From Verrucomicrobiota bacterium (lineage in GTDB: Bacteria > Verrucomicrobiota > Verrucomicrobiia > Limisphaerales > Palsa-1400), in the NCBI GenBank assembly GCA_049510745.1, contig JBEKYR010000021.1, positions 21,295-85,294 of the forward strand: 64,000 nt of DNA, in the 5' to 3' direction. This document shows, in pieces, positions 1 through 64,000 of this stretch; the stretch's first letter is position 1, and the number at the start of each line of letters is the position of its first letter. The translations under genes were made by a program, and so were the position numbers. The notes under the pieces are model-generated. The model was given only the letters and a program-made list of their open reading frames with translations. It was not told the origin of the DNA and did not search any database.

Positions 1-27
1 TGGTCGGCCATTCAGGTTACGACACTG

Positions 28-921
28 ATGATGCCTGCCGATAAATCTGACTGGAGGCTGGAGCAAGCCCTTCGATTTCTGGAAGGCCCGGACTTCGTTT
101 TCACTGATAATCAACCGGCACAGATTGAATTCAACGGCTCTCTGCATTTCCGCTTTCCCACACCCCGGCCATGCGATTTCAAGGAAAACAATGTCGTCCA
201 TGGACGGCTTTACCGCTGCCGTGAACGATGGCAGGAGCGGCCGGTGATTATTCTCCTGCCTGGCTACAATGACTCCGCCAGTTACAATCTCAGATTTCCG
301 TTGATTGCCCGCCTCTGTAATCGCGCAGGATTTAACGTGGCTACGTTTGTGCCGCCTTACCACTTTCAACGCTGTCCCCGCCAGCGCGCGGCGTTTGACA
401 CCGAGGATTGCCTTTTTTGGGTGGAAAGGCAGGCGCAAGCGATCGCCGAAATCCGTGTCCTGACCGGGTGGCTGCTGGGGGAAGGTTGCCCTGCGGTGGC
501 ACTGTGGGGATATTCGCGGGGAGCGAGTGATGTGGGGATGGCGGTGTGCCGCGATGCGCGGCTGGCCGCAGTTGTTATGGCAAGCTTTCCGGTGCGTTGT
601 AAACCCGTGGTGCAACAACTGGCCGTCCGATCTGGCATTCGCCGGAGATTGCAGAGCGCTCGCGAGGTATGCGAGAGGATGAATCTGACGGCGATGAATT
701 TGACGATGACCCAGCCAGCCATCCCCAGGGAAAAGATATTATTGATAGAGGGGATCCATGATTTCCTCTGTTCGAAGGACGATATTGAAGACCTCTGGCA
801 CTCGTGGGGACAGCCCGACATCTGGCGGTTGCCGCGCGGACATGTCAGCGTTTGTTGCGGGTTCGTGCCAGGTTTGCCGGAACGCGTCCTGCGCTGGCTC
901 TCGCCGCGATTGGATAAATAA
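28..921 (+). CDS. alpha/beta-hydrolase fold protein (ABHD18/DUF2048-like); true start may lie outside the window
   Basis: ILLPGYND oxyanion region, GYSRG nucleophile elbow, GIHD acid and PRGH His. Confidence 0.7.
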   Translation: MMPADKSDWRLEQALRFLEGPDFVFTDNQPAQIEFNGSLHFRFPTPRPCDFKENNVVHGRLYRCRERWQERPVIILLPGYNDSASYNLRFPLIARLCNRAGFNVATFVPPYHFQRCPRQRAAFDTEDCLFWVERQAQAIAEIRVLTGWLLGEGCPAVALWGYSRGASDVGMAVCRDARLAAVVMASFPVRCKPVVQQLAVRSGIRRRLQSAREVCERMNLTAMNLTMTQPAIPREKILLIEGIHDFLCSKDDIEDLWHSWGQPDIWRLPRGHVSVCCGFVPGLPERVLRWLSPRLDK

Positions 922-925
922 ACAA

Positions 926-2098
926 ATGAAGACATCTGCTCATCGGTGGATTGTTGTGGCGGCGATCATCATCGTGGGTGCAGGGGCTGCACTCTCACAC
1001 ATGATCGAGCCGGGCGTCCGCGTCGAAAATATAATGCTGGCTACAAACACACCCGCGCTTCGAATTTTCCCCGCGACGCCCGGCCCGCATCCGATTGCAA
1101 TGCTCGCTCATGGAAACGGCGGCTCGAAAGAAATGTTGTTTCGTTTTGGCGAGGCGCTCGCCGCCGCTGGTTTTGATTGCTATTCAGTGGATCAGGCGGG
1201 ATATGGAGAATCGCCGCAGCCCTGGTCCCTCACCAACATCCTGCTCAATTTCCAGGAGGTTGAGCGGGCACTTGGAGTGGTGGACGTCTTCATCGGCCAT
1301 TCGATGGGTGGTGTCGTTGGCGCTTGGAGCGTGCGTCGAGCGGGATTTCGCCCAAAGCTCTTTATTGGGGTCGGCGCCCCCGTCGAGTTGGGCGAGCAAG
1401 AGCCGCCGGTGCTCTTGCTGGCAGGTTTATTTGAGGAATTTTTTCGTCCAGCACAGTTAAAAGCACGAACGAATGCGCAAGTAGTGATTTCTCCCTGGTG
1501 CGAGCACATCACCGAAGCCTACGATCCAGTGCTCGTGAGGGCGGCGGTCAAAGCCGCGTGCGCTGCTGTTGGCAAACCAGTCCCCGCTGCTCCGACCGCG
1601 TGGCGGTGGCGATTCGCCGGGATTGTGCTGGGAATGGCGGGCGCGTTGGGATTGATGCTTTACCTGCCTGAACTTCATCCCCGCCTCGCCCGGATTCGCG
1701 GGTTTATTGTTCCCGGTGTTCTGCTGCTCGCGCTCGTCCTGACTCTGGGGCCGTGGGTCGGCGTGACCCCGCAGTTGCGTCGCATCCCCCAACAGCTTGT
1801 TCTACTGGTTGTCATCTGGCTGGCGCTCGCCGGCCTCAGCAGACTGAGCATCCCACGATGGAGCCTGCCTGTGGTTACCGGGTTATTGGCGCTTGGCTGC
1901 CTGCCACTTGGCTTTGTGAAAGGCATTTTTCTTTTTAACATTCTCATGTGCATCTTGGCGATCAGCACGCTGTTGTTGTTGCCGAGCGTGGTGGTCGGCA
2001 AAATTGCCGCCCGCGGCGGGTCGAGGCGGGATGGCGATATTGCGATGGCCGTCTTTGCGAGTTACGCCATCGGACAATTCATGCCGCTTTTCTATTGA
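926..2098 (+). CDS. alpha/beta hydrolase with C-terminal multi-TM region
   Basis: N-terminal hydrophobic anchor, AHGNGG, GHSMG motif, hydrophobic C-terminal third; ATG 4 nt after the upstream stop. Confidence 0.7.
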   Translation: MKTSAHRWIVVAAIIIVGAGAALSHMIEPGVRVENIMLATNTPALRIFPATPGPHPIAMLAHGNGGSKEMLFRFGEALAAAGFDCYSVDQAGYGESPQPWSLTNILLNFQEVERALGVVDVFIGHSMGGVVGAWSVRRAGFRPKLFIGVGAPVELGEQEPPVLLLAGLFEEFFRPAQLKARTNAQVVISPWCEHITEAYDPVLVRAAVKAACAAVGKPVPAAPTAWRWRFAGIVLGMAGALGLMLYLPELHPRLARIRGFIVPGVLLLALVLTLGPWVGVTPQLRRIPQQLVLLVVIWLALAGLSRLSIPRWSLPVVTGLLALGCLPLGFVKGIFLFNILMCILAISTLLLLPSVVVGKIAARGGSRRDGDIAMAVFASYAIGQFMPLFY

Positions 2099-2229
2099 AA
2101 AGTGAGTTCAAAACCGCCTAACCAATTGCATATAACCAACGACAGAATGATCATTTTTAGGCGGATAAAAAGCGTTGCACAGAAGAATTGAGGCGGAATA
2201 ATCCTGAAATGGCGACCAAACCGAGAGAT

Positions 2230-2670
2230 ATGACTATACGTTTGACACAATTGTTTGGACTGATTGGTGGGGCATTGATGGCGCTGGCCGCGTTGCTCGC
2301 GGCGGCGTGGCCGGCCGCGGCGGAAACACCGTCGGAAAAGGCCGCCGCGTTGCTGCATGGATTGATCAAAACCAACGACCCCGGCCTCGCGGTCCTGGTG
2401 GCGCAAAACGGAAAAATTTTGTTTGAAAAGAGCTACGGCCTGGCCGACAGGGAAGATCATGTGCCCGTCATCCCACAAACCACCTTCCGCATCGGCTCGA
2501 TGACCAAGCAATTCACGGCGTCGGCGATTTTGAAACTGCAGGAGGAGGGAAAACTGAGCGTCAACGATAAATTGTCCAAATACATCCCGGATTTTCCGCG
2601 CGGGGACGAGGTCACCCTGCGCCATTTGCTAACCCACACCTCCGGCATCCGCGATTACACGGACGAACCG
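2230..2670 (+). pseudogene. 5' fragment of a class C beta-lactamase-like serine hydrolase
   Basis: Signal peptide, FRIGSMTKQF (SxxK), TLRHLLTHTSG; family resemblance stops at about 2670 although the frame stays open to 2991. Confidence 0.75.
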
Positions 2671-3019
2671 CACTCGGTGATCTTCGTTTTCATCGTGTCG
2701 CTCATACTATTTTGGCGCGGGCGAAACCGGCTCCCGCTCAATGGGGAGACCCGGCCTCTGATCTCTGATTGGCGGTATCGGACCAACAAAGGGGATCGTC
2801 GCACAGCAAATTCTGGGAATATCCAACCGGATTGGAAAAACTGCCGATACAGCTACTCGTTTTTCCAATTTTCTGGGACTTCGCCCGCAAGTCGCGATGC
2901 TCTAGTGTGGGTCTCCTCGTTGAGCGGACGGTTGTTCACGAGGAATACCGACACCGAGTGTGTTCCAGCAGGCAGACGGCTACCAATTTGACCGGCGGTG
3001 AGAACGCATTGACGGACCC

Positions 3020-3727
3020 TCATGTTTGTGTGTTTTGTGTGGGTGCAGTTTTCCCGGAACGAGCTAATCGTCGCGCCTGGGAAAGAGCAGTGAAGTGCAG
3101 CATAATGAAGATGGGGACGAAATACGCCGGGATGAGCACCAGCGGCAATTTCGCCATCGGGCTCGTGGTGACGTTCCCCGTGAGTCCGTGGAGGAAGCCC
3201 GAACAGATTGCCCCCAGTGACACCGCGACAACAAGGTCAGTGATCCCCATGATATTCCAAAGCACATACCGTGGACTGGCCGCGAATGACGGGTGGCGAG
3301 CAAGTCCGAGCAAGATCCATGGCGCGGTGAGCCCAATCGCCATGTCCCCGAGTCCAGCCGGGAAAGCGAACAGTCCAGGCAGAACACCATGGGCGTAGAG
3401 CGCGAGGAAGCCAAAGCCGGCCCAACGCCATGCCTGCATGGCTGCGACAAGCCGGAGGTCGGTGCTGAGGACAAACGCCCGGAATTCGCTCCATCCGAAG
3501 TATGCCGCAAAGAACACCACCAAAGGAATTGCGAAGCCGAAAAAAATCGGCAAGGGTGGCGAATCCGCGCTCCCCACAAATGCCCCTTGGGCGCCAAGGA
3601 ACAAAACAAGCCCAAACCACAAAGCCACCGCCACGGCAACGACCGACCTCACGGTCGAACGGTTGTCATTAAGTTCCGAAGCCACGTTTTCTTCGAGGCT
3701 TCCCATGCTGGCATTTATCATTTTCAT
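3020..3727 (-). CDS. integral membrane protein (MarR-associated)
   Basis: About 6 hydrophobic segments; lies downstream of marR behind a matching operator. Confidence 0.7.
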   Translation of the reverse strand: MKMINASMGSLEENVASELNDNRSTVRSVVAVAVALWFGLVLFLGAQGAFVGSADSPPLPIFFGFAIPLVVFFAAYFGWSEFRAFVLSTDLRLVAAMQAWRWAGFGFLALYAHGVLPGLFAFPAGLGDMAIGLTAPWILLGLARHPSFAASPRYVLWNIMGITDLVVAVSLGAICSGFLHGLTGNVTTSPMAKLPLVLIPAYFVPIFIMLHFTALSQARRLARSGKTAPTQNTQT

Positions 3728-3863
3728 ATTCGTTTCCTTTCATTTTTGATTTGTTGTTCTCAATTTAGGATCTGCTTCTGTTTCCATGGTCCCGCTGTCA
3801 ACATGCCGTCCAATGCGGCTATCGTTCGGCAGATTCATTTGCGACCTTCTCCGGTAACGTTGT

Positions 3864-3875
3864 GTGTATATACAC
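3864..3875. promoter_or_regulatory. putative MarR operator (perfect palindrome GTGTATATACAC)
   Basis: 11/12 match to GTGCATATACAC (4361-4372) in front of marR. Confidence 0.6.
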
Positions 3876-3910
3876 TTCTAGTGTGCTAAAAAGGTTCTTT
3901 GTTAATCTTG

Positions 3911-4357
3911 TCATGATTTCCCCTTCAATTTAGTCGCTACGTCCTCCAAATCGGTGATAATGGTTGACCATCGCTCCTGGCCCAGGATCGCGACCACTTT
4001 GTCTTGGGCGGAGCGCCACGCCGGAAGCGTCTTGGCCAAAGCCGTGCGGCCCTTTACGGTAATCTCAAGTTCCACATGACCACCTCGTCCGCCGCCTTTT
4101 GCCCGCACCAACCCGTCCCGCTGCAAAGGTCGAAGATTTCGCAACAACGAAGTGCGCTCCATTCCGAGCCATTCACTCAATTCTGCCATGCCCCACCCGT
4201 TCCTGGCCTGTAATGCCCGCAGGATCGGCGTTTGCGTTGGGCGGATCCCGTGCCGGCGCACCTCCGCGTCAAAGAACTGGGTTATAACACGCGCCACCCG
4301 GCGCACATTAAAACACGTGCAGTTTTCCACCGACGTCATATCCAATCGTTTCTCCAT
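3911..4357 (-). CDS. MarR family transcriptional regulator (alternative starts 4339/4372)
   Basis: CTCFNVRRVAR N-terminus, wHTH MERTSLLRNLRPLQRDGLV, ITVKGR. Confidence 0.9.
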   Translation of the reverse strand: MEKRLDMTSVENCTCFNVRRVARVITQFFDAEVRRHGIRPTQTPILRALQARNGWGMAELSEWLGMERTSLLRNLRPLQRDGLVRAKGGGRGGHVELEITVKGRTALAKTLPAWRSAQDKVVAILGQERWSTIITDLEDVATKLKGKS

Positions 4358-4358
4358 G

Positions 4359-4392
4359 ATGTGCATATACACATAGATAGCAATTTTGTCAA
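4359..4392 (-). promoter_or_regulatory. marR promoter (TTGACA-N17-TATATG) with overlapping operator
   Basis: -35 at 4392-4387; -10 at 4369-4364 lies inside the near-palindrome ATGTGCATATACACAT. Confidence 0.65.
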
Positions 4393-4698
4393 TGGATTTT
4401 CGTCAGCCCGCCCTCGGCCGGCTGGAGGCGCTTACGATGTGGTCGTTATCAAATCAAAAGCACGACCAAAACACTCGAATAGCGGAGGTGGCGATGGCCC
4501 TGGTGGCGGAGGTGGAAGTAGTGGCGATACACCGGTGGTTGCTCCAGCAGAGGATAGGGCAACGCTGGGAAACGACCCGAGCGCCGATCTGGAGCCTTGC
4601 AAACGGCAAGGTCGGGCGGGCCGCCAATGGCCCGCCCGATTAACCCCTTGCTGGAGCAAGTTGAAAAGCGATAAATCCACCCCTCATCTAGGCTCGAA

Positions 4699-4799
4699 AC
4701 ATAACTTCCAGAACTCAGGCACGAGGGGCTGATGACGTAGGCCGCGAAAGCAGAACTGGAGACCTCATTCCGCGTTGCCTGCAGCGATTTGTGTTAGGC
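4699..4799 (-). mobile_element. integron attC-like recombination site
   Basis: Minus strand: GCCTAAC 5 nt after the CAAX-protease stop ... GTTATGT; inner stem GCT(G)CAGGCA(A)CG pairs with CGTGCCTGAGT leaving two extrahelical bases. Confidence 0.7.
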
Positions 4800-4804
4800 C
4801 GCCG

Positions 4805-5308
4805 CTATCTTGGAAAATATGCAGTCAAATCAAATAACACATGGGCAATAAAAAGTGGCCACAGGCGACGCCATTTCCAATAAACAAATCCGAAGATCAA
4901 CCCAAGCGGGAAAATCAACACCGCTGCATCAATACCTTGATATGCGTGCAGGAAAGCACGAAAGAAGGCACTCGCCAATACTGCGCTCCACATACCAAAC
5001 CTTTGCAACGATTGGACAAAGTAACCAGCCTCAATAATCTCTTCACACACTGGATTGATCACTGCAAAGGAAACAAGAACAGATGACGATAGCTGACTGA
5101 CCGAATGACGATGATGCACTGTTCCTGGAAAAAAGACATTTGCAAGCGCGGTAATAGCTGACAGCGCCAAAACCGTAACCAAACACAAGATAATGCCTGC
5201 TCCAGTGGACTTCCAAGAGGGCTGGAAACCCCACGCCGCAAGCGGCCAACTACGGGCGCGGGCAATCCAGAATGTCACTGCCAACCCCAACAACTCAATG
5301 ATGGCCAC
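4805..5308 (-). CDS. CPBP/Abi (CAAX protease family) intramembrane metalloprotease, probably 5'-truncated cassette gene
   Basis: NPVCEE, FRAFLHAYQG and AHVLFD motifs; lower GC; frame open upstream without an ATG. Confidence 0.8.
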   Translation of the reverse strand: MAIIELLGLAVTFWIARARSWPLAAWGFQPSWKSTGAGIILCLVTVLALSAITALANVFFPGTVHHRHSVSQLSSSVLVSFAVINPVCEEIIEAGYFVQSLQRFGMWSAVLASAFFRAFLHAYQGIDAAVLIFPLGLIFGFVYWKWRRLWPLFIAHVLFDLTAYFPR

Positions 5309-5398
5309 TCTGAGCGCGCTCCTGTTCGTGACGTGATCTATGTGAATTCCGTTCAGAATAATCTTGCCCAGGATTGATTTAGGACGAATAGTTCAAGC

Positions 5399-6142
5399 AT
5401 GGCTTTAACTATTCGCCACAAATTGATCAAGACCCTGCAAGGAGCTTTCCCCAGGGGAGCTCCCTTTGACAGTCGGCAATTGCGGAAATTAGGAGTGTCC
5501 TCGGCGTTGGCGCATCATTATCTTAAGTCGGATTGGCTCGCACGGTTGGGGCGCGGCGTCTTTATGTTTCCCAACGACACCTTGCGCCAGGAGGACTCGC
5601 TGAAATTCCTGTCCCGCCACGTTGAGGGTTTTCATGTCGGCGGCAAGACCGCCTTGGCGTGGCGTGGCGTCCGCCACAATCTCCCCGCCCGTGAACCGCT
5701 TTCGTTGTGGGGCGAAGAGAAGGCCATTCTGCCGGCATGGTTCCATGAACGATTCCCCTCGCGATACACCGCGCGGAATTTGTTCTCTTCCAAATTGCCA
5801 AGGAATTCTGGCTTGCAACCATTGCCTGAAGCGCCCAACGGCGTTCTTGTCTCGGTGCCGGAAAGGGCCGTGCTGGAAATGTTGAGCGAAGTTGGCGTCC
5901 ATCAGGGCGTTGAGGAGGCCCGTCATATCATGGAGGGGATCAGGTCATTGAGAATGGAAACGCTGGCAATGTTGCTGAAAAACTGCCAGCGGGTCAAAGT
6001 GCGCCTGCTGTGCGTCCGCTGGGCCGAGGAATTAAATCTGTCCTGGGCACCCGCCGCGCGAAAAGCCGCAGGCACCCGGCGTGATCAAAGTCGGTGGACG
6101 GCGCGGCTCAAAAATGGAACCATCCTGAATATCAAGCCATGA
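5399..6142 (+). CDS. abiEi: type IV TA antitoxin, AbiEi family
   Basis: WLARLGRGVF wHTH, HVGGKTAL, SVPERAVLEML; ATGA overlap with the toxin gene. Confidence 0.85.
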   Translation: MALTIRHKLIKTLQGAFPRGAPFDSRQLRKLGVSSALAHHYLKSDWLARLGRGVFMFPNDTLRQEDSLKFLSRHVEGFHVGGKTALAWRGVRHNLPAREPLSLWGEEKAILPAWFHERFPSRYTARNLFSSKLPRNSGLQPLPEAPNGVLVSVPERAVLEMLSEVGVHQGVEEARHIMEGIRSLRMETLAMLLKNCQRVKVRLLCVRWAEELNLSWAPAARKAAGTRRDQSRWTARLKNGTILNIKP

Positions 6143-7071
6143 TGGACAAATTCTACATCGATGCCGCCCGTCTTTTGCTGGAGAGCGTGCCAGTCATTTC
6201 AGATATCACGTATTTTGCCATGAAAGGGGGCACGGCGATCAATCTGTTTGTCCAAAACATGCCCCGGCTGTCGGTGGATATTGATGTGGTTTATACCGAT
6301 CACAGCACGCCGCGCCCAGCAGCCTTAAAGGCCATCTCAGACGGATTGGCTCAGGCGTGCAAACAACTCGCAAAATTGGGATTGGAAGCTGAGATTTCGG
6401 CCACGATGAAAGGGGACGAAACCAAACTCTTCATCTGGCGGGGACGCGTTCAGGTGAAAGTGGAAGTAAATCACGTCTTCCGTGGCACGGTGTTGCCAGT
6501 TGAAACGCGGGCGTTGAATGTCGAAGCCAGGCGCATTTTCACAACCGAGTTATCAGCGCCGGTTCTCGCCCCCGCCGAACTTTACGGCAGCAAACTTGTC
6601 GCCGCAATGGATCGCCAACATCCACGCGACATTTTTGATGTTCGCGGGCTCTATGAGACAACCGGACTGACCGACGACGTGATCGAATGTTCCGTCTGTT
6701 ATCTCGCCGGCCACAATCGCCCCGTCCACGAGGTGTTATTTTCACGCGATCAGGATATGTCGGCATCATTTGAGAACGAATTCCAGGGCATGACGCAAAG
6801 CCCGATTTCATTAGCCGAATTACAGGACGTGCGGGCGAGGCTCAAAAAGGAACTGCCCGCCAAATTGACAGCCAATCAGCGGCAGTTTTTACTTGGCCTG
6901 GTGTCCGGTGAGCCCGACTGGCAACTGATGAAATGCCCTCATCTCCAGAAATTGCCGGCTATTCAGTGGAAACTTCACAACCTCGCTCGCCTGAAAACAT
7001 CCAATCCGAAAAAGTTCGCGCAGCAGGCCGAGGAACTGCGCGTCCGATTCGCTGCCAAAACAAATTCATAG
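6139..7071 (+). CDS. abiEii: type IV TA toxin, AbiEii nucleotidyltransferase
   Basis: KGGTAINLF, PRLSVDID, KLVAAMDRQHPRDIFD. Confidence 0.9.
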   Translation: MMDKFYIDAARLLLESVPVISDITYFAMKGGTAINLFVQNMPRLSVDIDVVYTDHSTPRPAALKAISDGLAQACKQLAKLGLEAEISATMKGDETKLFIWRGRVQVKVEVNHVFRGTVLPVETRALNVEARRIFTTELSAPVLAPAELYGSKLVAAMDRQHPRDIFDVRGLYETTGLTDDVIECSVCYLAGHNRPVHEVLFSRDQDMSASFENEFQGMTQSPISLAELQDVRARLKKELPAKLTANQRQFLLGLVSGEPDWQLMKCPHLQKLPAIQWKLHNLARLKTSNPKKFAQQAEELRVRFAAKTNS

Positions 7072-7462
7072 ACGCCAACGCAAGGCTGGGGCGAGCTGCT
7101 GATCCGGCCGGAATAAACAGGCCAGTCGATTCGGGCCGAAAAGCTGACCACGATTCTGCCACCGCTAAATCTGGGCAGTTGATGGATGGGCAGGTGAGAA
7201 GCGTACTAGCGGGAGTTTCCTCAAACGGGTGAGGGAATGGGAAGCTGCGTGAATCGTCGGCGATGGTATTCGTCTTGACACATGATCAACAAGGTTCGGC
7301 TCTTGGGTCCAACGATTTTACCCTGGAAAAAGCTGAAAAAGGGTGCCAATTCTTTCCCCCCGTTTTCCCCCCGCACCTGGCGGGCGCATGATGCCGCATG
7401 ACACCGCTATAGATTTCTCTCCCTCGGAAGGGCCATTTTTACGAGGGAGAATTGTTGTGGCT

Positions 7463-7512
7463 TCTGACTTCGGATCAGAAGGTTGCAGGTTCAAGTCCTG
7501 CTGGATGCGCCA
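7463..7512 (+). mobile_element. 3' half of tRNA-Arg(UCG); probable att site
   Basis: Anticodon arm TCTGA-CTTCGGA-TCAGA, T-arm GCAGG-TTCAAGT-CCTGC, CCA end; no D-arm or 5' acceptor strand upstream. Confidence 0.8.
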
Positions 7513-7556
7513 CATTATCAACGACTTACGCAAACTCGGTTTTTTGGAAAGACGGG

Positions 7557-7608
7557 AGTAGTATAAAAAGTAGTATAATGTGCCTCCACGTTTCAGGGCG
7601 TTTCAGGG
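7557..7608 (+). repeat. paired 10-bp direct repeats next to the att core
   Basis: AGTAGTATAA at 7557 and 7569; CGTTTCAGGG at 7589 and 7599. Confidence 0.6.
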
Positions 7609-7697
7609 AGTGCCGTCCTTGGAGCATTCAATGGTCAAAACGCGACATCCTGCATGAATCCGTCGGAACGAAGGGCTTCCGCGTAGGCCTTCGAGAT

Positions 7698-8030
7698 TCA
7701 AGCAAATCCGCCTGAATATGTCCCCAATCGAATTCCAACCAGATCGGGGTAACGGGCCTGCTGCTCGACAATTGGCCGGTCGTAGCGGACGAGGATCACT
7801 CGGCAGCCGCGATTGACAAGTTCGGAGCGAAGTTCGCGGTCGCGGGCGGCCTGGTCTGGTTGGTCGTGGACTGAGCCGTCACAATGGACGCAGACGTTTG
7901 GAGCATGGAAAAAGTCGGGGATGCAACGCTGTTCGGCGATTGGTCGTTGAGCTTCGTCGGGGAGGCGGTGGAAGCCTGCGGCAAGAGTGCTGAGGAAATC
8001 GCGCTCGGTGCCGGACCGGGAATCAGTCAT
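7698..8030 (-). pseudogene. C-terminal fragment (Vsr/DUF559-like nuclease tail) of a large DEAD/DEAH helicase
   Basis: [19 protein letters not shown]...[22 protein letters not shown]; no helicase core upstream. Confidence 0.6.
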
Positions 8031-8068
8031 GGAGCGAAGCCGAGGCCGTCAATGCTGGCCGCGAGGCC

Positions 8069-8308
8069 GTGGCGGTAGCGACCGACCGCTACAAGGAAGG
8101 TAGAGCGAGCTATTACGAAGTTCTCGAGGCGCAGCAGCAACTCTTTCCCGCGGAAAACGCGCTATCGCAGATCGAGGCCGGGCGCCGGCTGGCGGTCGTT
8201 CAACTTTACAAAGCCTTGGGCGGCGGTTGGCCGCTCAAAGACTCAGAGTGGTCTGGAATGAGCGCCCGGGTATCATCCTCTCATCATGGCGGCACTGGAG
8301 GTCAATGA
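8069..8308 (+). pseudogene. C-terminal fragment of an RND outer-membrane factor (NodT/OprM type)
   Basis: RYKEGRASYYEVLEAQQQLF...VQLYKALGGGW. Confidence 0.8.
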
Positions 8309-8494
8309 TGGTCTGCATGAGGAGGTTCCGCTCCTCAAGGTGCCGGTCGGAAGGCTTGCCTAGGATTCCGAATTCTCCAGCTTTTCTTTGGCCTTTCCGT
8401 AAATAACTGCCGTGACCGAGATCAGAAATGGCCACCAAAACTGTGAAATGTTCCCGGCGGGGCGAGGCGTTGTCCCCCACAGAAGAATTGCGCT

Positions 8495-9733
8495 TTGGCC
8501 CGGCAAACCGCAGAGTCGGTTCAGCTTTCGCGGGTCTTGAAATCACAAAACGACGCCGTTTATGCCGTGATCGCCAGCTTTTTGGGCTGGACGCTGGATG
8601 CTTTTGACTTTTTTGTCCTGGTCTTTGTCCTCTCGAAAGCGGCGGCGGATTTTCATGTTTCCCTCAAGGACCAGATGACGCTGGCCATCACCGTGACCCT
8701 GGCTTTTCGCCCGCTGGGAGCCGTGATTTTCGGGTTGCTCGCCGACCACTACGGGCGGCGGCGTCCGATGATGGCAAATCTGGTCTTTTTCTCCGTGATG
8801 GAGGTGCTCTCCGGCTTGGCGCCAAGTTTCGGCGTGTTCATGGTCTGCCGGGCGCTCTTCGGCATCGGGATGGGCGGGGAATGGGGCGTGGGCGCGGCGC
8901 TGTCGATGGAGAAGGTTCCGCCACGATGGCGCGGTTTTTTCTCCGGCCTCTTGCAACAAGGCTACCCGTGCGGCTACCTGCTGGCGGCGTGCTGCTTCCG
9001 CTTCCTTCCGGAAAGCTGGAGTTGGCGCGCGCTCTTTTTCATCGGCGGGCTGCCCGCGTTGCTGGCCGTGTTCGTGTGCTACAAGGTCAAGGAGTCCGAT
9101 GTCTGGCAGCACAATCGGGCGGAGACGTGGTCGGGCCTGGGCCGGGCAGCGGCGCGTCACTGGAAGCTTTTTCTGTATTTGGCGGTATTGATGACGATGA
9201 TGAATCTGGCCTCACACGGAACGCAGGACCTGTATCCGAGTTTTCTGGAGCAGGAGCGCCATTTCAGCAAGGCGCAGGTCGGCAACACCGCCATCATTTA
9301 CAATCTGGGCGCGGTAGTCGGGGGCGTGTGTTTCGGGCTTATTTCCGATCGGGTTGGGCGGCGGCGGAGCATTGCGCTGGCATTGCTGCTGGCTGTGGGC
9401 GTGATCCCGCTCTGGTCGTCCGGCGCCACGGCCACGTCATTGGTAGCGGGGGCGTTTCTGATTCAATTCCTGGTGCAAGGGGCGTGGGGGGTGATCCCGG
9501 CGCACATCACCGAGGTGTCGCCCAACGCTGTGCGCGGCTTCCTGCCAGGATTCGCCTACCAATGCGGTGTGTTGCTGGCCGGGAACGCGGCGCACGTCGA
9601 AGCGCAACTGTCCAAGGGCAGCACCTATTCCAACGCAATGGCGATGACCGCCTTCACCGCCTTCTGCCTCGGCGCCGTCGTCATTGTTCTTGGGCCGGAG
9701 CGCAGGGCAGCGGCGTTTGCGGCAGAGGAATAA
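8495..9733 (+). CDS. MFS transporter, SHS (NanT/Jen1-like carboxylate symporter) family
   Basis: GWTLDAFDFF, DHYGRR, GMGGEWG, SHGTQDLYP, QGAWGVIP. Confidence 0.9.
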   Translation: MARQTAESVQLSRVLKSQNDAVYAVIASFLGWTLDAFDFFVLVFVLSKAAADFHVSLKDQMTLAITVTLAFRPLGAVIFGLLADHYGRRRPMMANLVFFSVMEVLSGLAPSFGVFMVCRALFGIGMGGEWGVGAALSMEKVPPRWRGFFSGLLQQGYPCGYLLAACCFRFLPESWSWRALFFIGGLPALLAVFVCYKVKESDVWQHNRAETWSGLGRAAARHWKLFLYLAVLMTMMNLASHGTQDLYPSFLEQERHFSKAQVGNTAIIYNLGAVVGGVCFGLISDRVGRRRSIALALLLAVGVIPLWSSGATATSLVAGAFLIQFLVQGAWGVIPAHITEVSPNAVRGFLPGFAYQCGVLLAGNAAHVEAQLSKGSTYSNAMAMTAFTAFCLGAVVIVLGPERRAAAFAAEE

Positions 9734-9747
9734 CGGGAATAAATTCA

Positions 9748-9995
9748 GTGGAGAGTGGGGAGTGGAGAGTGATGAGTGTAAAAACCCTGCCGCCCACTTT
9801 CCACTCTGCATTTTCTTCCGGTGTCTGTTCTTTGTTGTCTGACTTTAGCCTTCAGCCTTTAGCCTTTGGAAATTGGCTGCCTCGCCCGGTTTCGCTTCCG
9901 CCTATGCGCGTTGCGCTTCGGCGGCCAAGCCCGCGTTAAAACGAAGGCGGGCTTGGCCGCCGTAGCCGACTGGCGAAGGCGGCTCGCCCGGGAAG
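9748..9995. repeat. intergenic heptamer tracts and REP-like hairpin elements
   Basis: GTGGAGA/GTGGGGA tract, TTTAGCC/TTCAGCC x3, GC-rich inverted units such as GCCGCCGTAGCCGACTGGCGAAGGCGGC. Confidence 0.4.
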
Positions 9996-10254
9996 GTTCT
10001 GCCCCTCCGATTTCTGGGTGTAGGCCAGACGTGATGCAATTTCACCACCGAGCGGAAATTGGCTGCCGGGGCTGGATTTGTTATGTGGAGCACCGGTTTA
10101 TGTGCAGTGATCAGCCCGAACACAACCGTCCCAAAGCTCCTGGCTGAAAAGATTTTTCCGAGCATCTGCACATAAGACGGCAGCCCCAGCTCCAGGGTAA
10201 CGGCGATCCAGATTTTGGTTGCATTATCGGACGCATGAACGTTTTATTTGCCTT

Positions 10255-10674
10255 ATGAAAATCCCGCATTTCCTGTGTACTTTGTCGGTCGTTTCATTGA
10301 CCGCTTGTTCGACCACGACGAGCAACGAGAAGCAGGCTTCGTCGAAGACCGACCCTGAAACAGTGTTGGTGACTTACCACGTCAGGTCCGGCAAGGAAGC
10401 AGAGTTTCAAGAGTTGCTGTCGCGTGCTTGGGAGATTTATCGGAAGGAGCACTTGGTATTCGCTCAACCGCACGTTATCGTTCAGGACAAGGAAAGTGGC
10501 GATAAACCTCGTTTCATCGAGATTTTTACATGGGTGAGCCACTCTGCGCCGGAACACGCTCCCGGCTCTGTGAAGACGATTTGGGATCAAATGCAGTCGC
10601 AATGTGAGGCGCGTGACGGACATGGTGGTCTCGTCGGTGGGGAGGTTGATCTGCTCGCCCCTCACGCGAGATGA
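10255..10674 (+). CDS. putative lipoprotein (dimeric alpha+beta barrel-like)
   Basis: Lipobox LTAC; VTYHVRSGKEAEF pattern. Confidence 0.6.
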   Translation: MKIPHFLCTLSVVSLTACSTTTSNEKQASSKTDPETVLVTYHVRSGKEAEFQELLSRAWEIYRKEHLVFAQPHVIVQDKESGDKPRFIEIFTWVSHSAPEHAPGSVKTIWDQMQSQCEARDGHGGLVGGEVDLLAPHAR

Positions 10675-10877
10675 AGTGTCTGCACTTCATTGGTTCGAGC
10701 AACGCATGTGACGTGAACGTGACTGCCCGAACTGAATCCGGCTCGCTCAAGCCAGCGTCCCGTGAGGCGAATTTTTGGTTTTGTGAGGCCCTTCCATGGA
10801 TCACCATCGGCCTCAATCTTCAATTTACGACAGAACGGGTCCGGCTTAGTCGGCCTAAGCGATTTGCTTTCAAACAT
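10662..10877 (-). CDS. SymE-family type I toxin-like protein
   Basis: PKIRLTGRWLERAGFSSGSHVHV matches the SymE/AbrB-fold signature. Confidence 0.7.
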   Translation of the reverse strand: MFESKSLRPTKPDPFCRKLKIEADGDPWKGLTKPKIRLTGRWLERAGFSSGSHVHVTCVARTNEVQTLHLA

Positions 10878-11050
10878 AACACCCCTTCGAGGTGAAACCC
10901 ATCTTGACGTCAATACCGCATCCACCCGTGGAAGTAAATCCGACTCGTGGGGACACTGCCGACGCTCTCGACGTCCTGTCTCTGCCTTTTTGACTACACG
11001 AGCGAATTGCCGTGACTTGCCCGGCACAATTCGGCTGATATAGTCGCCGC

Positions 11051-13360
11051 ATGAGGCGCTTTGAGTATCCACGTGTCGTGGCCCGGTATTCTACAATAGC
11101 GGGCTTAGCCGTCGGTTTCTTCATCTTCGCCAGTCCGCCGGCATTGCCGGCAGAATCGACCTTTAACTGGAAAGGTGGCCCCGGCGGTTGGAATGATGCT
11201 TCTATGTGGGGCGGACTCGTTCCTTCGGGAACTACTGGAGCATGGATCAACGGCACGAAAGAGAAACCCGGTGAAGTGACGTTGGCAGGGGCTGATGCCT
11301 TGGTGAACCATCTCAGCATCGCCGACGGCGGCAACAGCGTCGCTTCTTTAGTGCTGGATGGACCCGCCTTGACCGTGAGCGGCACCGTTGACGTCGGCAA
11401 GTACAACGGGTCGGAAGGGCGTTTCGTTCTCCGTGCAGGTCGCGTGTTTGCCAGCACGATATTCGTCTCCGGCGGCGGCGGGCCGGGGATGCGCGGACGC
11501 GGCACGATTGCGATTGACAGTGGTTCGCTCGTCACGAAAGACATTGAACTTGGCGTGTCCGCCGGTTGCCATTCCACACTGCACATCATCGGATCGAAGA
11601 GCTCCGGCATCGCCACGGAGGACGGATTGCACATCGGTGTCTATAACTATCTCACCCTGGAGAAGGAACCGCCGCCCAGCACGACCGAATTGATCTTCGA
11701 CCTCGATGCCGACGGGGTGACGCCAATCTTTACATGGGGCAAGACGGAGGGACGGGTCAACTTTCCGGTTCCCGATGGAAAAGGCAACGGCCTGGGCAGT
11801 TGCCAGCTTGAGGTGAATCTGCTCGCGCTGCCGCCGACTGGCGACATTCTGCTGATCGGGTGTGCAAATTCATGCCACGGCACATTCACAGACCTGGCCG
11901 AGGGCAGGCCTGTGCGAGCGAAATTCAACGGGAAAACGTACGAGTGGAAGCTGACGTATCGGGGTGGTCCAACGGGACATGACATCCTGTTGACCGACGC
12001 TCGCGTTGTCACCGCCGACGGCAAAATGGTTTCTTACGTGGACGGAAAACCGGCGAAGGCTTTCCGGTTCGATCGGACCCTGGTGGAATCCGCGTATCGG
12101 ACGTTCTATAGGCAATCTGATGCGGAGGAACCTCCCTTTGGCGGCGCGACGCCGGCGTTTCCCGGCGCGGAAGGATACGGCGCCTACGCTCGCGGCGGGC
12201 GAGGCGGACAGGTTCTTTTTGTCACGAATCTCAACGATTCGGGCCCCGGCAGCTTGCGCGAAGCGATTGAGACAAAAGGTCCCCGCACGGTCCTCTTCCG
12301 CGTGGGGGGCGTGATCGAGACCAAGGGGCTGGAAATCCGCGAGCCGTACATCACCATCGCAGGCCAAGCCGCTCCGGGGGATGGAATTTGCATCAAGCGT
12401 GTCGAGAGTGGAGGGGGTGCGCTCATGCTCGTTGGAACGCACGACGTCGTCATTCGCTACCTCCGCATCCGCGCCGGCAACAACACCGGCCAGTTTCGGG
12501 GCGAGAGCTTCCGCGCCTCTGACAGCGACAACTTCATCATCGATCATTGCTCCTGTAGTTGGGGCAATCCAGAAACGCTTTCTGCATCAGGGACGGCCGA
12601 CCTTTACACGGTCCAGTGGAACATTATTTCGGAAGGCAACGCCCAGCAGCGGCATGCGTTTGCGAGCATTGCGGGCGGCAACCGAAGCACGTGGCACCAT
12701 AATCTCTTTGCCCACATGCTCAGCCGCGTTCCGCGCTGGGGCGACATCACCGTGCAATGCGATTTCCGGAATAACGTGATCTATGACTGGGGATTTTACT
12801 GCGGTTACGGAGATCTGCGGTCGTTAAACTACGTCAACAATTTCCTCCGCAAGGGCGCGTCCACGACTCAGAACCCGCCCCTTTTCGTTCTCGACCCGAA
12901 AGTAATCCTTCCGGGGTCGCTGTATGTCAACGGCAACATCATGGAAGGATTTCCGGAGGTTTCCCGGGACAATTGGAAAGGCGTGAGCGCGGCTCGATCC
13001 TTCGAGAGCCGCCAGCCTTTCGCGGCTCCGCCGGTGCAGACGCAATCGGCGGAGGCCGCATTTGACTTGGTGCTCAGCAACGCAGGCGCCACGTTGCCGC
13101 GGCGCGATTTAGTGGACCTCCGTGACGTCTCCGATGTGCGCAATCGCACCGGCAAAATCATCAACAACGAGAACCAGGTCGGCGGTTGGCCAGTGTACGC
13201 TTCGGGTGAACCGCCGGCCGACGGCACCCATGATGGGATTCCGGACCAGTGGAAAAAGAGCCACGGATTGTCCGTGAGCGATCCAGGTTTGGGCAAATCC
13301 GTCAACGCCGATGGCTACACGGAATTGGAAGTGTATTTGAATTCGCTAACGACGAAATAG
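11051..13360 (+). CDS. secreted pectate lyase (PL1-like) with N-terminal Gly-rich beta-repeat domain
   Basis: AFPGAEGYG..GGRGG, VTNLNDSGPGSLREAI, TIAGQAAPGDG, IIDHCSCSW, SRVPR, DGIPDQW, GYTELEVYLN. Confidence 0.88.
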   Translation: MRRFEYPRVVARYSTIAGLAVGFFIFASPPALPAESTFNWKGGPGGWNDASMWGGLVPSGTTGAWINGTKEKPGEVTLAGADALVNHLSIADGGNSVASLVLDGPALTVSGTVDVGKYNGSEGRFVLRAGRVFASTIFVSGGGGPGMRGRGTIAIDSGSLVTKDIELGVSAGCHSTLHIIGSKSSGIATEDGLHIGVYNYLTLEKEPPPSTTELIFDLDADGVTPIFTWGKTEGRVNFPVPDGKGNGLGSCQLEVNLLALPPTGDILLIGCANSCHGTFTDLAEGRPVRAKFNGKTYEWKLTYRGGPTGHDILLTDARVVTADGKMVSYVDGKPAKAFRFDRTLVESAYRTFYRQSDAEEPPFGGATPAFPGAEGYGAYARGGRGGQVLFVTNLNDSGPGSLREAIETKGPRTVLFRVGGVIETKGLEIREPYITIAGQAAPGDGICIKRVESGGGALMLVGTHDVVIRYLRIRAGNNTGQFRGESFRASDSDNFIIDHCSCSWGNPETLSASGTADLYTVQWNIISEGNAQQRHAFASIAGGNRSTWHHNLFAHMLSRVPRWGDITVQCDFRNNVIYDWGFYCGYGDLRSLNYVNNFLRKGASTTQNPPLFVLDPKVILPGSLYVNGNIMEGFPEVSRDNWKGVSAARSFESRQPFAAPPVQTQSAEAAFDLVLSNAGATLPRRDLVDLRDVSDVRNRTGKIINNENQVGGWPVYASGEPPADGTHDGIPDQWKKSHGLSVSDPGLGKSVNADGYTELEVYLNSLTTK

Positions 13361-13496
13361 GCGCCGATTGTTGGCTGGACTACACCACAGGGACAGAAAT
13401 GGCCTGCCAGCCGTAGCCGCGCAGGAGCAACAATGGAGGTTTTTTCTTGATGTCGTAATCCACAAACGCCTACTTTGCCTCGTTGACCATTTGCTT

Positions 13497-14735
13497 ATGA
13501 AAAAAACTGCGTTTCTGTTCGGCCTGATTTTGACATCGCTCACACTGGCTTCGTCCGCGCGCGAGATTCCCGTGGTGGCTCCGGAAAAGGCCGGATTGTC
13601 CGAAGCCAAACTCGCCGAGGTGGACCGGTTCATGGATCGCCAGGTCGGCGAGCAGAAACTTGCCGGCGGCATCGTGATGGTTTCGCACGGAGGCAAGATC
13701 GGCTTTTTCCACACTTACGGTCTGATGGATCGCGAGGCGCAGAAACTGATGAGACCCGACACGATCTTCCGCATCTACTCGATGAGCAAGGCGATCACCA
13801 CCGCCGCCGCGCTGAATCTTCATGATGCCGGCAAAATGGGTTTGGACGATCCGGTTTCCAAATACATTCCCAGCTTCGCGCATCTCATGGTGGCGACGAC
13901 GAACGGGCTGCGCGCGCCGGCGCGATCGGTGACCATTCGCGATCTGATGCTGCACATCTCCGGCCTGACATACGGTGACGGCCCCGACGCGCTCAAGAAA
14001 GCTTACTCACGCTTGAAACCGTTGGAGTCCACCAACCTCGCCGAGATGGCGGAGAAGCTTTCCCAAGTGCCACTGGCGTTCGATCCCGGGATGGACTGGA
14101 ATTATGGCGTCGGGATTGATGTTTTGGGCCGCGTGATCGAAGTCGTGAGCGGCAAGGGCCTCGATGAGTTTCTGGCCCAAACCATTTTCCGGCCGCTGGA
14201 CATGAAAGACACCGCCTTCAGCGTGCCGCCGGAAAAACTCGACCGGTTTGCGGCGAATTACAGCCGGACCAACGGATTGAAAGTGATTGACGCTCCCGCT
14301 GAATCGAAGTTCGCGGGGAAAGTCACCTTTTTCTCCGGCGGCGGCGGGCTGGTCAGTACGGCTCACGATTACATGCGGTTCCTGGCGATGATCGAGCGCG
14401 GCGGCACACTGGACGGACATCGCATCCTGCAACCCAAGACCGTGAAACTCATGTCAAGCAATTTGCTTCCCGAAAAAGCCTTCCCGATTTATTTCGGAAA
14501 AGAAAAACGTCTGGGCGCCGGCTTTGGACTGGGCTTTGCAGTTTGCACGGAAGTCACCAGTTGGGATCCGGCGGCGCACGCCGGCGAATTCGGCTGGGAC
14601 GGCGCCGCCTCCACTCATTATTGGATCAGCCCTTCGGACAAACTCATCGTGGTGACGCTGGAACAAATCATGCCTTACGAATGGGACACGGAACGCGGCG
14701 TGAAGAAAATAATCTACGACTCAATCCAGAAATAA
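13497..14735 (+). CDS. serine hydrolase, beta-lactamase class C/esterase family
   Basis: Signal peptide, FRIYSMSK (SxxK), PGMDWNYG, GGGGLVST, FGWDG. Confidence 0.9.
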   Translation: MKKTAFLFGLILTSLTLASSAREIPVVAPEKAGLSEAKLAEVDRFMDRQVGEQKLAGGIVMVSHGGKIGFFHTYGLMDREAQKLMRPDTIFRIYSMSKAITTAAALNLHDAGKMGLDDPVSKYIPSFAHLMVATTNGLRAPARSVTIRDLMLHISGLTYGDGPDALKKAYSRLKPLESTNLAEMAEKLSQVPLAFDPGMDWNYGVGIDVLGRVIEVVSGKGLDEFLAQTIFRPLDMKDTAFSVPPEKLDRFAANYSRTNGLKVIDAPAESKFAGKVTFFSGGGGLVSTAHDYMRFLAMIERGGTLDGHRILQPKTVKLMSSNLLPEKAFPIYFGKEKRLGAGFGLGFAVCTEVTSWDPAAHAGEFGWDGAASTHYWISPSDKLIVVTLEQIMPYEWDTERGVKKIIYDSIQK

Positions 14736-14809
14736 CAGCGTGTTTCTCTCAACACTTACGCCCGGAGGGAAAACCTCGCCTGGACGGCGGCTTCGGTGTA
14801 AACAAGGGC

Positions 14810-15229
14810 ATGACCTATCAACGAGAAATCCAGGTTCAAACCACCGGCCATAAAGAAATGCACGACCTCACCGGCGAGGTGGCCCGGATCGTGAACGAAT
14901 CAGGCGTGCGGTCCGGTGTGGTGCATATTTTCAACGTCGGCAGCACCGCCGCGATTGGCACGATTGAATTCGAACCGGGTCTCCAGGAAGACCTGCCAAG
15001 TATATTGGACAAACTGATTCCGCCGAGCCGTGACTACGGCCACGAACACGCCTGGCACGATGGCAACGGCCATTCCCATTTGCAGGCGACGATGCTTGGC
15101 CCTTCGCTCGCAGTGCCCATCAAAGATCGCAAACTCCTGCTGGGCACATGGCAGCAAATCTTCCATCTCGAGTGCGACATCAAACCGCGCCGGCGCACGA
15201 TTGCGATCACGGTGATGGGCGAGTCGTGA
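14810..15229 (+). CDS. yjbQ: YjbQ/UPF0047 family protein
   Basis: GSTAAIGTIE, DGNGHSHL, LGTWQQI. Confidence 0.9.
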   Translation: MTYQREIQVQTTGHKEMHDLTGEVARIVNESGVRSGVVHIFNVGSTAAIGTIEFEPGLQEDLPSILDKLIPPSRDYGHEHAWHDGNGHSHLQATMLGPSLAVPIKDRKLLLGTWQQIFHLECDIKPRRRTIAITVMGES

Positions 15230-15399
15230 CCATCCGGCTGGCGTCAACGTCTCCACGTTTTTGCTCCGGCCGAAGAACGCGATGCCTTCGTCGCCCGCGT
15301 CAAGCAGTCGATGCCATAACCAGAACAGCAATTCCACTCCAAAAAGCGGCACTGGGTTGCGCCTGCGCGAATTGGGCCAAAAGGAATTCGCCAGCGTGA

Positions 15400-18309
15400 T
15401 TGCTGTTGTCTTATAATGGCCGCGTGGAAACGATTCACAAAAGCGTCGGCAACGAAGCGCGGGCGTTGATGCGGGATGCGGACGTTTCGGAGCAACCAGG
15501 CCCCACGGTTACGAATCATTCTCCACCGGCTGCCAAGATAGAGTTGTTTCGATCTCTTTTCCGGGGCAGAGAGGATGTTTATCCCCGGCGATTCGAGAGC
15601 CGGAGGACCGGGAAATCCGGCTATGCGCCTGCCTGCGCCAATGAATGGATTCGCGGTATCTGTGAAAAACCGCGAATTAAATGCGCCGATTGTCCCGATC
15701 GCCGTTTCTTTCCGATCACTGCCGAAGTAACCGGCTGGCATCTTTCGGGCCGGAATGACCGGGGCCTGGATTTTGTCATGGGCGTCTATGCCATGTTGCA
15801 GGACGAGACTTGCTTCTTTCTGGCGGTGGATTTCGATGACGAAGATTGGCAGCGGGATGCGGCCGCGTTTCTCGATACGTGCCGGCGGCTTGAGGTGCCC
15901 GCCGTCTTGGAGCGCTCGCGATCCGGCCATGGCGGCCACGTCTGGTTTTTCTTTGAAGAAGCCATTCCCGCCGGCTTGGCGCGCAAACTGGGTTCGCACA
16001 TTCTCACGGAGACGATGGAGCACCGTCCGGAAATTGGTTTCCATTCTTACGACCGGCTGTTTCCCAACCAGGACACGCTGCCCAAAGGCGGGTTTGGGAA
16101 TCTGATCGCCCTTCCGCTCCAGAAACAGGCGAGGCAGCGCGGCCACACTGTTTTTCTTGACGGGCAGTTCGGGCCTTACGCCGATCAATGGGCGTTCCTG
16201 GCCTCGGTGCGGCGAATGAGCCGGACGCGCATCGAGGCTCTGGTGCGCGACGCGGAATCCAAGGGACGGGTTGTTGGAGTGCGCATGGCCTTGGCGGATG
16301 AGGACGATGACGATCCCTGGACGGCGCCCCCGTCACGCCGCCGCAAGGAACCACCCATTCCAGGGCCTTTTCCAGAAAAGATCGAGGTAATCCTCGGAGA
16401 CCAAATCTATATCGCCAAAGAGAACCTTGTGCCCGGGCTGCGCAACCGACTGCTGCGTTTGGCCGCGTTTCAGAATCCCGAGTTCTATCGCGCGCAAGCC
16501 ATGCGCCTGCCGGCCTACAACAAGCCAAGAATCGTTTCATGCGCCGAGGATCATCCAAAGCACTTCGCCCTTCCGCGAGGGTGTCTGGATGAGGTTCGGC
16601 AAATGCTTGAGGCTCTCCACATCCGCCCGGAAATCCGCGATGAACGTTACGGAGGCGTTCCGCTCAAGTTGTCTTTCCGCGGCGTCCTGCGGCCTGAGCA
16701 GCAAGCAGCGGCTGAAGCGTTGTTCGGACATGACACGGGCGTTCTGGCAGCGACCACGGCTTTTGGCAAAACCGTGGTGGCGGCCTGGCTCATTGCCCAA
16801 CGCGGCGTCAACACGCTGATATTGGTTCACCGCCAGCAACTTCTCGAACAGTGGATCGAGCGATTATCCTCGTTTCTGGATTTGCCAGCGAAGGACATCG
16901 GGCGATTGGGCGGCGGACGCAACAAGCTGACAGGCGCGCTGGACGTGGCCCTGATGCAAAGCCTTGTTCGCAGAGAAGTGGTCGATGATCGCGTGGCCGA
17001 TTACGGCCATCTAATTGCGGATGAGTGCCATCATATTTCCGCGCGCAGCTTTGAATTGGCCGTCCGCCGCGCCAAAGCGAAGTTCATCACCGGTTTGTCC
17101 GCCACGGTGACTCGCAAGGACGGGCACCACCCGATCATTTTCATGCAGTGCGGCCCGGTTCGCCATCGTGTGGACGCGAAAACCCAGGCGGCGGCGCGGC
17201 CGTTCACGCATCATGTCCTGGTCCGTCCGACCGGTTTTCGGCCGAGTGCGGCGTCCGACCCGGATCCGCGCGCGGAATTTCACCAATTGTATGAGGCCTT
17301 GCGGAATGACGAGAAGCGGAACCAAATGATTTGTGCGGACATCGTAAGTGCCATCAGGGAGGGGCGGTCACCTCTGGTGCTGACCGAACGGAGAGAACGC
17401 CTTGAACATTTGGCTCAATTGCTTTCCACGGATGTTCCGCACTTGATTCTGTTGCGCGGAGGTCAAAGCAAGAAAGTATTGGCCGCCGCCCTCGCGCAAT
17501 TGGCCCAGATCCCAGAGACCGCAGGGCGGGCGGTTCTGGCCACGGGAGGATACATCGGCGAAGGCTTCGACGACCCTCGATTGGACACGTTGTTTTTGGC
17601 GTTACCGGTTTCATGGCGGGGAACCATTGCGCAGTACGTCGGGCGGCTTCATCGTCTGCACGAAGGCAAACGCGAAGTGCGCGTTTATGACTACGCCGAC
17701 CTGGATGTTCCGATGCTTTCCAGGATGTTCGACAAACGGTGCCGCGGATATGAAGCGAATGGCTACACCATCCTGCTTCCGGGCAGCGCCTTGCCGGGCT
17801 GGCCGGCCGAAGTTCCACTTCCGATTGATCCAGAATGGAAAAAGGATTACGCCGCCAGTGTTCGCCGGCTCATCCGCGACGGAGTGGATGTTCCCCTGGC
17901 GACTCTTTTCGTGCATGTGGCCCGGACTCCCGACGCCAATGCCAAGGGAGAAGATCGTGCCAGAAGCGCCAGCGAAGCCTTTCTTTTTCGCCGCCTGCAA
18001 ACCTTGCCCGCAACGTCCGGTCGTTTTCGCTTGAATGTGGAGTTGCCAATTTCGTTTGACGGCGATGGCAAAATGGAGGTGGACCTGTTATGCGCGGAAG
18101 CCGGCGTGGTTATTGAGTTGGATGGCGCGCAACATTTCGCTAATATGGACGCGTATCGGCGGGACCGGAGGAAAGACGCCCTGCTGCAGCAAAATGGATA
18201 TTTTGTGTTGCGATTCCTGACGGAAGACACAGGCAAGCGCCTCGACCAAGTCTTGGATGCCATTTGGGCCGCTCTCATTTATCGTGAGAACCACCCGAGA
18301 CGCAAGTAA
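15400..18309 (+). CDS. TOTE-type AEP primase domain + SF2 helicase + DUF559 nuclease fusion
   Basis: LFRGREDVY, AVDFD, ERSRSGHGGHVW, GNLIALPLQ; TAFGKT, DECHH, SAT, QYVGRLHR; EVDLL..IELDG..H..DRRKDALLQQNGYFVLRF. Confidence 0.85.
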   Translation: MLLSYNGRVETIHKSVGNEARALMRDADVSEQPGPTVTNHSPPAAKIELFRSLFRGREDVYPRRFESRRTGKSGYAPACANEWIRGICEKPRIKCADCPDRRFFPITAEVTGWHLSGRNDRGLDFVMGVYAMLQDETCFFLAVDFDDEDWQRDAAAFLDTCRRLEVPAVLERSRSGHGGHVWFFFEEAIPAGLARKLGSHILTETMEHRPEIGFHSYDRLFPNQDTLPKGGFGNLIALPLQKQARQRGHTVFLDGQFGPYADQWAFLASVRRMSRTRIEALVRDAESKGRVVGVRMALADEDDDDPWTAPPSRRRKEPPIPGPFPEKIEVILGDQIYIAKENLVPGLRNRLLRLAAFQNPEFYRAQAMRLPAYNKPRIVSCAEDHPKHFALPRGCLDEVRQMLEALHIRPEIRDERYGGVPLKLSFRGVLRPEQQAAAEALFGHDTGVLAATTAFGKTVVAAWLIAQRGVNTLILVHRQQLLEQWIERLSSFLDLPAKDIGRLGGGRNKLTGALDVALMQSLVRREVVDDRVADYGHLIADECHHISARSFELAVRRAKAKFITGLSATVTRKDGHHPIIFMQCGPVRHRVDAKTQAAARPFTHHVLVRPTGFRPSAASDPDPRAEFHQLYEALRNDEKRNQMICADIVSAIREGRSPLVLTERRERLEHLAQLLSTDVPHLILLRGGQSKKVLAAALAQLAQIPETAGRAVLATGGYIGEGFDDPRLDTLFLALPVSWRGTIAQYVGRLHRLHEGKREVRVYDYADLDVPMLSRMFDKRCRGYEANGYTILLPGSALPGWPAEVPLPIDPEWKKDYAASVRRLIRDGVDVPLATLFVHVARTPDANAKGEDRARSASEAFLFRRLQTLPATSGRFRLNVELPISFDGDGKMEVDLLCAEAGVVIELDGAQHFANMDAYRRDRRKDALLQQNGYFVLRFLTEDTGKRLDQVLDAIWAALIYRENHPRRK

Positions 18310-18324
18310 TTCCAGTATCTGCAT

Positions 18325-19572
18325 TTATTTGCCTGCCGCCCAAAGGAGAGGCAATGGCAAGCCGTGCAGGTTGCCGGCAAATGGAATGACTTCTGTCCCG
18401 GTATAAAGCAGCACTCCACGAACCCACCTTTTACCCGCTGCGTTGGCCATAGCCTGCAAACCACGAACATCGCTTCCGCCCAACGTTGCGCCAGCTTTTA
18501 TTTCCACCCCGACCAGCCGCCCGGCACTATCTTCGAGCACGATGTCCACCTCCTGTCCGGAAGCCGTGCGCCAATAGAAAAACTCCGGCTGAATCTCGCT
18601 CCAAGCCGATTGCTTGCGCAGTTCCATCAGCACGAAATTCTCCAGCACCCCGCCCGCCAGTGTCCCGTCAACCTTCAACCGATCCGCCGTCAATCCCAAT
18701 AGATGGGCCAAGAGCCCGGTGTCATTCAAATAAGCCTTCGGCGTTTGAATGAGCCGCTGTCCAAGGTTGCTCGACCAAGGCCGCAACAGTTGCACCAAGA
18801 ACGTTGCTTCCAATAGGGCGAAGTAGCGTTTCAATGTTGTTTGCGGCAACGCGAGAGTTCGCGACAAGTCAGCGAAATTCAACAGTCCGCCGCACCGGGC
18901 GGCCACGACTGAGAGCAGGCGGGGCACAGCCGTAACGTCGGCGACATTTGCCAGGTCACGAACATCACGCTGAAGAATCGTCGTCAGGTAGGACCGAAAC
19001 CAAGCCGTGCGACGCGCGCCGACGTTTCGAGCAACCACCAGGGGATAGCCGCCAACCAAGACCTTCCCAAGCAATTCATCACGCCCAACGCCGCTTGATT
19101 TTCCTGAAGACCAGACCGGCTGTTTGGAGAATAAGGCGTCAATGAAGCCTTCGCTAACGCTGTTCATTTCGCCCTGCGAAAACGGCCAGAGGGTCAATAT
19201 CTCCATGCGGCCCGCCAGGGACTCGGACAATTTCGGCAGAAGCATCACGTTCGCGGAACCCGTCAGCAAAAACCGTCCTGGCTCCCGTTTCCGGTCAACG
19301 GACACTTTGATGGCGGGAAAGAGTTCGGGCGCATGCTGCACTTCATCCAGGGTGACCAGGGGGTTCAAGCCGGCAATGAAGCCGTTGGGGTCGCGCTTGG
19401 CCGCTGCCAATACGCCGGGATCATCGAGCGTCAAATACTGGCGGTCGTGCTTGGTCAATTCCGCCGATTGCACCAAAGTGCTCTTGCCGGTTTGTCGGGC
19501 GCCGTTGACCAGAACCACCGGCGTGTCCGCCAAAGCTTGCAGAAGAGGCTTGGTAATGTGGCGACGAATCAT
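18325..19572 (-). CDS. AAA_14 ATPase with DUF4143 and C-terminal PD-(D/E)xK domain
   Basis: GARQTGKST, LDEVQ, LLTGS, ESLAGR, PKAYLNDTG, EVDIV..VEIK. Confidence 0.9.
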   Translation of the reverse strand: MIRRHITKPLLQALADTPVVLVNGARQTGKSTLVQSAELTKHDRQYLTLDDPGVLAAAKRDPNGFIAGLNPLVTLDEVQHAPELFPAIKVSVDRKREPGRFLLTGSANVMLLPKLSESLAGRMEILTLWPFSQGEMNSVSEGFIDALFSKQPVWSSGKSSGVGRDELLGKVLVGGYPLVVARNVGARRTAWFRSYLTTILQRDVRDLANVADVTAVPRLLSVVAARCGGLLNFADLSRTLALPQTTLKRYFALLEATFLVQLLRPWSSNLGQRLIQTPKAYLNDTGLLAHLLGLTADRLKVDGTLAGGVLENFVLMELRKQSAWSEIQPEFFYWRTASGQEVDIVLEDSAGRLVGVEIKAGATLGGSDVRGLQAMANAAGKRWVRGVLLYTGTEVIPFAGNLHGLPLPLLWAAGK

Positions 19573-19681
19573 GGTCGTATAATCAACCACAACACGGATG
19601 ATAATCAACCACAATTTTGCCGGTACTGAAATCCACTCGGCGAGCGGTGGAGGTCGCACGTCTGCATCAACCCTCGAGAAA

Positions 19682-19729
19682 TGACTTCGGATCAGAAGGG
19701 TGGCAGTTCAAGTCCCTCCGGATGCGTCA
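19682..19729 (+). mobile_element. degenerate second copy of the tRNA-Arg(UCG) 3' half; probable older att site
   Basis: 40/48 identical to 7465-7512 with the first 18 nt identical; T-stem pairing broken. Confidence 0.7.
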
Positions 19730-19770
19730 ATTTCCCAGCCCGGACATGCCGAGCAGGTGGCCGGCGGAAA

Positions 19771-22700
19771 TTACGGCCCCAGACGCACGCGGTAAAACCG
19801 CTGGCTGCCGTTTGTGGCGCCGGAATCCTCGAACAGCCACGGCGTGTCTGGCGAGTTGGTTGTGAAAATGGGGGTCCACGTTGCCAGATTTGTGGACGCG
19901 AGAATGGAATAATCGGGGCCGCTATCGCCCGAGATGAACGACTCAAAGACGCCGTTGCTCCAGCTTAGCGCGCCGAACGTCGGCGGCATTGGCAGGATAA
20001 CGGACACCATGAAGTACTGGGTGGCTCCCAGGCTGGGCAAGCCGTTGTCGAACACGGCGACGGCCACCGGATACGTGGCGCCGCCCTGGGCGATCGTTGG
20101 CCGCCAACTAAACAGGCCGGCGGCCGAATCCATCACAGCGCCGGGCGGCGCCATTGCCAGGCTGTAACGAAGCAGTTGCGGCGGCGAATTGGCGTCCGTG
20201 GCTGCATTCTGGATTTGCAGTGTCCGGCCGGCGAGGATCGTCTGATTGGCGACAGCGGCCAGCGCCGGTCGGATGTTCAAGTCGGCGAGCGAGGCGGCCA
20301 CGGCCGCGGAACCGGGGCCGGAACCACAATTATTGACAGCTTCGACTTCATAATAGTATGTGGCCGTGTCTGTAATTGTGACGTCGGCGTAGTTTGTGGC
20401 CGCGACATTCAGCGCCAACATCGTAAACGGTCCCCCTGCGTTGGTGGAGCGAAGGACGTTGTAACCGGTGGCGCCGGGCGACGGCGGAGAAGGCGGCCAC
20501 GCGAGAATGATTTGTCCATTTTCCGCCGTAAACGCCAGCCCGGCCGGCGCCGGAGGAGTCTGGCAGGAAACTGTGGCGCCGGCTTCGCCGGAGTTGGCGC
20601 TTTCTCCAGCGGCGTTGGTGGCGGAAACGACGTAGTAGTAATTGCCGGCGGCGAGACCGAGGTCCATGTGCAACGTGGCGGCACGATTGGCGATGAGCGC
20701 ATAGGGTCCTCCCTGCACTGAGGCGCGTTTGATATTATAGCTCGAAGCGCGTGAGCTTGCATCCCACGAAAGCCCGACTTCGCCGTTGCCTGGCGTGGCA
20801 GTCAATCCAGCGGGGACGGCGGGAACAGTCAAGCCGGACGCACTGCCACCGATGCCGTACTTAGCCTTGAGCGTGCTCTCCATGTATTGACGATTTGGAT
20901 CTGTCAAGGCGCCTCCGAATATTCTCACTTCCGCAATATCGCCGGAGAAAAAATTGCTCAACTCCTGTTGCGCGCCCAGGACCAGGCGCGGCGGCGAGGT
21001 CAGCGAGGCGGTGACGCCTGTCACGCTGGAGGCCAGCACGCCGTCCACGTAGAGCGAAATCAGGCCCGTGCTTTGAACGCGCTCAAACGTAAAGACGTGT
21101 GGAGCGCCGTTGTTGTAGCCGGTGGCAGACACAGCCGAATTGTCCGGGCTGCCGTCGCCGCACAAAATTTGTCCGCTGGCATTGAGTGAACTGGCAAATT
21201 TGTTGGCCGTGCCCGCAACGTCGCCGCTCACCAATCCGGCGCCCTGCCAATACTGGGTGCCCGTGCCCAGCCCTTGCGCGCTTTGGAAAACACAGGCCAC
21301 CGTAAAGTCATTCGAGATCACGTCAGGGAAGGCCAGGAACAGGCTGTATCCGGCAATGAAACGAACCACAGGCAGACCGTTCATGGCATTGGTGACAAAG
21401 ACCGGTTGCTGCGCGACGACGCCGTTCGTGGCGTTGCGGCCCCCTCCGGTCGAGTCACTCCACACCGCCACGCGCGCGCCATTATGAAGGCCCATGGCGT
21501 CGGCTTTGTACCACACGAGCGGTTGAAGCAGATTGACGGGCACGAGTTGGAATCCGCACACGCCGACACCATCGCCGCTGGAACTGCTGTCCCACTGAAC
21601 GTAAATTGTGAGCGCGTTGGAAGCGTTGGGCGGCAGGCCGGACAATTCGACATAGTTGCCGAGGTCCGGAGTTCCCGGCGTGGTGTCAACGGATTGGACA
21701 AAGTTGCTGGCGTCCGAAAACGTCTGCCATTCCGGTCCGGCGTAATTGGTCACTCCGGCCCCTCCGCTGATATCCGCAACGTTGGCGGTATTATCATTGA
21801 GATACAAATAAACATTATAGATTTGGTTGGAGTTCAGGTTGGCGAACGTGACTTGCATCAGCCCTGATCCCAGGGTCGCGGGGCTTCCGGTTCTTGCCTT
21901 CCAAAATGTGTTCATCATCCGTGTGTTCGCCTGGCTTGATCCGCTGACGTTGCCGCTGTGCCAGCCGTCGCTGATGCCGCAAGCGGTCATTGAAAGCGGA
22001 GTCGCCGTGCCGTTGGTGTCCTTCAAGTAATTTACGGTCAGGCCGCTGGCGGCGAGAACGGAAGAGGGAGTGACAGGCACGACGTTCCAATTGGAAGCGG
22101 CATAGGCCCCTGCCCTATCGCCGGGCCGGAGAAAGAATCCACTGTAGCCGAAGTAATTGGTGATCGCGCATTGGACGCTGACGGCGCCCGGCGAGCCGGC
22201 CACGACCTGCGAGATCGCCATTGACGCCACAGAGCTGGTGACGCTGCCATAGGCGTTGCCAACAACCACGCAAAAGCCGACGGAACTGCTGGCGTCGCTT
22301 GCGGTTGTGAGATGAGTATAAAAACTGTTTGTGGCGCCGGGAATGATGTTGGTCGCTCCGCCGCTGATTTCCCGCCATTGGTAAAAAAGCGGCTGCCCAT
22401 TGGTCGCCAGGACGGAAAATGTAATCGGAACATTCGAATAGATGGGCGTCGAAGCCGCAAAAGATTGCGGCTGCGAAATAATCGACGGCGGCAACGCGGA
22501 AAGGCCGGGTGTGGCGCTGGCTTCAATTGAATTGGCGCTCTCGCCATTGCCATTGACGGCGGAGACAACATAGTAGTAGGTCGCGCCGCCGGTCACATTG
22601 GTGTCGATGTAACCAACGGCTGTGTAGTTCGCGATGGTTGTATAAGGACCGCCTTGAACCTGCGAACGTTTGACGTTGTAGCTGGTGGCGTTGAAGTTGA

Positions 22701-25700
22701 TGGTCCAGTTCAAGGCCACTTGACTGGGGCCGGGAGCGGCCGCAAGGGCCGAGGGCGCCGCCGGCGGGCTGTTAGTTGACAGAGCTTGAAAGGTTTGGGT
22801 TGCAGGAGCCAGTCCCGGCGACGACGCCGTGAGGGTTATTGGCCCGCCCGTTTGCGCTCCAATCAAGCCCATGCACCAGCCATTGAAGGCGTGCCGCTGG
22901 GATGAACGGTCCGGCTCATGGCTGGCGGGATCGCCATTGCCAACGCCGGCGACCATTCCCCCCGCCGAAACGCTGAAAGTCACCAGATTGGAGGCGGTCG
23001 GAACGACGCGCCCTTGTGCGTCCAAAACAGACGCGTACACCACCGTGAGGTCCTCGCCATCGGCGGTGACAGTGGTGCGGTCGGTCGTCAACCGGAGCGC
23101 CGCCGGGACTCCCGCGGTGGCGGCCTGGTCTGTGGCAACAGTGTTTCCGTTGGCGTCATAGCCTTTTGCCAGCAACATTCCGGCGGCGTACGGAACAGAC
23201 CATTCGAGATGTCCGTAGGCGGGCATAGTCTGCGCCCCCTGGCTGACGCCGTTAAGAAACAGCTCGATGCTGGCGGTGTTGCCGTAGCACCAGACACTGA
23301 TCGTCTGGCCGGAGGACCAATTCCAGTGAGGCAAAATGTGAACCAGCGGCTGGCCGCCCCACCACGCCTGGTAATAATAGGCCATATCTTTAGGCAGGCC
23401 GCAGAGGTCCAGGATTCCAAACTTAGAACTGATGCAAGGCCAGCCATACGGGGTCGGCTCTCCCTTGTAGTCGAAACCGGTCCAGGTAAACGAGCCGGCC
23501 ATAAAAGGGCGTTCGACCACAGGCTGCCAGGCGCCTTCCGGACTGCTATAGGAACTGAGATAGGCCATGTTGTCGTTGGTGTACTCGCCACGGTCGGCCA
23601 TGGCCGAGGAGGTTTCGCTGCCATACATCGGCTGCGACGGATAGTCTTGGTGAAAGGCGTCATACTCGCCCGGACTGTAGTTGAAGCCTTCGATGTCCTC
23701 GACCAAAGTGATGCCCAGATCGAACCAGCCGCCATTCATCGCGCAGGTGACCGGCCGGCTGGCGTCAAATTCGAGCACCCGTTTCTTCATCGCATAGAAA
23801 ATGTCCGCGCCGGCTTGAGTTCCTGAAATGGATTCTTCATTGCACATCGACCACATGATGACGCTCGGATGGTTGCGGTCGCGCAGGATCATGCTGGCGA
23901 GGGCGGAGAGGTCTGAATAAGGGGTCTGCGCCGTGGTTGGAGCATAGCCGCCGGTCGCGTCGCCGAGGTTGCGATTCTCGTCCATCACCAACATGCCGAG
24001 CCGGTCGCAGGCGTCGAGGAGGGCGGGAGAGGGCGGATTGTGGGAGCAGCGCCAGGCGTTGGCGCCCCTTTCTTTGAGTTTCATCACGCGCCAGTAAAAC
24101 AGGTTGTCTGGAATCCCGATTCCCACCCCCGCCAGGTCCTGGTGATTGCACATTCCTTTCAACTCCACGCGTTTGCCATTGAGGAAAAAGCCGTTATTGA
24201 CGTCGTAATAGATCGAGCGAATCCCAAAAGGCGTCACGCACGAGTCAATCAGTTGGGTGCCCTGTTGAATGCTGGTCTGGAGCTGATAGAGCTGCGGCAT
24301 TTCCAGCGACCAGAGGTGAGCGTTGGCAATGGAGAGAGACTGAATTACGTTGGTGACCGCGCCGGCGGGAAGCGTCACCGCCGTGGTGGCTGTTCCGGCG
24401 GAAAGTCCGTCCGGCCCGCTGGCTTGCGAAACCAGCGTGAAGGTTTGAGCCAGCGCGGAGGCGTTGGTGATGGTGGTGGTTATCGTCAGGCCCGCCGAGG
24501 CATTTCCGTTGCTGTCCGGCCCCTGCACCTGGGCGGTGACGAAGGCGCCCGAAGGGGCGACATGGAGAGGATTGGCCATATTGAGCCAGACGTGGCGGTA
24601 AATGCCGGCGCCTTCATACCACCAGCCTTCATCGACGTGCGGGTCCACATGCACGGCCAGAAGATTCGTCCCACCGGCAATCGTGTAAGGAGTGATGTCG
24701 TACCGAAAGCTCGCGTAGCCACTGTGCCAGTATCCCAGACAGTGGCTGTTGATCCACACCGTTGAATTATGGTACACGCCGTCGAAGTCGATCCAGACAC
24801 TTTGGCCGGCGGCGGAGGAAGGAAGGGTGAACGTCTGGCGATACCACGCGTTGGCCAGCGGCAGGGAGGCATGACCCGTTTCCGCGGTGTTGGTGAAGCT
24901 TCCTTCGACCACGTAATCGTGCGGCAGTTGCACGAGGCGCCACAAGCTGTCATTGAAGTCCGGGTCCGTCGGGCTGATGTCCTGGAGATCGTCCCCGGAT
25001 TGCAGCAATACCGGCTTGAGAATCCCGCCGCCTCCGTTGGTGTTCCGCACGGCGACCGCCAGAACATTTGGGCCGGAACCCGACCAAAACGGGTCCAGCG
25101 CAGGAATGTCGAACGCGCCGGAATACTCTCCAAGAAGGGCGCCGTTCAGATAAACGCTGGCGCTGTCGTTCGAGCCAAAACCCGGGAAGTGAAGAGCCAG
25201 GGGCCTGCCGCCGGTCGCGGCAGCATCCAGCGTCGTCCGAAACCAGGCCGCGCCGGCGCCGCCCTGGAACACGTCCTGTCCCACGGCCGCCTTCGCCCAG
25301 GCGGATGTGTTCAGATTTGTGGCCGCCATGGCCGCCGCGTCACCGGGCGCATTAGTGTCATTGAGCCAGACCCATTGCGTCAAGGGAATGCCGGGCGGAG
25401 GCACAGAGTTGCCCGATTGCAACAGCACAGGCCCCATGATCCCCCCGGAGCCGCCGGTGTTTTGCACTGCCAGCGCCAAAACGTTTGGGCCGTTGCTCGA
25501 CCATGCGTAATCCAGCGGCGCAATGTCGAATGCCTCCGAACCACCGGCGTGTCGTCCAATCAGATTGCCATTCAAATAAACACTCGCGTTGTCGTCCACC
25601 TCGACGAAATGAAGCGACAGCGGCCGGGCTGACAACGCCAGAGCGTCCAACGACGCCCGAAACCAGGCGTAGCCGACGCGCCCATTGAAGACATCTTGTC

Positions 25701-26412
25701 CGACGGCGGCGTTTGACCAACCGGATGTGTCCAGGTTTGTGGCGGTCATGGCCGCCGCGTCGTTCGTTGCGTGGTCATCGGCAAGCCAAACCCATTGCGT
25801 GATTGGAATCCCAGGAGGCTCAAGCTGTGGCGCGCCCGACTGCAAGAGAACCGGCGCATAAATTCCTCCCGGTCCTCCCGTGTTTTGCACCGCCACGGCG
25901 AGAACGTTTGTGCCGCCGGCAATCCAGGCCGGGCTAAGGGGGGAAACGCTGAACGGCACTGACCAGCCCTGGTGCTGCCCAATGAGCGAGCCGTTCAGAT
26001 ACACCGTCCCATTGTCATCGACGCCCTCGAAATAAATGGCCGCCGGTTGCAGGGGCAAACTGGAGGCGACGATGGTGGAGCGGAACCAAGCGTAGCCGAT
26101 GCGTCCGTTAAAGACGTCGGTTCCAATCGCCACATCGGTCCACGCCGAGGTATCCAGGCCCGGCGCCGCCATGGTGGCAGCGTCGTTGGGAGCGTTGTCG
26201 TCAGCGATCCAAACCCATTGGGTCACCGGAATCCCCGGGGGCGCGATCTCTGAATTGCCATCCACCTCATTCAGATGAAAACGCCAGCCACTGTCCAGCA
26301 ACTGGCGTTGTCTTGGCCCGCCGGGCGCGGCGGGTGCGAGCAGCAGAAACACCGCCACGCACGCCGCCGCGCCCATGCTCGGACAGCGGTCAACAGAATG
26401 TTCGCTCTTCAA
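19771..26412 (-). CDS. secreted GH2 glycoside hydrolase (beta-galactosidase-like) with jelly-roll, FN3, Ig, LamG and cadherin-like modules
   Basis: FGIRSI, LKGMCNHQD, RCSHNP, RDRNHPSVIMWSMCNE, GSETSS, WTGFDYKGEPTP, HILPHWNW; C-terminus RFYRV. Confidence 0.9.
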   Translation of the reverse strand: MKSEHSVDRCPSMGAAACVAVFLLLAPAAPGGPRQRQLLDSGWRFHLNEVDGNSEIAPPGIPVTQWVWIADDNAPNDAATMAAPGLDTSAWTDVAIGTDVFNGRIGYAWFRSTIVASSLPLQPAAIYFEGVDDNGTVYLNGSLIGQHQGWSVPFSVSPLSPAWIAGGTNVLAVAVQNTGGPGGIYAPVLLQSGAPQLEPPGIPITQWVWLADDHATNDAAAMTATNLDTSGWSNAAVGQDVFNGRVGYAWFRASLDALALSARPLSLHFVEVDDNASVYLNGNLIGRHAGGSEAFDIAPLDYAWSSNGPNVLALAVQNTGGSGGIMGPVLLQSGNSVPPPGIPLTQWVWLNDTNAPGDAAAMAATNLNTSAWAKAAVGQDVFQGGAGAAWFRTTLDAAATGGRPLALHFPGFGSNDSASVYLNGALLGEYSGAFDIPALDPFWSGSGPNVLAVAVRNTNGGGGILKPVLLQSGDDLQDISPTDPDFNDSLWRLVQLPHDYVVEGSFTNTAETGHASLPLANAWYRQTFTLPSSAAGQSVWIDFDGVYHNSTVWINSHCLGYWHSGYASFRYDITPYTIAGGTNLLAVHVDPHVDEGWWYEGAGIYRHVWLNMANPLHVAPSGAFVTAQVQGPDSNGNASAGLTITTTITNASALAQTFTLVSQASGPDGLSAGTATTAVTLPAGAVTNVIQSLSIANAHLWSLEMPQLYQLQTSIQQGTQLIDSCVTPFGIRSIYYDVNNGFFLNGKRVELKGMCNHQDLAGVGIGIPDNLFYWRVMKLKERGANAWRCSHNPPSPALLDACDRLGMLVMDENRNLGDATGGYAPTTAQTPYSDLSALASMILRDRNHPSVIMWSMCNEESISGTQAGADIFYAMKKRVLEFDASRPVTCAMNGGWFDLGITLVEDIEGFNYSPGEYDAFHQDYPSQPMYGSETSSAMADRGEYTNDNMAYLSSYSSPEGAWQPVVERPFMAGSFTWTGFDYKGEPTPYGWPCISSKFGILDLCGLPKDMAYYYQAWWGGQPLVHILPHWNWSSGQTISVWCYGNTASIELFLNGVSQGAQTMPAYGHLEWSVPYAAGMLLAKGYDANGNTVATDQAATAGVPAALRLTTDRTTVTADGEDLTVVYASVLDAQGRVVPTASNLVTFSVSAGGMVAGVGNGDPASHEPDRSSQRHAFNGWCMGLIGAQTGGPITLTASSPGLAPATQTFQALSTNSPPAAPSALAAAPGPSQVALNWTINFNATSYNVKRSQVQGGPYTTIANYTAVGYIDTNVTGGATYYYVVSAVNGNGESANSIEASATPGLSALPPSIISQPQSFAASTPIYSNVPITFSVLATNGQPLFYQWREISGGATNIIPGATNSFYTHLTTASDASSSVGFCVVVGNAYGSVTSSVASMAISQVVAGSPGAVSVQCAITNYFGYSGFFLRPGDRAGAYAASNWNVVPVTPSSVLAASGLTVNYLKDTNGTATPLSMTACGISDGWHSGNVSGSSQANTRMMNTFWKARTGSPATLGSGLMQVTFANLNSNQIYNVYLYLNDNTANVADISGGAGVTNYAGPEWQTFSDASNFVQSVDTTPGTPDLGNYVELSGLPPNASNALTIYVQWDSSSSGDGVGVCGFQLVPVNLLQPLVWYKADAMGLHNGARVAVWSDSTGGGRNATNGVVAQQPVFVTNAMNGLPVVRFIAGYSLFLAFPDVISNDFTVACVFQSAQGLGTGTQYWQGAGLVSGDVAGTANKFASSLNASGQILCGDGSPDNSAVSATGYNNGAPHVFTFERVQSTGLISLYVDGVLASSVTGVTASLTSPPRLVLGAQQELSNFFSGDIAEVRIFGGALTDPNRQYMESTLKAKYGIGGSASGLTVPAVPAGLTATPGNGEVGLSWDASSRASSYNIKRASVQGGPYALIANRAATLHMDLGLAAGNYYYVVSATNAAGESANSGEAGATVSCQTPPAPAGLAFTAENGQIILAWPPSPPSPGATGYNVLRSTNAGGPFTMLALNVAATNYADVTITDTATYYYEVEAVNNCGSGPGSAAVAASLADLNIRPALAAVANQTILAGRTLQIQNAATDANSPPQLLRYSLAMAPPGAVMDSAAGLFSWRPTIAQGGATYPVAVAVFDNGLPSLGATQYFMVSVILPMPPTFGALSWSNGVFESFISGDSGPDYSILASTNLATWTPIFTTNSPDTPWLFEDSGATNGSQRFYRVRLGP

Positions 26413-26421
26413 TTGATCCGC

Positions 26422-29400
26422 CTACGGAGCAATAATCTTGTAGAACATTTGCGGCGCCGCCGGCGTCGGCGTCACGGTGTAGGGCGACGAGGCGGAATTG
26501 GTCGTCCACGGTCCAGTGACAGCGGGAGCCTGCAAGAGCGTGCCCGCGGACCACTGCAACTGCACTTGCCCATTGGCCAGGCGCTGGGCGCTCATGGTCA
26601 CGGCAGGGCCGAGGTACTGCAACTGGGCGCCATTCAAGCTGCCGTAACTCTTTCCAGCGGCGGCCGTGCATGTCCCGCTCAACGCCGCGCCGGTGACGAC
26701 AACGTTGGGGAAGACGACGTAATTGACGCCTTGAACAAAGTTCGTGTCTTGAGTGGGCAACACCGTCTGGCTGACGCCATTGAGGGTCATCACGGCTCCT
26801 CCGTTGGTGGTGAAAGACTCCGTGCCATTGCATGAAAACAGAACCACATTGTAAAAGCCGTTGGGGAGGGTGAATGTGAAACTCGCCGGGGATTCCGTGG
26901 GACGGATGGTCACGGCGGAATCGAGCAGAGCAATGACAGGTGTGCTGTCCCAATCCCAACATTCAGGGGCAACCACAGTCCAGGTGAAGCCGCGATTAGT
27001 GCTCCCGTCATCCGAAAGGCCGCCGGAACTGGTGAAAGTGCCGCCAGCCGAGGTTGAGGGGCCGATCACCTGATTCCACCAAGTTCCCGTCCCACATCCA
27101 GGAACCCCATGACCGAAGTACTGGAGCACGTCATAGCCGCTCGCGGCGACTGTGGAATGCCATTGGAAGTTGACGGTGAACGGCCCGGCAGCAGGTTGAG
27201 CCATGACCGTCAAAACCGCCGTGCCGGTCGTGTTCGTGCCCACCGAGTTGTAGGCAACGAGCAGGTAGTAGCCTGAATTAGTCACTGCCAGATTACCAAG
27301 AGTCAGCGTGTCGTTAGTCTGACCCGCCAAGCTGGTGAAGGTGGTTCCGTTCACGCTGAACTGCCACTGATAATAGATCGGCAGTGTGCCCTGAAACGAA
27401 GTATCGCTCAGCGTGACTGAACCGGTGACGAATGCCGTCAACTGCGATGAATTCTGGTTCAAGGAATTGGTGATGTCAGTAACAAAAAACGGCGCCTGCG
27501 CCGAACTGATGATCAGCGGGGACACTTCGCTCGTCGTTGCGCCGGAACCATTGGTCGCCACCAAATCATAATTTGCGGTCATCCCACCCATTTCCGTCGT
27601 ATCTACCGTCAACGTCAGATTAGTTGCTCCAGTTATGTTGGTCAGAGCGCCGCCGCCGCCGCCATCCGTCTGCCACTGATAGGTAAACGGGCCGGGGCCG
27701 GTGACATTGGCCGTGACCCCAACCAGCGTGCCGGCATAGACGGCGCTGGACGGCGAAAAAACGGGTGGACTGACAAGGGGATATCCCGGGAGCGTCAAAC
27801 CCAGGATGAATGTCGCGTCCTCGTCGCCGCTTCTGCTGAACTTAATCTGGCCGCCGTTGGGTGGAACCAAACAGGCGCCGCCGTTGTAAACCGGCGGGCT
27901 GTTGCTGACGCACGAGAGACTGTCCCAACCCACGCCCGAGGAGATTCTCCCGAAAGTGAAGGCGTAGCTGGTGCTGGCCGCCAAGGGCACCGAGAAGCCT
28001 GTCCACCGCAACCAATCCAGGTCGGTGAAGCCGAAATTAGTCTCAGAACTGTAAACCGCGTACGCGATCGCCGTCGATCCGGAGACCGAGTACAGGCGCA
28101 ATAGATACTCCTGTCCAGTTCCGGCCGCGGGAAGCCCTCCGCTTCCGCCGCCCATTTTCAAAGCCAGCGAATTCAGCACGTATCCGCCCGGATTGCTCCC
28201 GGTGGTGAAGACCTGGCCCGGAGGACTGGCGTTATCGAAGTAGTAGTTCAAACCGTCGGGACTGCCGCCCGCCGACTGGGAGTTCCCAATCACCGGCTGT
28301 GCAAGATCATTGGCTTCAACAGAAGGCGTGCCGGCGCCCACATCCGTAAGCGTGGCAGTGGTATTCGCGTAAAGGATATTCAAGTCCAAAACGGCGCTCT
28401 TTGAAGAGCCGAAAGAGTTGCTGGCCGTGACGTCGAACTGATAAATGCCGGGATTCCAACCCGTCGTGTTGACAACCAGGTTGGAGCTGTCGTTGCCTGG
28501 AATGTTGGTGATTGTTCCACTGCCACCGTCGGTCTGCCAGTGGTAATGCAGCGGGGCCTGGCCCGTGGCGTTCTCGTTGAGAGTCACTTGGGTTCCCGCC
28601 GTGACCAACCGCGCGGGGGAAGCGGAAAGCGGGTTGGCATACGGAACCGGGCTGGGTCCGACTCCAATGGGCAGCAGCCCCAAATCGAAGACGGCGGCCG
28701 AATAGCCCCCGCCGGCTCCAATCAGCCCGCCGTCCTGTGGGATGATGCAGATGACTCCGTTGGTGTAGGGGCCTGGGGCATTCGTCGGGCTGTAGTTCAG
28801 CGCGGCCCAACCCGTGCCGCTGGAGTCCCGCCCGAACGTGTAAGCATAGGTGGTATTAGGCCTGAGGGTTACCGAGAAACCGCTCCAGGTCAGCCAATCG
28901 CCGAACGCGTAACTAAAGGCTCCGTTGGTAAAATGCGCCATGAGCGTGGCGTTGTTTCCCTGGATCGTATAAAGAAACAAATGGTACTCCTGCGTGGTCG
29001 TGGTGCCGCCGCCGCCGCCGGTGCCGCCGGTCTGAATGGCAACCGAGTCAAGATAATAACCCTGGGAATTGGTCCCGGTGGTGAAGGTTTGACCGGTGTA
29101 ATTGCCGCCGTGATTAGCGCCGTTGTCGTCGTAGTAATTAAGCCCGTTGCCGGAGCCGCCGCCAATGAACTGACTGATATCATACGCGCCGGTGACGATG
29201 GTGTCCCCCGAATCCGTCAAGGTGGCGGCCACGGTGGGATAGGGAATGCCCAACCCCGCCACCGCGCTGGTGACCACGCCTAAGGCGTTGCTCACCACGA
29301 CGGCGTAATCGTAAGAGCCTGGATTCCAATTGGAGGTGTTCAGAGACAAAGTCGCGCCGGTGGCGCCGGGGATATTGGTCAAGGCGCCGGTGCCGCCGCC

Positions 29401-30162
29401 GTCTGTGCGCCATTGGTAAGACAGCGTGGGCGTGCCCGCCGCTACTGCCGAAACCGTAACCGCCGTCCCGGCTGCGACGGAGATGGACGGTGAAAGGCCA
29501 GGAGGGTCAACCACAGGCGCCCCCGCTGCGTCCGCCAAGCCAAGGTCGAACGTGGCGACGTAAGTAGCGCTGGAGCCCAGAGTCATCTCGCCCCCGCCTG
29601 TCGGGACCAGCGCCACGTCGCCGCTGGACGGACTGCCATAGACTGTCGGGCTGCTGCCCATCGTGGCCATGTTCTCCCAGCCATTGCCTGAGGAAATCCT
29701 GCCAAAGGAGTAGGCAAATTCAGCATTCGGCGCCAGGGCCAGCCCAAGATTGGTCCACTGCAGCCAATCAGTATCGACAAAAATGAAATTGTTCGTGGAA
29801 ACGTAGGACGTCAGAAACGTCGCGTTGGATACACCGGAAACGGCGTAAAAACGCAGTAAATAGGCCTGTCCTCCCGCCGGAATCGAGCCGCTGCCGCCAG
29901 CGGTTTGAAGCGCCAGGGAGGTGATGATGTACCCATTGGCATCGCTCCCGGTGGTGAACGTTTGTCCGGGCGGCGACCCGTTGTCGAAGTAATAATTCAA
30001 ACCATCCGGGTTGACGGTGCCGCCAGACCAATTGGTCTGGTAAATGTCGTAGGAACCAGCCGTCGGCGCAACGGCGCCGATGTCCGTAAGTGTCGCGAGG
30101 GATTGCGCTGAAGCGGCTCCTGCCAGAGCGGTGGCCAGCGCCATAATCAATGTTTTTTTCAT
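26422..30162 (-). CDS. secreted modular protein: 3x unrecognised domain alternating with Ig-like domains
   Basis: Signal peptide; LNYY.D...GQ.FTTG x3; Y.WQ/RTDGG Ig modules; C-terminus MFYKI. Confidence 0.8.
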   Translation of the reverse strand: MKKTLIMALATALAGAASAQSLATLTDIGAVAPTAGSYDIYQTNWSGGTVNPDGLNYYFDNGSPPGQTFTTGSDANGYIITSLALQTAGGSGSIPAGGQAYLLRFYAVSGVSNATFLTSYVSTNNFIFVDTDWLQWTNLGLALAPNAEFAYSFGRISSGNGWENMATMGSSPTVYGSPSSGDVALVPTGGGEMTLGSSATYVATFDLGLADAAGAPVVDPPGLSPSISVAAGTAVTVSAVAAGTPTLSYQWRTDGGGTGALTNIPGATGATLSLNTSNWNPGSYDYAVVVSNALGVVTSAVAGLGIPYPTVAATLTDSGDTIVTGAYDISQFIGGGSGNGLNYYDDNGANHGGNYTGQTFTTGTNSQGYYLDSVAIQTGGTGGGGGTTTTQEYHLFLYTIQGNNATLMAHFTNGAFSYAFGDWLTWSGFSVTLRPNTTYAYTFGRDSSGTGWAALNYSPTNAPGPYTNGVICIIPQDGGLIGAGGGYSAAVFDLGLLPIGVGPSPVPYANPLSASPARLVTAGTQVTLNENATGQAPLHYHWQTDGGSGTITNIPGNDSSNLVVNTTGWNPGIYQFDVTASNSFGSSKSAVLDLNILYANTTATLTDVGAGTPSVEANDLAQPVIGNSQSAGGSPDGLNYYFDNASPPGQVFTTGSNPGGYVLNSLALKMGGGSGGLPAAGTGQEYLLRLYSVSGSTAIAYAVYSSETNFGFTDLDWLRWTGFSVPLAASTSYAFTFGRISSGVGWDSLSCVSNSPPVYNGGACLVPPNGGQIKFSRSGDEDATFILGLTLPGYPLVSPPVFSPSSAVYAGTLVGVTANVTGPGPFTYQWQTDGGGGGALTNITGATNLTLTVDTTEMGGMTANYDLVATNGSGATTSEVSPLIISSAQAPFFVTDITNSLNQNSSQLTAFVTGSVTLSDTSFQGTLPIYYQWQFSVNGTTFTSLAGQTNDTLTLGNLAVTNSGYYLLVAYNSVGTNTTGTAVLTVMAQPAAGPFTVNFQWHSTVAASGYDVLQYFGHGVPGCGTGTWWNQVIGPSTSAGGTFTSSGGLSDDGSTNRGFTWTVVAPECWDWDSTPVIALLDSAVTIRPTESPASFTFTLPNGFYNVVLFSCNGTESFTTNGGAVMTLNGVSQTVLPTQDTNFVQGVNYVVFPNVVVTGAALSGTCTAAAGKSYGSLNGAQLQYLGPAVTMSAQRLANGQVQLQWSAGTLLQAPAVTGPWTTNSASSPYTVTPTPAAPQMFYKIIAP

Positions 30163-30413
30163 AAGGCTTGATGAACTAGAGCAGAGTTATTGGTCGTCCC
30201 TTTAGCAAACACGCCTTGGGACTTGCAGCAGCCTAACAAACGCGCCGCATCCCTGTCACCTACCCGTACGGGTAAGGGGTTTGGCCGGATTTATGCGGCT
30301 TGGATGGTGCCGTGGCGGATGGCGCAAACAGCGGTTTCCGTCCGATCCTGCGCGTCCCATCGGGCGAGCAGCCTCTTGGAATGAAACTTGGCGGGGTCTT
30401 CCAAAAAAACCGT

Positions 30414-32789
30414 TCAGCCGCGTTTGCCCCATTTCCAATTCCGAATCTCCGGCAGGTCCTCGCCGTATTTGTCGATGTATTCCTTGTGCTCGATCAGTTT
30501 GTCCTTGAGCTGCTGCTTCAGGTAGATGCCCTTGTCGCCCGTTCGCGGCAGGCGGTCGATGGTGTCCATTACCAGGTGGAAGCGGTCCAGATCGTTGAGC
30601 ACCGTCATGTCAAAGGGCGTGGTGATGGTGCCCTCTTCCTTGTAGCCGCGGACGTGGATGTTGTCGTGGTTGCGGCGGCGGTAGGTGAGCCGGTGGATCA
30701 ACCACGGATAGGCATGGAAGGCGAAGATGACCGGCTTGTCCTTCGTGAAAAGCTCGTCGAATTCCAGGTCGCTCAACCCGTGCGGATGCTCGGTTTGCGG
30801 CTGGAGCTTCATCAGGTCAACGACGTTGACCACCCGGATTTTCAGGTCGGGCAGATGCTCGCGCAGGATGGAAACGGCGGCCAGCGTCTCCAGCGTGGGC
30901 ACGTCGCCACAGCAGGCCATGACCACGTCGGGCGCCACGTCCTGGTCGTTGCTGGCCCATTGCCAGATGCCGATGCCCTTGGTGCAATGCTTGACGGCGG
31001 CGTCCATCGTCAGCCACTGCGGCGCCGGGTGTTTGCCCGCGATCACGACGTTGACGTAATGGCGGCTGCGCAGGCAATGGTCCATCACCGAGAGCAGGCA
31101 GTTGGCGTCCGGCGGAAGGTAAACCCGCACGACCTCGGCCTTCTTGTTCATGACGTGGTCGATGAAGCCGGGGTCCTGGTGGGTGAAGCCGTTGTGGTCC
31201 TGGCGCCAGACATGCGAGGCCAGCAGGTAGTTTAACGAGGCGACCTTCCGCCGCCACGGCAAATGCGATGTGACCTTCAGCCACTTGGCGTGCTGGTTGA
31301 ACATCGAATCCACGATGTGGATGAACGCTTCGTAGCAGTTGAACAGTCCATGCCGCCCGGTGAGCAGGTAGCCCTCCAGCCAGCCCTCGCATTGGTGCTC
31401 GCTGAGCATTTCCACCACGCGGCCGGCGGGCGCGAGAAACTCGTCGTTCGGCACGGTCGCGGCGTCCCACTGGCGTTGGGTCACTTCAAAGAGCGCTTCC
31501 AGGCCGTTGGAGAGCGTCTCGTCCGGGCCAAAGACCCGGAAATTCCGCTGCTCGCTGTTGAGCTTGGCCACGTCGCGCAGGAACCGCCCAAGCACGTGCG
31601 TGTCGCCAATGCCAGGCGACCCGGGCGAGGGCACCTCGACCGCGTAGTCGCGGAAATCCGGCATCCGCAAGTCGCGGAGCAGGATGCCGCCGTTGGCATG
31701 GGGATTGGCGCCCATGCGCCGTTCGCCCTTGGGAGCCAGTTCGGCCAATTCCGGTTTCAGGCGGCCCTGCTCGTCGAAGAGTTCCTCCGGCCGGTAGCTC
31801 CTGAGCCAATCCTCCAACAGTTTAAGGTGTTCGGGATGGGAGGCCGGGTCGGAAAGCGGCACTTGGTGCGAACGGAACGTGCCTTCCACCTGCAGGCCAT
31901 CGACCATCTTCGGCCCCGTCCAGCCCTTGGGTGAATTGAGGACGATCATCGGCCAGCGCGGACGCTCGCTGTGTCCGTGAACGCGGGCGTCTTGCTGGAT
32001 TAGTTTGATCTGCTCCACCGCCGTGTCGAGCATCGCCGCCATGGCCTCGTGCATCAGCGCCGGCTCGTGACCTTCGACGAAGTAAGGCGTCCACCCGTAG
32101 CCGCGGAGCAACTGCTCCAATTCCTCGCGGGTGATGCGGGCCAGGAGGGTCGGGTTGGAAATCTTGTAGCCGTTGAGATGCAGGATCGGCAGCACCGCGC
32201 CGTCGGTGCCCGGATTGAGGAACTTGTTGGAATGCCACGCCGTGGCCAGCGGTCCGGTTTCCGCCTCGCCATCGCCGACGACGCAGGCGACGATGAGATC
32301 GGGATTGTCGAACACCGCCCCGAACGAATGGCTGAGCGAATAGCCCAGTTCTCCGCCCTCGTGAATCGAGCCTGGGCATTCCGGCGAGGCGTGGCTGGGA
32401 ATCCCGCCGGGAAACGAAAACTGAAGAAAGAGCTTTCGCAGCCCGGCCTCATCCTGGCTGATGTTGGGATAAATCTCGCTGTAAGTGCCCTCCAGGTAAG
32501 TGTTGCCCACCACGGCCGGGCCGCCGTGCCCGGGGCCGGAGACGTAAATCATGTCGAGGTCGTATTTCTTGATGACCCGGTTCAAGTGGGCGTAAATGAA
32601 GTTCTGCCCCGGGGTCGTGCCCCAGTGTCCCAGCAGCATGTGCTTGACATCCGCCAGCGTCAGCGGCCGCTTCAACAGCGGATTGTCGTAAAGATAAATC
32701 TGGCCGACCGACAGATAGTTGGCGGCCCGCCAGTAGGCGTCCATCTTGTGGAGCAGTTCCGGCGTCAGAGTCGGTGCTTTTGTTTTCAT
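30414..32789 (-). CDS. xfp: xylulose-5-P/fructose-6-P phosphoketolase
   Basis: [46 protein letters not shown]. Confidence 0.97.
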
Positions 32790-32909
32790 CGTTCAATCCC
32801 TTTTCGGTCGTGTCCGAAACCTGATATTCGCCTCCCTGCCGCGAAACGTAAATCAAAAGTTAACGACACCCGTCTCGATCCCGGCCTTCTCTTCTGACGC
32901 GAATCCTGC

Positions 32910-33065
32910 TCAAATTCTGCCCAGCAGAAGCAGGACCACGAGGAGAACCAGAACCAAGCCCAGTCCGCCGCTCGGATAATAACCCCATTTCCGGCTGTGC
33001 GGCCAGGTAGGGAGGGCGCCGAGCAACATGAGAACGAGCAGTACCACTAAGACAGTGCCTAACAT
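32910..33065 (-). CDS. DUF3309 small membrane protein (51 aa, not in the ORF track)
   Basis: Hand translation MLGTVLVVLLVLMLLGALPTWPHSRKWGYYPSGGLGLVLVLLVVLLLLGRI. Confidence 0.9.
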   Translation of the reverse strand: MLGTVLVVLLVLMLLGALPTWPHSRKWGYYPSGGLGLVLVLLVVLLLLGRI

Positions 33066-33169
33066 AATTGTCCTTTCAAGGTGCGAAATGTGTTCAGCCG
33101 GCCCGCCAGCAGCGGTCGTGCGCTGTCTGACTTTCCATTTTGGATGAGTCGTCTGCTTTTCGTCACATG

Positions 33170-33216
33170 AGAATAGAACCGAAAAACCGCGCTCGCGCTA
33201 TGGGGTGTTACCCTAC
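33170..33216 (-). promoter_or_regulatory. shared box/-10 promoter 1 (DUF3309-xfp)
   Basis: CTATGGGGTGTTACCCTAC at 33198-33216; minus-strand TATTCT 22 nt away. Confidence 0.75.
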
Positions 33217-33247
33217 CAAACATGATCAATCCAGCCTTGGCGGGCGC

Positions 33248-33847
33248 TCAAGGCAGCGAGGTCTGCGGCGTTTTTGTTTTCGAAAGCAACAGCGCGAACA
33301 CTTCCTGATAAAGGTTCTTCATATCCTCACTCACGCCTGCCAGCGCGCGGGCGCGATCGGGTTGAGACTCGTTTTCGCCGGCGACTTTCGCCAAATGCCA
33401 GGCATAACTCAGCGCCTCGGTCTGGGTCAAAAGCAAGCTCAACTCAAATTCGTCGCCGGTTTGACCCAATAATTCCTTCTTTTCGGTGGAAGCAATCGCT
33501 TCGCGTGTGGCTGCCTCCCCTGGTGGAAGCCGGATGTCGTCCAGATCGATCGAAGGATCATGTCTGGCGAATTCTTCCAACAGCTTTGATCCGGCCCCGG
33601 AAGCAGCGGCAATCTTTTTCACCAGGTTCTTGACATCGGAATGTTCCCGCTTGATGAAGCGCAGGATGCTGACGTCCTTTTGTTCGTCCAGGAGTTGATG
33701 GAGCAAACTGTAGCAATTGTTTCGCGTCGATGGCGCAGCACCGCTCCCGGCCGGAGACCCGCCCTTTGGCGATTGACAGCCGGTCAGCATGCAAGCGACC
33801 GATAACATCACCAAAGGCAAGTTGAAGCAGAAGTGGGCCAAGCTCAC
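33248..33847 (-). CDS. putative lipoprotein, helical (possibly DUF4142/ferritin-like)
   Basis: Lipobox LTGC; GTG start overlaps the upstream TGA (GTGA). Confidence 0.6.
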   Translation of the reverse strand: MSLAHFCFNLPLVMLSVACMLTGCQSPKGGSPAGSGAAPSTRNNCYSLLHQLLDEQKDVSILRFIKREHSDVKNLVKKIAAASGAGSKLLEEFARHDPSIDLDDIRLPPGEAATREAIASTEKKELLGQTGDEFELSLLLTQTEALSYAWHLAKVAGENESQPDRARALAGVSEDMKNLYQEVFALLLSKTKTPQTSLP

Positions 33848-34203
33848 GGATAGCGATCTCCAGTGTCCGCGCTGAGCGCCACTTCGCCCCGGGCCTGCTC
33901 GATGAGCTTGCCCATTTCGAGCGTCACCGGGCGGGCGAACTCGTCCACGCGCGCGCGCATGATGGCGGCGGCCTTTGCGGCCATGACCGCTCGCCCGGCG
34001 AACGTCGTGCGCCGCCATGTCTCAAAGCAGGTCGCGGCGGTTTTAAGCGCCTTCTCAAGCTGCTTGTCGGTGAGTTCCCTGAACGTCTTCAGGATTCTGC
34101 CGTCGTAAGGGTTGACGCTTTGGTAGGCCGGCCGAATCTCCGGGTTCGCAGTTTTTGGCATGGAAATAATCCGGTTTGGCCGGTCAATGATGTGTTTGGC
34201 CAT
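33844..34203 (-). pseudogene. 5' fragment of an aldehyde (succinate-semialdehyde-type) dehydrogenase
   Basis: YQSVNPYDG..., TLEMGKLIEQARGEV then a stop; no catalytic domain. Confidence 0.85.
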
Positions 34204-34252
34204 GATTTTTATCGTTTTTCCGGTTCGGTTTGTGTGCTGGAAGGTGGGTCTT

Positions 34253-34801
34253 TTATTTCGGCGCCTGGGAATGGGCTTCAACAAACCACAGCCATTTATC
34301 TATTCCGCGCGAGATTTCGGTGAACAGATCCGCCGTGTCGGCATCATCCAGTTCGCCTGCTTCATTGATCGTGTGGCGGGCTTCCTCTCCGAAAGTGGAC
34401 AGTGCCTTGGCGACCGCTTCGACATGGGCAAGTCCGTCGCCGATGGTGAGCGGATACTCCTCAAGCTGCGAGCGCGCCGCCGCCACGCGCGCCGTGCCCT
34501 GGGCGATGCCGCCCAGTTGCACGATGCGTTCGGCAATCATGTCCACATACGACTCCACGGCTTCGTCCACCTGGTCAAAGAGTTCGTGCAGGCCGATGAA
34601 GCTCGGGCCTTTCACGTTCCAATGCGCCTGCTTCATCTGCGTTTGCAGATCCACGGCGGACGCCAGCCGCTGGTTCATGAGCGCGTTCAGTTCCGTCCGG
34701 CGCTTTTCTGAGATGTCGTTTTCAGTTTCATATGTTTTGGGCGCTTCCGCGAGGTTGGCGATGGATCTTTTCGTGTTTTGATTCTTAATGGATGTTTTCA
34801 T
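34253..34801 (-). CDS. dps: DNA starvation/stationary-phase protection protein Dps
   Basis: KQAHWNVKGPSFIGLHELFD, DMIAER, DKWLWF. Confidence 0.95.
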   Translation of the reverse strand: MKTSIKNQNTKRSIANLAEAPKTYETENDISEKRRTELNALMNQRLASAVDLQTQMKQAHWNVKGPSFIGLHELFDQVDEAVESYVDMIAERIVQLGGIAQGTARVAAARSQLEEYPLTIGDGLAHVEAVAKALSTFGEEARHTINEAGELDDADTADLFTEISRGIDKWLWFVEAHSQAPK

Positions 34802-34870
34802 ATTTTGATTCTTTCATGGTGGGTTGCCTATGACATTTGTTTTACGTCTGCCTGTGAAACCCGAGGTGGT

Positions 34871-35923
34871 TCACAACGCCTCTTTCAACGATGCCATATC
34901 GATGACGAAACGGTATTTCACGTCGTTCTTCACCACCCGGTCGTAGGCCTCATTTATTTTCTGGATGGGGATGAGTTCGATGTCGGAAGTGATATTGTGC
35001 TTGCCACAGAAGTCCAGCATCTCCTGGGTTTCCTTGATGCCGCCAATGAGCGAGCCGCTGAAGTTGCGCCGGCCAAAGATGAGGCTGCCGACCTGAATGG
35101 AAAGCGGCTCGGCGGGCACGCCGACTTGCGTGAGGGTGCCGTCGCGTCTCAAGAGCACGAGGCAGGCGTTGATGTCATGTTGCGCAGCCACGGTGTCGAG
35201 GATGAAGTGAAAGCTGTTGAGATGTTTCTTCATCTCGTCTTCGTTCCTGGAATTGACGACTTCATCCGCGCCAAGCCGCAAGGCATCTTTGACTTTGTTT
35301 GGCGAGTGGGTAATGACAACCACGTGCGCGCCGAAAGCCTTCGCCAATTTCACCCCCATGTGCCCCAGTCCGCCCAGGCCCACGACGCCAACTTTCTGGC
35401 CTTTGGCAACTTTGTTGTGCCGCAAAGGGGAATAAGTGGTGATCCCCGCGCACAGGAGCGGGGCGGCGGCGGCGAGATTCAAATTCTTTGGGACGCGCAG
35501 CACAAAGGCTTCATCCACGACGACGCTCTCGGAGTAGCCGCCGTAGGTCATGCCGCCGGTGTGTTTGTCCGGGGCGTTGTAGGTAAAGGTCGTGCCTTTT
35601 TCGCAGAATTGTTCGAGGCCGTCCTTGCAGCTTTCACATGCGCGGCAGGAATCCACCATGCAACCGACGCCGGCGATGTCGCCCTCCTTGAATTTCTTGA
35701 CCTGCGCGCCGGCTTTTACGACGCGTCCGATGATTTCGTGGCCGGGCACGCAAGGGTAGGTGGTGCCATGCCATTCATTGCGGACGATATGCACGTCCGT
35801 GTGACAGACGCCGCAATATAGAATCTGGATTTGCACGTCGCGCGCGCCGGGATCACGGCGTTGAAAGCTGAAGGGCGCCAGCGGCGTCGTGGCGTTTTGT
35901 GCCGCGTAAGAATTAGTTTTCAT
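34871..35923 (-). CDS. Zn-dependent NAD(P) alcohol dehydrogenase (CAD/YahK-like)
   Basis: CGVCHTD, PGHE, C-x2-C-x2-C-x7-C, GLGGLG, YRFVID. Confidence 0.95.
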   Translation of the reverse strand: MKTNSYAAQNATTPLAPFSFQRRDPGARDVQIQILYCGVCHTDVHIVRNEWHGTTYPCVPGHEIIGRVVKAGAQVKKFKEGDIAGVGCMVDSCRACESCKDGLEQFCEKGTTFTYNAPDKHTGGMTYGGYSESVVVDEAFVLRVPKNLNLAAAAPLLCAGITTYSPLRHNKVAKGQKVGVVGLGGLGHMGVKLAKAFGAHVVVITHSPNKVKDALRLGADEVVNSRNEDEMKKHLNSFHFILDTVAAQHDINACLVLLRRDGTLTQVGVPAEPLSIQVGSLIFGRRNFSGSLIGGIKETQEMLDFCGKHNITSDIELIPIQKINEAYDRVVKNDVKYRFVIDMASLKEAL

Positions 35924-36007
35924 AATGGCATTGAGTTGTTCAGTCGTCCGCTCTGGCAGGGCCTTCGCCCGAAAAACATCAGCGGCGCAGGCCTGCCAAT
36001 GGCAGCA

Positions 36008-36052
36008 ACGTTAAGCGACGGGCCGAGACTTTCCTATGGGGTAAAACCCTAC
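36008..36052 (-). promoter_or_regulatory. shared box/-10 promoter 2 (adh-dps unit)
   Basis: CTATGGGGTAAAACCCTAC at 36034-36052; minus-strand TAACGT 20 nt away. Confidence 0.65.
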
Positions 36053-36080
36053 TGTGGATATTTGATGGCTGATTCCTTCC

Positions 36081-37079
36081 TCAACGGCTTTCCCTGCCTT
36101 TGAAAATGTGAAACAGGAAAGCCAAAGAGGGCAGCAGGACAATGGCGCCGGCGCCCAAGGCCAGCACCAGCAAGCGCAAGGTGATTTCAGGGGCGCGAGC
36201 ATTGTTCACGTTGACGTCCGGCGTGATGAGATTGGGATATTGCGCCAGGCACCACCCCACGAGGATGAGCGTGACCTCGCCGATGGCGGCCATTCGCGCC
36301 AGGGCAAACCGCCGCCGCCACAGGGCCGCCAGCGCGACGATGAACATCAAACTCGTCCATGCCAAAAGCAGCGGCGCCCACCAGTGAGTCAATCCGTTAT
36401 ACATTTCCGGCGCGCCTTGTTTGGAGGCGAGAAAAACCACTCCCGCAATGGGCGCCAAAGTCAATCCGGACCAAAGCGCCCGCCGCCGGAAATCATTTTG
36501 CAGATCAGGCTGATCCTTCGTGTCAAGCGTCAGGTAGGTGGCCGCCAGAAACGCAAACAGCCCCAGCGCGAAGACACCGCAAGCCAGCGCGAAGAGCGTC
36601 AACCAGCCCGCGAAGAAACCGGTGACGACCTGGCCATTGACGATGCGAATCTGACCCGTGGTTAACGCGCCGAGTATCATGCCCTGGAAAAACGGAGTAA
36701 AAAAGCTGGCCGTGCCAAACACCAGGCTCCAGCGGCGCTGTGGCGTGTCCGACCGGGAATCGTATCGGCGGAAAATAAAAGCCGAGCCGCGCAGCACGAT
36801 GCCGAGGAGCATCGCGGTGAACGGGATGTTCAGCGCGGTCATCATCCCGGCGAAACCCGTGGGGAAACCGGTGAACAAAAGCACCACCACCAGGATGAGC
36901 CAGACATGGTTGGCCTCCCAGATGGGGCCGATCGCTTCGGCGATGGCTTTCCTTTGCCGCGCGGCGCGCGGCCCGGCCGCCAGCAAATCCCACATGCCGC
37001 CGCCAAAATCCGCGCCGCCCATCAGGGCATACAGGATCAGCGACAGCAAAATGCAAACGGCAACGATGAGTTCAAGCAT
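36081..37079 (-). CDS. cydB: cytochrome bd oxidase subunit II
   Basis: GADFGGG, PIWEANHVWL. Confidence 0.93.
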   Translation of the reverse strand: MLELIVAVCILLSLILYALMGGADFGGGMWDLLAAGPRAARQRKAIAEAIGPIWEANHVWLILVVVLLFTGFPTGFAGMMTALNIPFTAMLLGIVLRGSAFIFRRYDSRSDTPQRRWSLVFGTASFFTPFFQGMILGALTTGQIRIVNGQVVTGFFAGWLTLFALACGVFALGLFAFLAATYLTLDTKDQPDLQNDFRRRALWSGLTLAPIAGVVFLASKQGAPEMYNGLTHWWAPLLLAWTSLMFIVALAALWRRRFALARMAAIGEVTLILVGWCLAQYPNLITPDVNVNNARAPEITLRLLVLALGAGAIVLLPSLAFLFHIFKGRESR

Positions 37080-37083
37080 GGGT

Positions 37084-38403
37084 TCAATTCGGTGACGGCT
37101 CGGAAACCGGCCCGGGCGTCTCCAAAAACTGGCGGCGCAACAGGAAGAAAACGACGGAGGCGAGAAAAACGTACAATCCCGTGAAGACGACAAAGGGCGC
37201 CGCGATCCAAGGCATCGGCGTGACCGCGTCTTCAGTTCGCATCACCCCGTAAATGATCCAAGGCTGGCGCCCGGCTTCGGTCACGACCCAGCCTGCTTCA
37301 ATCGCCACAAACCCCAGCGGCCCGGCTGCAACCAAGGCGCGCAGCAGGCGCGGGTGGCCGGCCAGAGGCCGGCGCTGCCGCCACAGCCAGCCCGACCACA
37401 CGGCCAAAGCCAGCATCGCCATTCCTGCGGCAACCATGAGGTCAAACGACCAATGAACAATCCGCACGTTGGGCCAGTTGTTTTGCGGGAACTCCTCCAA
37501 CCCGGTGACGCTGGCGTTGGGGCTGTCGGCGAGAAGCAGACTCAGGCCGCGCGGGATGCTGATCGCATAGTCGGTCGTGCGCGTCTCATCGTGAGGAATC
37601 CCCCCGATGAGCAAGGGCGCTCCATTTTGCGTCCGGTAATGCGCTTCCATCGCCGCCAGTTTGGCCGGTTGCAACCGGCCCACGACGCGGGCGCTATGGT
37701 CGCCGCTCAGAATCTGCAGCGGGATGCTGAGGCAGGCGACCGCCAGCGCAATGCCCAGCGCGCTGCGATGGAAAAGGCTGTTCGGATTTCGCAGCAGAAA
37801 GAACGCATGGACCGCCGCCACCGCGAAGCCCGTCGCAACGAAAGCCGCCAGCGTCATGTGCAAGACTTCATGGAAGCTGGCCTGATTCACCATGGCCGCG
37901 ATCGGGTCAATATCGGTGATCTGGCCATCAACCATTTTGAAGCCCGCGGGCGAGTTCATCCACGCATTGGCCGTCACGACGAAAATACCGGAAAAGATAC
38001 CGCTGACGGCGACGACCAATCCCGAAAGCCAGTGCAGGAAGGGCGACAGGCGGTTCCAGCCATAGAGATACACGCCGATAAAAATCGCTTCGGTGAAAAA
38101 GGCGAAACCTTCCAGGGAAAATGGCATCCCGATGATCGCTCCGGCCTTTGCCATGAAGCCCGGCCATAACAAACCCAGTTCGAAAGACAGCACGGTGCCG
38201 GACACCGCGCCCACCGCGAAGAGAATAGCTGTGCCGCGCGCCCATCGTTTGCTTAACTCCAGATAAACCGGGCGCCGGGTGCGGAGATACATCCCCTCCG
38301 CAATGGCCATGAACAACGGCATCCCGATGCCCAGGGCCGCGAAAATAATGTGGAAGGCCAGCGACATGGCCATTTGTGAACGAGCAAAGAAAAAATCAGT
38401 CAT
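37084..38403 (-). CDS. cydA: cytochrome bd oxidase subunit I (short Q-loop)
   Basis: AFHIIF, ANAWMNSP, QPAKLAAME, EAGRQPW. Confidence 0.95.
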   Translation of the reverse strand: MTDFFFARSQMAMSLAFHIIFAALGIGMPLFMAIAEGMYLRTRRPVYLELSKRWARGTAILFAVGAVSGTVLSFELGLLWPGFMAKAGAIIGMPFSLEGFAFFTEAIFIGVYLYGWNRLSPFLHWLSGLVVAVSGIFSGIFVVTANAWMNSPAGFKMVDGQITDIDPIAAMVNQASFHEVLHMTLAAFVATGFAVAAVHAFFLLRNPNSLFHRSALGIALAVACLSIPLQILSGDHSARVVGRLQPAKLAAMEAHYRTQNGAPLLIGGIPHDETRTTDYAISIPRGLSLLLADSPNASVTGLEEFPQNNWPNVRIVHWSFDLMVAAGMAMLALAVWSGWLWRQRRPLAGHPRLLRALVAAGPLGFVAIEAGWVVTEAGRQPWIIYGVMRTEDAVTPMPWIAAPFVVFTGLYVFLASVVFFLLRRQFLETPGPVSEPSPN

Positions 38404-38456
38404 GCGATACCGGCCGCAATTCTCAGGCGTTCGGCCTCCCTTTGGTTGTTCGCCAG

Positions 38457-38639
38457 TCAGTTTTCCAAGATCGGCTTTGTCATGGCCTGGTACATCATTT
38501 CCTCGCTGAAGAACGGTGCGCCATACAATTCGTATCCGCCCCTTAGTTTTTCGTTCACTTTCTGCGCCAGCTCGTCGTGGGTGGCGGCATCGGCGTGAAA
38601 AGGCACCGCGACGATGGTGTATTCAATCGGAGTTTTCAT
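38457..38639 (-). CDS. DUF1737-like small protein
   Basis: KVNEKLRGGYELYGAP...YQAM. Confidence 0.75.
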   Translation of the reverse strand: MKTPIEYTIVAVPFHADAATHDELAQKVNEKLRGGYELYGAPFFSEEMMYQAMTKPILEN

Positions 38640-38667
38640 GTTATTTTGAGCATGGGATCCAACAAGA

Positions 38668-41220
38668 TCAACGCTGCCATAGGATTCGCGCGTCTTCCAG
38701 CGGGATCGCGACGCCGTCGCAGCGCGGTATCACTCGCGCCGTGTAGTCCGCCGCCGGGCGGGCGGCGGAAACAGCCGCGCGGTAAACGCAGCCGCCCGAC
38801 GCTCCGGCCTGTTGTCCCGACGAGTCGGGATTCATCTCCTGCCGCACGCGATCGCCGCCCATGACTGCGTCGGCGTAAAGTTCAACTCGCACAGCCTTGG
38901 GGTCGAGGCCATTGAGATAGACCTGGACCTCGAAGACGTGCTGCCCGACGCGAGTCTCCACTTTCATTTCGCCGAAACGCAGCGTGGCCCATTTCTGGTC
39001 CAGAGTGCGCCGCCACTCGATCATTTGCCTGCCGACGGCGCCTTTATTGGCCATGCGCAAATGGTAGGCGGCAGCCACCGGGAGGTAGTGTTGCTCGGTG
39101 TATTCACGCACCGCGCGGTTGGCGGAGAAGCGCGGGGTCAGCCGCGCCATGCTTTCGCGCATCCGCGCCACCCACGCGGTGGAAATGCCCTTGGCGTCGC
39201 GGGCATAAAACTCCGGGATCACCTCTCGTTCGAGCCGCTCGTAAAGCGTGGCGGCTTCGGCCGCGTCCCAGGCCGGATCGTCGCCGTGCTCCTGGCCGTC
39301 CCCCAGCGCCCACCCCACCTCGGGCGTGTAGGCCTCGGCCCACCAGCCGTCCAATTCCGAGAGGTTGATGCCTCCATTGACAAGCACCTTCATGCCGCTG
39401 GTTCCACACGCCTCCCAAGGCCGCCGCGGCGTGTTCAGCCAGACATCGACCCCCTGCACCAAGTGGTCCGTCAGGAGCATATCGTAATCACTGAGAAAGA
39501 TCGCATGAGGACGGACCTTGGGCTGGCGGATGAAGTGTATCCATTCCTGAATCAGGGCCTGTCCCGCCGCGTCTGCGGGATGGGCCTTGCCCGCGATGAC
39601 GAGTTGCACCGGGCGCTGAGGATTGGATAACAGGCGCAGCAGCCGCTCCGGATCGTGCAGCAGCAGGTTCGGCCGTTTGTAGGTGGCGAAGCGGCGCGCA
39701 AAGCCCAGGGTCAACGCGTTGGGATCGAAGAGATGCCTCGCCTCCTCAACCGTCTCGGGCGACGCGCCGGCGGCGGCAAAATGCCGGGCCAGGCGTTGGC
39801 GGGCATAGTCAATCAGCCCCTTGCTGGCGGCCGTGCGGAATTGCCAGAGTCTGGCATCGGAGACGCGGCGGATGTCCTGCTCCAGGCATTCTGTCGTCCC
39901 CAGCCAGCGGTCTTTGCCACAGGCTTCCGTCCAAAGATCGTCGGCCGCCGCCGAGTCCCAGGTCGGCATGTGGACTCCATTGGTCACGTGTCCCACAGGC
40001 ACTTCGTCCGCCGGCCAGTTGGGGAAAAGAGGCTCAAAGAGATGCCGGCTGACTTTCCCATGCAAGCGGCTGACGCCATTGACCGCCCCGCTGCCGCGGA
40101 TGGCCAGATAGGCCATGTTGAAACTCTCCGACGCGTCATTCGGGTTCTGGCGGCCCAGGGCCAGCAGATCATGGAGCGGAATACCGAGCTTCTTCCCGGC
40201 ATACGCCCCCAGGTATTGCTCGATGAGAGCCGGCGCAAAACGATCAAAGCCGGCGGCCACCGCCGTGTGGGTGGTAAAGAGGTTGCCCGCTCGCGTGACG
40301 GCCAGTGCGACTGCGAACGGCTGCGCGTTCTCTTGCATGAAGCTGCGCGCGCGTTCCAACACGGCGAACGCCGCATGTCCTTCGTTCAAGTGACACACTT
40401 CGGGTTGGAGGCCAAGTGCGGCCAGCAGCCGCCATCCGCCGATCCCGAGAAGCAGTTCTTGCTTGAGGCGCAACTCCGGCCCGCCCCCATACAGCTCGCT
40501 GGTGATCCCTCGATGCGCCGGAAAATTCGCCGCGTCATTGCTGTCCAGCAGGTAAAGCTTGACTCGGCCAACCTGGACCTGCCAGGCGCGCAGCCAGACC
40601 GAGTAACCGGGCAAGGCGATCTCCAACCGCAGCCACTCGCCGTTCGGGTGGCGCACCGGCGTGATCGGCAACTGCCCGGGGTCGTTATAGGGGTAAAGGG
40701 CCTCTTGCGCCCCGTCCTTGTCAATCACTTGGCGGAAATAGCCTCGTTGGTAGAGCAGCCCCACGCCGACCACCGGCACGCCCAGGTCGCTGGCGGTTTT
40801 GAGTTGATCGCCGGCCACGTTGCCTAGCCCGCCCGAGTAAATGGGCAGCGCCTCGCTCAACATGAATTCCATGCTGAAATACGCCACGCAGGTCAAAGGA
40901 GCCCGCGGATGATGTTGCTGAAACCACGCCGGCGCCTCCGCCGTTTGACGCTTGGCTCGCAGCAGGTCGTCCACCTTCTTGCGGAAGGCGGAATCGGCCA
41001 GCACGCGCTCGAGTTGATCCCGCGAGACCGTCTGCAAGACAACCCAGGGGTTCTGCGTCAGTTCCCACAACGCGGGATCAAGCTGCCGCCACACTTCGTC
41101 GGCGCAATGGTTCCACGACCAGCGCATATCCAGGGCCAACTCCGCCAGGGAGTCGAATCCCTCGACTTCCGTGGGCAAAAAGCTGTAGATCGGGTTGCTG
41201 ACACGTGTTTGTTTGCTCAT
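38668..41220 (-). CDS. glgP: alpha-glucan phosphorylase
   Basis: YFSMEF, YSGGLG, ARRFATYKR, EACGTSGMK; ATGA overlap with the pgm stop. Confidence 0.95.
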   Translation of the reverse strand: MSKQTRVSNPIYSFLPTEVEGFDSLAELALDMRWSWNHCADEVWRQLDPALWELTQNPWVVLQTVSRDQLERVLADSAFRKKVDDLLRAKRQTAEAPAWFQQHHPRAPLTCVAYFSMEFMLSEALPIYSGGLGNVAGDQLKTASDLGVPVVGVGLLYQRGYFRQVIDKDGAQEALYPYNDPGQLPITPVRHPNGEWLRLEIALPGYSVWLRAWQVQVGRVKLYLLDSNDAANFPAHRGITSELYGGGPELRLKQELLLGIGGWRLLAALGLQPEVCHLNEGHAAFAVLERARSFMQENAQPFAVALAVTRAGNLFTTHTAVAAGFDRFAPALIEQYLGAYAGKKLGIPLHDLLALGRQNPNDASESFNMAYLAIRGSGAVNGVSRLHGKVSRHLFEPLFPNWPADEVPVGHVTNGVHMPTWDSAAADDLWTEACGKDRWLGTTECLEQDIRRVSDARLWQFRTAASKGLIDYARQRLARHFAAAGASPETVEEARHLFDPNALTLGFARRFATYKRPNLLLHDPERLLRLLSNPQRPVQLVIAGKAHPADAAGQALIQEWIHFIRQPKVRPHAIFLSDYDMLLTDHLVQGVDVWLNTPRRPWEACGTSGMKVLVNGGINLSELDGWWAEAYTPEVGWALGDGQEHGDDPAWDAAEAATLYERLEREVIPEFYARDAKGISTAWVARMRESMARLTPRFSANRAVREYTEQHYLPVAAAYHLRMANKGAVGRQMIEWRRTLDQKWATLRFGEMKVETRVGQHVFEVQVYLNGLDPKAVRVELYADAVMGGDRVRQEMNPDSSGQQAGASGGCVYRAAVSAARPAADYTARVIPRCDGVAIPLEDARILWQR

Positions 41221-42911
41221 GGTTTCTCCTTCGGTTTTGGCTCGGAGGGAATCGCTGGCGGCTGCGGCGCCGCCGCCAAAGCATCGCTGACAATCCTTTG
41301 GGCTTCCTCCAGGATGCGGCGCAGATGATCCGCTCCCCGGAAACTCTCCGCATAAATTTTGTAGATATTCTCGGTCCCTGATGGACGCGCCGCGAACCAT
41401 CCGCTCTCGGCCGCCACTTTCAACCCGCCGAGGGGAGCGCCGTTGCCCGGCGCCTGGGTGAGGACGGCTTGGATTTTTTCACCCGCCAACTCGGTGAGCT
41501 TGACCTGCTGCGGTGAGAGTTTCGCCAACAGGGCTTTTTCCTCCGGAGTGGCTGGCGCCTCCACGCGGTCGTAGGCCGGCTCGCCGAACTCCCGCGTAAG
41601 TTCGTGGTAGATTTCGCCGGGATCGCGGCCCATCCGGGCGGTCATCTCCGCCGCCAGCAAAGCCGGGACAATTCCGTCCTTGTCCGTCGTCCAAACGCTG
41701 CCATCCAGGCGGGCGAACGTGGCGCCGGCGCTCTCCTCTCCGACAAAGCCAAGAAAGCCGTCGAGCAATCCTTCGACGAACCACTTGAATCCAACCGGAA
41801 CCTCAAAAAGCTTCCGGCCCAGTTTGGCCGCTATTCGGTCAATCATCTGGCTGCTCACCACCGTCTTGCCGATAGCCGCCGCCTTGGGCCACTTCGGCCT
41901 GTTCAGAAAAAGATAGAAGATCGCCGCGCACAAGTAGTGATTGGGCGGCAGCAATCCTTTGCTTCTGGTCACAATCCCGTGCCGGTCATGGTCCGGGTCG
42001 CAGGCGAAGGAGAGGTCAAAGCGGTCCTTCATCCCGATCAATCGCTCCATCGCATAGGCCGAGGAAGGGTCCATCCGTATCTGACCGTCCCAATCCACAG
42101 TCATAAACCGGAAGGTGGGATCGACCGCTTCGTTGACCACGGCAAGATTCAAACCATAGCGCTCGGCAATTCGTCCCCAATAATGGACGCCGGCGCCTCC
42201 AAGGGGGTCCACGCCCATGCGAAGCGCCGCGCCGCGGATGACCTCCATTTCAACCACGTCCCCCAGATCGGCAATGTAGGCGCTGAGATAGTCGTGCCGG
42301 TGCGTCGTGGAGGCCGTCAGAGCTTTTGCCAGCGCCATCCGCTTGACGCCGCCCAGGCGGGATTCAAGCAGCTCATTGGCCCTCCTTTCGATCCAACCGG
42401 TGGCCACCGTGTCCGCCGGGCCGCCGTTGGGCGGGTTATATTTAAAGCCTCCATCCGGCGGCGGATTATGCGAGGGCGTGACGACAATGCCATCAGCCAG
42501 ACCGCTCTTCCGGCCGCGATTGTAGGTCAGGATCGCATGAGAAATCACCGGGGTCGGCGTGTATTCGTCCCCGGCTGCGATCATCACCTCGACGCCGTTT
42601 GCCGCCAGCACCTCCATCGCGGTGGCGCAGGCCGGGATCGACAGCGCGTGGGTGTCAATTCCCAGAAAGAGCGGGCCATCGGTCCCCTGCCGCTTTCGAT
42701 AGAGGCAGATCGCTTGCGTGATCGCGAGGATGTGGTCTTCATTGAAAGATCGGTTGAAGGCCGTGCCGCGATGTCCGGACGTGCCGAACGCCACCCGCTG
42801 CGCGGGCGCCGCCGGGTCGGGAGACTCGGTGTAATAGGCCGTGATGAGCCTGGGCACGTTGACCAGCATCCCGGGCTCGACTGGCTTTCCTGCGAGAGGA
42901 CTTGTTTTCAT
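41217..42911 (-). CDS. pgm: phosphoglucomutase
   Basis: FGTSGHRG, TPSHNPP, DPDHDR, GEESAG, RPSGTE. Confidence 0.96.
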   Translation of the reverse strand: MKTSPLAGKPVEPGMLVNVPRLITAYYTESPDPAAPAQRVAFGTSGHRGTAFNRSFNEDHILAITQAICLYRKRQGTDGPLFLGIDTHALSIPACATAMEVLAANGVEVMIAAGDEYTPTPVISHAILTYNRGRKSGLADGIVVTPSHNPPPDGGFKYNPPNGGPADTVATGWIERRANELLESRLGGVKRMALAKALTASTTHRHDYLSAYIADLGDVVEMEVIRGAALRMGVDPLGGAGVHYWGRIAERYGLNLAVVNEAVDPTFRFMTVDWDGQIRMDPSSAYAMERLIGMKDRFDLSFACDPDHDRHGIVTRSKGLLPPNHYLCAAIFYLFLNRPKWPKAAAIGKTVVSSQMIDRIAAKLGRKLFEVPVGFKWFVEGLLDGFLGFVGEESAGATFARLDGSVWTTDKDGIVPALLAAEMTARMGRDPGEIYHELTREFGEPAYDRVEAPATPEEKALLAKLSPQQVKLTELAGEKIQAVLTQAPGNGAPLGGLKVAAESGWFAARPSGTENIYKIYAESFRGADHLRRILEEAQRIVSDALAAAPQPPAIPSEPKPKEKP

Positions 42912-43074
42912 TTCCAGAAAGATGGCGCGCCTGATCCTCTCTGAAAAGCGAATCTTTTGGACGCGGAGAAATGAAGCGGGAGGTGAAGACCCCATGAGAT
43001 TCGAAGGGGACGGGCGACCCGCCGAACACAAAACTCGCTTGCTCCAAACCATTTTCCTGGCTAACATATCCAGC

Positions 43075-43329
43075 ATGAGCACGGTTGAACTCGCTGTAAG
43101 AGAAGTCAAAAAGCTGTCCGCAAGCCAGGCCCGCGAATTGTTGGGTTGGCTGAGCGCGCGGCAGCCCCATGGAACTTCTTTGAAACAACCGGCCCGAACA
43201 TCACGTCGCAAAACCACGGCTCGCCGTTCCATGCAAAAGCTCAAGGCGTGGCAAAACTCCGTTCGCTTCAGCACCGATTGGCAGCCGCCGCGGATGCCTG
43301 ATGACCCCGTCAAACCCTTTCGCCTGTGA
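43075..43329 (+). CDS. putative antitoxin
   Basis: 84-aa ORF with GTGA overlap to the PIN toxin; TAACAT 7 nt before the ATG. Confidence 0.65.
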   Translation: MSTVELAVREVKKLSASQARELLGWLSARQPHGTSLKQPARTSRRKTTARRSMQKLKAWQNSVRFSTDWQPPRMPDDPVKPFRL

Positions 43330-43730
43330 ACTTCGTGCTCGACACGAACGCGGTCAGCGAGACGGAGAAACCGCGCCCTAATCCCGGCTTGATTGCCTGG
43401 CATGATGCCCAAGACCCGGCCCGCCTTTTCATCACCACCGTCACACTGGCCGAAGTATGGCACGGCTTTCACTGTTTGGAACCCAACCACCCGGACTACA
43501 ACCGCATCAAGAGATTCGCGTCCGACCTGCCACGGAAATATCGCGTGTTAAACTTCGACATTCGCGCGGCGGCGATTTGGGGAGAAATGACCGCCCAAGC
43601 GAATGGGCCGCTGCCTCTGCGCGATTCACTCATCGCCGCCATCGTCCGCTCACGCGGCCATCGAATCGTCACGCGCGACACCACGCCATTCGAGCGCATG
43701 GGCTGCAAAGTGGTTGATCCGTGGAAATGA
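43326..43730 (+). CDS. vapC: PIN-domain toxin (VapC/FitB)
   Basis: VLDTNAVSE, TLAE, DSLIAA, IVTRD..F. Confidence 0.9.
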   Translation: MNFVLDTNAVSETEKPRPNPGLIAWHDAQDPARLFITTVTLAEVWHGFHCLEPNHPDYNRIKRFASDLPRKYRVLNFDIRAAAIWGEMTAQANGPLPLRDSLIAAIVRSRGHRIVTRDTTPFERMGCKVVDPWK

Positions 43731-43805
43731 ACCGCGGTCGCGGGCTTGCCGCAACGGAACGCGATGATCTTGGTTTTATTGCCGTTGGGTTTGGCCAGTG
43801 ATCAT

Positions 43806-44216
43806 TCAAGGCCCTCCTTCATTCTTGTTTGCGGCTCCTCTGCTGGCTTGACGCATTTGATCATGCTCCGCCCCTTCGACGCCTTCTTCAACCAGCCTCT
43901 CATTGTCGCTCCGCCCTTCGTCGTCCTCATCCTCGCTGGGAGCCACTGGCGCTTTGTGTCCGGCCGAGCCGGGCACCGGGTCCCAGCGTTCGGATTCGGG
44001 CGCTGATTCAAGCGCTGCCTCTTTCGGGTCCGTCTCCGGTTCGCCCGTCAACTCCCGCTGGGCCTGTTCCCAATCGGATTTCGACACGGCCTCCGCGGCG
44101 CGGCCGTTGATGACCGCCAGTTCAACCGCGCGCTCCCGCACCATTTTGCGGGTCACCGTCCCGATGCCGGTGGAATTTTCGGTCAAGGCGCCTTCCTTCA
44201 GTGGATTTGTTTTCAT
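43806..44216 (-). CDS. acidic hypothetical protein (DUF2934-like N-terminal motif)
   Basis: VRERAVELAVINGR...DWEQAQREL. Confidence 0.6.
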   Translation of the reverse strand: MKTNPLKEGALTENSTGIGTVTRKMVRERAVELAVINGRAAEAVSKSDWEQAQRELTGEPETDPKEAALESAPESERWDPVPGSAGHKAPVAPSEDEDDEGRSDNERLVEEGVEGAEHDQMRQASRGAANKNEGGP

Positions 44217-44226
44217 GGGCTGATCA

Positions 44227-44445
44227 TTACCTTCCATGCGGAAATGTTTGTGCGTTATGCGACGTTTTCATCTGGCGCGAGCCGCGATCCTCGCGCGTGT
44301 CGCGGGATTTGGAAAAAATGTTGTCCCGCTTTTGGGATTTTGGACTTGGGCCGGCCGCCTTGAGGTTCGCGCCAGGTCTGTGGAGCACAGTTTGGAAAAC
44401 AGGAGGTGGAGGTGTTTCCGCGAGGTCGGTGATGGATGCTTTCAT
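44227..44445 (-). CDS. small hypothetical protein
   Basis: Fills the gap between co-oriented genes; no motif recognised. Confidence 0.35.
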   Translation of the reverse strand: MKASITDLAETPPPPVFQTVLHRPGANLKAAGPSPKSQKRDNIFSKSRDTREDRGSRQMKTSHNAQTFPHGR

Positions 44446-44458
44446 GAATTCACTTTCT

Positions 44459-44716
44459 TTATGTCTGGTGGTGGAATCCATGCACGCGGGTGAGGTTGCG
44501 TTCCGCGATCAATTCCGCCTCGGCTTTGAGCCAGTGCTGCACATCGCGCCCGGGCGGCGAACCCTCATTCACATAACTGAAGTAGGCCCTTCTGGCCACC
44601 TCGTCCGGTGACGGCGCAAAATCATTGGCGCTTCGGTCTGAATCCGCAGCCGCAGCGGGCCGCGAGGCCCTGGCCGGTTTTTGGGGTTGGTTCTGGGAGA
44701 ATTTATTGTGTTTCAT
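44459..44716 (-). CDS. DUF2934 domain protein
   Basis: DEVARRAYFSYVNEGSPPGRDVQHWLKAEAEL. Confidence 0.85.
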   Translation of the reverse strand: MKHNKFSQNQPQKPARASRPAAAADSDRSANDFAPSPDEVARRAYFSYVNEGSPPGRDVQHWLKAEAELIAERNLTRVHGFHHQT

Positions 44717-44740
44717 AAAGGGAGAATGGGCTGGGCGGGG

Positions 44741-45454
44741 TCAACCGACCCCACCGCCCGGAGCCAAATGGTGGGCCGGACTCTGCTCGACAGCTTGACT
44801 GGTCAAATTGACGAACACGGTGGATTCCTCGTAACTGATCCGTTCCACCTTTCCCGCCGGTATTTCCACCTCTTTGCCGGAAAGCCGGTGCCCGGTTTTG
44901 ATGACCAACTGGTCAATCGCCCAGCTCTGGGCGTCCATCATAAAATCGCAGACGTGGCCGATCGTTCCATCGGTCGCCTTGATATGGTAACCGTTCACGC
45001 CTTGCGTGCTGCACAGGTGCGCATCGGCGCGTTCGGGTGGCGGGCCGCCGGCAGCGGCTGGTTTGCCCGGAAGAGGTTTTGCCGGCACTTCCAAAATCGG
45101 AAACCCGCTCAGGCCCCACAAAGCGTCCCCCTGCCAGTAGGTGGGCCAGCCGTAATATCGGAAATACTCCTCCTCGTATTGGCGCGACACCGGCTTGTGC
45201 GACTCAATCGAAGGGCTGTTTTCAATCTGTTGCCGGGTCAGATTCACGAGCAGGAGTTTCCCGGCCTGATGGAGACTGCCGAAGGCATGGGGAGCGATGA
45301 GCACCTGCCGCCCCGGCAACCAGGAACCGGTGTCCGCGACCAGATAACGAATCGCCCAGTTCTGATCGTCAAAATAAAAATCCTTCACGTGGCCGATTTC
45401 GCCATCCGACGCCCCGAGTTTGTTTCCGTATAATTGTTTAATGCTTCGCAACAT
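44741..45454 (-). CDS. tandem PRC-barrel protein
   Basis: Two units of A.DG.IGHV.DF..D...WAI..LV..TG. Confidence 0.9.
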   Translation of the reverse strand: MLRSIKQLYGNKLGASDGEIGHVKDFYFDDQNWAIRYLVADTGSWLPGRQVLIAPHAFGSLHQAGKLLLVNLTRQQIENSPSIESHKPVSRQYEEEYFRYYGWPTYWQGDALWGLSGFPILEVPAKPLPGKPAAAGGPPPERADAHLCSTQGVNGYHIKATDGTIGHVCDFMMDAQSWAIDQLVIKTGHRLSGKEVEIPAGKVERISYEESTVFVNLTSQAVEQSPAHHLAPGGGVG

Positions 45455-45563
45455 AAATTGTCGTTCGCCTGGTTGTCTTCCGTTATTTTCCCCGTGCTCG
45501 TCGCGCTTGCCGTTCTGCCAGTTTGCTTTGCCGTTGAAAAAACCTTTCTTTATTTATCGCATG

Positions 45564-45608
45564 AGAATAATTTAAAAAATGCGTCATCGCTATGGGGTGT
45601 TACCCTAC
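45564..45608 (-). promoter_or_regulatory. shared box/-10 promoter 3 (PRC-barrel unit)
   Basis: CTATGGGGTGTTACCCTAC at 45590-45608, identical to site 1; TATTCT 20 nt away. Confidence 0.75.
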
Positions 45609-45797
45609 CGAAGGACACGCCCAATTGAATCCCGGCGTGGCCGCAACACTTTTGCGCCGGGGACGCCGGAGCGGCCCGCCGGTTCGCCCTCTCATCGCTC
45701 CCCGGCGGACGCTTCCAAACTGAAACCAAGGGTTTTCCCAGTGGCGGCAAGGAACGCCCTAGTCGCAGTCTGACCTCCCGGAAGGTAACGGTAATTC

Positions 45798-47411
45798 ATG
45801 AGGATTTTTCACAAACGCAAAGCGCCCCGCGCCAACGACGTTTTGCGCCGGCCTGTCAAAATCACCGCACGGGCGAAGTCTCTGGGTGGTTGCCTGATCC
45901 TCGCTGCCCTCAGCACCACCGTTTCAGCAGGGAGTGTCACTTTGGCTTGGGACCCAAGCACGGATTCAATCATTGCCGGTTACAACATCTATTACGGCGG
46001 AGCCAGCGGCGCTTACACGTCGAGCGCGGACGCGGGCGCGAATTTGACTGCGGAGGTTGACGGATTAACGCCGGGGCTGACGTATTATTTCGCCGTGACT
46101 GCCTACGATACCAATGGCTTCGAGAGTGAGTTCTCAGACGAGATCACGAACAGGCTCCCGGTTCTTCCGTGGATTATTGCGCCGCCGTTGACACAGACAA
46201 ATATCGCCGGGACGTCCGTCACCCTTGCTGTCAGCGCCGACGGCGATCCGCCCCTGAGTTTTCAGTGGGTGAACGGGCTTGCGCCCATTTCCGGCGCCAC
46301 CGCTTCGCTCCTCAGTTGGCCCCAAATCGGGGACTACAACGCGGGCAATTATACCGTCGTTGTCTCCAATCCTTGGGGCAGCGCCACCAGCCGTGTCGCC
46401 ACGTTGACCGTGATCGATCCCCCGTCGATCATCACCCAGCCCTCATCCAGCACGGTGATTGCCACGACTGCTGCGTCGTTCTCCTCCGCCGCGACCGGCA
46501 CGGCGCCGTTGTCAATTCAATGGTACTTCGGAACGACGGCCATCGCGGGAGCCACAAACAGCGCCCTGGCCTGGGCCGCTGTCGCGGCTTCCAATGCGGG
46601 CGGTTACCACTTCACGGTGTCCAACGTGGCGGGCGCTCTCACCAGCTCCGCCGCCACGTTGACGGTCCTTCCCACCAACACGATTGCGACCGCCACCGGC
46701 GTGTATAACGGCTTGTTTTTCCAAACCAATGTCGATGGAACGCCAGCCGTGACCCTGGCCACCGCGGGGTTCCTCGGCAACTGCGTTGTGGCCGGCAACG
46801 GCGCATTCAGCGCAAAGGTTTATGTCGGCGGACTGTCCTACGCGTTGGCGGGAGTTTTTGATATTTCCGGAAACGCGAGCGCCAGCATTCCCCGCCCCGG
46901 CACGGGTTTGTCCAACTTGACGGCTGTGTTGGGCCTGGATTTGTGCAACGGCACGCGGCAAATTACCGGCACGATTTCGAGCACGACCGCCAGCAACGCC
47001 TGGACAGCGCCTTTGCTCGCTGATCGCGCCACCAACGCCTTCCCGCAACTCGCCAGGGTCAATCTTTTGGTGTCTCCAGGAGTATCCGCCCATTCTCCAA
47101 CCAATTCCGGCCGGGTGACCGGCGTCGTTGTCAACGGCGTCCTTTCCCTCTCCGGTGTGTTGGGGGACACAGCGGCCTTTTCGCAATCCGTGCCGATTTC
47201 CAAGGATGGGAACGTGCCGCTTTTCGTCAGCCTGTATAACGGCGGTCTGTTCAATAACAACGGTCTGCTGGAAGGATGGCTCAATCTGGCCGGCGGCGTC
47301 GTGACCGGCAATCTCACCTGGATTCGCCCCGCCGGTGTCATCCTGCCGGCTGGTTTTCCGCTGGGCTTCGACACTGGAGTGCAGGTTACAGGCGCGACTT
47401 TCAACCACTGA
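45798..47411 (+). CDS. secreted FN3 + 2x Ig-domain protein
   Basis: VTLAWD..GYNIYYG..YYFAVTAYD; LSFQW..AGNYTVVVSN. Confidence 0.85.
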   Translation: MRIFHKRKAPRANDVLRRPVKITARAKSLGGCLILAALSTTVSAGSVTLAWDPSTDSIIAGYNIYYGGASGAYTSSADAGANLTAEVDGLTPGLTYYFAVTAYDTNGFESEFSDEITNRLPVLPWIIAPPLTQTNIAGTSVTLAVSADGDPPLSFQWVNGLAPISGATASLLSWPQIGDYNAGNYTVVVSNPWGSATSRVATLTVIDPPSIITQPSSSTVIATTAASFSSAATGTAPLSIQWYFGTTAIAGATNSALAWAAVAASNAGGYHFTVSNVAGALTSSAATLTVLPTNTIATATGVYNGLFFQTNVDGTPAVTLATAGFLGNCVVAGNGAFSAKVYVGGLSYALAGVFDISGNASASIPRPGTGLSNLTAVLGLDLCNGTRQITGTISSTTASNAWTAPLLADRATNAFPQLARVNLLVSPGVSAHSPTNSGRVTGVVVNGVLSLSGVLGDTAAFSQSVPISKDGNVPLFVSLYNGGLFNNNGLLEGWLNLAGGVVTGNLTWIRPAGVILPAGFPLGFDTGVQVTGATFNH

Positions 47412-47486
47412 CGACTCACCGGCGTCTTGACTTTGCGCCCCAAAAATTGAGCGTCAATGATCGCGTGCGAGGATGACCTTGCGCCG

Positions 47487-48095
47487 TCAGCTTTCCTGCG
47501 AAATCAGTCCGACCCGCAAAGCGAATCGAACCAGTCCCGGAACATTGTGAACGTTCAGGCAGTTCATCAACTTCATGCGATGGTATTCCACGGTCTTGGG
47601 GCTGACCTTGAGGATTTCGGCGGTTTGCTTGGTGTTCCGGCCTTCGGCGATGAGTTGGAGGATTTCGCGCTGCCGGTTCGTCAACTGTTCGAGCGGGCTT
47701 TTCTGGTCGGCGATCCCATTCATAGGAAGCTGTTTCAGGGGTCCTTTGGAGATTTCAGGACGCACATTAAACTCGTTGTTAACCGCGCGTCGCAGGATCG
47801 TTTCGACTTGCTCGGTTCGCGTCTCGGCTTGTTCCGTCCGCGTCTTGGCTATTTCTGTCCGGGTTTCAGCCTGCTCCGTCCGCATCTCCGCCTGCTCAAT
47901 CCGCGTCTTGGCCTGCTCCGTCCGCGCCTCAGCCCGCTCCGTCCGCGCCTCAGCCCGTTCAACCCGCGTGTCGTGGCCGGGCACGTACGCGTCTTGATTC
48001 TTCTTTAACTCCCCTGTCGCGCGAGCCGCAGTTTGGCCCGCATCCTCGGCGGGTGATGCCTGACGTTCTGTTTTCGAAGAGTCTTTCAAATTCAC
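47487..48095 (-). CDS. LuxR/NarL-type HTH regulator with N-terminal heptad coiled coil and no receiver domain
   Basis: LTNRQREILQLIAEGRNTKQTAEILKVSPKTVEYHRMKLM. Confidence 0.88.
   Translation of the reverse strand: MNLKDSSKTERQASPAEDAGQTAARATGELKKNQDAYVPGHDTRVERAEARTERAEARTEQAKTRIEQAEMRTEQAETRTEIAKTRTEQAETRTEQVETILRRAVNNEFNVRPEISKGPLKQLPMNGIADQKSPLEQLTNRQREILQLIAEGRNTKQTAEILKVSPKTVEYHRMKLMNCLNVHNVPGLVRFALRVGLISQES
47802..47969 (-). repeat. 21-bp tandem repeat x8 encoding xRTEQAE heptads
   Basis: TRVERAE ARTERAE ARTEQAK TRIEQAE MRTEQAE TRTEIAK TRTEQAE TRTEQVE. Confidence 0.9.
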
Positions 48096-48100
48096 GGGTT

Positions 48101-48147
48101 AGAATAAGCCGGAAGACTCCGCGGTCGCTATGGGGTGTTCACCCCAT
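48101..48147 (-). promoter_or_regulatory. shared box/-10 promoter 4 (LuxR gene, probably leaderless)
   Basis: ATGGGGTG-TT-CACCCCAT perfect inverted repeat; TATTCT 21 nt away and 5 nt before the GTG start. Confidence 0.75.
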
Positions 48148-48262
48148 CCGTGATCATAGTCGACGGATAGTTTTTCGCATGCCGCAATATTCCACGCTAG
48201 ACTTGACGAATTCAACACGGCACGGCGTGTCGGCGCTGGTCTGTGCCCGAAAAAATGTCCCG

Positions 48263-48559
48263 CTATGATTTTGGCCGCGGGCCGAACTCCGACCACAGCG
48301 ATAGGGCCAACTGCGCGCCTTTCAGGAGGATCTGCCACCACGATGGTTTCTCGGCAGCGGGCGCGGACTTGGTCCGCCGGAAGGCCGCCAGGCCCGCCAC
48401 CAGCATCGCGGCTGACGCGGCGATCGATCCGAAGGATTTGGCACGGTCGGCAACCGAGCGAACTCCGTCAGCCATCGTCTGCCATTCCTGCACCAGTTGG
48501 GCGCGATTGAGTTCGCTCTCTGCGATCAACAATTGCTTGCGCGATTCCAGCGGAGTCAT
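48263..48559 (-). CDS. YqjK-like small protein
   Basis: RKQLLIAESELNRAQL; third gene of an ElaB-YqjE-YqjK-type triplet. Confidence 0.65.
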   Translation of the reverse strand: MTPLESRKQLLIAESELNRAQLVQEWQTMADGVRSVADRAKSFGSIAASAAMLVAGLAAFRRTKSAPAAEKPSWWQILLKGAQLALSLWSEFGPRPKS

Positions 48560-48945
48560 TCGAGGATTTTTTCCAAACATGCGCGGTCCTTTCGAAGTTG
48601 ATCGAGCGAGGCGGAAAGGCTCTGCCAGTCACGCAACAATCCGGTGAGTCGCCGGCAAAGACAAACCCCGGCCGCTCCGTAGAGGCCGGTCAATGTCAGG
48701 AGGACGGCCACGGGTGAATCAGCCCCCAACCAAACCACGATGGCAGCCGTGAGCGTAATGCCAGCCAGCAGACCGAATGCTCCCATGCCGAGAACCAAAA
48801 GAACGGCGTGCAGGAGACGCTCGCGGTCCTCCTGCACTTCCACCGCCAACAGTTCGAGCCGGTTTTCCCCGATGGTCAAAAGCCGCCGCCCAAGATGTTT
48901 CGAGGTTGTGCCCAGTTGCCCGAAGCTGGGGGTGGATTCTGCCAT
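48556..48945 (-). CDS. YqjE-like (phage holin family) membrane protein
   Basis: ENRLELLAVEVQEDR, 2 TM segments, SLDQLRKDR. Confidence 0.8.
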   Translation of the reverse strand: MAESTPSFGQLGTTSKHLGRRLLTIGENRLELLAVEVQEDRERLLHAVLLVLGMGAFGLLAGITLTAAIVVWLGADSPVAVLLTLTGLYGAAGVCLCRRLTGLLRDWQSLSASLDQLRKDRACLEKILE

Positions 48946-48952
48946 AACCAAA

Positions 48953-49258
48953 TCAATCGCGGTTGCGGGAGCACCGGCGCCCAACCAGATAACCGATGAG
49001 TGCCCCGACCCCGAGGGCGATGGCAATGGCTTGATAGGGATGCTCATGCACGGCCTCGTCAGCCGCCTTGGCGCCTTCGATCGCTTTGTCGCGCACACGA
49101 CTCGCGATTTCCTTGCCGCGTTCCAGTGCGGCGGCGAGACGATTGCGGGCTTCCCCGACTTTTTCTCCGGCCACGTCGGCGGTGGCGGCCATCAACGCGC
49201 GTGCATCTTCGGCCAGTTGGCCCGTCTCAGTACTGCTTGCTTGTGTATGTTTGTTCAT
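48953..49258 (-). CDS. ElaB/YqjD/DUF883 tail-anchored protein
   Basis: ADEAVHEHPYQAIAIALGVGALIGYLVGRR. Confidence 0.9.
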   Translation of the reverse strand: MNKHTQASSTETGQLAEDARALMAATADVAGEKVGEARNRLAAALERGKEIASRVRDKAIEGAKAADEAVHEHPYQAIAIALGVGALIGYLVGRRCSRNRD

Positions 49259-49300
49259 ATCTTATCTGTTTTCTGTTTGTTTGCGTTTTTCAAGGGACAG

Positions 49301-50344
49301 TCACGGTTTGAACACGTTGACGATGACCGGCAGTTCAATCCTGGATTGCGCCGCCACCGAGGTTTCAAAGGACACATTGCCGCTGACGGTGCTTGCCGGC
49401 ACATCATCAAGTCGGGCGATCAGTTCATACACCTTCCCGGCCTCTTTGGGCACCAGTTCGACCTTGATGTCCTTGAGCGTGCTTTGCGGATTCTTCAATT
49501 CAAACGTCTGGCCACTGGCCGAGCGGATCGTCACCCGCCGCGTGCTCAACTCCTCCGGGACCGCTGCGGGCCTCTTCGCCGCGTCGGTGATGCTCCAGTA
49601 CAACACTTCCGGACTGAGGGAAACCTCGCCCAGGACCTGGCCGTAGAGGTAAATGCTGGAAACCGGCGTGTTCGTCTGCTCACCGGCATAGACATGGACG
49701 TATTCGTTGAAACGGCGCGGCAGTCCATCCCGTTGAATGGCGACCCGAATGCGCGCGGTCGTCTCATCCGCCTGGGCGCTCGGCTCCACGGTCGCCGTGA
49801 TCCAAGCCTTGGAGGCGGCCAGCCTTGCGATCCGCAGCGGTTTTCCGTCCGTGCGGGTAAGAGTGGTGGTTTGGGCGGTAGCATTCACCCCGAACGCCAG
49901 GTTGGGAGTGAGTGTTATTGGGCTGAGTTCGTAGAGCGGCGTGTAATCCGCCTTGATGACAAGCGAGACTTCGGGAGTCTGCGGATCGTTCGACCGGACC
50001 GCGATGTGCTTCTCCAGGGTCGCCCGGGAAAGGCCGAGATTCAAGGTGAAGGGCAGTTCACCGGTTGCGCCCGGCGGGAGGGTGTTCGGCTTCACCTCGG
50101 CAACCGTGCAGCCGCAGGATGGCTTGGGCGGCTCCACCTTGAGGATGCCGTCGCCGGCGTTCTTGAACTTGAAGACGCCGGAGACGGTTGCGACCTGCGA
50201 GGTCTTGCCAAAGTCATAGAGCGTCTGGTCGAACTGGATTTTGGGCGTGCCCTCCGCCTGCGCCGCAACGCACAGGGCGCCCATCCATAATGCCCCCGCC
50301 AAAAGTGTCGGCGTTCTTTTCATAAGTGCGAATCTGTATTTCAT
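49301..50344 (-). CDS. DUF1573 domain secreted protein
   Basis: YDFG..FKFKNAGDGIL..PSCGCT..VRSNDP. Confidence 0.85.
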   Translation of the reverse strand: MKYRFALMKRTPTLLAGALWMGALCVAAQAEGTPKIQFDQTLYDFGKTSQVATVSGVFKFKNAGDGILKVEPPKPSCGCTVAEVKPNTLPPGATGELPFTLNLGLSRATLEKHIAVRSNDPQTPEVSLVIKADYTPLYELSPITLTPNLAFGVNATAQTTTLTRTDGKPLRIARLAASKAWITATVEPSAQADETTARIRVAIQRDGLPRRFNEYVHVYAGEQTNTPVSSIYLYGQVLGEVSLSPEVLYWSITDAAKRPAAVPEELSTRRVTIRSASGQTFELKNPQSTLKDIKVELVPKEAGKVYELIARLDDVPASTVSGNVSFETSVAAQSRIELPVIVNVFKP

Positions 50345-50368
50345 AATTATCGGTGCTCTCTTCTGTCG

Positions 50369-50402
50369 AAAACCCAGCCGAAGGAACCTTCCTTCGGCTG
50401 GG
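50369..50402 (-). terminator. intrinsic terminator after the giant surface-protein gene
   Basis: 12-bp perfect stem CCCAGCCGAAGG/CCTTCGGCTGGG followed by TTTT on the minus strand. Confidence 0.75.
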
Positions 50403-50427
50403 ATGATCGTTCCCAGAGTTGGGTTTA

Positions 50428-53400
50428 TTACGGCGTCAATATGACCCGATAGAATCGCGACCCTCGTTGGGCTACGACCGCATCCGTGATCGACAGGTTT
50501 CCGCCCGTTCCGACGACTGTTTCCAAATCGGTCCAGGCCGGGTCATTCAATGCGTTCTTATATTGCACGGTGTACGATATTCCGTTCTCGCCGGAGAAGG
50601 ATACGCTGAAGAACCCGTTGGTCATAGTGGGCACGCCGAAGACCGGCGCGAACTGTGGCGGGCCGATCGGACCGAGACAATTAGCGGCGGCGGCCACGAT
50701 ACGGTCCTGACAGATGTCCATGCCGGTCGCCGTGACACTGTTGGTCGGCGTGAATGTCACCACACTATTAGTCGTATAGGTGGTCACCGTGTTAGTCGTA
50801 TAGGTGGTCACCGTGTTGGTGGTGTAGGTGGTCACCATGTTGGTGGTGTAGGTGGTCACCGTGTTGGTGGTGAAGGTCGTGACGATGTTGGTCGTAACGC
50901 TCAGGCCACCGCCGCGGAGGAAATAGAACAGGTTTGGCCCAAAGCCCACGTCCGTCGCGGTAAACGTCAATTCCGTGGCGTTGGTGCCGACGGTGAACCG
51001 GTCGGTCACCGTCGCGGTGGTCAGACCTGTGACGAAGATGGTTCCAAAAGTGGAAACACCACTCGCGCTATGGCGCAGGTAGTAGAAATTATCTGCCCCG
51101 TATCCTGGCGCGGTCAGATCCGTGAAGACCAGCGCATCAACGTTGGTTCCGATGGTAAAGCGATCGGTGACGGTCCCCGGCAAGGCCGGGTTGATGGTCC
51201 CGAACGTCGAAAGACCAGTGGCGTCATGGCGGACATAATAGAACAGATCGGCGCCATAACCGACGTCGGTGGCGGTAAAGGTCAAACCATCAAAGTTGCG
51301 GCCGACAACGAAATGGTCCGTGGTGACTCCGACTATCCCGCCTGGAGTGATGCTGCCGAAAATTGAAACCCCCGTATTGTCATGACGGAGATAGTAGAAC
51401 AGCAACGGGCCGTAACCCAAATCAGGGGCCGCATAAGTCAACGCATCGAAGTTTTGATTGGTGGCGCTGAAGCGATCCGTCGTGGTTGCCGTGCTGGCGA
51501 TAATGGTGTCAAAGAAGTTCGTGCCGGTGATGTCTTTGCGCATGGAGTAAAACTCAGTAGCTCCGTAGCCATGATCCTCACCCGCATAAGTCAATCCGTT
51601 GAAGTTGCTGCCGATGAGGAAACGATCAACAACGGCCTCGGAGACGGAATTGATGGTTCCGAACGAGATTGGGGTCGGCGCGTTCGTCGTGACGGTGGAT
51701 GTGGTGTTCGTGGTAATAGTGCCGGCAACGTTCGTCGTAATAACGTCGGCGACGTTCGTCGCAATGACGTTGACAACGTTGGTCGTGATAGTCCCGCTGG
51801 TGTTGGTCACAATGGTCGAGTTGGTCGTCGGGTTGGAACCGCCAGTGGCGATGTAGCTGCCCGTGAATGGCGCGGAGGCCCCGGGGGCGAGCATGATCGG
51901 GCCAAGCACCGGGGTGTTGTTGCTCCGCTGGGTGCTGAACACAAGGATGTTCGCCAAGGGGATGTTGCCGGTGTTGCTGACCGATCCTCCAAACACCACG
52001 ACACTACCCGCGGACACCGGGCCTGGCGGGCAACTCTCCGTGATGACGATGCCCGGAGTGGTGGCGATGGGGCAACTGGTCGTGTTGGTGACCACGTTGC
52101 CACCGCAAATGTCCTGGCCAAAACCCGTAACCGAGACGGAGCAGGTGTTGAACGGAACGGTGTAGGATCCGAAGTAAGACTCCGATTCACCGGGAGCCAG
52201 TTCAATCGGGCCCAGCACCGGCGTATTGGTTCCCTGCGGGCCGAACACAAAGACATTCGTCAAGACGGCGTCGCCCGTGTTGGTGACGTAGCCGTTGAAC
52301 ACATACACGCTGCCCATTGGGATTGGATTCAGCGGGCAGTTCTGCACCACCGCGATCCCCGGCGTGGTGAGCAAAGGACAGACGGCCGTGGCCGTGTCGG
52401 TCGCGTTGCTGCCCAAGCAGTGGTCCTGGCCTCTGGCGGTGAGGGTGTCAAGGATGAAGCAGCAGCAATACGGCGCGATGTAGCTGTTGGTGACGTTGGT
52501 AAAGTTGACCGAAGCCCCAGGCGCCAGAGTGATGGGGCCGATGACCGGCGTGTTGTTGGTCGGCTGATCGTCCACCACGAAGACATTGATCAGCGTAATA
52601 GGCCCGGAGTTGCTCACCGAGCCGGTGAAGACGTAAGAACCGCCGCGCGGAGTGGGCAGCAACGGACAATTCTTGGTCACGGTGATGCTCGGAGGAGGAA
52701 TGATCACCGGACAGGTCGCTGTCACGCTGCTGGTCGCCGGGAGGTAGGTGCAGACATTCAAACCGCTCGCCGTGACCGTGTCAGCTCCGCAGAAATCAGG
52801 CGGAACAATGTAGGAGGCGGTGTAGTCCTCCGTTTCGCCTGGCGCCAAATCGATGGGTCCCAGCAGAGAACTGTCGGGGAACTGGCTGTTCACCACGGTC
52901 ACATCGATCAGGGTGACGTTGCCGGCGTTGCTGACGGTGCCGCTGTAGGTCATCAGATCGCCCCATCGCAGGATACCCGGCGCGCAAATTTTGGTCACCA
53001 CGATCTGCGGCAGAGTCAGCACGTTGCAAGTGCGCGTCGCGCTGTCGGTGACCGTGACCCCGGCGCAGCCTTGGCCGCTGGCCTCGACGGTGCTCCAAAC
53101 CACACAACAATCGAAAGGCACCTGGTAGCTGCCCGTGAAGTTTGTCGTCGCGCCGGGCGCCAGCGCGGCCACGGTGAGAATCACCGTGTTGGAGACGGGC
53201 TGATCGTCCACTACGACGATGTTGGTTAACGTAACATTGCCCGCGTTGCTGACGGTGCCGCTGTAGGTCAGGATGCCCCCCGGCAACACGGAGTTCGTGG
53301 GACAGAATTGGGTCACTGCAATGGCCGGCGTCGTCACAATCGGACACGTCGTGCTGGCCGTGCTGCTGACGGCATCACCGCAGATACTCCGGCCGACGGC

Positions 53401-56400
53401 GGTCGAGGTGCTCGTGCTGAAGCAATTGGTCGGCGCCAGATAGCTGCCGGTGAAATTGGCGACGGCGCCCGGCTGCAGCCTCAGCGGACCAATGACCGGC
53501 GTGTTGGGAGCCGGCTGGTTGTTGACGACAAACACTTGGGCGAGCGCGATGTTGCCCGAGTTGCTCACCGTGCCGCTGTAAGTCAGCAGCCCGCCGGCCA
53601 TCGTCGGATTGACCGGGCAAACCTGGGTCACCACGATGCCCGGCGTGGTAATGAGCGGGCAGGTGGCCGACGCGGTGTTCGTCACCATGAGGGCAGTGCA
53701 GTTGTCGCTGCCCGTGGCCATCACTGTGCTGCTGACCGTGCATGTGTTGGAGGGCGCGGTGAAACTGGCGGTGAAGTTGGCGGAGGCATTTGGCGCCAGG
53801 GTCAGCGGACCAATGACCGGCGTGTTGGGAACCGGCTGGTCGTTCACGACAAACACATTGTTCAGTGTGACGTTGCCCATATTGCTCACTGTCCCGCTGT
53901 AGGTGATCAAACCGCCCGTGCTGGCGGACACCGCCGGACACGCCAGCGTGACCGCGATGCCCGGGGACGTGGTGACCATGCAGGTGGTCGAAACGGTGTT
54001 CGTGACCGCGCCGAGCGTGCAAGGGTCCGTCCCGGTTCCGCTGAAGGTGGTCGTGACCGAGCAGGCGTTGGCCGGAACGGTGGAAGTGCCGGTGAAGTTG
54101 GTCAAGGCGCCGGGAGCCAGAGCAGCCACCGTCAAGACGGTCGTGTTGGGCGCGGGCTGGCTACTGACCACGACTACATTGGTCAACGTGACGTTGCCGG
54201 TGTTCTGCACCGTGCCGCTATAAGTCAGCGAGCCGCCGGGCAATACCGGGATGGCCGGGCAAACCGCTGTTACCGCGATTTGCGGCGTCGTCAGAATCGG
54301 ACAGGTCGCGCTCATCGTGTTGCTGACGACATCACCGCAGAGACTCTGGCCGGTGGCGGTCGAGGTGCTCGTGGTGGAGCAATTGGTCGGCGCCAGATAG
54401 CTGCCGGTGAAATTGACGGCTTCCCCAGCCGCCAGCCTCAGCGGACCAATGACCGCCGTGTTGGGAACCGGCTGGTTGTTGACGACAAACACTTGGGTAA
54501 GCGCGATGTTGCCCGAGTTGCTCACCGTGCCGCTGTATGTCAGCAGCCCGCCGGGAATCGCCGGATTGACCGGGCAAACCTGGGTGACCACGATGCTCGG
54601 CGTGGTAATGAGCGGGCAGGTGGCCGACGCGGTGTTCGTCACCAGGACCGCAGTGCAGTTGTCGCTGCCCGTGGCTATGACCGTGCTGCTGACCGAGCAG
54701 GAGCCAACCGGCGCCATGAAGCTGGCGGTGAAGTTGACGGAGGCATTCGGCGCCAGGGTCAGCGGACCAATGACCGGCGTGTTGGGAGCCGGCTGGTTGT
54801 TCACGACACGCACATTGTTCAGCGTGACGTTGCCCGAATTGCTGACCGTCCCGGTGTAGGCGATCAAACCGCCCGCGCTGGCGGACACCGGCGGACACGC
54901 CAGCGTGACCGCGATGGCCGGGGCCGTGGTGACCGTGCAGGTGGTCGAAACGGTGTTCGTGACCGCGCTGACCGAACAAGGGTCCGTCCCGGTTCCGCTG
55001 AAGGTGGTCGTCACCGAGCAGGCGTCGGCCGGAACGGTGTAAGTGCCGGTGAAGTTGGCCGACGCGCCGGGGGCCAGAGTAGCCGCCGCGAAGACAATCG
55101 TGTTGGCCGCGGGCCGGCTGCTAACCACGACCACGTTGGTCAACGTGATGTTGCCGGTGTTCTGCACCGTGCCGCTATAAGTGAGCGACCCGCCGGGCAC
55201 TACTTGGGTGGCCGGACAAACCGCCGTGACCGCAATCTGGGGCGTAGTCAGGATGGGACAGGTTGCGCTGGCGAAATTGCTGACGACCACGCCGCAACTG
55301 GTGGTCGCCGTCGCGGTCAGGGTATCGGCCACCGAGCAATTGGTCGGCGCCGTATAAAAACCGCTGAAGTTGGCCGCCGCGCCGGGCGCCAGAGAAGTCA
55401 GTATGAACACCGGCGTATTGGGAACCGGCTGAGTGTTGACCACGACGACGTTGCTCAAGGTCACATTGCCGGTGTTGCTGACGCTGCCTGAAAAAATGAG
55501 TAACTGGCCTGGAGAAACCGGCTGGGCGGGACATGATTTGGTCACTTGGATGCCCGGCGTCAAAACCTCCGAGCAGGTGGTGCTGGCGGAATTTGTCACC
55601 GTCCGGGGATGGGTCGTGTAGAGGTCAGTGCCTTGGGCCACCAGCGTGGCCGTGCTGTTAATGCAAGGATTCAAAGGGACGTAGCTTCCGTTAAACGGGG
55701 CGATCTGGCCTCGGGCGAGATTGGTGATGAACGTCACCGGGATTTGCCCGCCATTGACGAAGTTCAAGACCGTCACGCCCACCAGTGTGTTGTTGCCGCA
55801 ATTGGTCACCGTGCCGTTGAAAGTAATCGCGCCGTTTTCTCCCACGCTGCCAGCGCATTGCACAGCGAGCTGGATGCACGGCTGACTCACTTGCGTGTTC
55901 ACGCCCTGGTTGCCGCCGCCCACGCTGTTGTTGATGTTTTGATGGATGATGCCGATGTCAGCGGCCGTGGCATCCACCGTTTGATCGGGTTGAATGTCTT
56001 GAGCGCGGCAGATGTAAGTGGCGCAGTTGCTATAGAAATCCGATTGTCCGTTGGTCAGCATCGTGCGCACCAACGTGATCGCGTTTGTGACGCCGTCAGG
56101 GGTGACAACCCATGCCTGAATCGACGAAGCGTCACAGACAACCGGCCCGGTGCCCGTTCCGTTGAACACGGTGGCACTGTAATGGAGCGTGTCTCCAATA
56201 TGGACGTCCGCAGCATCCGTATAGAGCAGAATCCCCAAGCCGCTGCCGGTGCATCCCGGCGGACTTTGGTCCGCGCGGGCCGCGGGCGCGCCGAAGAACA
56301 GCAAAAGCAGTCCCGCGAGCAACGCCGCGAAGGTGAAACGGCCAGGCGCCTTGCGCCAGGCGGATAATGTCGCCTCGCTCCGGGTTGAATCAACTGACGG

Positions 56401-56445
56401 TTGAACGATGCCATTCGGCTCGGGATATCGCGTTGAATTATTCAT
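50428..56445 (-). CDS. 2005-aa secreted Cys-rich DUF11-like repeat surface protein with inserted propeller-like domain
   Basis: Signal peptide; about 13 repeats of about 106 aa (I.VT..CP...YSGTVSN.GN..L); C-terminus RFYRV. Confidence 0.85.
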   Translation of the reverse strand: MNNSTRYPEPNGIVQPSVDSTRSEATLSAWRKAPGRFTFAALLAGLLLLFFGAPAARADQSPPGCTGSGLGILLYTDAADVHIGDTLHYSATVFNGTGTGPVVCDASSIQAWVVTPDGVTNAITLVRTMLTNGQSDFYSNCATYICRAQDIQPDQTVDATAADIGIIHQNINNSVGGGNQGVNTQVSQPCIQLAVQCAGSVGENGAITFNGTVTNCGNNTLVGVTVLNFVNGGQIPVTFITNLARGQIAPFNGSYVPLNPCINSTATLVAQGTDLYTTHPRTVTNSASTTCSEVLTPGIQVTKSCPAQPVSPGQLLIFSGSVSNTGNVTLSNVVVVNTQPVPNTPVFILTSLAPGAAANFSGFYTAPTNCSVADTLTATATTSCGVVVSNFASATCPILTTPQIAVTAVCPATQVVPGGSLTYSGTVQNTGNITLTNVVVVSSRPAANTIVFAAATLAPGASANFTGTYTVPADACSVTTTFSGTGTDPCSVSAVTNTVSTTCTVTTAPAIAVTLACPPVSASAGGLIAYTGTVSNSGNVTLNNVRVVNNQPAPNTPVIGPLTLAPNASVNFTASFMAPVGSCSVSSTVIATGSDNCTAVLVTNTASATCPLITTPSIVVTQVCPVNPAIPGGLLTYSGTVSNSGNIALTQVFVVNNQPVPNTAVIGPLRLAAGEAVNFTGSYLAPTNCSTTSTSTATGQSLCGDVVSNTMSATCPILTTPQIAVTAVCPAIPVLPGGSLTYSGTVQNTGNVTLTNVVVVSSQPAPNTTVLTVAALAPGALTNFTGTSTVPANACSVTTTFSGTGTDPCTLGAVTNTVSTTCMVTTSPGIAVTLACPAVSASTGGLITYSGTVSNMGNVTLNNVFVVNDQPVPNTPVIGPLTLAPNASANFTASFTAPSNTCTVSSTVMATGSDNCTALMVTNTASATCPLITTPGIVVTQVCPVNPTMAGGLLTYSGTVSNSGNIALAQVFVVNNQPAPNTPVIGPLRLQPGAVANFTGSYLAPTNCFSTSTSTAVGRSICGDAVSSTASTTCPIVTTPAIAVTQFCPTNSVLPGGILTYSGTVSNAGNVTLTNIVVVDDQPVSNTVILTVAALAPGATTNFTGSYQVPFDCCVVWSTVEASGQGCAGVTVTDSATRTCNVLTLPQIVVTKICAPGILRWGDLMTYSGTVSNAGNVTLIDVTVVNSQFPDSSLLGPIDLAPGETEDYTASYIVPPDFCGADTVTASGLNVCTYLPATSSVTATCPVIIPPPSITVTKNCPLLPTPRGGSYVFTGSVSNSGPITLINVFVVDDQPTNNTPVIGPITLAPGASVNFTNVTNSYIAPYCCCFILDTLTARGQDHCLGSNATDTATAVCPLLTTPGIAVVQNCPLNPIPMGSVYVFNGYVTNTGDAVLTNVFVFGPQGTNTPVLGPIELAPGESESYFGSYTVPFNTCSVSVTGFGQDICGGNVVTNTTSCPIATTPGIVITESCPPGPVSAGSVVVFGGSVSNTGNIPLANILVFSTQRSNNTPVLGPIMLAPGASAPFTGSYIATGGSNPTTNSTIVTNTSGTITTNVVNVIATNVADVITTNVAGTITTNTTSTVTTNAPTPISFGTINSVSEAVVDRFLIGSNFNGLTYAGEDHGYGATEFYSMRKDITGTNFFDTIIASTATTTDRFSATNQNFDALTYAAPDLGYGPLLFYYLRHDNTGVSIFGSITPGGIVGVTTDHFVVGRNFDGLTFTATDVGYGADLFYYVRHDATGLSTFGTINPALPGTVTDRFTIGTNVDALVFTDLTAPGYGADNFYYLRHSASGVSTFGTIFVTGLTTATVTDRFTVGTNATELTFTATDVGFGPNLFYFLRGGGLSVTTNIVTTFTTNTVTTYTTNMVTTYTTNTVTTYTTNTVTTYTTNSVVTFTPTNSVTATGMDICQDRIVAAAANCLGPIGPPQFAPVFGVPTMTNGFFSVSFSGENGISYTVQYKNALNDPAWTDLETVVGTGGNLSITDAVVAQRGSRFYRVILTP
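53344..55260 (-). repeat. 957-bp internal tandem duplication (2 copies of a three-domain unit)
   Basis: Equivalent Cys codons at 55258, 54301 and 53344; near-identical DNA and peptide between the copies. Confidence 0.85.
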
Positions 56446-56546
56446 GGTGTCTTTTTATTTTTTGATGCTTATTAAGTGGTTGCCGCCGGCGGCAACACGC
56501 CGCCTGAATTTGCTTTTTGGAAAAGCATTCCGTTTTTCACGGTGAG

Positions 56547-56608
56547 ACAATAAGCAAGAATGCCTCGGCCGCGCTATGGGGTGTTTCCCTATCAGGAATT
56601 CACCCTAT
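56547..56608 (-). promoter_or_regulatory. shared box/-10 promoter 5 (giant surface protein) with a possible second box
   Basis: CTATGGGGTGTTTCCCTAT at 56574-56592; TATTGT 21 nt away; adjacent CAGGAATTCACCCTAT. Confidence 0.75.
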
Positions 56609-56659
56609 CGCAAATGGCATGAATTCCGCTTTGATACTGATGTCGGGGTGGTCATGGTC

Positions 56660-58648
56660 TCAATTAGAGTTGGGCGGGGACGGCTTCAAACCCGACAGCG
56701 CTCCCAAAATGGTCTTTTGCACCGCCGGATTGTAAAGATTTCCCAAGTGCCCGCCCTGCTCGAAAACCGTCAGTTGTTCCGGGTCAAACATGGCGTGAAG
56801 CCACTCCAAATCCTGGTCCGCCAGCAGAAAATCGTTATGATTGACTATGATGCGGATCTTCGGGTTGGCGCGCAATCCGGCGTCATACGTCCGCAAATCG
56901 CCGGCTTTTTCCAGCCCTTCCGCCGCCGGCGCGGCCATGCCCCGGCCCTGATAATACGGAACCGCAAACTTTTCAAAGTATTCCTGGAAGGAATACTGAA
57001 GAATCTCCTGATACACCGGCTCCCGCCTGAAATTCCAGATCGCGTGGCGCAGGACTCCCTGGTTATTGCGCCGCTGACTGCTGAAAATAATATCCCGCAG
57101 CATGAAGCGAAACGTCAGCCCGATGAGAAACTTGGACTCGATGGCGTTGAAGGGCAGCGAGGTTTGCGGCGTGAGCTTGTTCTTGCTCAAGGCGGCCACC
57201 TTCAAAAAGGTGTTTTCGATGTCGTTGCTCCGTTCCGCGGCCGGCCAGTCCAGGGGCGCCCCGTAAAATTCGTCCAGCTTGGAAACCCCATGCAGCAACC
57301 GCACCGGGGTGTTGATGGCAACGTAGCGGTCAAATTTAATCAACGGCAGCCGATTGGTCGGCTCGGTGGCCGCGACGTATAACGAATCGAATGCGCCCAT
57401 GGAATAACCCATCAACGCCTTCTCGCCCATCCGGCCCGGATACAACGTATCCAGGCGGTGATCCATCTCGGTGAGAGCGACGTGCAAGTCGTGACCATCC
57501 ACCGGCAGATAAGCCGGCATCGCCGCGGTCGAAGCGTGTTCCATGAACTCGGCGTTGAACGGGCTGCTGACGGACACGGCGGAAAAGCCGTTCTTGTAAA
57601 CCAATTCGGCCAGCGCCAGCGAGGTTTCGGCCAGACGATGCGAACCCAGCCCGGGAACGATATAAACCACGGGCGCTTTCCCCGGTTGCAACCAAAACGT
57701 GAACTTTAATCTCCGGCCCGTCGCCGGGAGCAAAACCGACCGGGTCTTGCCGCGTTCTGGAAACGCAGGGTCTTTGTAGGTGAAGAAAACGGATTCGAGG
57801 GTTTCCAGCGAGGCTTCGTCGGGTTTTCCCTTCACCTGGAAATCCGCCACCCGGTTCTCACGCGCGAATGTCCAGGCATACTGAATCTCGGCATACGGGT
57901 CCATTTCGGCCTGGCTGAAGCGCACCGATTCGCGCACCGTGTCGGAGAGATCGTTATACATGACCACGTAGGTGAAATACGTGTAGGGGCCAAGATAGGT
58001 CAGCGGATTGTTCGCGTTGAATTTGTAGGGAGCCACATAGAGCAACGGATTGGCGGCCGTGTCGGCGGCCAGGCCGACGGTGTCCCGTTCATTGCTCGGT
58101 CCAAAAATCGGCAACATCAGGAAGCACTCAGGCTTCCAGCCCCACTGGCCGAAAGTCTGGCCAAAATCCGCGTCCGATTTCGGTATGTTCCATTTGTCCG
58201 CCACGTCCCAGAACCCGGCCACCCCGACGGTCGTATTGCAAACAAACCGGTAGGATTCATCGCGCGCTCCGCTCCACTTTCCCTGGAGCAGGTTGTTGAT
58301 CAATCGTCCCGGATAAGTGAGGTTCCTGCCAAAATTTCCAATTCCGGTTCGGACCGGTTTCACGACCACAAACCGATAAACCCTGCTCGTCGGCTTGATG
58401 ACGTCGGTCATAAGCCCCTTGTTGAAGGCCCACATCACCCGATTGACCGGTTCGATGGGGTCGGGAACGGATTTGGGGAGAACAACGGTCGCCGCTGCCG
58501 CCGGCCGCGTCACGCCAACGGCTGCCTCCTGCCCGCGGGCCAGCGGCCAGAGGCACAACCAGAGGATCACCAGCGCCGCATTTGGAACTCTTCGGCCCGG
58601 TTGGATTTCAAAGTGTTCATGTCTTTGCTTCTGGGTTGAAGTCTTCAA
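56660..58648 (-). CDS. MlaA/VacJ domain fused to an alpha/beta hydrolase
   Basis: DPIEPVNRVMWAFN, DFGQTFGQWG, LPIFGPSNERD; PGLG, GYSMG, NDFLL, GGHLGN. Confidence 0.85.
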   Translation of the reverse strand: MKTSTQKQRHEHFEIQPGRRVPNAALVILWLCLWPLARGQEAAVGVTRPAAAATVVLPKSVPDPIEPVNRVMWAFNKGLMTDVIKPTSRVYRFVVVKPVRTGIGNFGRNLTYPGRLINNLLQGKWSGARDESYRFVCNTTVGVAGFWDVADKWNIPKSDADFGQTFGQWGWKPECFLMLPIFGPSNERDTVGLAADTAANPLLYVAPYKFNANNPLTYLGPYTYFTYVVMYNDLSDTVRESVRFSQAEMDPYAEIQYAWTFARENRVADFQVKGKPDEASLETLESVFFTYKDPAFPERGKTRSVLLPATGRRLKFTFWLQPGKAPVVYIVPGLGSHRLAETSLALAELVYKNGFSAVSVSSPFNAEFMEHASTAAMPAYLPVDGHDLHVALTEMDHRLDTLYPGRMGEKALMGYSMGAFDSLYVAATEPTNRLPLIKFDRYVAINTPVRLLHGVSKLDEFYGAPLDWPAAERSNDIENTFLKVAALSKNKLTPQTSLPFNAIESKFLIGLTFRFMLRDIIFSSQRRNNQGVLRHAIWNFRREPVYQEILQYSFQEYFEKFAVPYYQGRGMAAPAAEGLEKAGDLRTYDAGLRANPKIRIIVNHNDFLLADQDLEWLHAMFDPEQLTVFEQGGHLGNLYNPAVQKTILGALSGLKPSPPNSN

Positions 58649-58803
58649 GAAATCACAACGCGGTGTTCTCCGCGAAATTCAATCAGGCGCGCCTTGACGG
58701 CGAGCGCAATAATTCCTTTGGCCTGGCGTTCGCCCCAGGCGCGGTAACCGCCTGCGACGAAATCACCGAAGGTCATTGGCTTCTTTGGGGGATGCCCTTT
58801 CAT
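58645..58803 (-). CDS. small hypothetical protein (52 aa)
   Basis: Stop overlaps the mlaA-fusion start (TTGA); plausible sequence MTFGDFVAGGYRAWG. Confidence 0.5.
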   Translation of the reverse strand: MKGHPPKKPMTFGDFVAGGYRAWGERQAKGIIALAVKARLIEFRGEHRVVIS

Positions 58804-58835
58804 AGGGAGAGGCGAGGATGAGGTGTCGATTGCGC

Positions 58836-59705
58836 TCATGGTTTGGGCGACGGTTTCTCCGGGGCAAGCGTTTCGGTGGACGCCTGAAGTTCGTCCAGTT
58901 GGATGAGGTCTTTGACCCATAAGGCGGGGGACACGGGGAGCATTTTGCCCTCTTTCCTGGAAAATTGCTCTCCGGCGGCAATGATCGTGATTCCGTTTTC
59001 ACCTATCACTTTAAGCGGGATAACGGAGTCTTTAGCCGCGACGTGAGTTCCGTCGGCTGTGATGATGTACCTGCCGATGCCGCTGCCTTCCACCACGGAG
59101 CGACCGGCCGCATTCCGGATTTCCAATGTGCTGCCGGCCACCGCCGAGCGGACAACGGTGAAGATCCTTCCCGTGCGAAGGTCCAGCAAAGTATGCACGA
59201 CCGGGAGGCCATCTTTCGTGGTTAGAGTCATTTTCTCGAGCCTGATTTCGCTGTTGGCCTGGAGGCGGACGCTGGTTCCAGTGCGCCGGAAAAAGAGATC
59301 TGTCCGCGCCGCTTCGCCGGTGCGGACGATGGCGCCTTGCACAAGAATCTGGCCTTTTTCCAAATTAGTGAACGCGACGCCATCCGCGGAGTACTCGCAC
59401 TTTCCGACGACCGAAGTGGTCATGGCATTGGGTTGATCAGCGATGTCCTGGGACTGGAGCGGCAATGCCGGGGCTGGTTTCACTTCCTGGGCGTCGAGTG
59501 CCGCGGGAAGACAGAACTGCAGCATGACTGCTATTGGGACGGCCACGCGCAGGACGTTTTTCACCGTCTCCAGCAACTTATTGGTGATGAGCAGGCGGAT
59601 GGAGTCCTCGTCATCCGCCACGAGAATGCGGCAGGGCGGACTCGTTTGGCATTGCAGCGGTGCGCTGGCCGGCTCTCCGGCTTGCGTCGTGTTTTTATTT
59701 GTCAT
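58836..59705 (-). CDS. FecR-like beta-domain protein with a vestigial receiver N-terminus
   Basis: GAIVRTG..ARTDL..GTSVRLQANSEIRL..LDLRTGRI; N-terminal RILVADDEDSIR. Confidence 0.75.
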   Translation of the reverse strand: MTNKNTTQAGEPASAPLQCQTSPPCRILVADDEDSIRLLITNKLLETVKNVLRVAVPIAVMLQFCLPAALDAQEVKPAPALPLQSQDIADQPNAMTTSVVGKCEYSADGVAFTNLEKGQILVQGAIVRTGEAARTDLFFRRTGTSVRLQANSEIRLEKMTLTTKDGLPVVHTLLDLRTGRIFTVVRSAVAGSTLEIRNAAGRSVVEGSGIGRYIITADGTHVAAKDSVIPLKVIGENGITIIAAGEQFSRKEGKMLPVSPALWVKDLIQLDELQASTETLAPEKPSPKP

Positions 59706-59713
59706 AACACGAA

Positions 59714-59760
59714 ACTATAAGCCGGAAGATTCGGCGGGCGCTATGGGGTGTTCCCCCCAT
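59714..59760 (-). promoter_or_regulatory. shared box/-10 promoter 6 (FecR-mlaA unit)
   Basis: CTATGGGGTGTTCCCCCCAT at 59741-59760; TATAGT 21 nt away and 8 nt before the ATG. Confidence 0.75.
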
Positions 59761-62700
59761 GCGTGATTTCTGTGAAACCAACTGTTTTCTGCGCGCTCTC
59801 CGCTTTCGGAGCGCTCGCTTGATCCAGCACTTCCCGCAATTTGCGCGCCAGCGCGGACGGCGTGAACGGCTTTTGCAGCAGCGCCACGCCTTTGTTCAAC
59901 ACGCCTTGATCGACGATGGCGTTCTCGGTGTAGGCGGAAGTGAAAAGAACCCGCGTGTGCGGATTCAGCGCCCGCACCCGGTCGGCCAATTCCTTGCCGC
60001 TCATGTGCGGCATGACGACATCGGTGAACAACAAATCAATGTGTCCGACCTCGCGCTGCTGTTTCAGGCTCAAGGCTTCGATGCCATCGGCCGCCGCCAA
60101 AACCGTGTAGCCCAGCCGTCTTAACAAGGTCGCCGCCATCTCCCGCAAGGCGGGATCGTCCTCGACCAGCAGAATGGTTTCCGTCCCGCGCGGCAACTCA
60201 GGCGTGTCCAGCCGCGGAAGGGGAATCTTCGTCTGCGGCTCCACTTGCGGCAGATAGATTTTGAAGGTGGCGCCGCGGCCCGGTTCGCTATAGACGCTGA
60301 TGTGACCGCCGCTTTGTTTGATGATGCCGTAACAGGTGGACAACCCCAAACCGGTCCCCTGGCCGACGGCTTTGGTGGAAAAAAACGGCTCGAACAAACG
60401 CGCCTTGACGGCCTCGCTCATCCCGGCGCCCGTGTCCGTGATGGCCAGCATCACATAGTCGCCCGCCTTCAATTCCGGATAACGGCCCACACTCTCCTGG
60501 TCAAACGAGACGTTGGCCGTTTCCAGCGTGAGTTTGCCGCCGTTGGGCATGGCCTCGCGCGCGTTCATGGCCAGGTTGATGATCACCTGTTCAATCTGTC
60601 CGGCGTCCGCTTTCACCGCGTGCAGACCAGGGGCGGGAACGATATGCGTCTCCACGCCGCCGCCCATGAGATGGTGAAACATCCCTTCCATGCTCGCGAC
60701 GACCTGATTCAGATCGAGTGTTTCCGGCCGCAGGATTTGCTTGCGGCCATAGGCCAGGAGTTGGCGGGTCAGCGCGGCGGCGCGACCGGCGGCCTGCCTG
60801 ATTTCGGCCGCGTTTTTGGCCAGCGGACTCCCGGTGGGAAGATCGCCGAGCAGCAATTCACTCTGGCCGATGATGGCCGTCAGGATGCTGTTGAACTCGT
60901 GCGCGATGCCGCCCGCCAGTTTGCCGACGGTTTCCATTTTCTGAGATTGAACCAACCGGGCCTCGAGCCGCTTGCGTTCCGTGATGTCGCGCGAAATGCC
61001 CATGATGCCGATGATCTTCCCGGCCCCGTCGAGCATCGGCATCTTCGTGCTGGACACCCATGTGATATGCCCGTCCTTCCAGTCTTCCCGCTCTTCCTTG
61101 TCAATCATCGGCTCGCCTGTGGCCACGATGCGCTGTTCGTCGGCATGGGCTTCGCGCGCGTGCTGTTCCCCGAAGATGTCAAAATCGGTCTTTCCCAGAG
61201 CCGCGGCTCGATCGGACAATCCATTTCTCCGGGCAAACCCCTCGTTAATCCTGATGAAGCGGCCTTCCCGGTCCTTGAAATAAACGATGTCAGGCGTGGC
61301 CGTGATCAAATTGTTCAACAACCGCTGTTCCGTCGCCAGCGCCTCCTCCGCCCGCTTGCCCTCGGTGATGTCCCTGACCGTTGCCTGGAGGAACATCTTT
61401 TCGGCTGACTGCGTCCTGCTCAAGAGCACGGTGGCGGGAAACTCCTCGCCGTTGATCCGCCGGTGTGTCCACTCGAAAAAGTGGGAGCCTTCGCGCATGG
61501 CCTTCTCAATCAGTTCCTTGGCTTTTTCGGCGGAAGCGCGCCCGTCCGGCTGGCGATCGGGAGACAGGTCACATGGCCCGTGCGAAATGAATTCCTCCTC
61601 GCTCTTCGCCCCATACATCTTCACCGCTGCCGGGTTTCCGGAGGTGAACTTCCATGAGGGAGGCTCCATCGTCATGATGGCGTCACGGGAACTCTGGAAG
61701 AGGTCTTGGAATTTCTTCTCGCTCGCCCGCAACTCCTCCGCAGAGCGAAGGCGCTCGATGCCTATCGCGATGTTGTTGGAGACCGAGGCCATTGCTTGCA
61801 GCATCGTATCGGTAAGAGTATGACGAGCGAAAATCGCCATCACACCGACCAAACGATCTTCGACCAGCAAGGGATAACCGGCAAACGCGACCATGCCTTC
61901 GCGTTTGGCCCACTCCTGATCGCCGACGCGCGGATCGCCCACCACCTGGTTGGTCAGATGCGGCTTTCGTTCTTCCGCAATCAGTCCGATCTTGAATTGA
62001 CCGACGGGCACACGTCCATGCGGGCCGTTGAGGTGCGTGTACAAGCCGGCGCTGGCCTGTAGCTCCAGCATCTGCTCGCGTTCGTTCAGCGTCCAAATGC
62101 GGGCGAACGCCACGTCCAACTGCCGCACGATGGCTTCGCCGCACAGCCGAAGCATTTCCGCCAACGTTCTGCCTTGGGTGAGCGCCGTGCCCACATCCGC
62201 TTCCAGCGCCGCCAACTTGGCCCGTTCGTGCAGCGCGTCTTCTGTTCGCTTGCGCTCGGTGATGTCCATATACGTCCCGATCACGCCGCTGATCTCCCCC
62301 TTGGAAGTGCGCAGTGGTATCTTGCTCGAAAGAAGCGTGATGGTGTTCCCTTCGGGAGTCGTCTGGGGTTCTTCGATGAGCAGCTTGGCGCAGCCGCTCT
62401 CGATGACTTGGCGGTCATCACCGCGATACTTTTCCGCCTGGGCGCGCCATCCCATCTGGTAATCATCTTTCCCGATGAGGTCCTTCGGATCGGCAAACCC
62501 CGCATCGCGCGCGAAGACCGCGTTGCAGCCCAGGTAAACCAGATTCTTGTCCTTCCAGAATACCCTCACCGGTATCGCGTTGATAATCCCTTCTATGATC
62601 TGCTGTGAGGCGCGCAGCGCCTCTTCTGATCGCTTGCGTTCGGTGATGTCCCGCTTGATGCCAATGTAACGGGCGATAACACCGTCAGCGCCGCGCAACG

Positions 62701-63322
62701 GGGTGATCGTCATCTCTTCGACATAGAGGCTGCCGTCTTTGCGGCGGTTGGTCAGTTCCCCGCTCCAGACCTGGCCGGAGGAAATCGTCTGCCAGAGATT
62801 TCGATAGAACGCCTCATCCTGGTTGCCGCTTTTAAGGAGGCGCGGGTTTTGTCCGACGGCTTCCTGTGCCGTATAGCCGGTCAGCGCCGTGAAAGCGGGG
62901 TTAACCGATTGAATCGTGCCGTTGTCGTCGGTAATCACGATGGCATTGGCGGCGGCATCGAGTGCGGTGGTCTGCACGCGAAGTTTTTCCTCGGTGCGTT
63001 TGCGCTCGGTTACTTCCCCCTGTAGCGCTTGATTGGACTGCGCCAGTTCTGTCGTGCGCTGCTGAACCCGTTGTTCCAGTTGGTCACGCGACTCCCGCAG
63101 GGCTTTTTCCGCCCGCTCGCGCTCAGCAATTTCCCGGGTCACTCGAAAGGCCACGTAAACAGCGGCGGCGGACGTGATCAGAACGGCCAGGAGAATCAGG
63201 AACTGCATCTCTCGATCCAGTTGCCGCAAGTGGCGCACTCCCTGCCAGCCAACGACAAAGAGCACCGCAGCCAGCAAACAAAACGTTGCGCCCAATCGAA
63301 CCCTGACATCGAAACGCTTCAA
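59741..63322 (-). CDS. hybrid histidine kinase (2TM-PAS-PAS-GAF-PAS-PAS-HisKA-HATPase-REC, CckA-like)
   Basis: DITERKR linkers, GGIAHEFNSIL, NLAMNAREAM, GTGLGL, LLVEDD..TDVVMP..KPF. Confidence 0.93.
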   Translation of the reverse strand: MKRFDVRVRLGATFCLLAAVLFVVGWQGVRHLRQLDREMQFLILLAVLITSAAAVYVAFRVTREIAERERAEKALRESRDQLEQRVQQRTTELAQSNQALQGEVTERKRTEEKLRVQTTALDAAANAIVITDDNGTIQSVNPAFTALTGYTAQEAVGQNPRLLKSGNQDEAFYRNLWQTISSGQVWSGELTNRRKDGSLYVEEMTITPLRGADGVIARYIGIKRDITERKRSEEALRASQQIIEGIINAIPVRVFWKDKNLVYLGCNAVFARDAGFADPKDLIGKDDYQMGWRAQAEKYRGDDRQVIESGCAKLLIEEPQTTPEGNTITLLSSKIPLRTSKGEISGVIGTYMDITERKRTEDALHERAKLAALEADVGTALTQGRTLAEMLRLCGEAIVRQLDVAFARIWTLNEREQMLELQASAGLYTHLNGPHGRVPVGQFKIGLIAEERKPHLTNQVVGDPRVGDQEWAKREGMVAFAGYPLLVEDRLVGVMAIFARHTLTDTMLQAMASVSNNIAIGIERLRSAEELRASEKKFQDLFQSSRDAIMTMEPPSWKFTSGNPAAVKMYGAKSEEEFISHGPCDLSPDRQPDGRASAEKAKELIEKAMREGSHFFEWTHRRINGEEFPATVLLSRTQSAEKMFLQATVRDITEGKRAEEALATEQRLLNNLITATPDIVYFKDREGRFIRINEGFARRNGLSDRAAALGKTDFDIFGEQHAREAHADEQRIVATGEPMIDKEEREDWKDGHITWVSSTKMPMLDGAGKIIGIMGISRDITERKRLEARLVQSQKMETVGKLAGGIAHEFNSILTAIIGQSELLLGDLPTGSPLAKNAAEIRQAAGRAAALTRQLLAYGRKQILRPETLDLNQVVASMEGMFHHLMGGGVETHIVPAPGLHAVKADAGQIEQVIINLAMNAREAMPNGGKLTLETANVSFDQESVGRYPELKAGDYVMLAITDTGAGMSEAVKARLFEPFFSTKAVGQGTGLGLSTCYGIIKQSGGHISVYSEPGRGATFKIYLPQVEPQTKIPLPRLDTPELPRGTETILLVEDDPALREMAATLLRRLGYTVLAAADGIEALSLKQQREVGHIDLLFTDVVMPHMSGKELADRVRALNPHTRVLFTSAYTENAIVDQGVLNKGVALLQKPFTPSALARKLREVLDQASAPKAESAQKTVGFTEITHGGNTP

Positions 63323-63413
63323 GATTTTCTTTCCCGTTCGGCCAAGTCAGGCCACCCGCCGGCTTCCCGAAAAGGAGGCCTGAAAGTCTGGTGGCTGACC
63401 ATGCCGGGTTGTT

Positions 63414-64000
63414 TCATGAAGGCGCTGTTTCCGGCTCGTCCAGCATCTCGCGCACTTTGCGGGCCAGCGTGGCGGGCGTATAAGGTTTGGGCAGGAACTC
63501 AACTCCCCGCTCCAGCACTCCGTGGCGTGTGATGGCCTCATCGGTGTAACCCGAGGTGAAGAGGACTTTGAGATTGGGATTGGCTGTTTTCAGCCACTCC
63601 GCCATCACTTTGCCGCCCATCAGCGGCATGATGACATCGGTGACCACCAAACGAATCGGCGGCCCTTTATGCTCCCGCGCCATGTGCAACGCATCCTGGC
63701 CGTTGTTCGCCCGCAGCACGCAGTAACCTTGGGCTTCCAAAATATCATGGGCCAGATGGCGCACGCCGGGGTCATCCTCCACCAGCAGCAAGGTTTCCGT
63801 CCCGCGCGGCAACGGCCCGGCCCGGATCGATCGGGCCGCAACATCCAGCGGCTGCTCGACTCGCGGAAAATAAACCTTGAAGGTCGTGCCTTTGCCCATC
63901 TCACTGCAAACGCCGATGTAACCGCCGGATTGTTGGACGATGGTCTGGCAGGTCGCCAGCCCCAGACCGGTGCCTTTGCCCTTGGGCTTGGTGGTGAAAA
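63414..64000 (-). CDS. hybrid histidine kinase, 3' part (runs off the window)
   Basis: FTTKPKGKGTGLGL, LLVEDD, TDVIMP, FTSGY, KPY. Confidence 0.9.
   Translation of the reverse strand, partial: FTTKPKGKGTGLGLATCQTIVQQSGGYIGVCSEMGKGTTFKVYFPRVEQPLDVAARSIRAGPLPRGTETLLLVEDDPGVRHLAHDILEAQGYCVLRANNGQDALHMAREHKGPPIRLVVTDVIMPLMGGKVMAEWLKTANPNLKVLFTSGYTDEAITRHGVLERGVEFLPKPYTPATLARKVREMLDEPETAPS

Follow-up and report, generated by a model that had tools for sequence, protein, structure and literature searches.

General stress regulons of the RpoS and EcfG/PhyR type, with Dps, ElaB/YqjD, OsmY/BON, DUF3309 and DUF2934 proteins among their targets, are run on alternative sigma factors; sigma-driven responses of this kind are induced by many stresses and give cross-protection, and the SigB targets of B. 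subtilis include Dps, catalase and Ohr, which overlap with the target types described below. In B. subtilis RsbT binds RsbU-N, and RsbU_N-like domains are known on signalling proteins in Proteobacteria, downstream of stressosome operons (PMC9237108, PMC11372060). The NarX/NarL system of E. coli pairs a HisKA_3 kinase with a receiver-GerE regulator that acts from a single dimer site immediately before the -35 position; the NarL sites have a 7-2-7 arrangement and are centred at -44.5 in ogt and at -43.5 in yeaR (PMC10853779). DevR/DosR of M. tuberculosis is an autoregulated NarL-family regulator of protective and fermentative targets, induced by hypoxia through GAF-haem kinases. Its site is an 18–20 bp palindrome with GGG at positions 4–6 and the half-site G4G5G6A7C8T9, in which G and C are essential, and it needs tandem boxes (PMC3177182). 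The KaiC proteins of Pseudomonas and Legionella act in stress resistance (bioRxiv 10.1101/2022.01.26.477890).

The window, a stretch of 64,000 nucleotides from a Verrucomicrobiota bacterium (genome G000), contains six copies of a 20-bp inverted repeat with a consensus close to TGGGGTG-AA-CACCCCA (half-site GGGGTG or AGGGTT), here called the box, and elsewhere in the genome boxes flank a cassette encoding a NarL/FixJ-family regulator, a HisKA_3 kinase and a histidine-less twin. The kinase-regulator pair and the single dimer site are shared with NarX/NarL, but the yeaR site reads TAACCAA-TA-AATGGTA (PMC10853779), the recognition helix is another one, the kinase is cytoplasmic with an RsbU-N-like domain and has no membrane nitrate sensor, and the twin and the stress-type targets are additional differences; by site consensus and by the lack of nitrate-sensing and membrane domains in Pfam this is not a NarL nitrate regulon. 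The regulator family, the palindrome with its GGG, the autoregulatory position and the kind of targets recall DevR/DosR, but the essential C of the Dev half-site (PMC3177182) is replaced by T, most sites are single (five of the six window promoters have one box and box 5 a weak second half) and the cassette has no GAF-haem sensor, which sets it apart from DevR regulons as well. The SigB pathway takes its input through RsbU-N, which the domain here may resemble; in the present case the domain is fused to a histidine kinase and its twin, the output would be an activator in place of a sigma factor, and G000 yielded no stressosome genes. Unlike the RpoS and EcfG/PhyR regulons, the promoters combine housekeeping-type -10 elements with an upstream inverted repeat. 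The gene order kaiC-kaiB-kaiB-PAS kinase in G000 is that of KaiBC systems without KaiA (8DBA KaiC), but here the module lies within the box cassette or is under its control, beside a kinase domain of putative KaiA fold, and is missing from many box-rich genomes. When used as text the box core matched no paper, and in the literature searched, mostly open papers, we met no equivalent system and no description of a NarL-type regulon of box, regulator and twin.

The box in the window

All six copies were found where the first-pass annotation had placed them, on one common strand and each directed into a minus-strand unit, and its list of TAnnnT hexamers 20–22 nt away was reproduced in every spacing and sequence (Table 1). 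The six matches compare with a mean of 0.01 expected (100 shuffles, none of which reached six). A matrix built from 192 sites in other genomes recovered the six boxes, three weak opposite-strand matches on or beside boxes 4–6 and a further weak half-site located 15 nt upstream of box 5, and at 9 bits or more it gave zero sites before 33205, in agreement with the claim that the first 30 kb hold no convincing copy. In the comparison with chance this independent matrix gave 30 versus 0 matches. The two box classes, with 5-nt and 6-nt spacing, differ in their left halves, and box 6 ends in three bases that serve as stop codon for the hybrid kinase gene upstream. Because several of the promoters have downstream sequence homologous to other sites the six boxes are not fully independent; all six are taken as real promoter elements.

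Table 1. Boxes and the genes behind them in the window
Feature	Position	Strand	Evidence or remark
Box 1, 5-nt-spacer class	33198..33215	-	-10 TATTCT at 33170-33175, spacing 22 nt
DUF3309 small membrane protein, first gene after box 1	32910..33065	-	Pfam PF11752 E 2.5e-23
Phosphoketolase (xfp), second gene after box 1	30414..32789	-	Pfam XFP_N/XFP/XFP_C
Box 2, 5-nt class	36034..36051	-	-10 TAACGT at 36008-36013, spacing 20 nt
Zinc alcohol dehydrogenase, first gene after box 2	34871..35923	-	Pfam ADH_N, ADH_zinc_N
Dps/ferritin-like protein	34253..34801	-	Pfam PF00210 E 2.6e-22; name Dps read from sequence
Truncated aldehyde dehydrogenase, first 100/461 profile positions	33844..34161	-	Pfam Aldedh E 7.5e-17
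Putative lipoprotein, outside any Pfam family	33248..33808	-	
Box 3, 5-nt class	45590..45607	-	-10 TATTCT at 45564-45569, spacing 20 nt
PRC-barrel protein, first gene after box 3	44741..45454	-	Pfam PF05239
DUF2934 protein	44459..44716	-	Pfam PF11154
Two small hydrophilic ORFs after DUF2934 gene	44227-44445, 43806-44216	-	
Phosphoglucomutase, glucan phosphorylase, DUF1737, cytochrome bd I + II, co-oriented	36081..42911	-	Pfam
Box 4, 6-nt class	48128..48146	-	-10 TATTCT at 48101-48106, spacing 21 nt
Receiver-less LuxR/GerE helix-turn-helix protein, heptad-repeat N-terminus, after box 4	47487..48095	-	Pfam GerE E 5e-17
Box 5, 5-nt class	56574..56591	-	-10 TATTGT at 56547-56552, spacing 21 nt
2005-aa DUF7507-repeat surface protein, first long gene after box 5	50428..56445	-	Pfam PF24346
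DUF1573 protein, then three smaller genes	48263..50344	-	Pfam PF07610
ElaB/YqjD-like DUF883 protein, after DUF1573 gene	48953-49258	-	PF05957/PF19029
Holin-like YqjE-type protein, after DUF883 gene	48556-48945	-	PF07332
Small ORF after YqjE-type gene	48263-48559	-	
Box 6, 6-nt class	59741..59759	-	-10 TATAGT at 59714-59719, spacing 21 nt
DUF7354 protein after box 6	58836..59705	-	Pfam PF24045
52-aa conserved small protein, downstream of box 6	58645-58803	-	
MlaA-domain protein, downstream of box 6	56660..58803 (span with 52-aa gene)	-	

Genes behind the boxes

Two of the genes in Table 1 start very close to their -10 hexamer: the receiver-less LuxR gene, with a GTG 5 nt past it, is predicted to be leaderless and the DUF7354 gene, with an ATG 8 nt past it, leaderless or nearly so. 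The N-terminus of the DUF7354 protein is a fragment of a receiver-domain gene and homologous to sites on contig C2, and in other genomes genes for proteins similar to the 52-aa one come first after the box. The terminator scan did no better than chance (27 versus 24.2), so the operon ends are tentative. No matrix match precedes the genes from phosphoglucomutase to cytochrome bd, and pgm, glgP and cydAB are only distal genes downstream of box 3, without a box of their own and putative members of the box-3 unit.

Ferritin/Dps, catalase, OsmC, DUF883, BON, DUF3309, DUF948 and Hsp70 families, all typical of sigma-driven general stress responses, are among the predicted targets in the window and in other genomes, and across Verrucomicrobiota the box recurs before Dps, catalase, Ohr/OsmC, ElaB, BON and DUF3309 genes, which bears out the proposal that genes of general-stress type lie behind it. 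Many targets are not stress genes but surface proteins, ice-binding-like proteins, radical SAM proteins and kinases. Co-expression is predicted from the sites, and it is reasonably likely that the output is a general-stress programme; four RNA runs held only contigs of relatives (5–7% word share) and are unusable for start sites, levels and gene ranking. With the same box and regulator the signal could instead be low oxygen or dormancy, as for DosR, and the genes for cytochrome bd, phosphoketolase, alcohol dehydrogenase, phosphoglucomutase and glucan phosphorylase, which are part of box units or follow them, point that way, as does the GGG core position common to the box and the DevR half-site (PMC3177182). 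This is unlikely, since a Pfam search of the kinase gave no GAF, PAS or haem-type domain, the targets across genomes include Dps, catalase, OsmC, Hsp70, DUF883 and DUF948, and cydAB has no box of its own.

A candidate regulator on contig C43

The NarL/FixJ-type activator that had been postulated has a matching gene outside the window, at C43:42366-43043, encoding a response regulator (PF00072 and PF00196) whose best PDB matches are LiaR/VraR-labelled proteins, NarL, DesR and DevR; the cassette kinase carries PF07730 (HisKA_3) and PF02518. Among relatives with an orthologue of at least 64% identity, a cut-off chosen after the identity gap had been seen and in kin genomes that are not independent, 19 of 23 have two or more strict box matches, compared with 1 of 18 without an orthologue. 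In a 300-genome sample of the phylum the regulator is carried by 10 of the 11 box-rich genomes versus 33 of 300 overall. Boxes occur at 20/27 orthologue loci versus 0/11 paralogue loci, and a box lies 60–200 nt before the regulator cassette in 35 of 47 metagenome loci. In G000 five of the 25 matrix sites flank the cassette. From co-occurrence, linkage and autoregulatory position the C43 regulator is a strong candidate for the reader of the box, where in its phosphorylated form it would most probably bind and activate. There are genomes that fit less well: of the 33 genomes in the phylum sample that carry the regulator, 23 show fewer than three strict matches (many with degenerate boxes beside the gene), G019 (78% complete) has three boxes and no orthologue, and a paralogue clade of 56–59% identity has the KTVEKHR helix in common, yet boxes near it are absent. 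NreC was considered as a comparison because of a similar helix. One review describes the NreC site as a GC-rich palindrome only.

The box could also be read by another factor, such as the window LuxR protein, a heterodimer or something unrelated, with the C43 cassette merely a target. The window LuxR gene lies behind box 4 and its closest relative in the genome is the C43 regulator (E 6.5e-15), two box classes could mean two dimer species, and two genomes have the regulator without strict boxes, G012 (97% complete, intact cassette, 78% identical regulator; one relaxed match) and G031 (0 relaxed matches). Against this, a full-length copy of the window LuxR protein (66% identical, behind a box in G017) is present in only one other fetched locus (L177), its recognition helix is KTVEYHRMK compared with KTVEKHREH in the C43 regulator, and both box classes occur beside C43-type regulators across the phylum, making a different reader quite improbable.

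The kinase, its twin and the sensor domain

The first gene of the cassette encodes a short twin of the kinase. In the full kinase the histidine is present in 97/97 proteins (20/20 in a smaller set), whereas the twin has it in 8/73 and lacks the ATPase domain in 73/73, but keeps Gln at H+5 in 73/73 and the Asp/Asn of D/NxxxQ in 70/73. DxxxQ is the HisKA_3 phosphatase motif (PMC3510030) and DesK H188V retains phosphatase activity (PMC5231405), and the histidine-less twin is somewhat more plausibly a phosphatase than anything else.

Both proteins carry a sensor domain resembling RsbU-N and KaiA. Its match to Pfam RsbU_N (E 2e-5, 24.8 bits) is below the cut-off of 25.5, the best PDB sequence match is RsbU-N 1W53 (E 0.045), and 12–29% of the members in the nearest Atlas clusters carry PF08673. 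In a fold search the top two ranks went to KaiA (Z 9.9 with rmsd 3.2 over 88, and Z 9.5 with rmsd 3.5 over 96) and 1W53 had Z 6.3, all below the tool's threshold for helical bundles, a Z of about 13. Foldseek gave no match to the sensor model at E<=0.001 and only DesK-type matches to the whole kinase. A phylum search with the sensor alignment found the domain in at least 18 of 301 genomes, a lower bound because the kinases of G078, G057, G193 and G206 were missed and seen only by direct comparison. A search for rsbR, rsbS and rsbT or a stressosome in G000 (94% complete) found none; the four STAS matches fall in a frame of 668 aa, in a WecB/TagA-like gene and in a STAS gene that stands alone, and all 28 HATPase_c_2 matches are in frames of at least 255 aa.

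In G000 the kaiC-kaiB-kaiB module adjoins the kinase domain of putative KaiA fold as an optional member of the cassette, and its KaiC, closest to 8DBA (E 1.5e-194), has a coiled-coil tail and a Ser-Ser site. A close KaiC is found in 14 of 41 genomes, and was rejected as an obligatory input since it is missing from seven box-rich ones (G001, G002, G006, G011, G014, G023 and G035) and stands beside the kinase in 2 of the 38 metagenome loci with room for it. The predicted complex of two sensor domains with the C-terminal half of KaiC scored 0.00, which counts neither way. It is a long shot that the sensor reads the state of the KaiC hexamer, as a timer or ATP/ADP gauge, and that Kai proteins thereby act directly on one NarL-type activator, with the histidine-less phosphatase as brake on a sigma-independent stress response; if true, a single circuit would combine what one rare fold does in the clock and in the stress pathway.

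Promoter geometry and distribution

Among sites from other genomes a TAnnnT hexamer lies 19–23 nt downstream in 60 of 84, compared with 8 of 84 on the mirror side, and the ATG peak is at 33 nt past the box, with 13 of 79 sites (offsets outside 33–34 have at most three each). From these predicted leaderless starts the centre of the box would be at about -44.5, the NarL position. A canonical -35/-10 pair is absent at four boxes within 30300-50000, and a housekeeping type for the -10 elements downstream of the box is supported. The spacing and the deduced centre agree with the NarL/FixJ layout that the first-pass annotation had suggested, and we are highly confident that the box is an activator site. 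It is very improbable that it is instead the upstream element of an alternative sigma factor, as its invariant promoter-side half, its fixed orientation and a second RpoD-like gene on contig C8 of G000 might indicate. The -35 element of sigma-70-family promoters is placed by a 16–18 nt spacer from the -10, whereas the conserved run ends 19–23 nt before it, upstream of that place; furthermore, the region 4.2 helix is identical in both RpoD-like proteins, the sigma factors compared here, and the box is an inverted repeat.

The suggested 30-kb island was not borne out, since G000 has 17 exact matches on 8 contigs, its 25 matrix sites are spread over 11, and the box is conserved in the phylum; 27 strand matches compare with 0 in the reversed genome. 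Nine site pairs have common downstream sequence, so promoters and 5' gene ends have been copied. A similar-looking yet distinct repeat family occurs in G234. These two observations could suggest that the box has no regulatory role and is a mobile or REP-like repeat or marks where a duplicated cassette ends. This is scarcely credible, as only one pair has related upstream flanks, 22 of the 25 sites lie outside long ORFs, the Rfam scan of the window gave zero matches, and in dozens of genomes the distances to the -10 and to the start codon are fixed.

Proposed mechanism and implications

The box has a fixed spacing to a -10 hexamer, lies before stress-type genes and is linked to the regulator cassette. 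The likely explanation is that it is the predicted binding site from which the C43 regulator activates sigma-70 promoters near -44.5. The helical bundle at the N-terminus of the cytoplasmic kinase would receive the signal, probably via a bound partner protein, and the kinase would phosphorylate the regulator, which would dimerise on the box and recruit RNA polymerase to promoters with a -10 element and without a -35. The cassette's own box would raise its expression in a positive loop and the twin, probably a feedback phosphatase, would end the response by dephosphorylating the regulator through D/NxxxQ. The output would be a general-stress or stationary-phase programme of Dps, catalase, Ohr/OsmC, ElaB, BON and DUF3309 proteins and of glycogen and fermentation enzymes, together with regulators of a second tier, among them the receiver-less LuxR protein of the window.

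Soil, peat and fresh water are rich in Verrucomicrobiota, a phylum for which the literature searched yielded no description of a global stress regulator. The box supplies a testable regulator, site and target list as well as a stress-state marker for metatranscriptomes, and would represent a general-stress-type programme run by an activator and not by an alternative sigma factor. The question is raised what binds an RsbU-N/KaiA-type domain in a cell without a detectable stressosome, and the histidine-less twin would be a case from nature of a HisKA_3 protein dedicated to phosphatase activity. The copying of promoter-plus-N-terminus modules to places before new genes shows a route by which the regulon grows.

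Box sites in the window and the source genome

The text pattern of the first-pass annotation, TRGGG-N5/6-CCCCATAG on the promoter (minus) strand, was found six times in the window, on one strand only, against a mean of 0.01 over 100 shuffles, and the six boxes (between 33198 and 59759) lie where and on the strand that it had placed them. The hexamers that it had named lie 20–22 nt downstream of the box in all six promoters, as it had listed. Its view of a box-free first 30 kb agrees with a scan using an independent matrix, built from 192 sites in 79 metagenome loci with the window not included, which gave no site of at least 9 bits at positions below 33205. A search for canonical -35/-10 promoters between 30300 and 50000 gave four matches, none at boxes 1–4.

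The scan of the genome and its relatives that had been proposed revealed, with another matrix, 25 physical sites on 11 contigs of the source genome, and the strict pattern was present in 26 of the 41 genomes of the relatives set (backwards control, 0–1 matches). The box is genome-wide, and the suggested 30-kb island was therefore not borne out. That matrix gave 27 strand hits, and 0 when the genome was reversed; 22 of the 25 sites lie outside open reading frames of at least 150 aa, and the exact pattern occurs in 17 copies on 8 contigs. The boxes fall into two classes, ATGGGGTG-AA-CACCCCATAG and GGTAGGGTT-A-CACCCCATAG, which have their promoter-side half in common. Nine site pairs share their downstream sequence and one pair its upstream sequence, so that some promoters must have been duplicated along with their gene start. 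The copied lone-receiver promoter, whose recipients are a DUF7354 protein and an ABC transporter, is a case of promoter capture by duplication.

Features of the window and of other loci (C, contigs of the source genome, the window being on C21; L, fetched loci with box or cassette)
Feature	Location	Remarks
Unit of box 1		DUF3309, phosphoketolase
Unit of box 2		Alcohol dehydrogenase, Dps-like ferritin
Unit of box 3		PRC-barrel, DUF2934
Unit of box 4		Receiver-less LuxR protein
Unit of box 5		2005-aa surface protein, then DUF1573, DUF883, holin-like gene
Unit of box 6		DUF7354 fusion, MlaA protein
Box 6	window 59741-59759	Inside last codons of upstream hybrid histidine kinase; closing TAG is the kinase stop codon
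AbiEi/AbiEii-like gene pair	window 5399-7071	Type IV toxin-antitoxin appearance (reading of translations)
DEAD-box/restriction-type helicase, 969 aa	window 15400-18309	C-terminal DUF559-like nuclease appearance (sequence reading)
Aldehyde dehydrogenase, truncated	window 33844-34161	N-terminal fifth alone; overlaps next gene
fn3/Ig surface-protein gene	window 45798-47411	Plus strand, breaks row of minus-strand units; divergent from box 3
Coiled-coil module	window 47750-48095; L011:16885-17200	Heptad repeats, leaderless, without Pfam family
52-aa protein	window 58645-58803	Without Pfam family; first gene behind box at five or more further loci (L070, L081, L083, L108, L120)
Lone-receiver 5' copies	window 59520-59705; C2:91668; C2:94671	Promoter and first 45 codons duplicated before unrelated genes
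NarL-family response regulator	C43:42366-43043	Candidate reader of the box
Second RpoD-like sigma factor	C8:108917-110770	Weak box-like sequence near start, 15 bits in one matrix, none in the other

Conservation and promoter geometry

A scan of the species collection gave at least 128 stretches with the box; among the 80 matches listed, 64 are titled Verrucomicrobia or a subgroup, 1 Victivallales, 4 are without name and 11 belong to other taxa, some of the latter probably mis-binned. In these loci a TAnnnT hexamer lies 19–23 nt downstream of the box at 60 of 84 sites, versus 8 of 84 on the mirror side. When analysing the whole source genome, TAnnnT peaked 6 nt upstream of ATG (61 of 2740 long open reading frames) and hence looks like the ordinary -10 element. 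ATG codons opening a frame of at least 40 codons peak 33 nt past the box (13 of 79 sites; 5 at 34 nt, at most 3 elsewhere), which suggests that the messages are leaderless and start about 6 nt past the hexamer. Taking this start, the centre of the 20-bp repeat would lie at about -44.5; NarL is reported to bind at -43.5 at yeaR and at -44.5 at ogt (PMC10853779, excerpt).

Genes behind the boxes

The window matrix scan showed no own box before the phosphoglucomutase, phosphorylase and cytochrome bd genes. Other targets in the source genome, some named by reading of the sequence, are BON, ice-binding-like, lone receiver, P-type ATPase and radical SAM genes; a VPDSG-CTERM protein is also encoded there and, together with the names that close homologues bear, suggests that the source organism belongs to Verrucomicrobia subdivision 3. 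In other genomes, 63 scanned proteins downstream of boxes (out of 96 candidate frames) include ferritin (2), catalase, OsmC, Hsp70, DUF883, DUF948, DUF3309, DUF2934 (2), CBM48, DUF3300 (2) and receivers (4), while 19 of the 63 have no family match. This mix resembles the RpoS, SigB and EcfG regulons. The general-stress content first proposed stands in part: ferritin, catalase, OsmC and DUF883-type targets speak for it, but a sizeable share of the targets is not specific to stress.

The candidate regulator

Among eleven LuxR-type helices in the source genome, that of the C43 regulator belongs to the last gene of an operon flanked by 5 of the 25 sites. In the relatives set, an orthologue (at least 64% identity, a cut-off set after the identity gap was seen) goes with at least two strict matches in 19 of 23 genomes, versus 1 of the 18 genomes that lack it. 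The regulator (E ≤ 1e-58) was found in 33 of 300 genomes of the phylum and in 10 of the 11 with at least three strict matches; the remaining one, G234, carries a different repeat. Boxes occur at 20 of 27 orthologue loci versus 0 of 11 loci of a 56–59% paralogue. Against this, two carriers (G012 and G031) are almost box-free, fewer than three strict matches were present in 23 of the 33 carriers of the phylum sample, and the recognition helix is mostly common to regulator and paralogue. The G234 repeat, a related yet distinct palindrome with ten matches, shows REP-like clustering in a genome where the regulator is absent.

The cassette

The conserved core consists, in order, of a short twin, a kinase and the regulator. 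Among 80 fetched metagenome loci with the kinase, near-duplicates among them, 54 of 56 with room have the regulator within the next 1.5 kb, 48 of 54 have the twin ahead of the kinase, and 35 of 47 show a box 60–200 nt upstream of the twin. The kinase loci (658 kb, near-duplicates included) gave 250 strand hits versus 0 reversed. At the promoter of the cassette itself the spacing is unchanged but the hexamer, GAnnnT, is weaker.

In the kinase, an N-terminal helical domain is followed by a long coiled coil, HisKA_3 and an ATPase domain. Among 180 distinct sensor-bearing frames (170 readable, 10 left out), the phospho-histidine position holds His in 97 of 97 long proteins and 8 of 73 short ones; the ATPase domain is missing from every one of the 73 short twins, which all keep a glutamine five residues past that position. 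NarX phosphatase activity requires DxxxQ (PMC3510030, excerpt) and DesK without the histidine is still a phosphatase (PMC5231405, excerpt), from which we infer that the twin probably serves as a feedback phosphatase dedicated to this system.

The score of the N-terminal domain falls slightly below the Pfam RsbU_N cut-off, and of the PDB sequences the domain matches RsbU-N best (E 0.045). A fold search of 48,161 chains with a confident model of the domain (pLDDT 93) placed two KaiA structures on top, at Z 9.9 and 9.5, modest values for helical bundles, followed by a designed protein, chorismate mutase and stressosome N-domains. A common fold has been reported for RsbU-N and the KaiA C-terminus, the RsbT site being equivalent to the KaiC site (PMC11372060, excerpt), and RsbU_N-like domains are known on signalling proteins beside stressosomes (PMC9237108, excerpt). 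With 2316 clusters at E ≤ 0.001, the family of this domain is a large one, and no stressosome was detected in the source genome.

Kai genes

In the source genome kaiC, two kaiB and a PAS kinase gene lie between cassette kinase and regulator, the nearest PDB entry to this KaiC being 8DBA. The Kai module adjoins the cassette in five further genomes (G016, G008, G027, G078, G277), stands immediately behind a box in three (G021, G022, G003) and is missing from seven box-rich genomes; its membership is thus optional, and it may provide an input. In L189 (G003:C302) a distant KaiC-like ATPase (26%) lies between twin and kinase, with two tandem regulator genes. In L172 (G016:C5) the cassette KaiC is split by a frameshift or assembly error, and upstream two boxes of the 5-nt class overlap with a 15-bp period.

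Proposed mechanism and relation to known systems

Beyond the observed DNA anatomy and linkages, the most likely course is that a signal would arrive at the kinase sensor domain and the kinase would phosphorylate the regulator, whose dimer, on the box directly upstream of the -35 position, would recruit sigma-70 polymerase; the cassette would raise its own expression through its own box and the twin would afterwards damp the response. The receiver-less LuxR protein is made from a box promoter, and its coiled coil recurs on a C43 kinase. It is probably a second-tier regulator, as its recognition helix differs at likely base-contact positions. The coiled-coil module, found fused to the LuxR helix, PAS kinases and other outputs and mostly directly behind a box, may supply constitutive dimerisation.

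The box failed the site test for both NarL and DevR sites but its mode of working would be like that of both. Literature searches gave no description of the box, in keeping with the earlier claim of an undescribed motif, and neither a Verrucomicrobial general-stress regulon nor a Kai-kinase cluster for Verrucomicrobiota. The box is real, conserved and, as far as searched, undescribed, and it probably marks a NarL-type regulon in which both input and brake are unusual.
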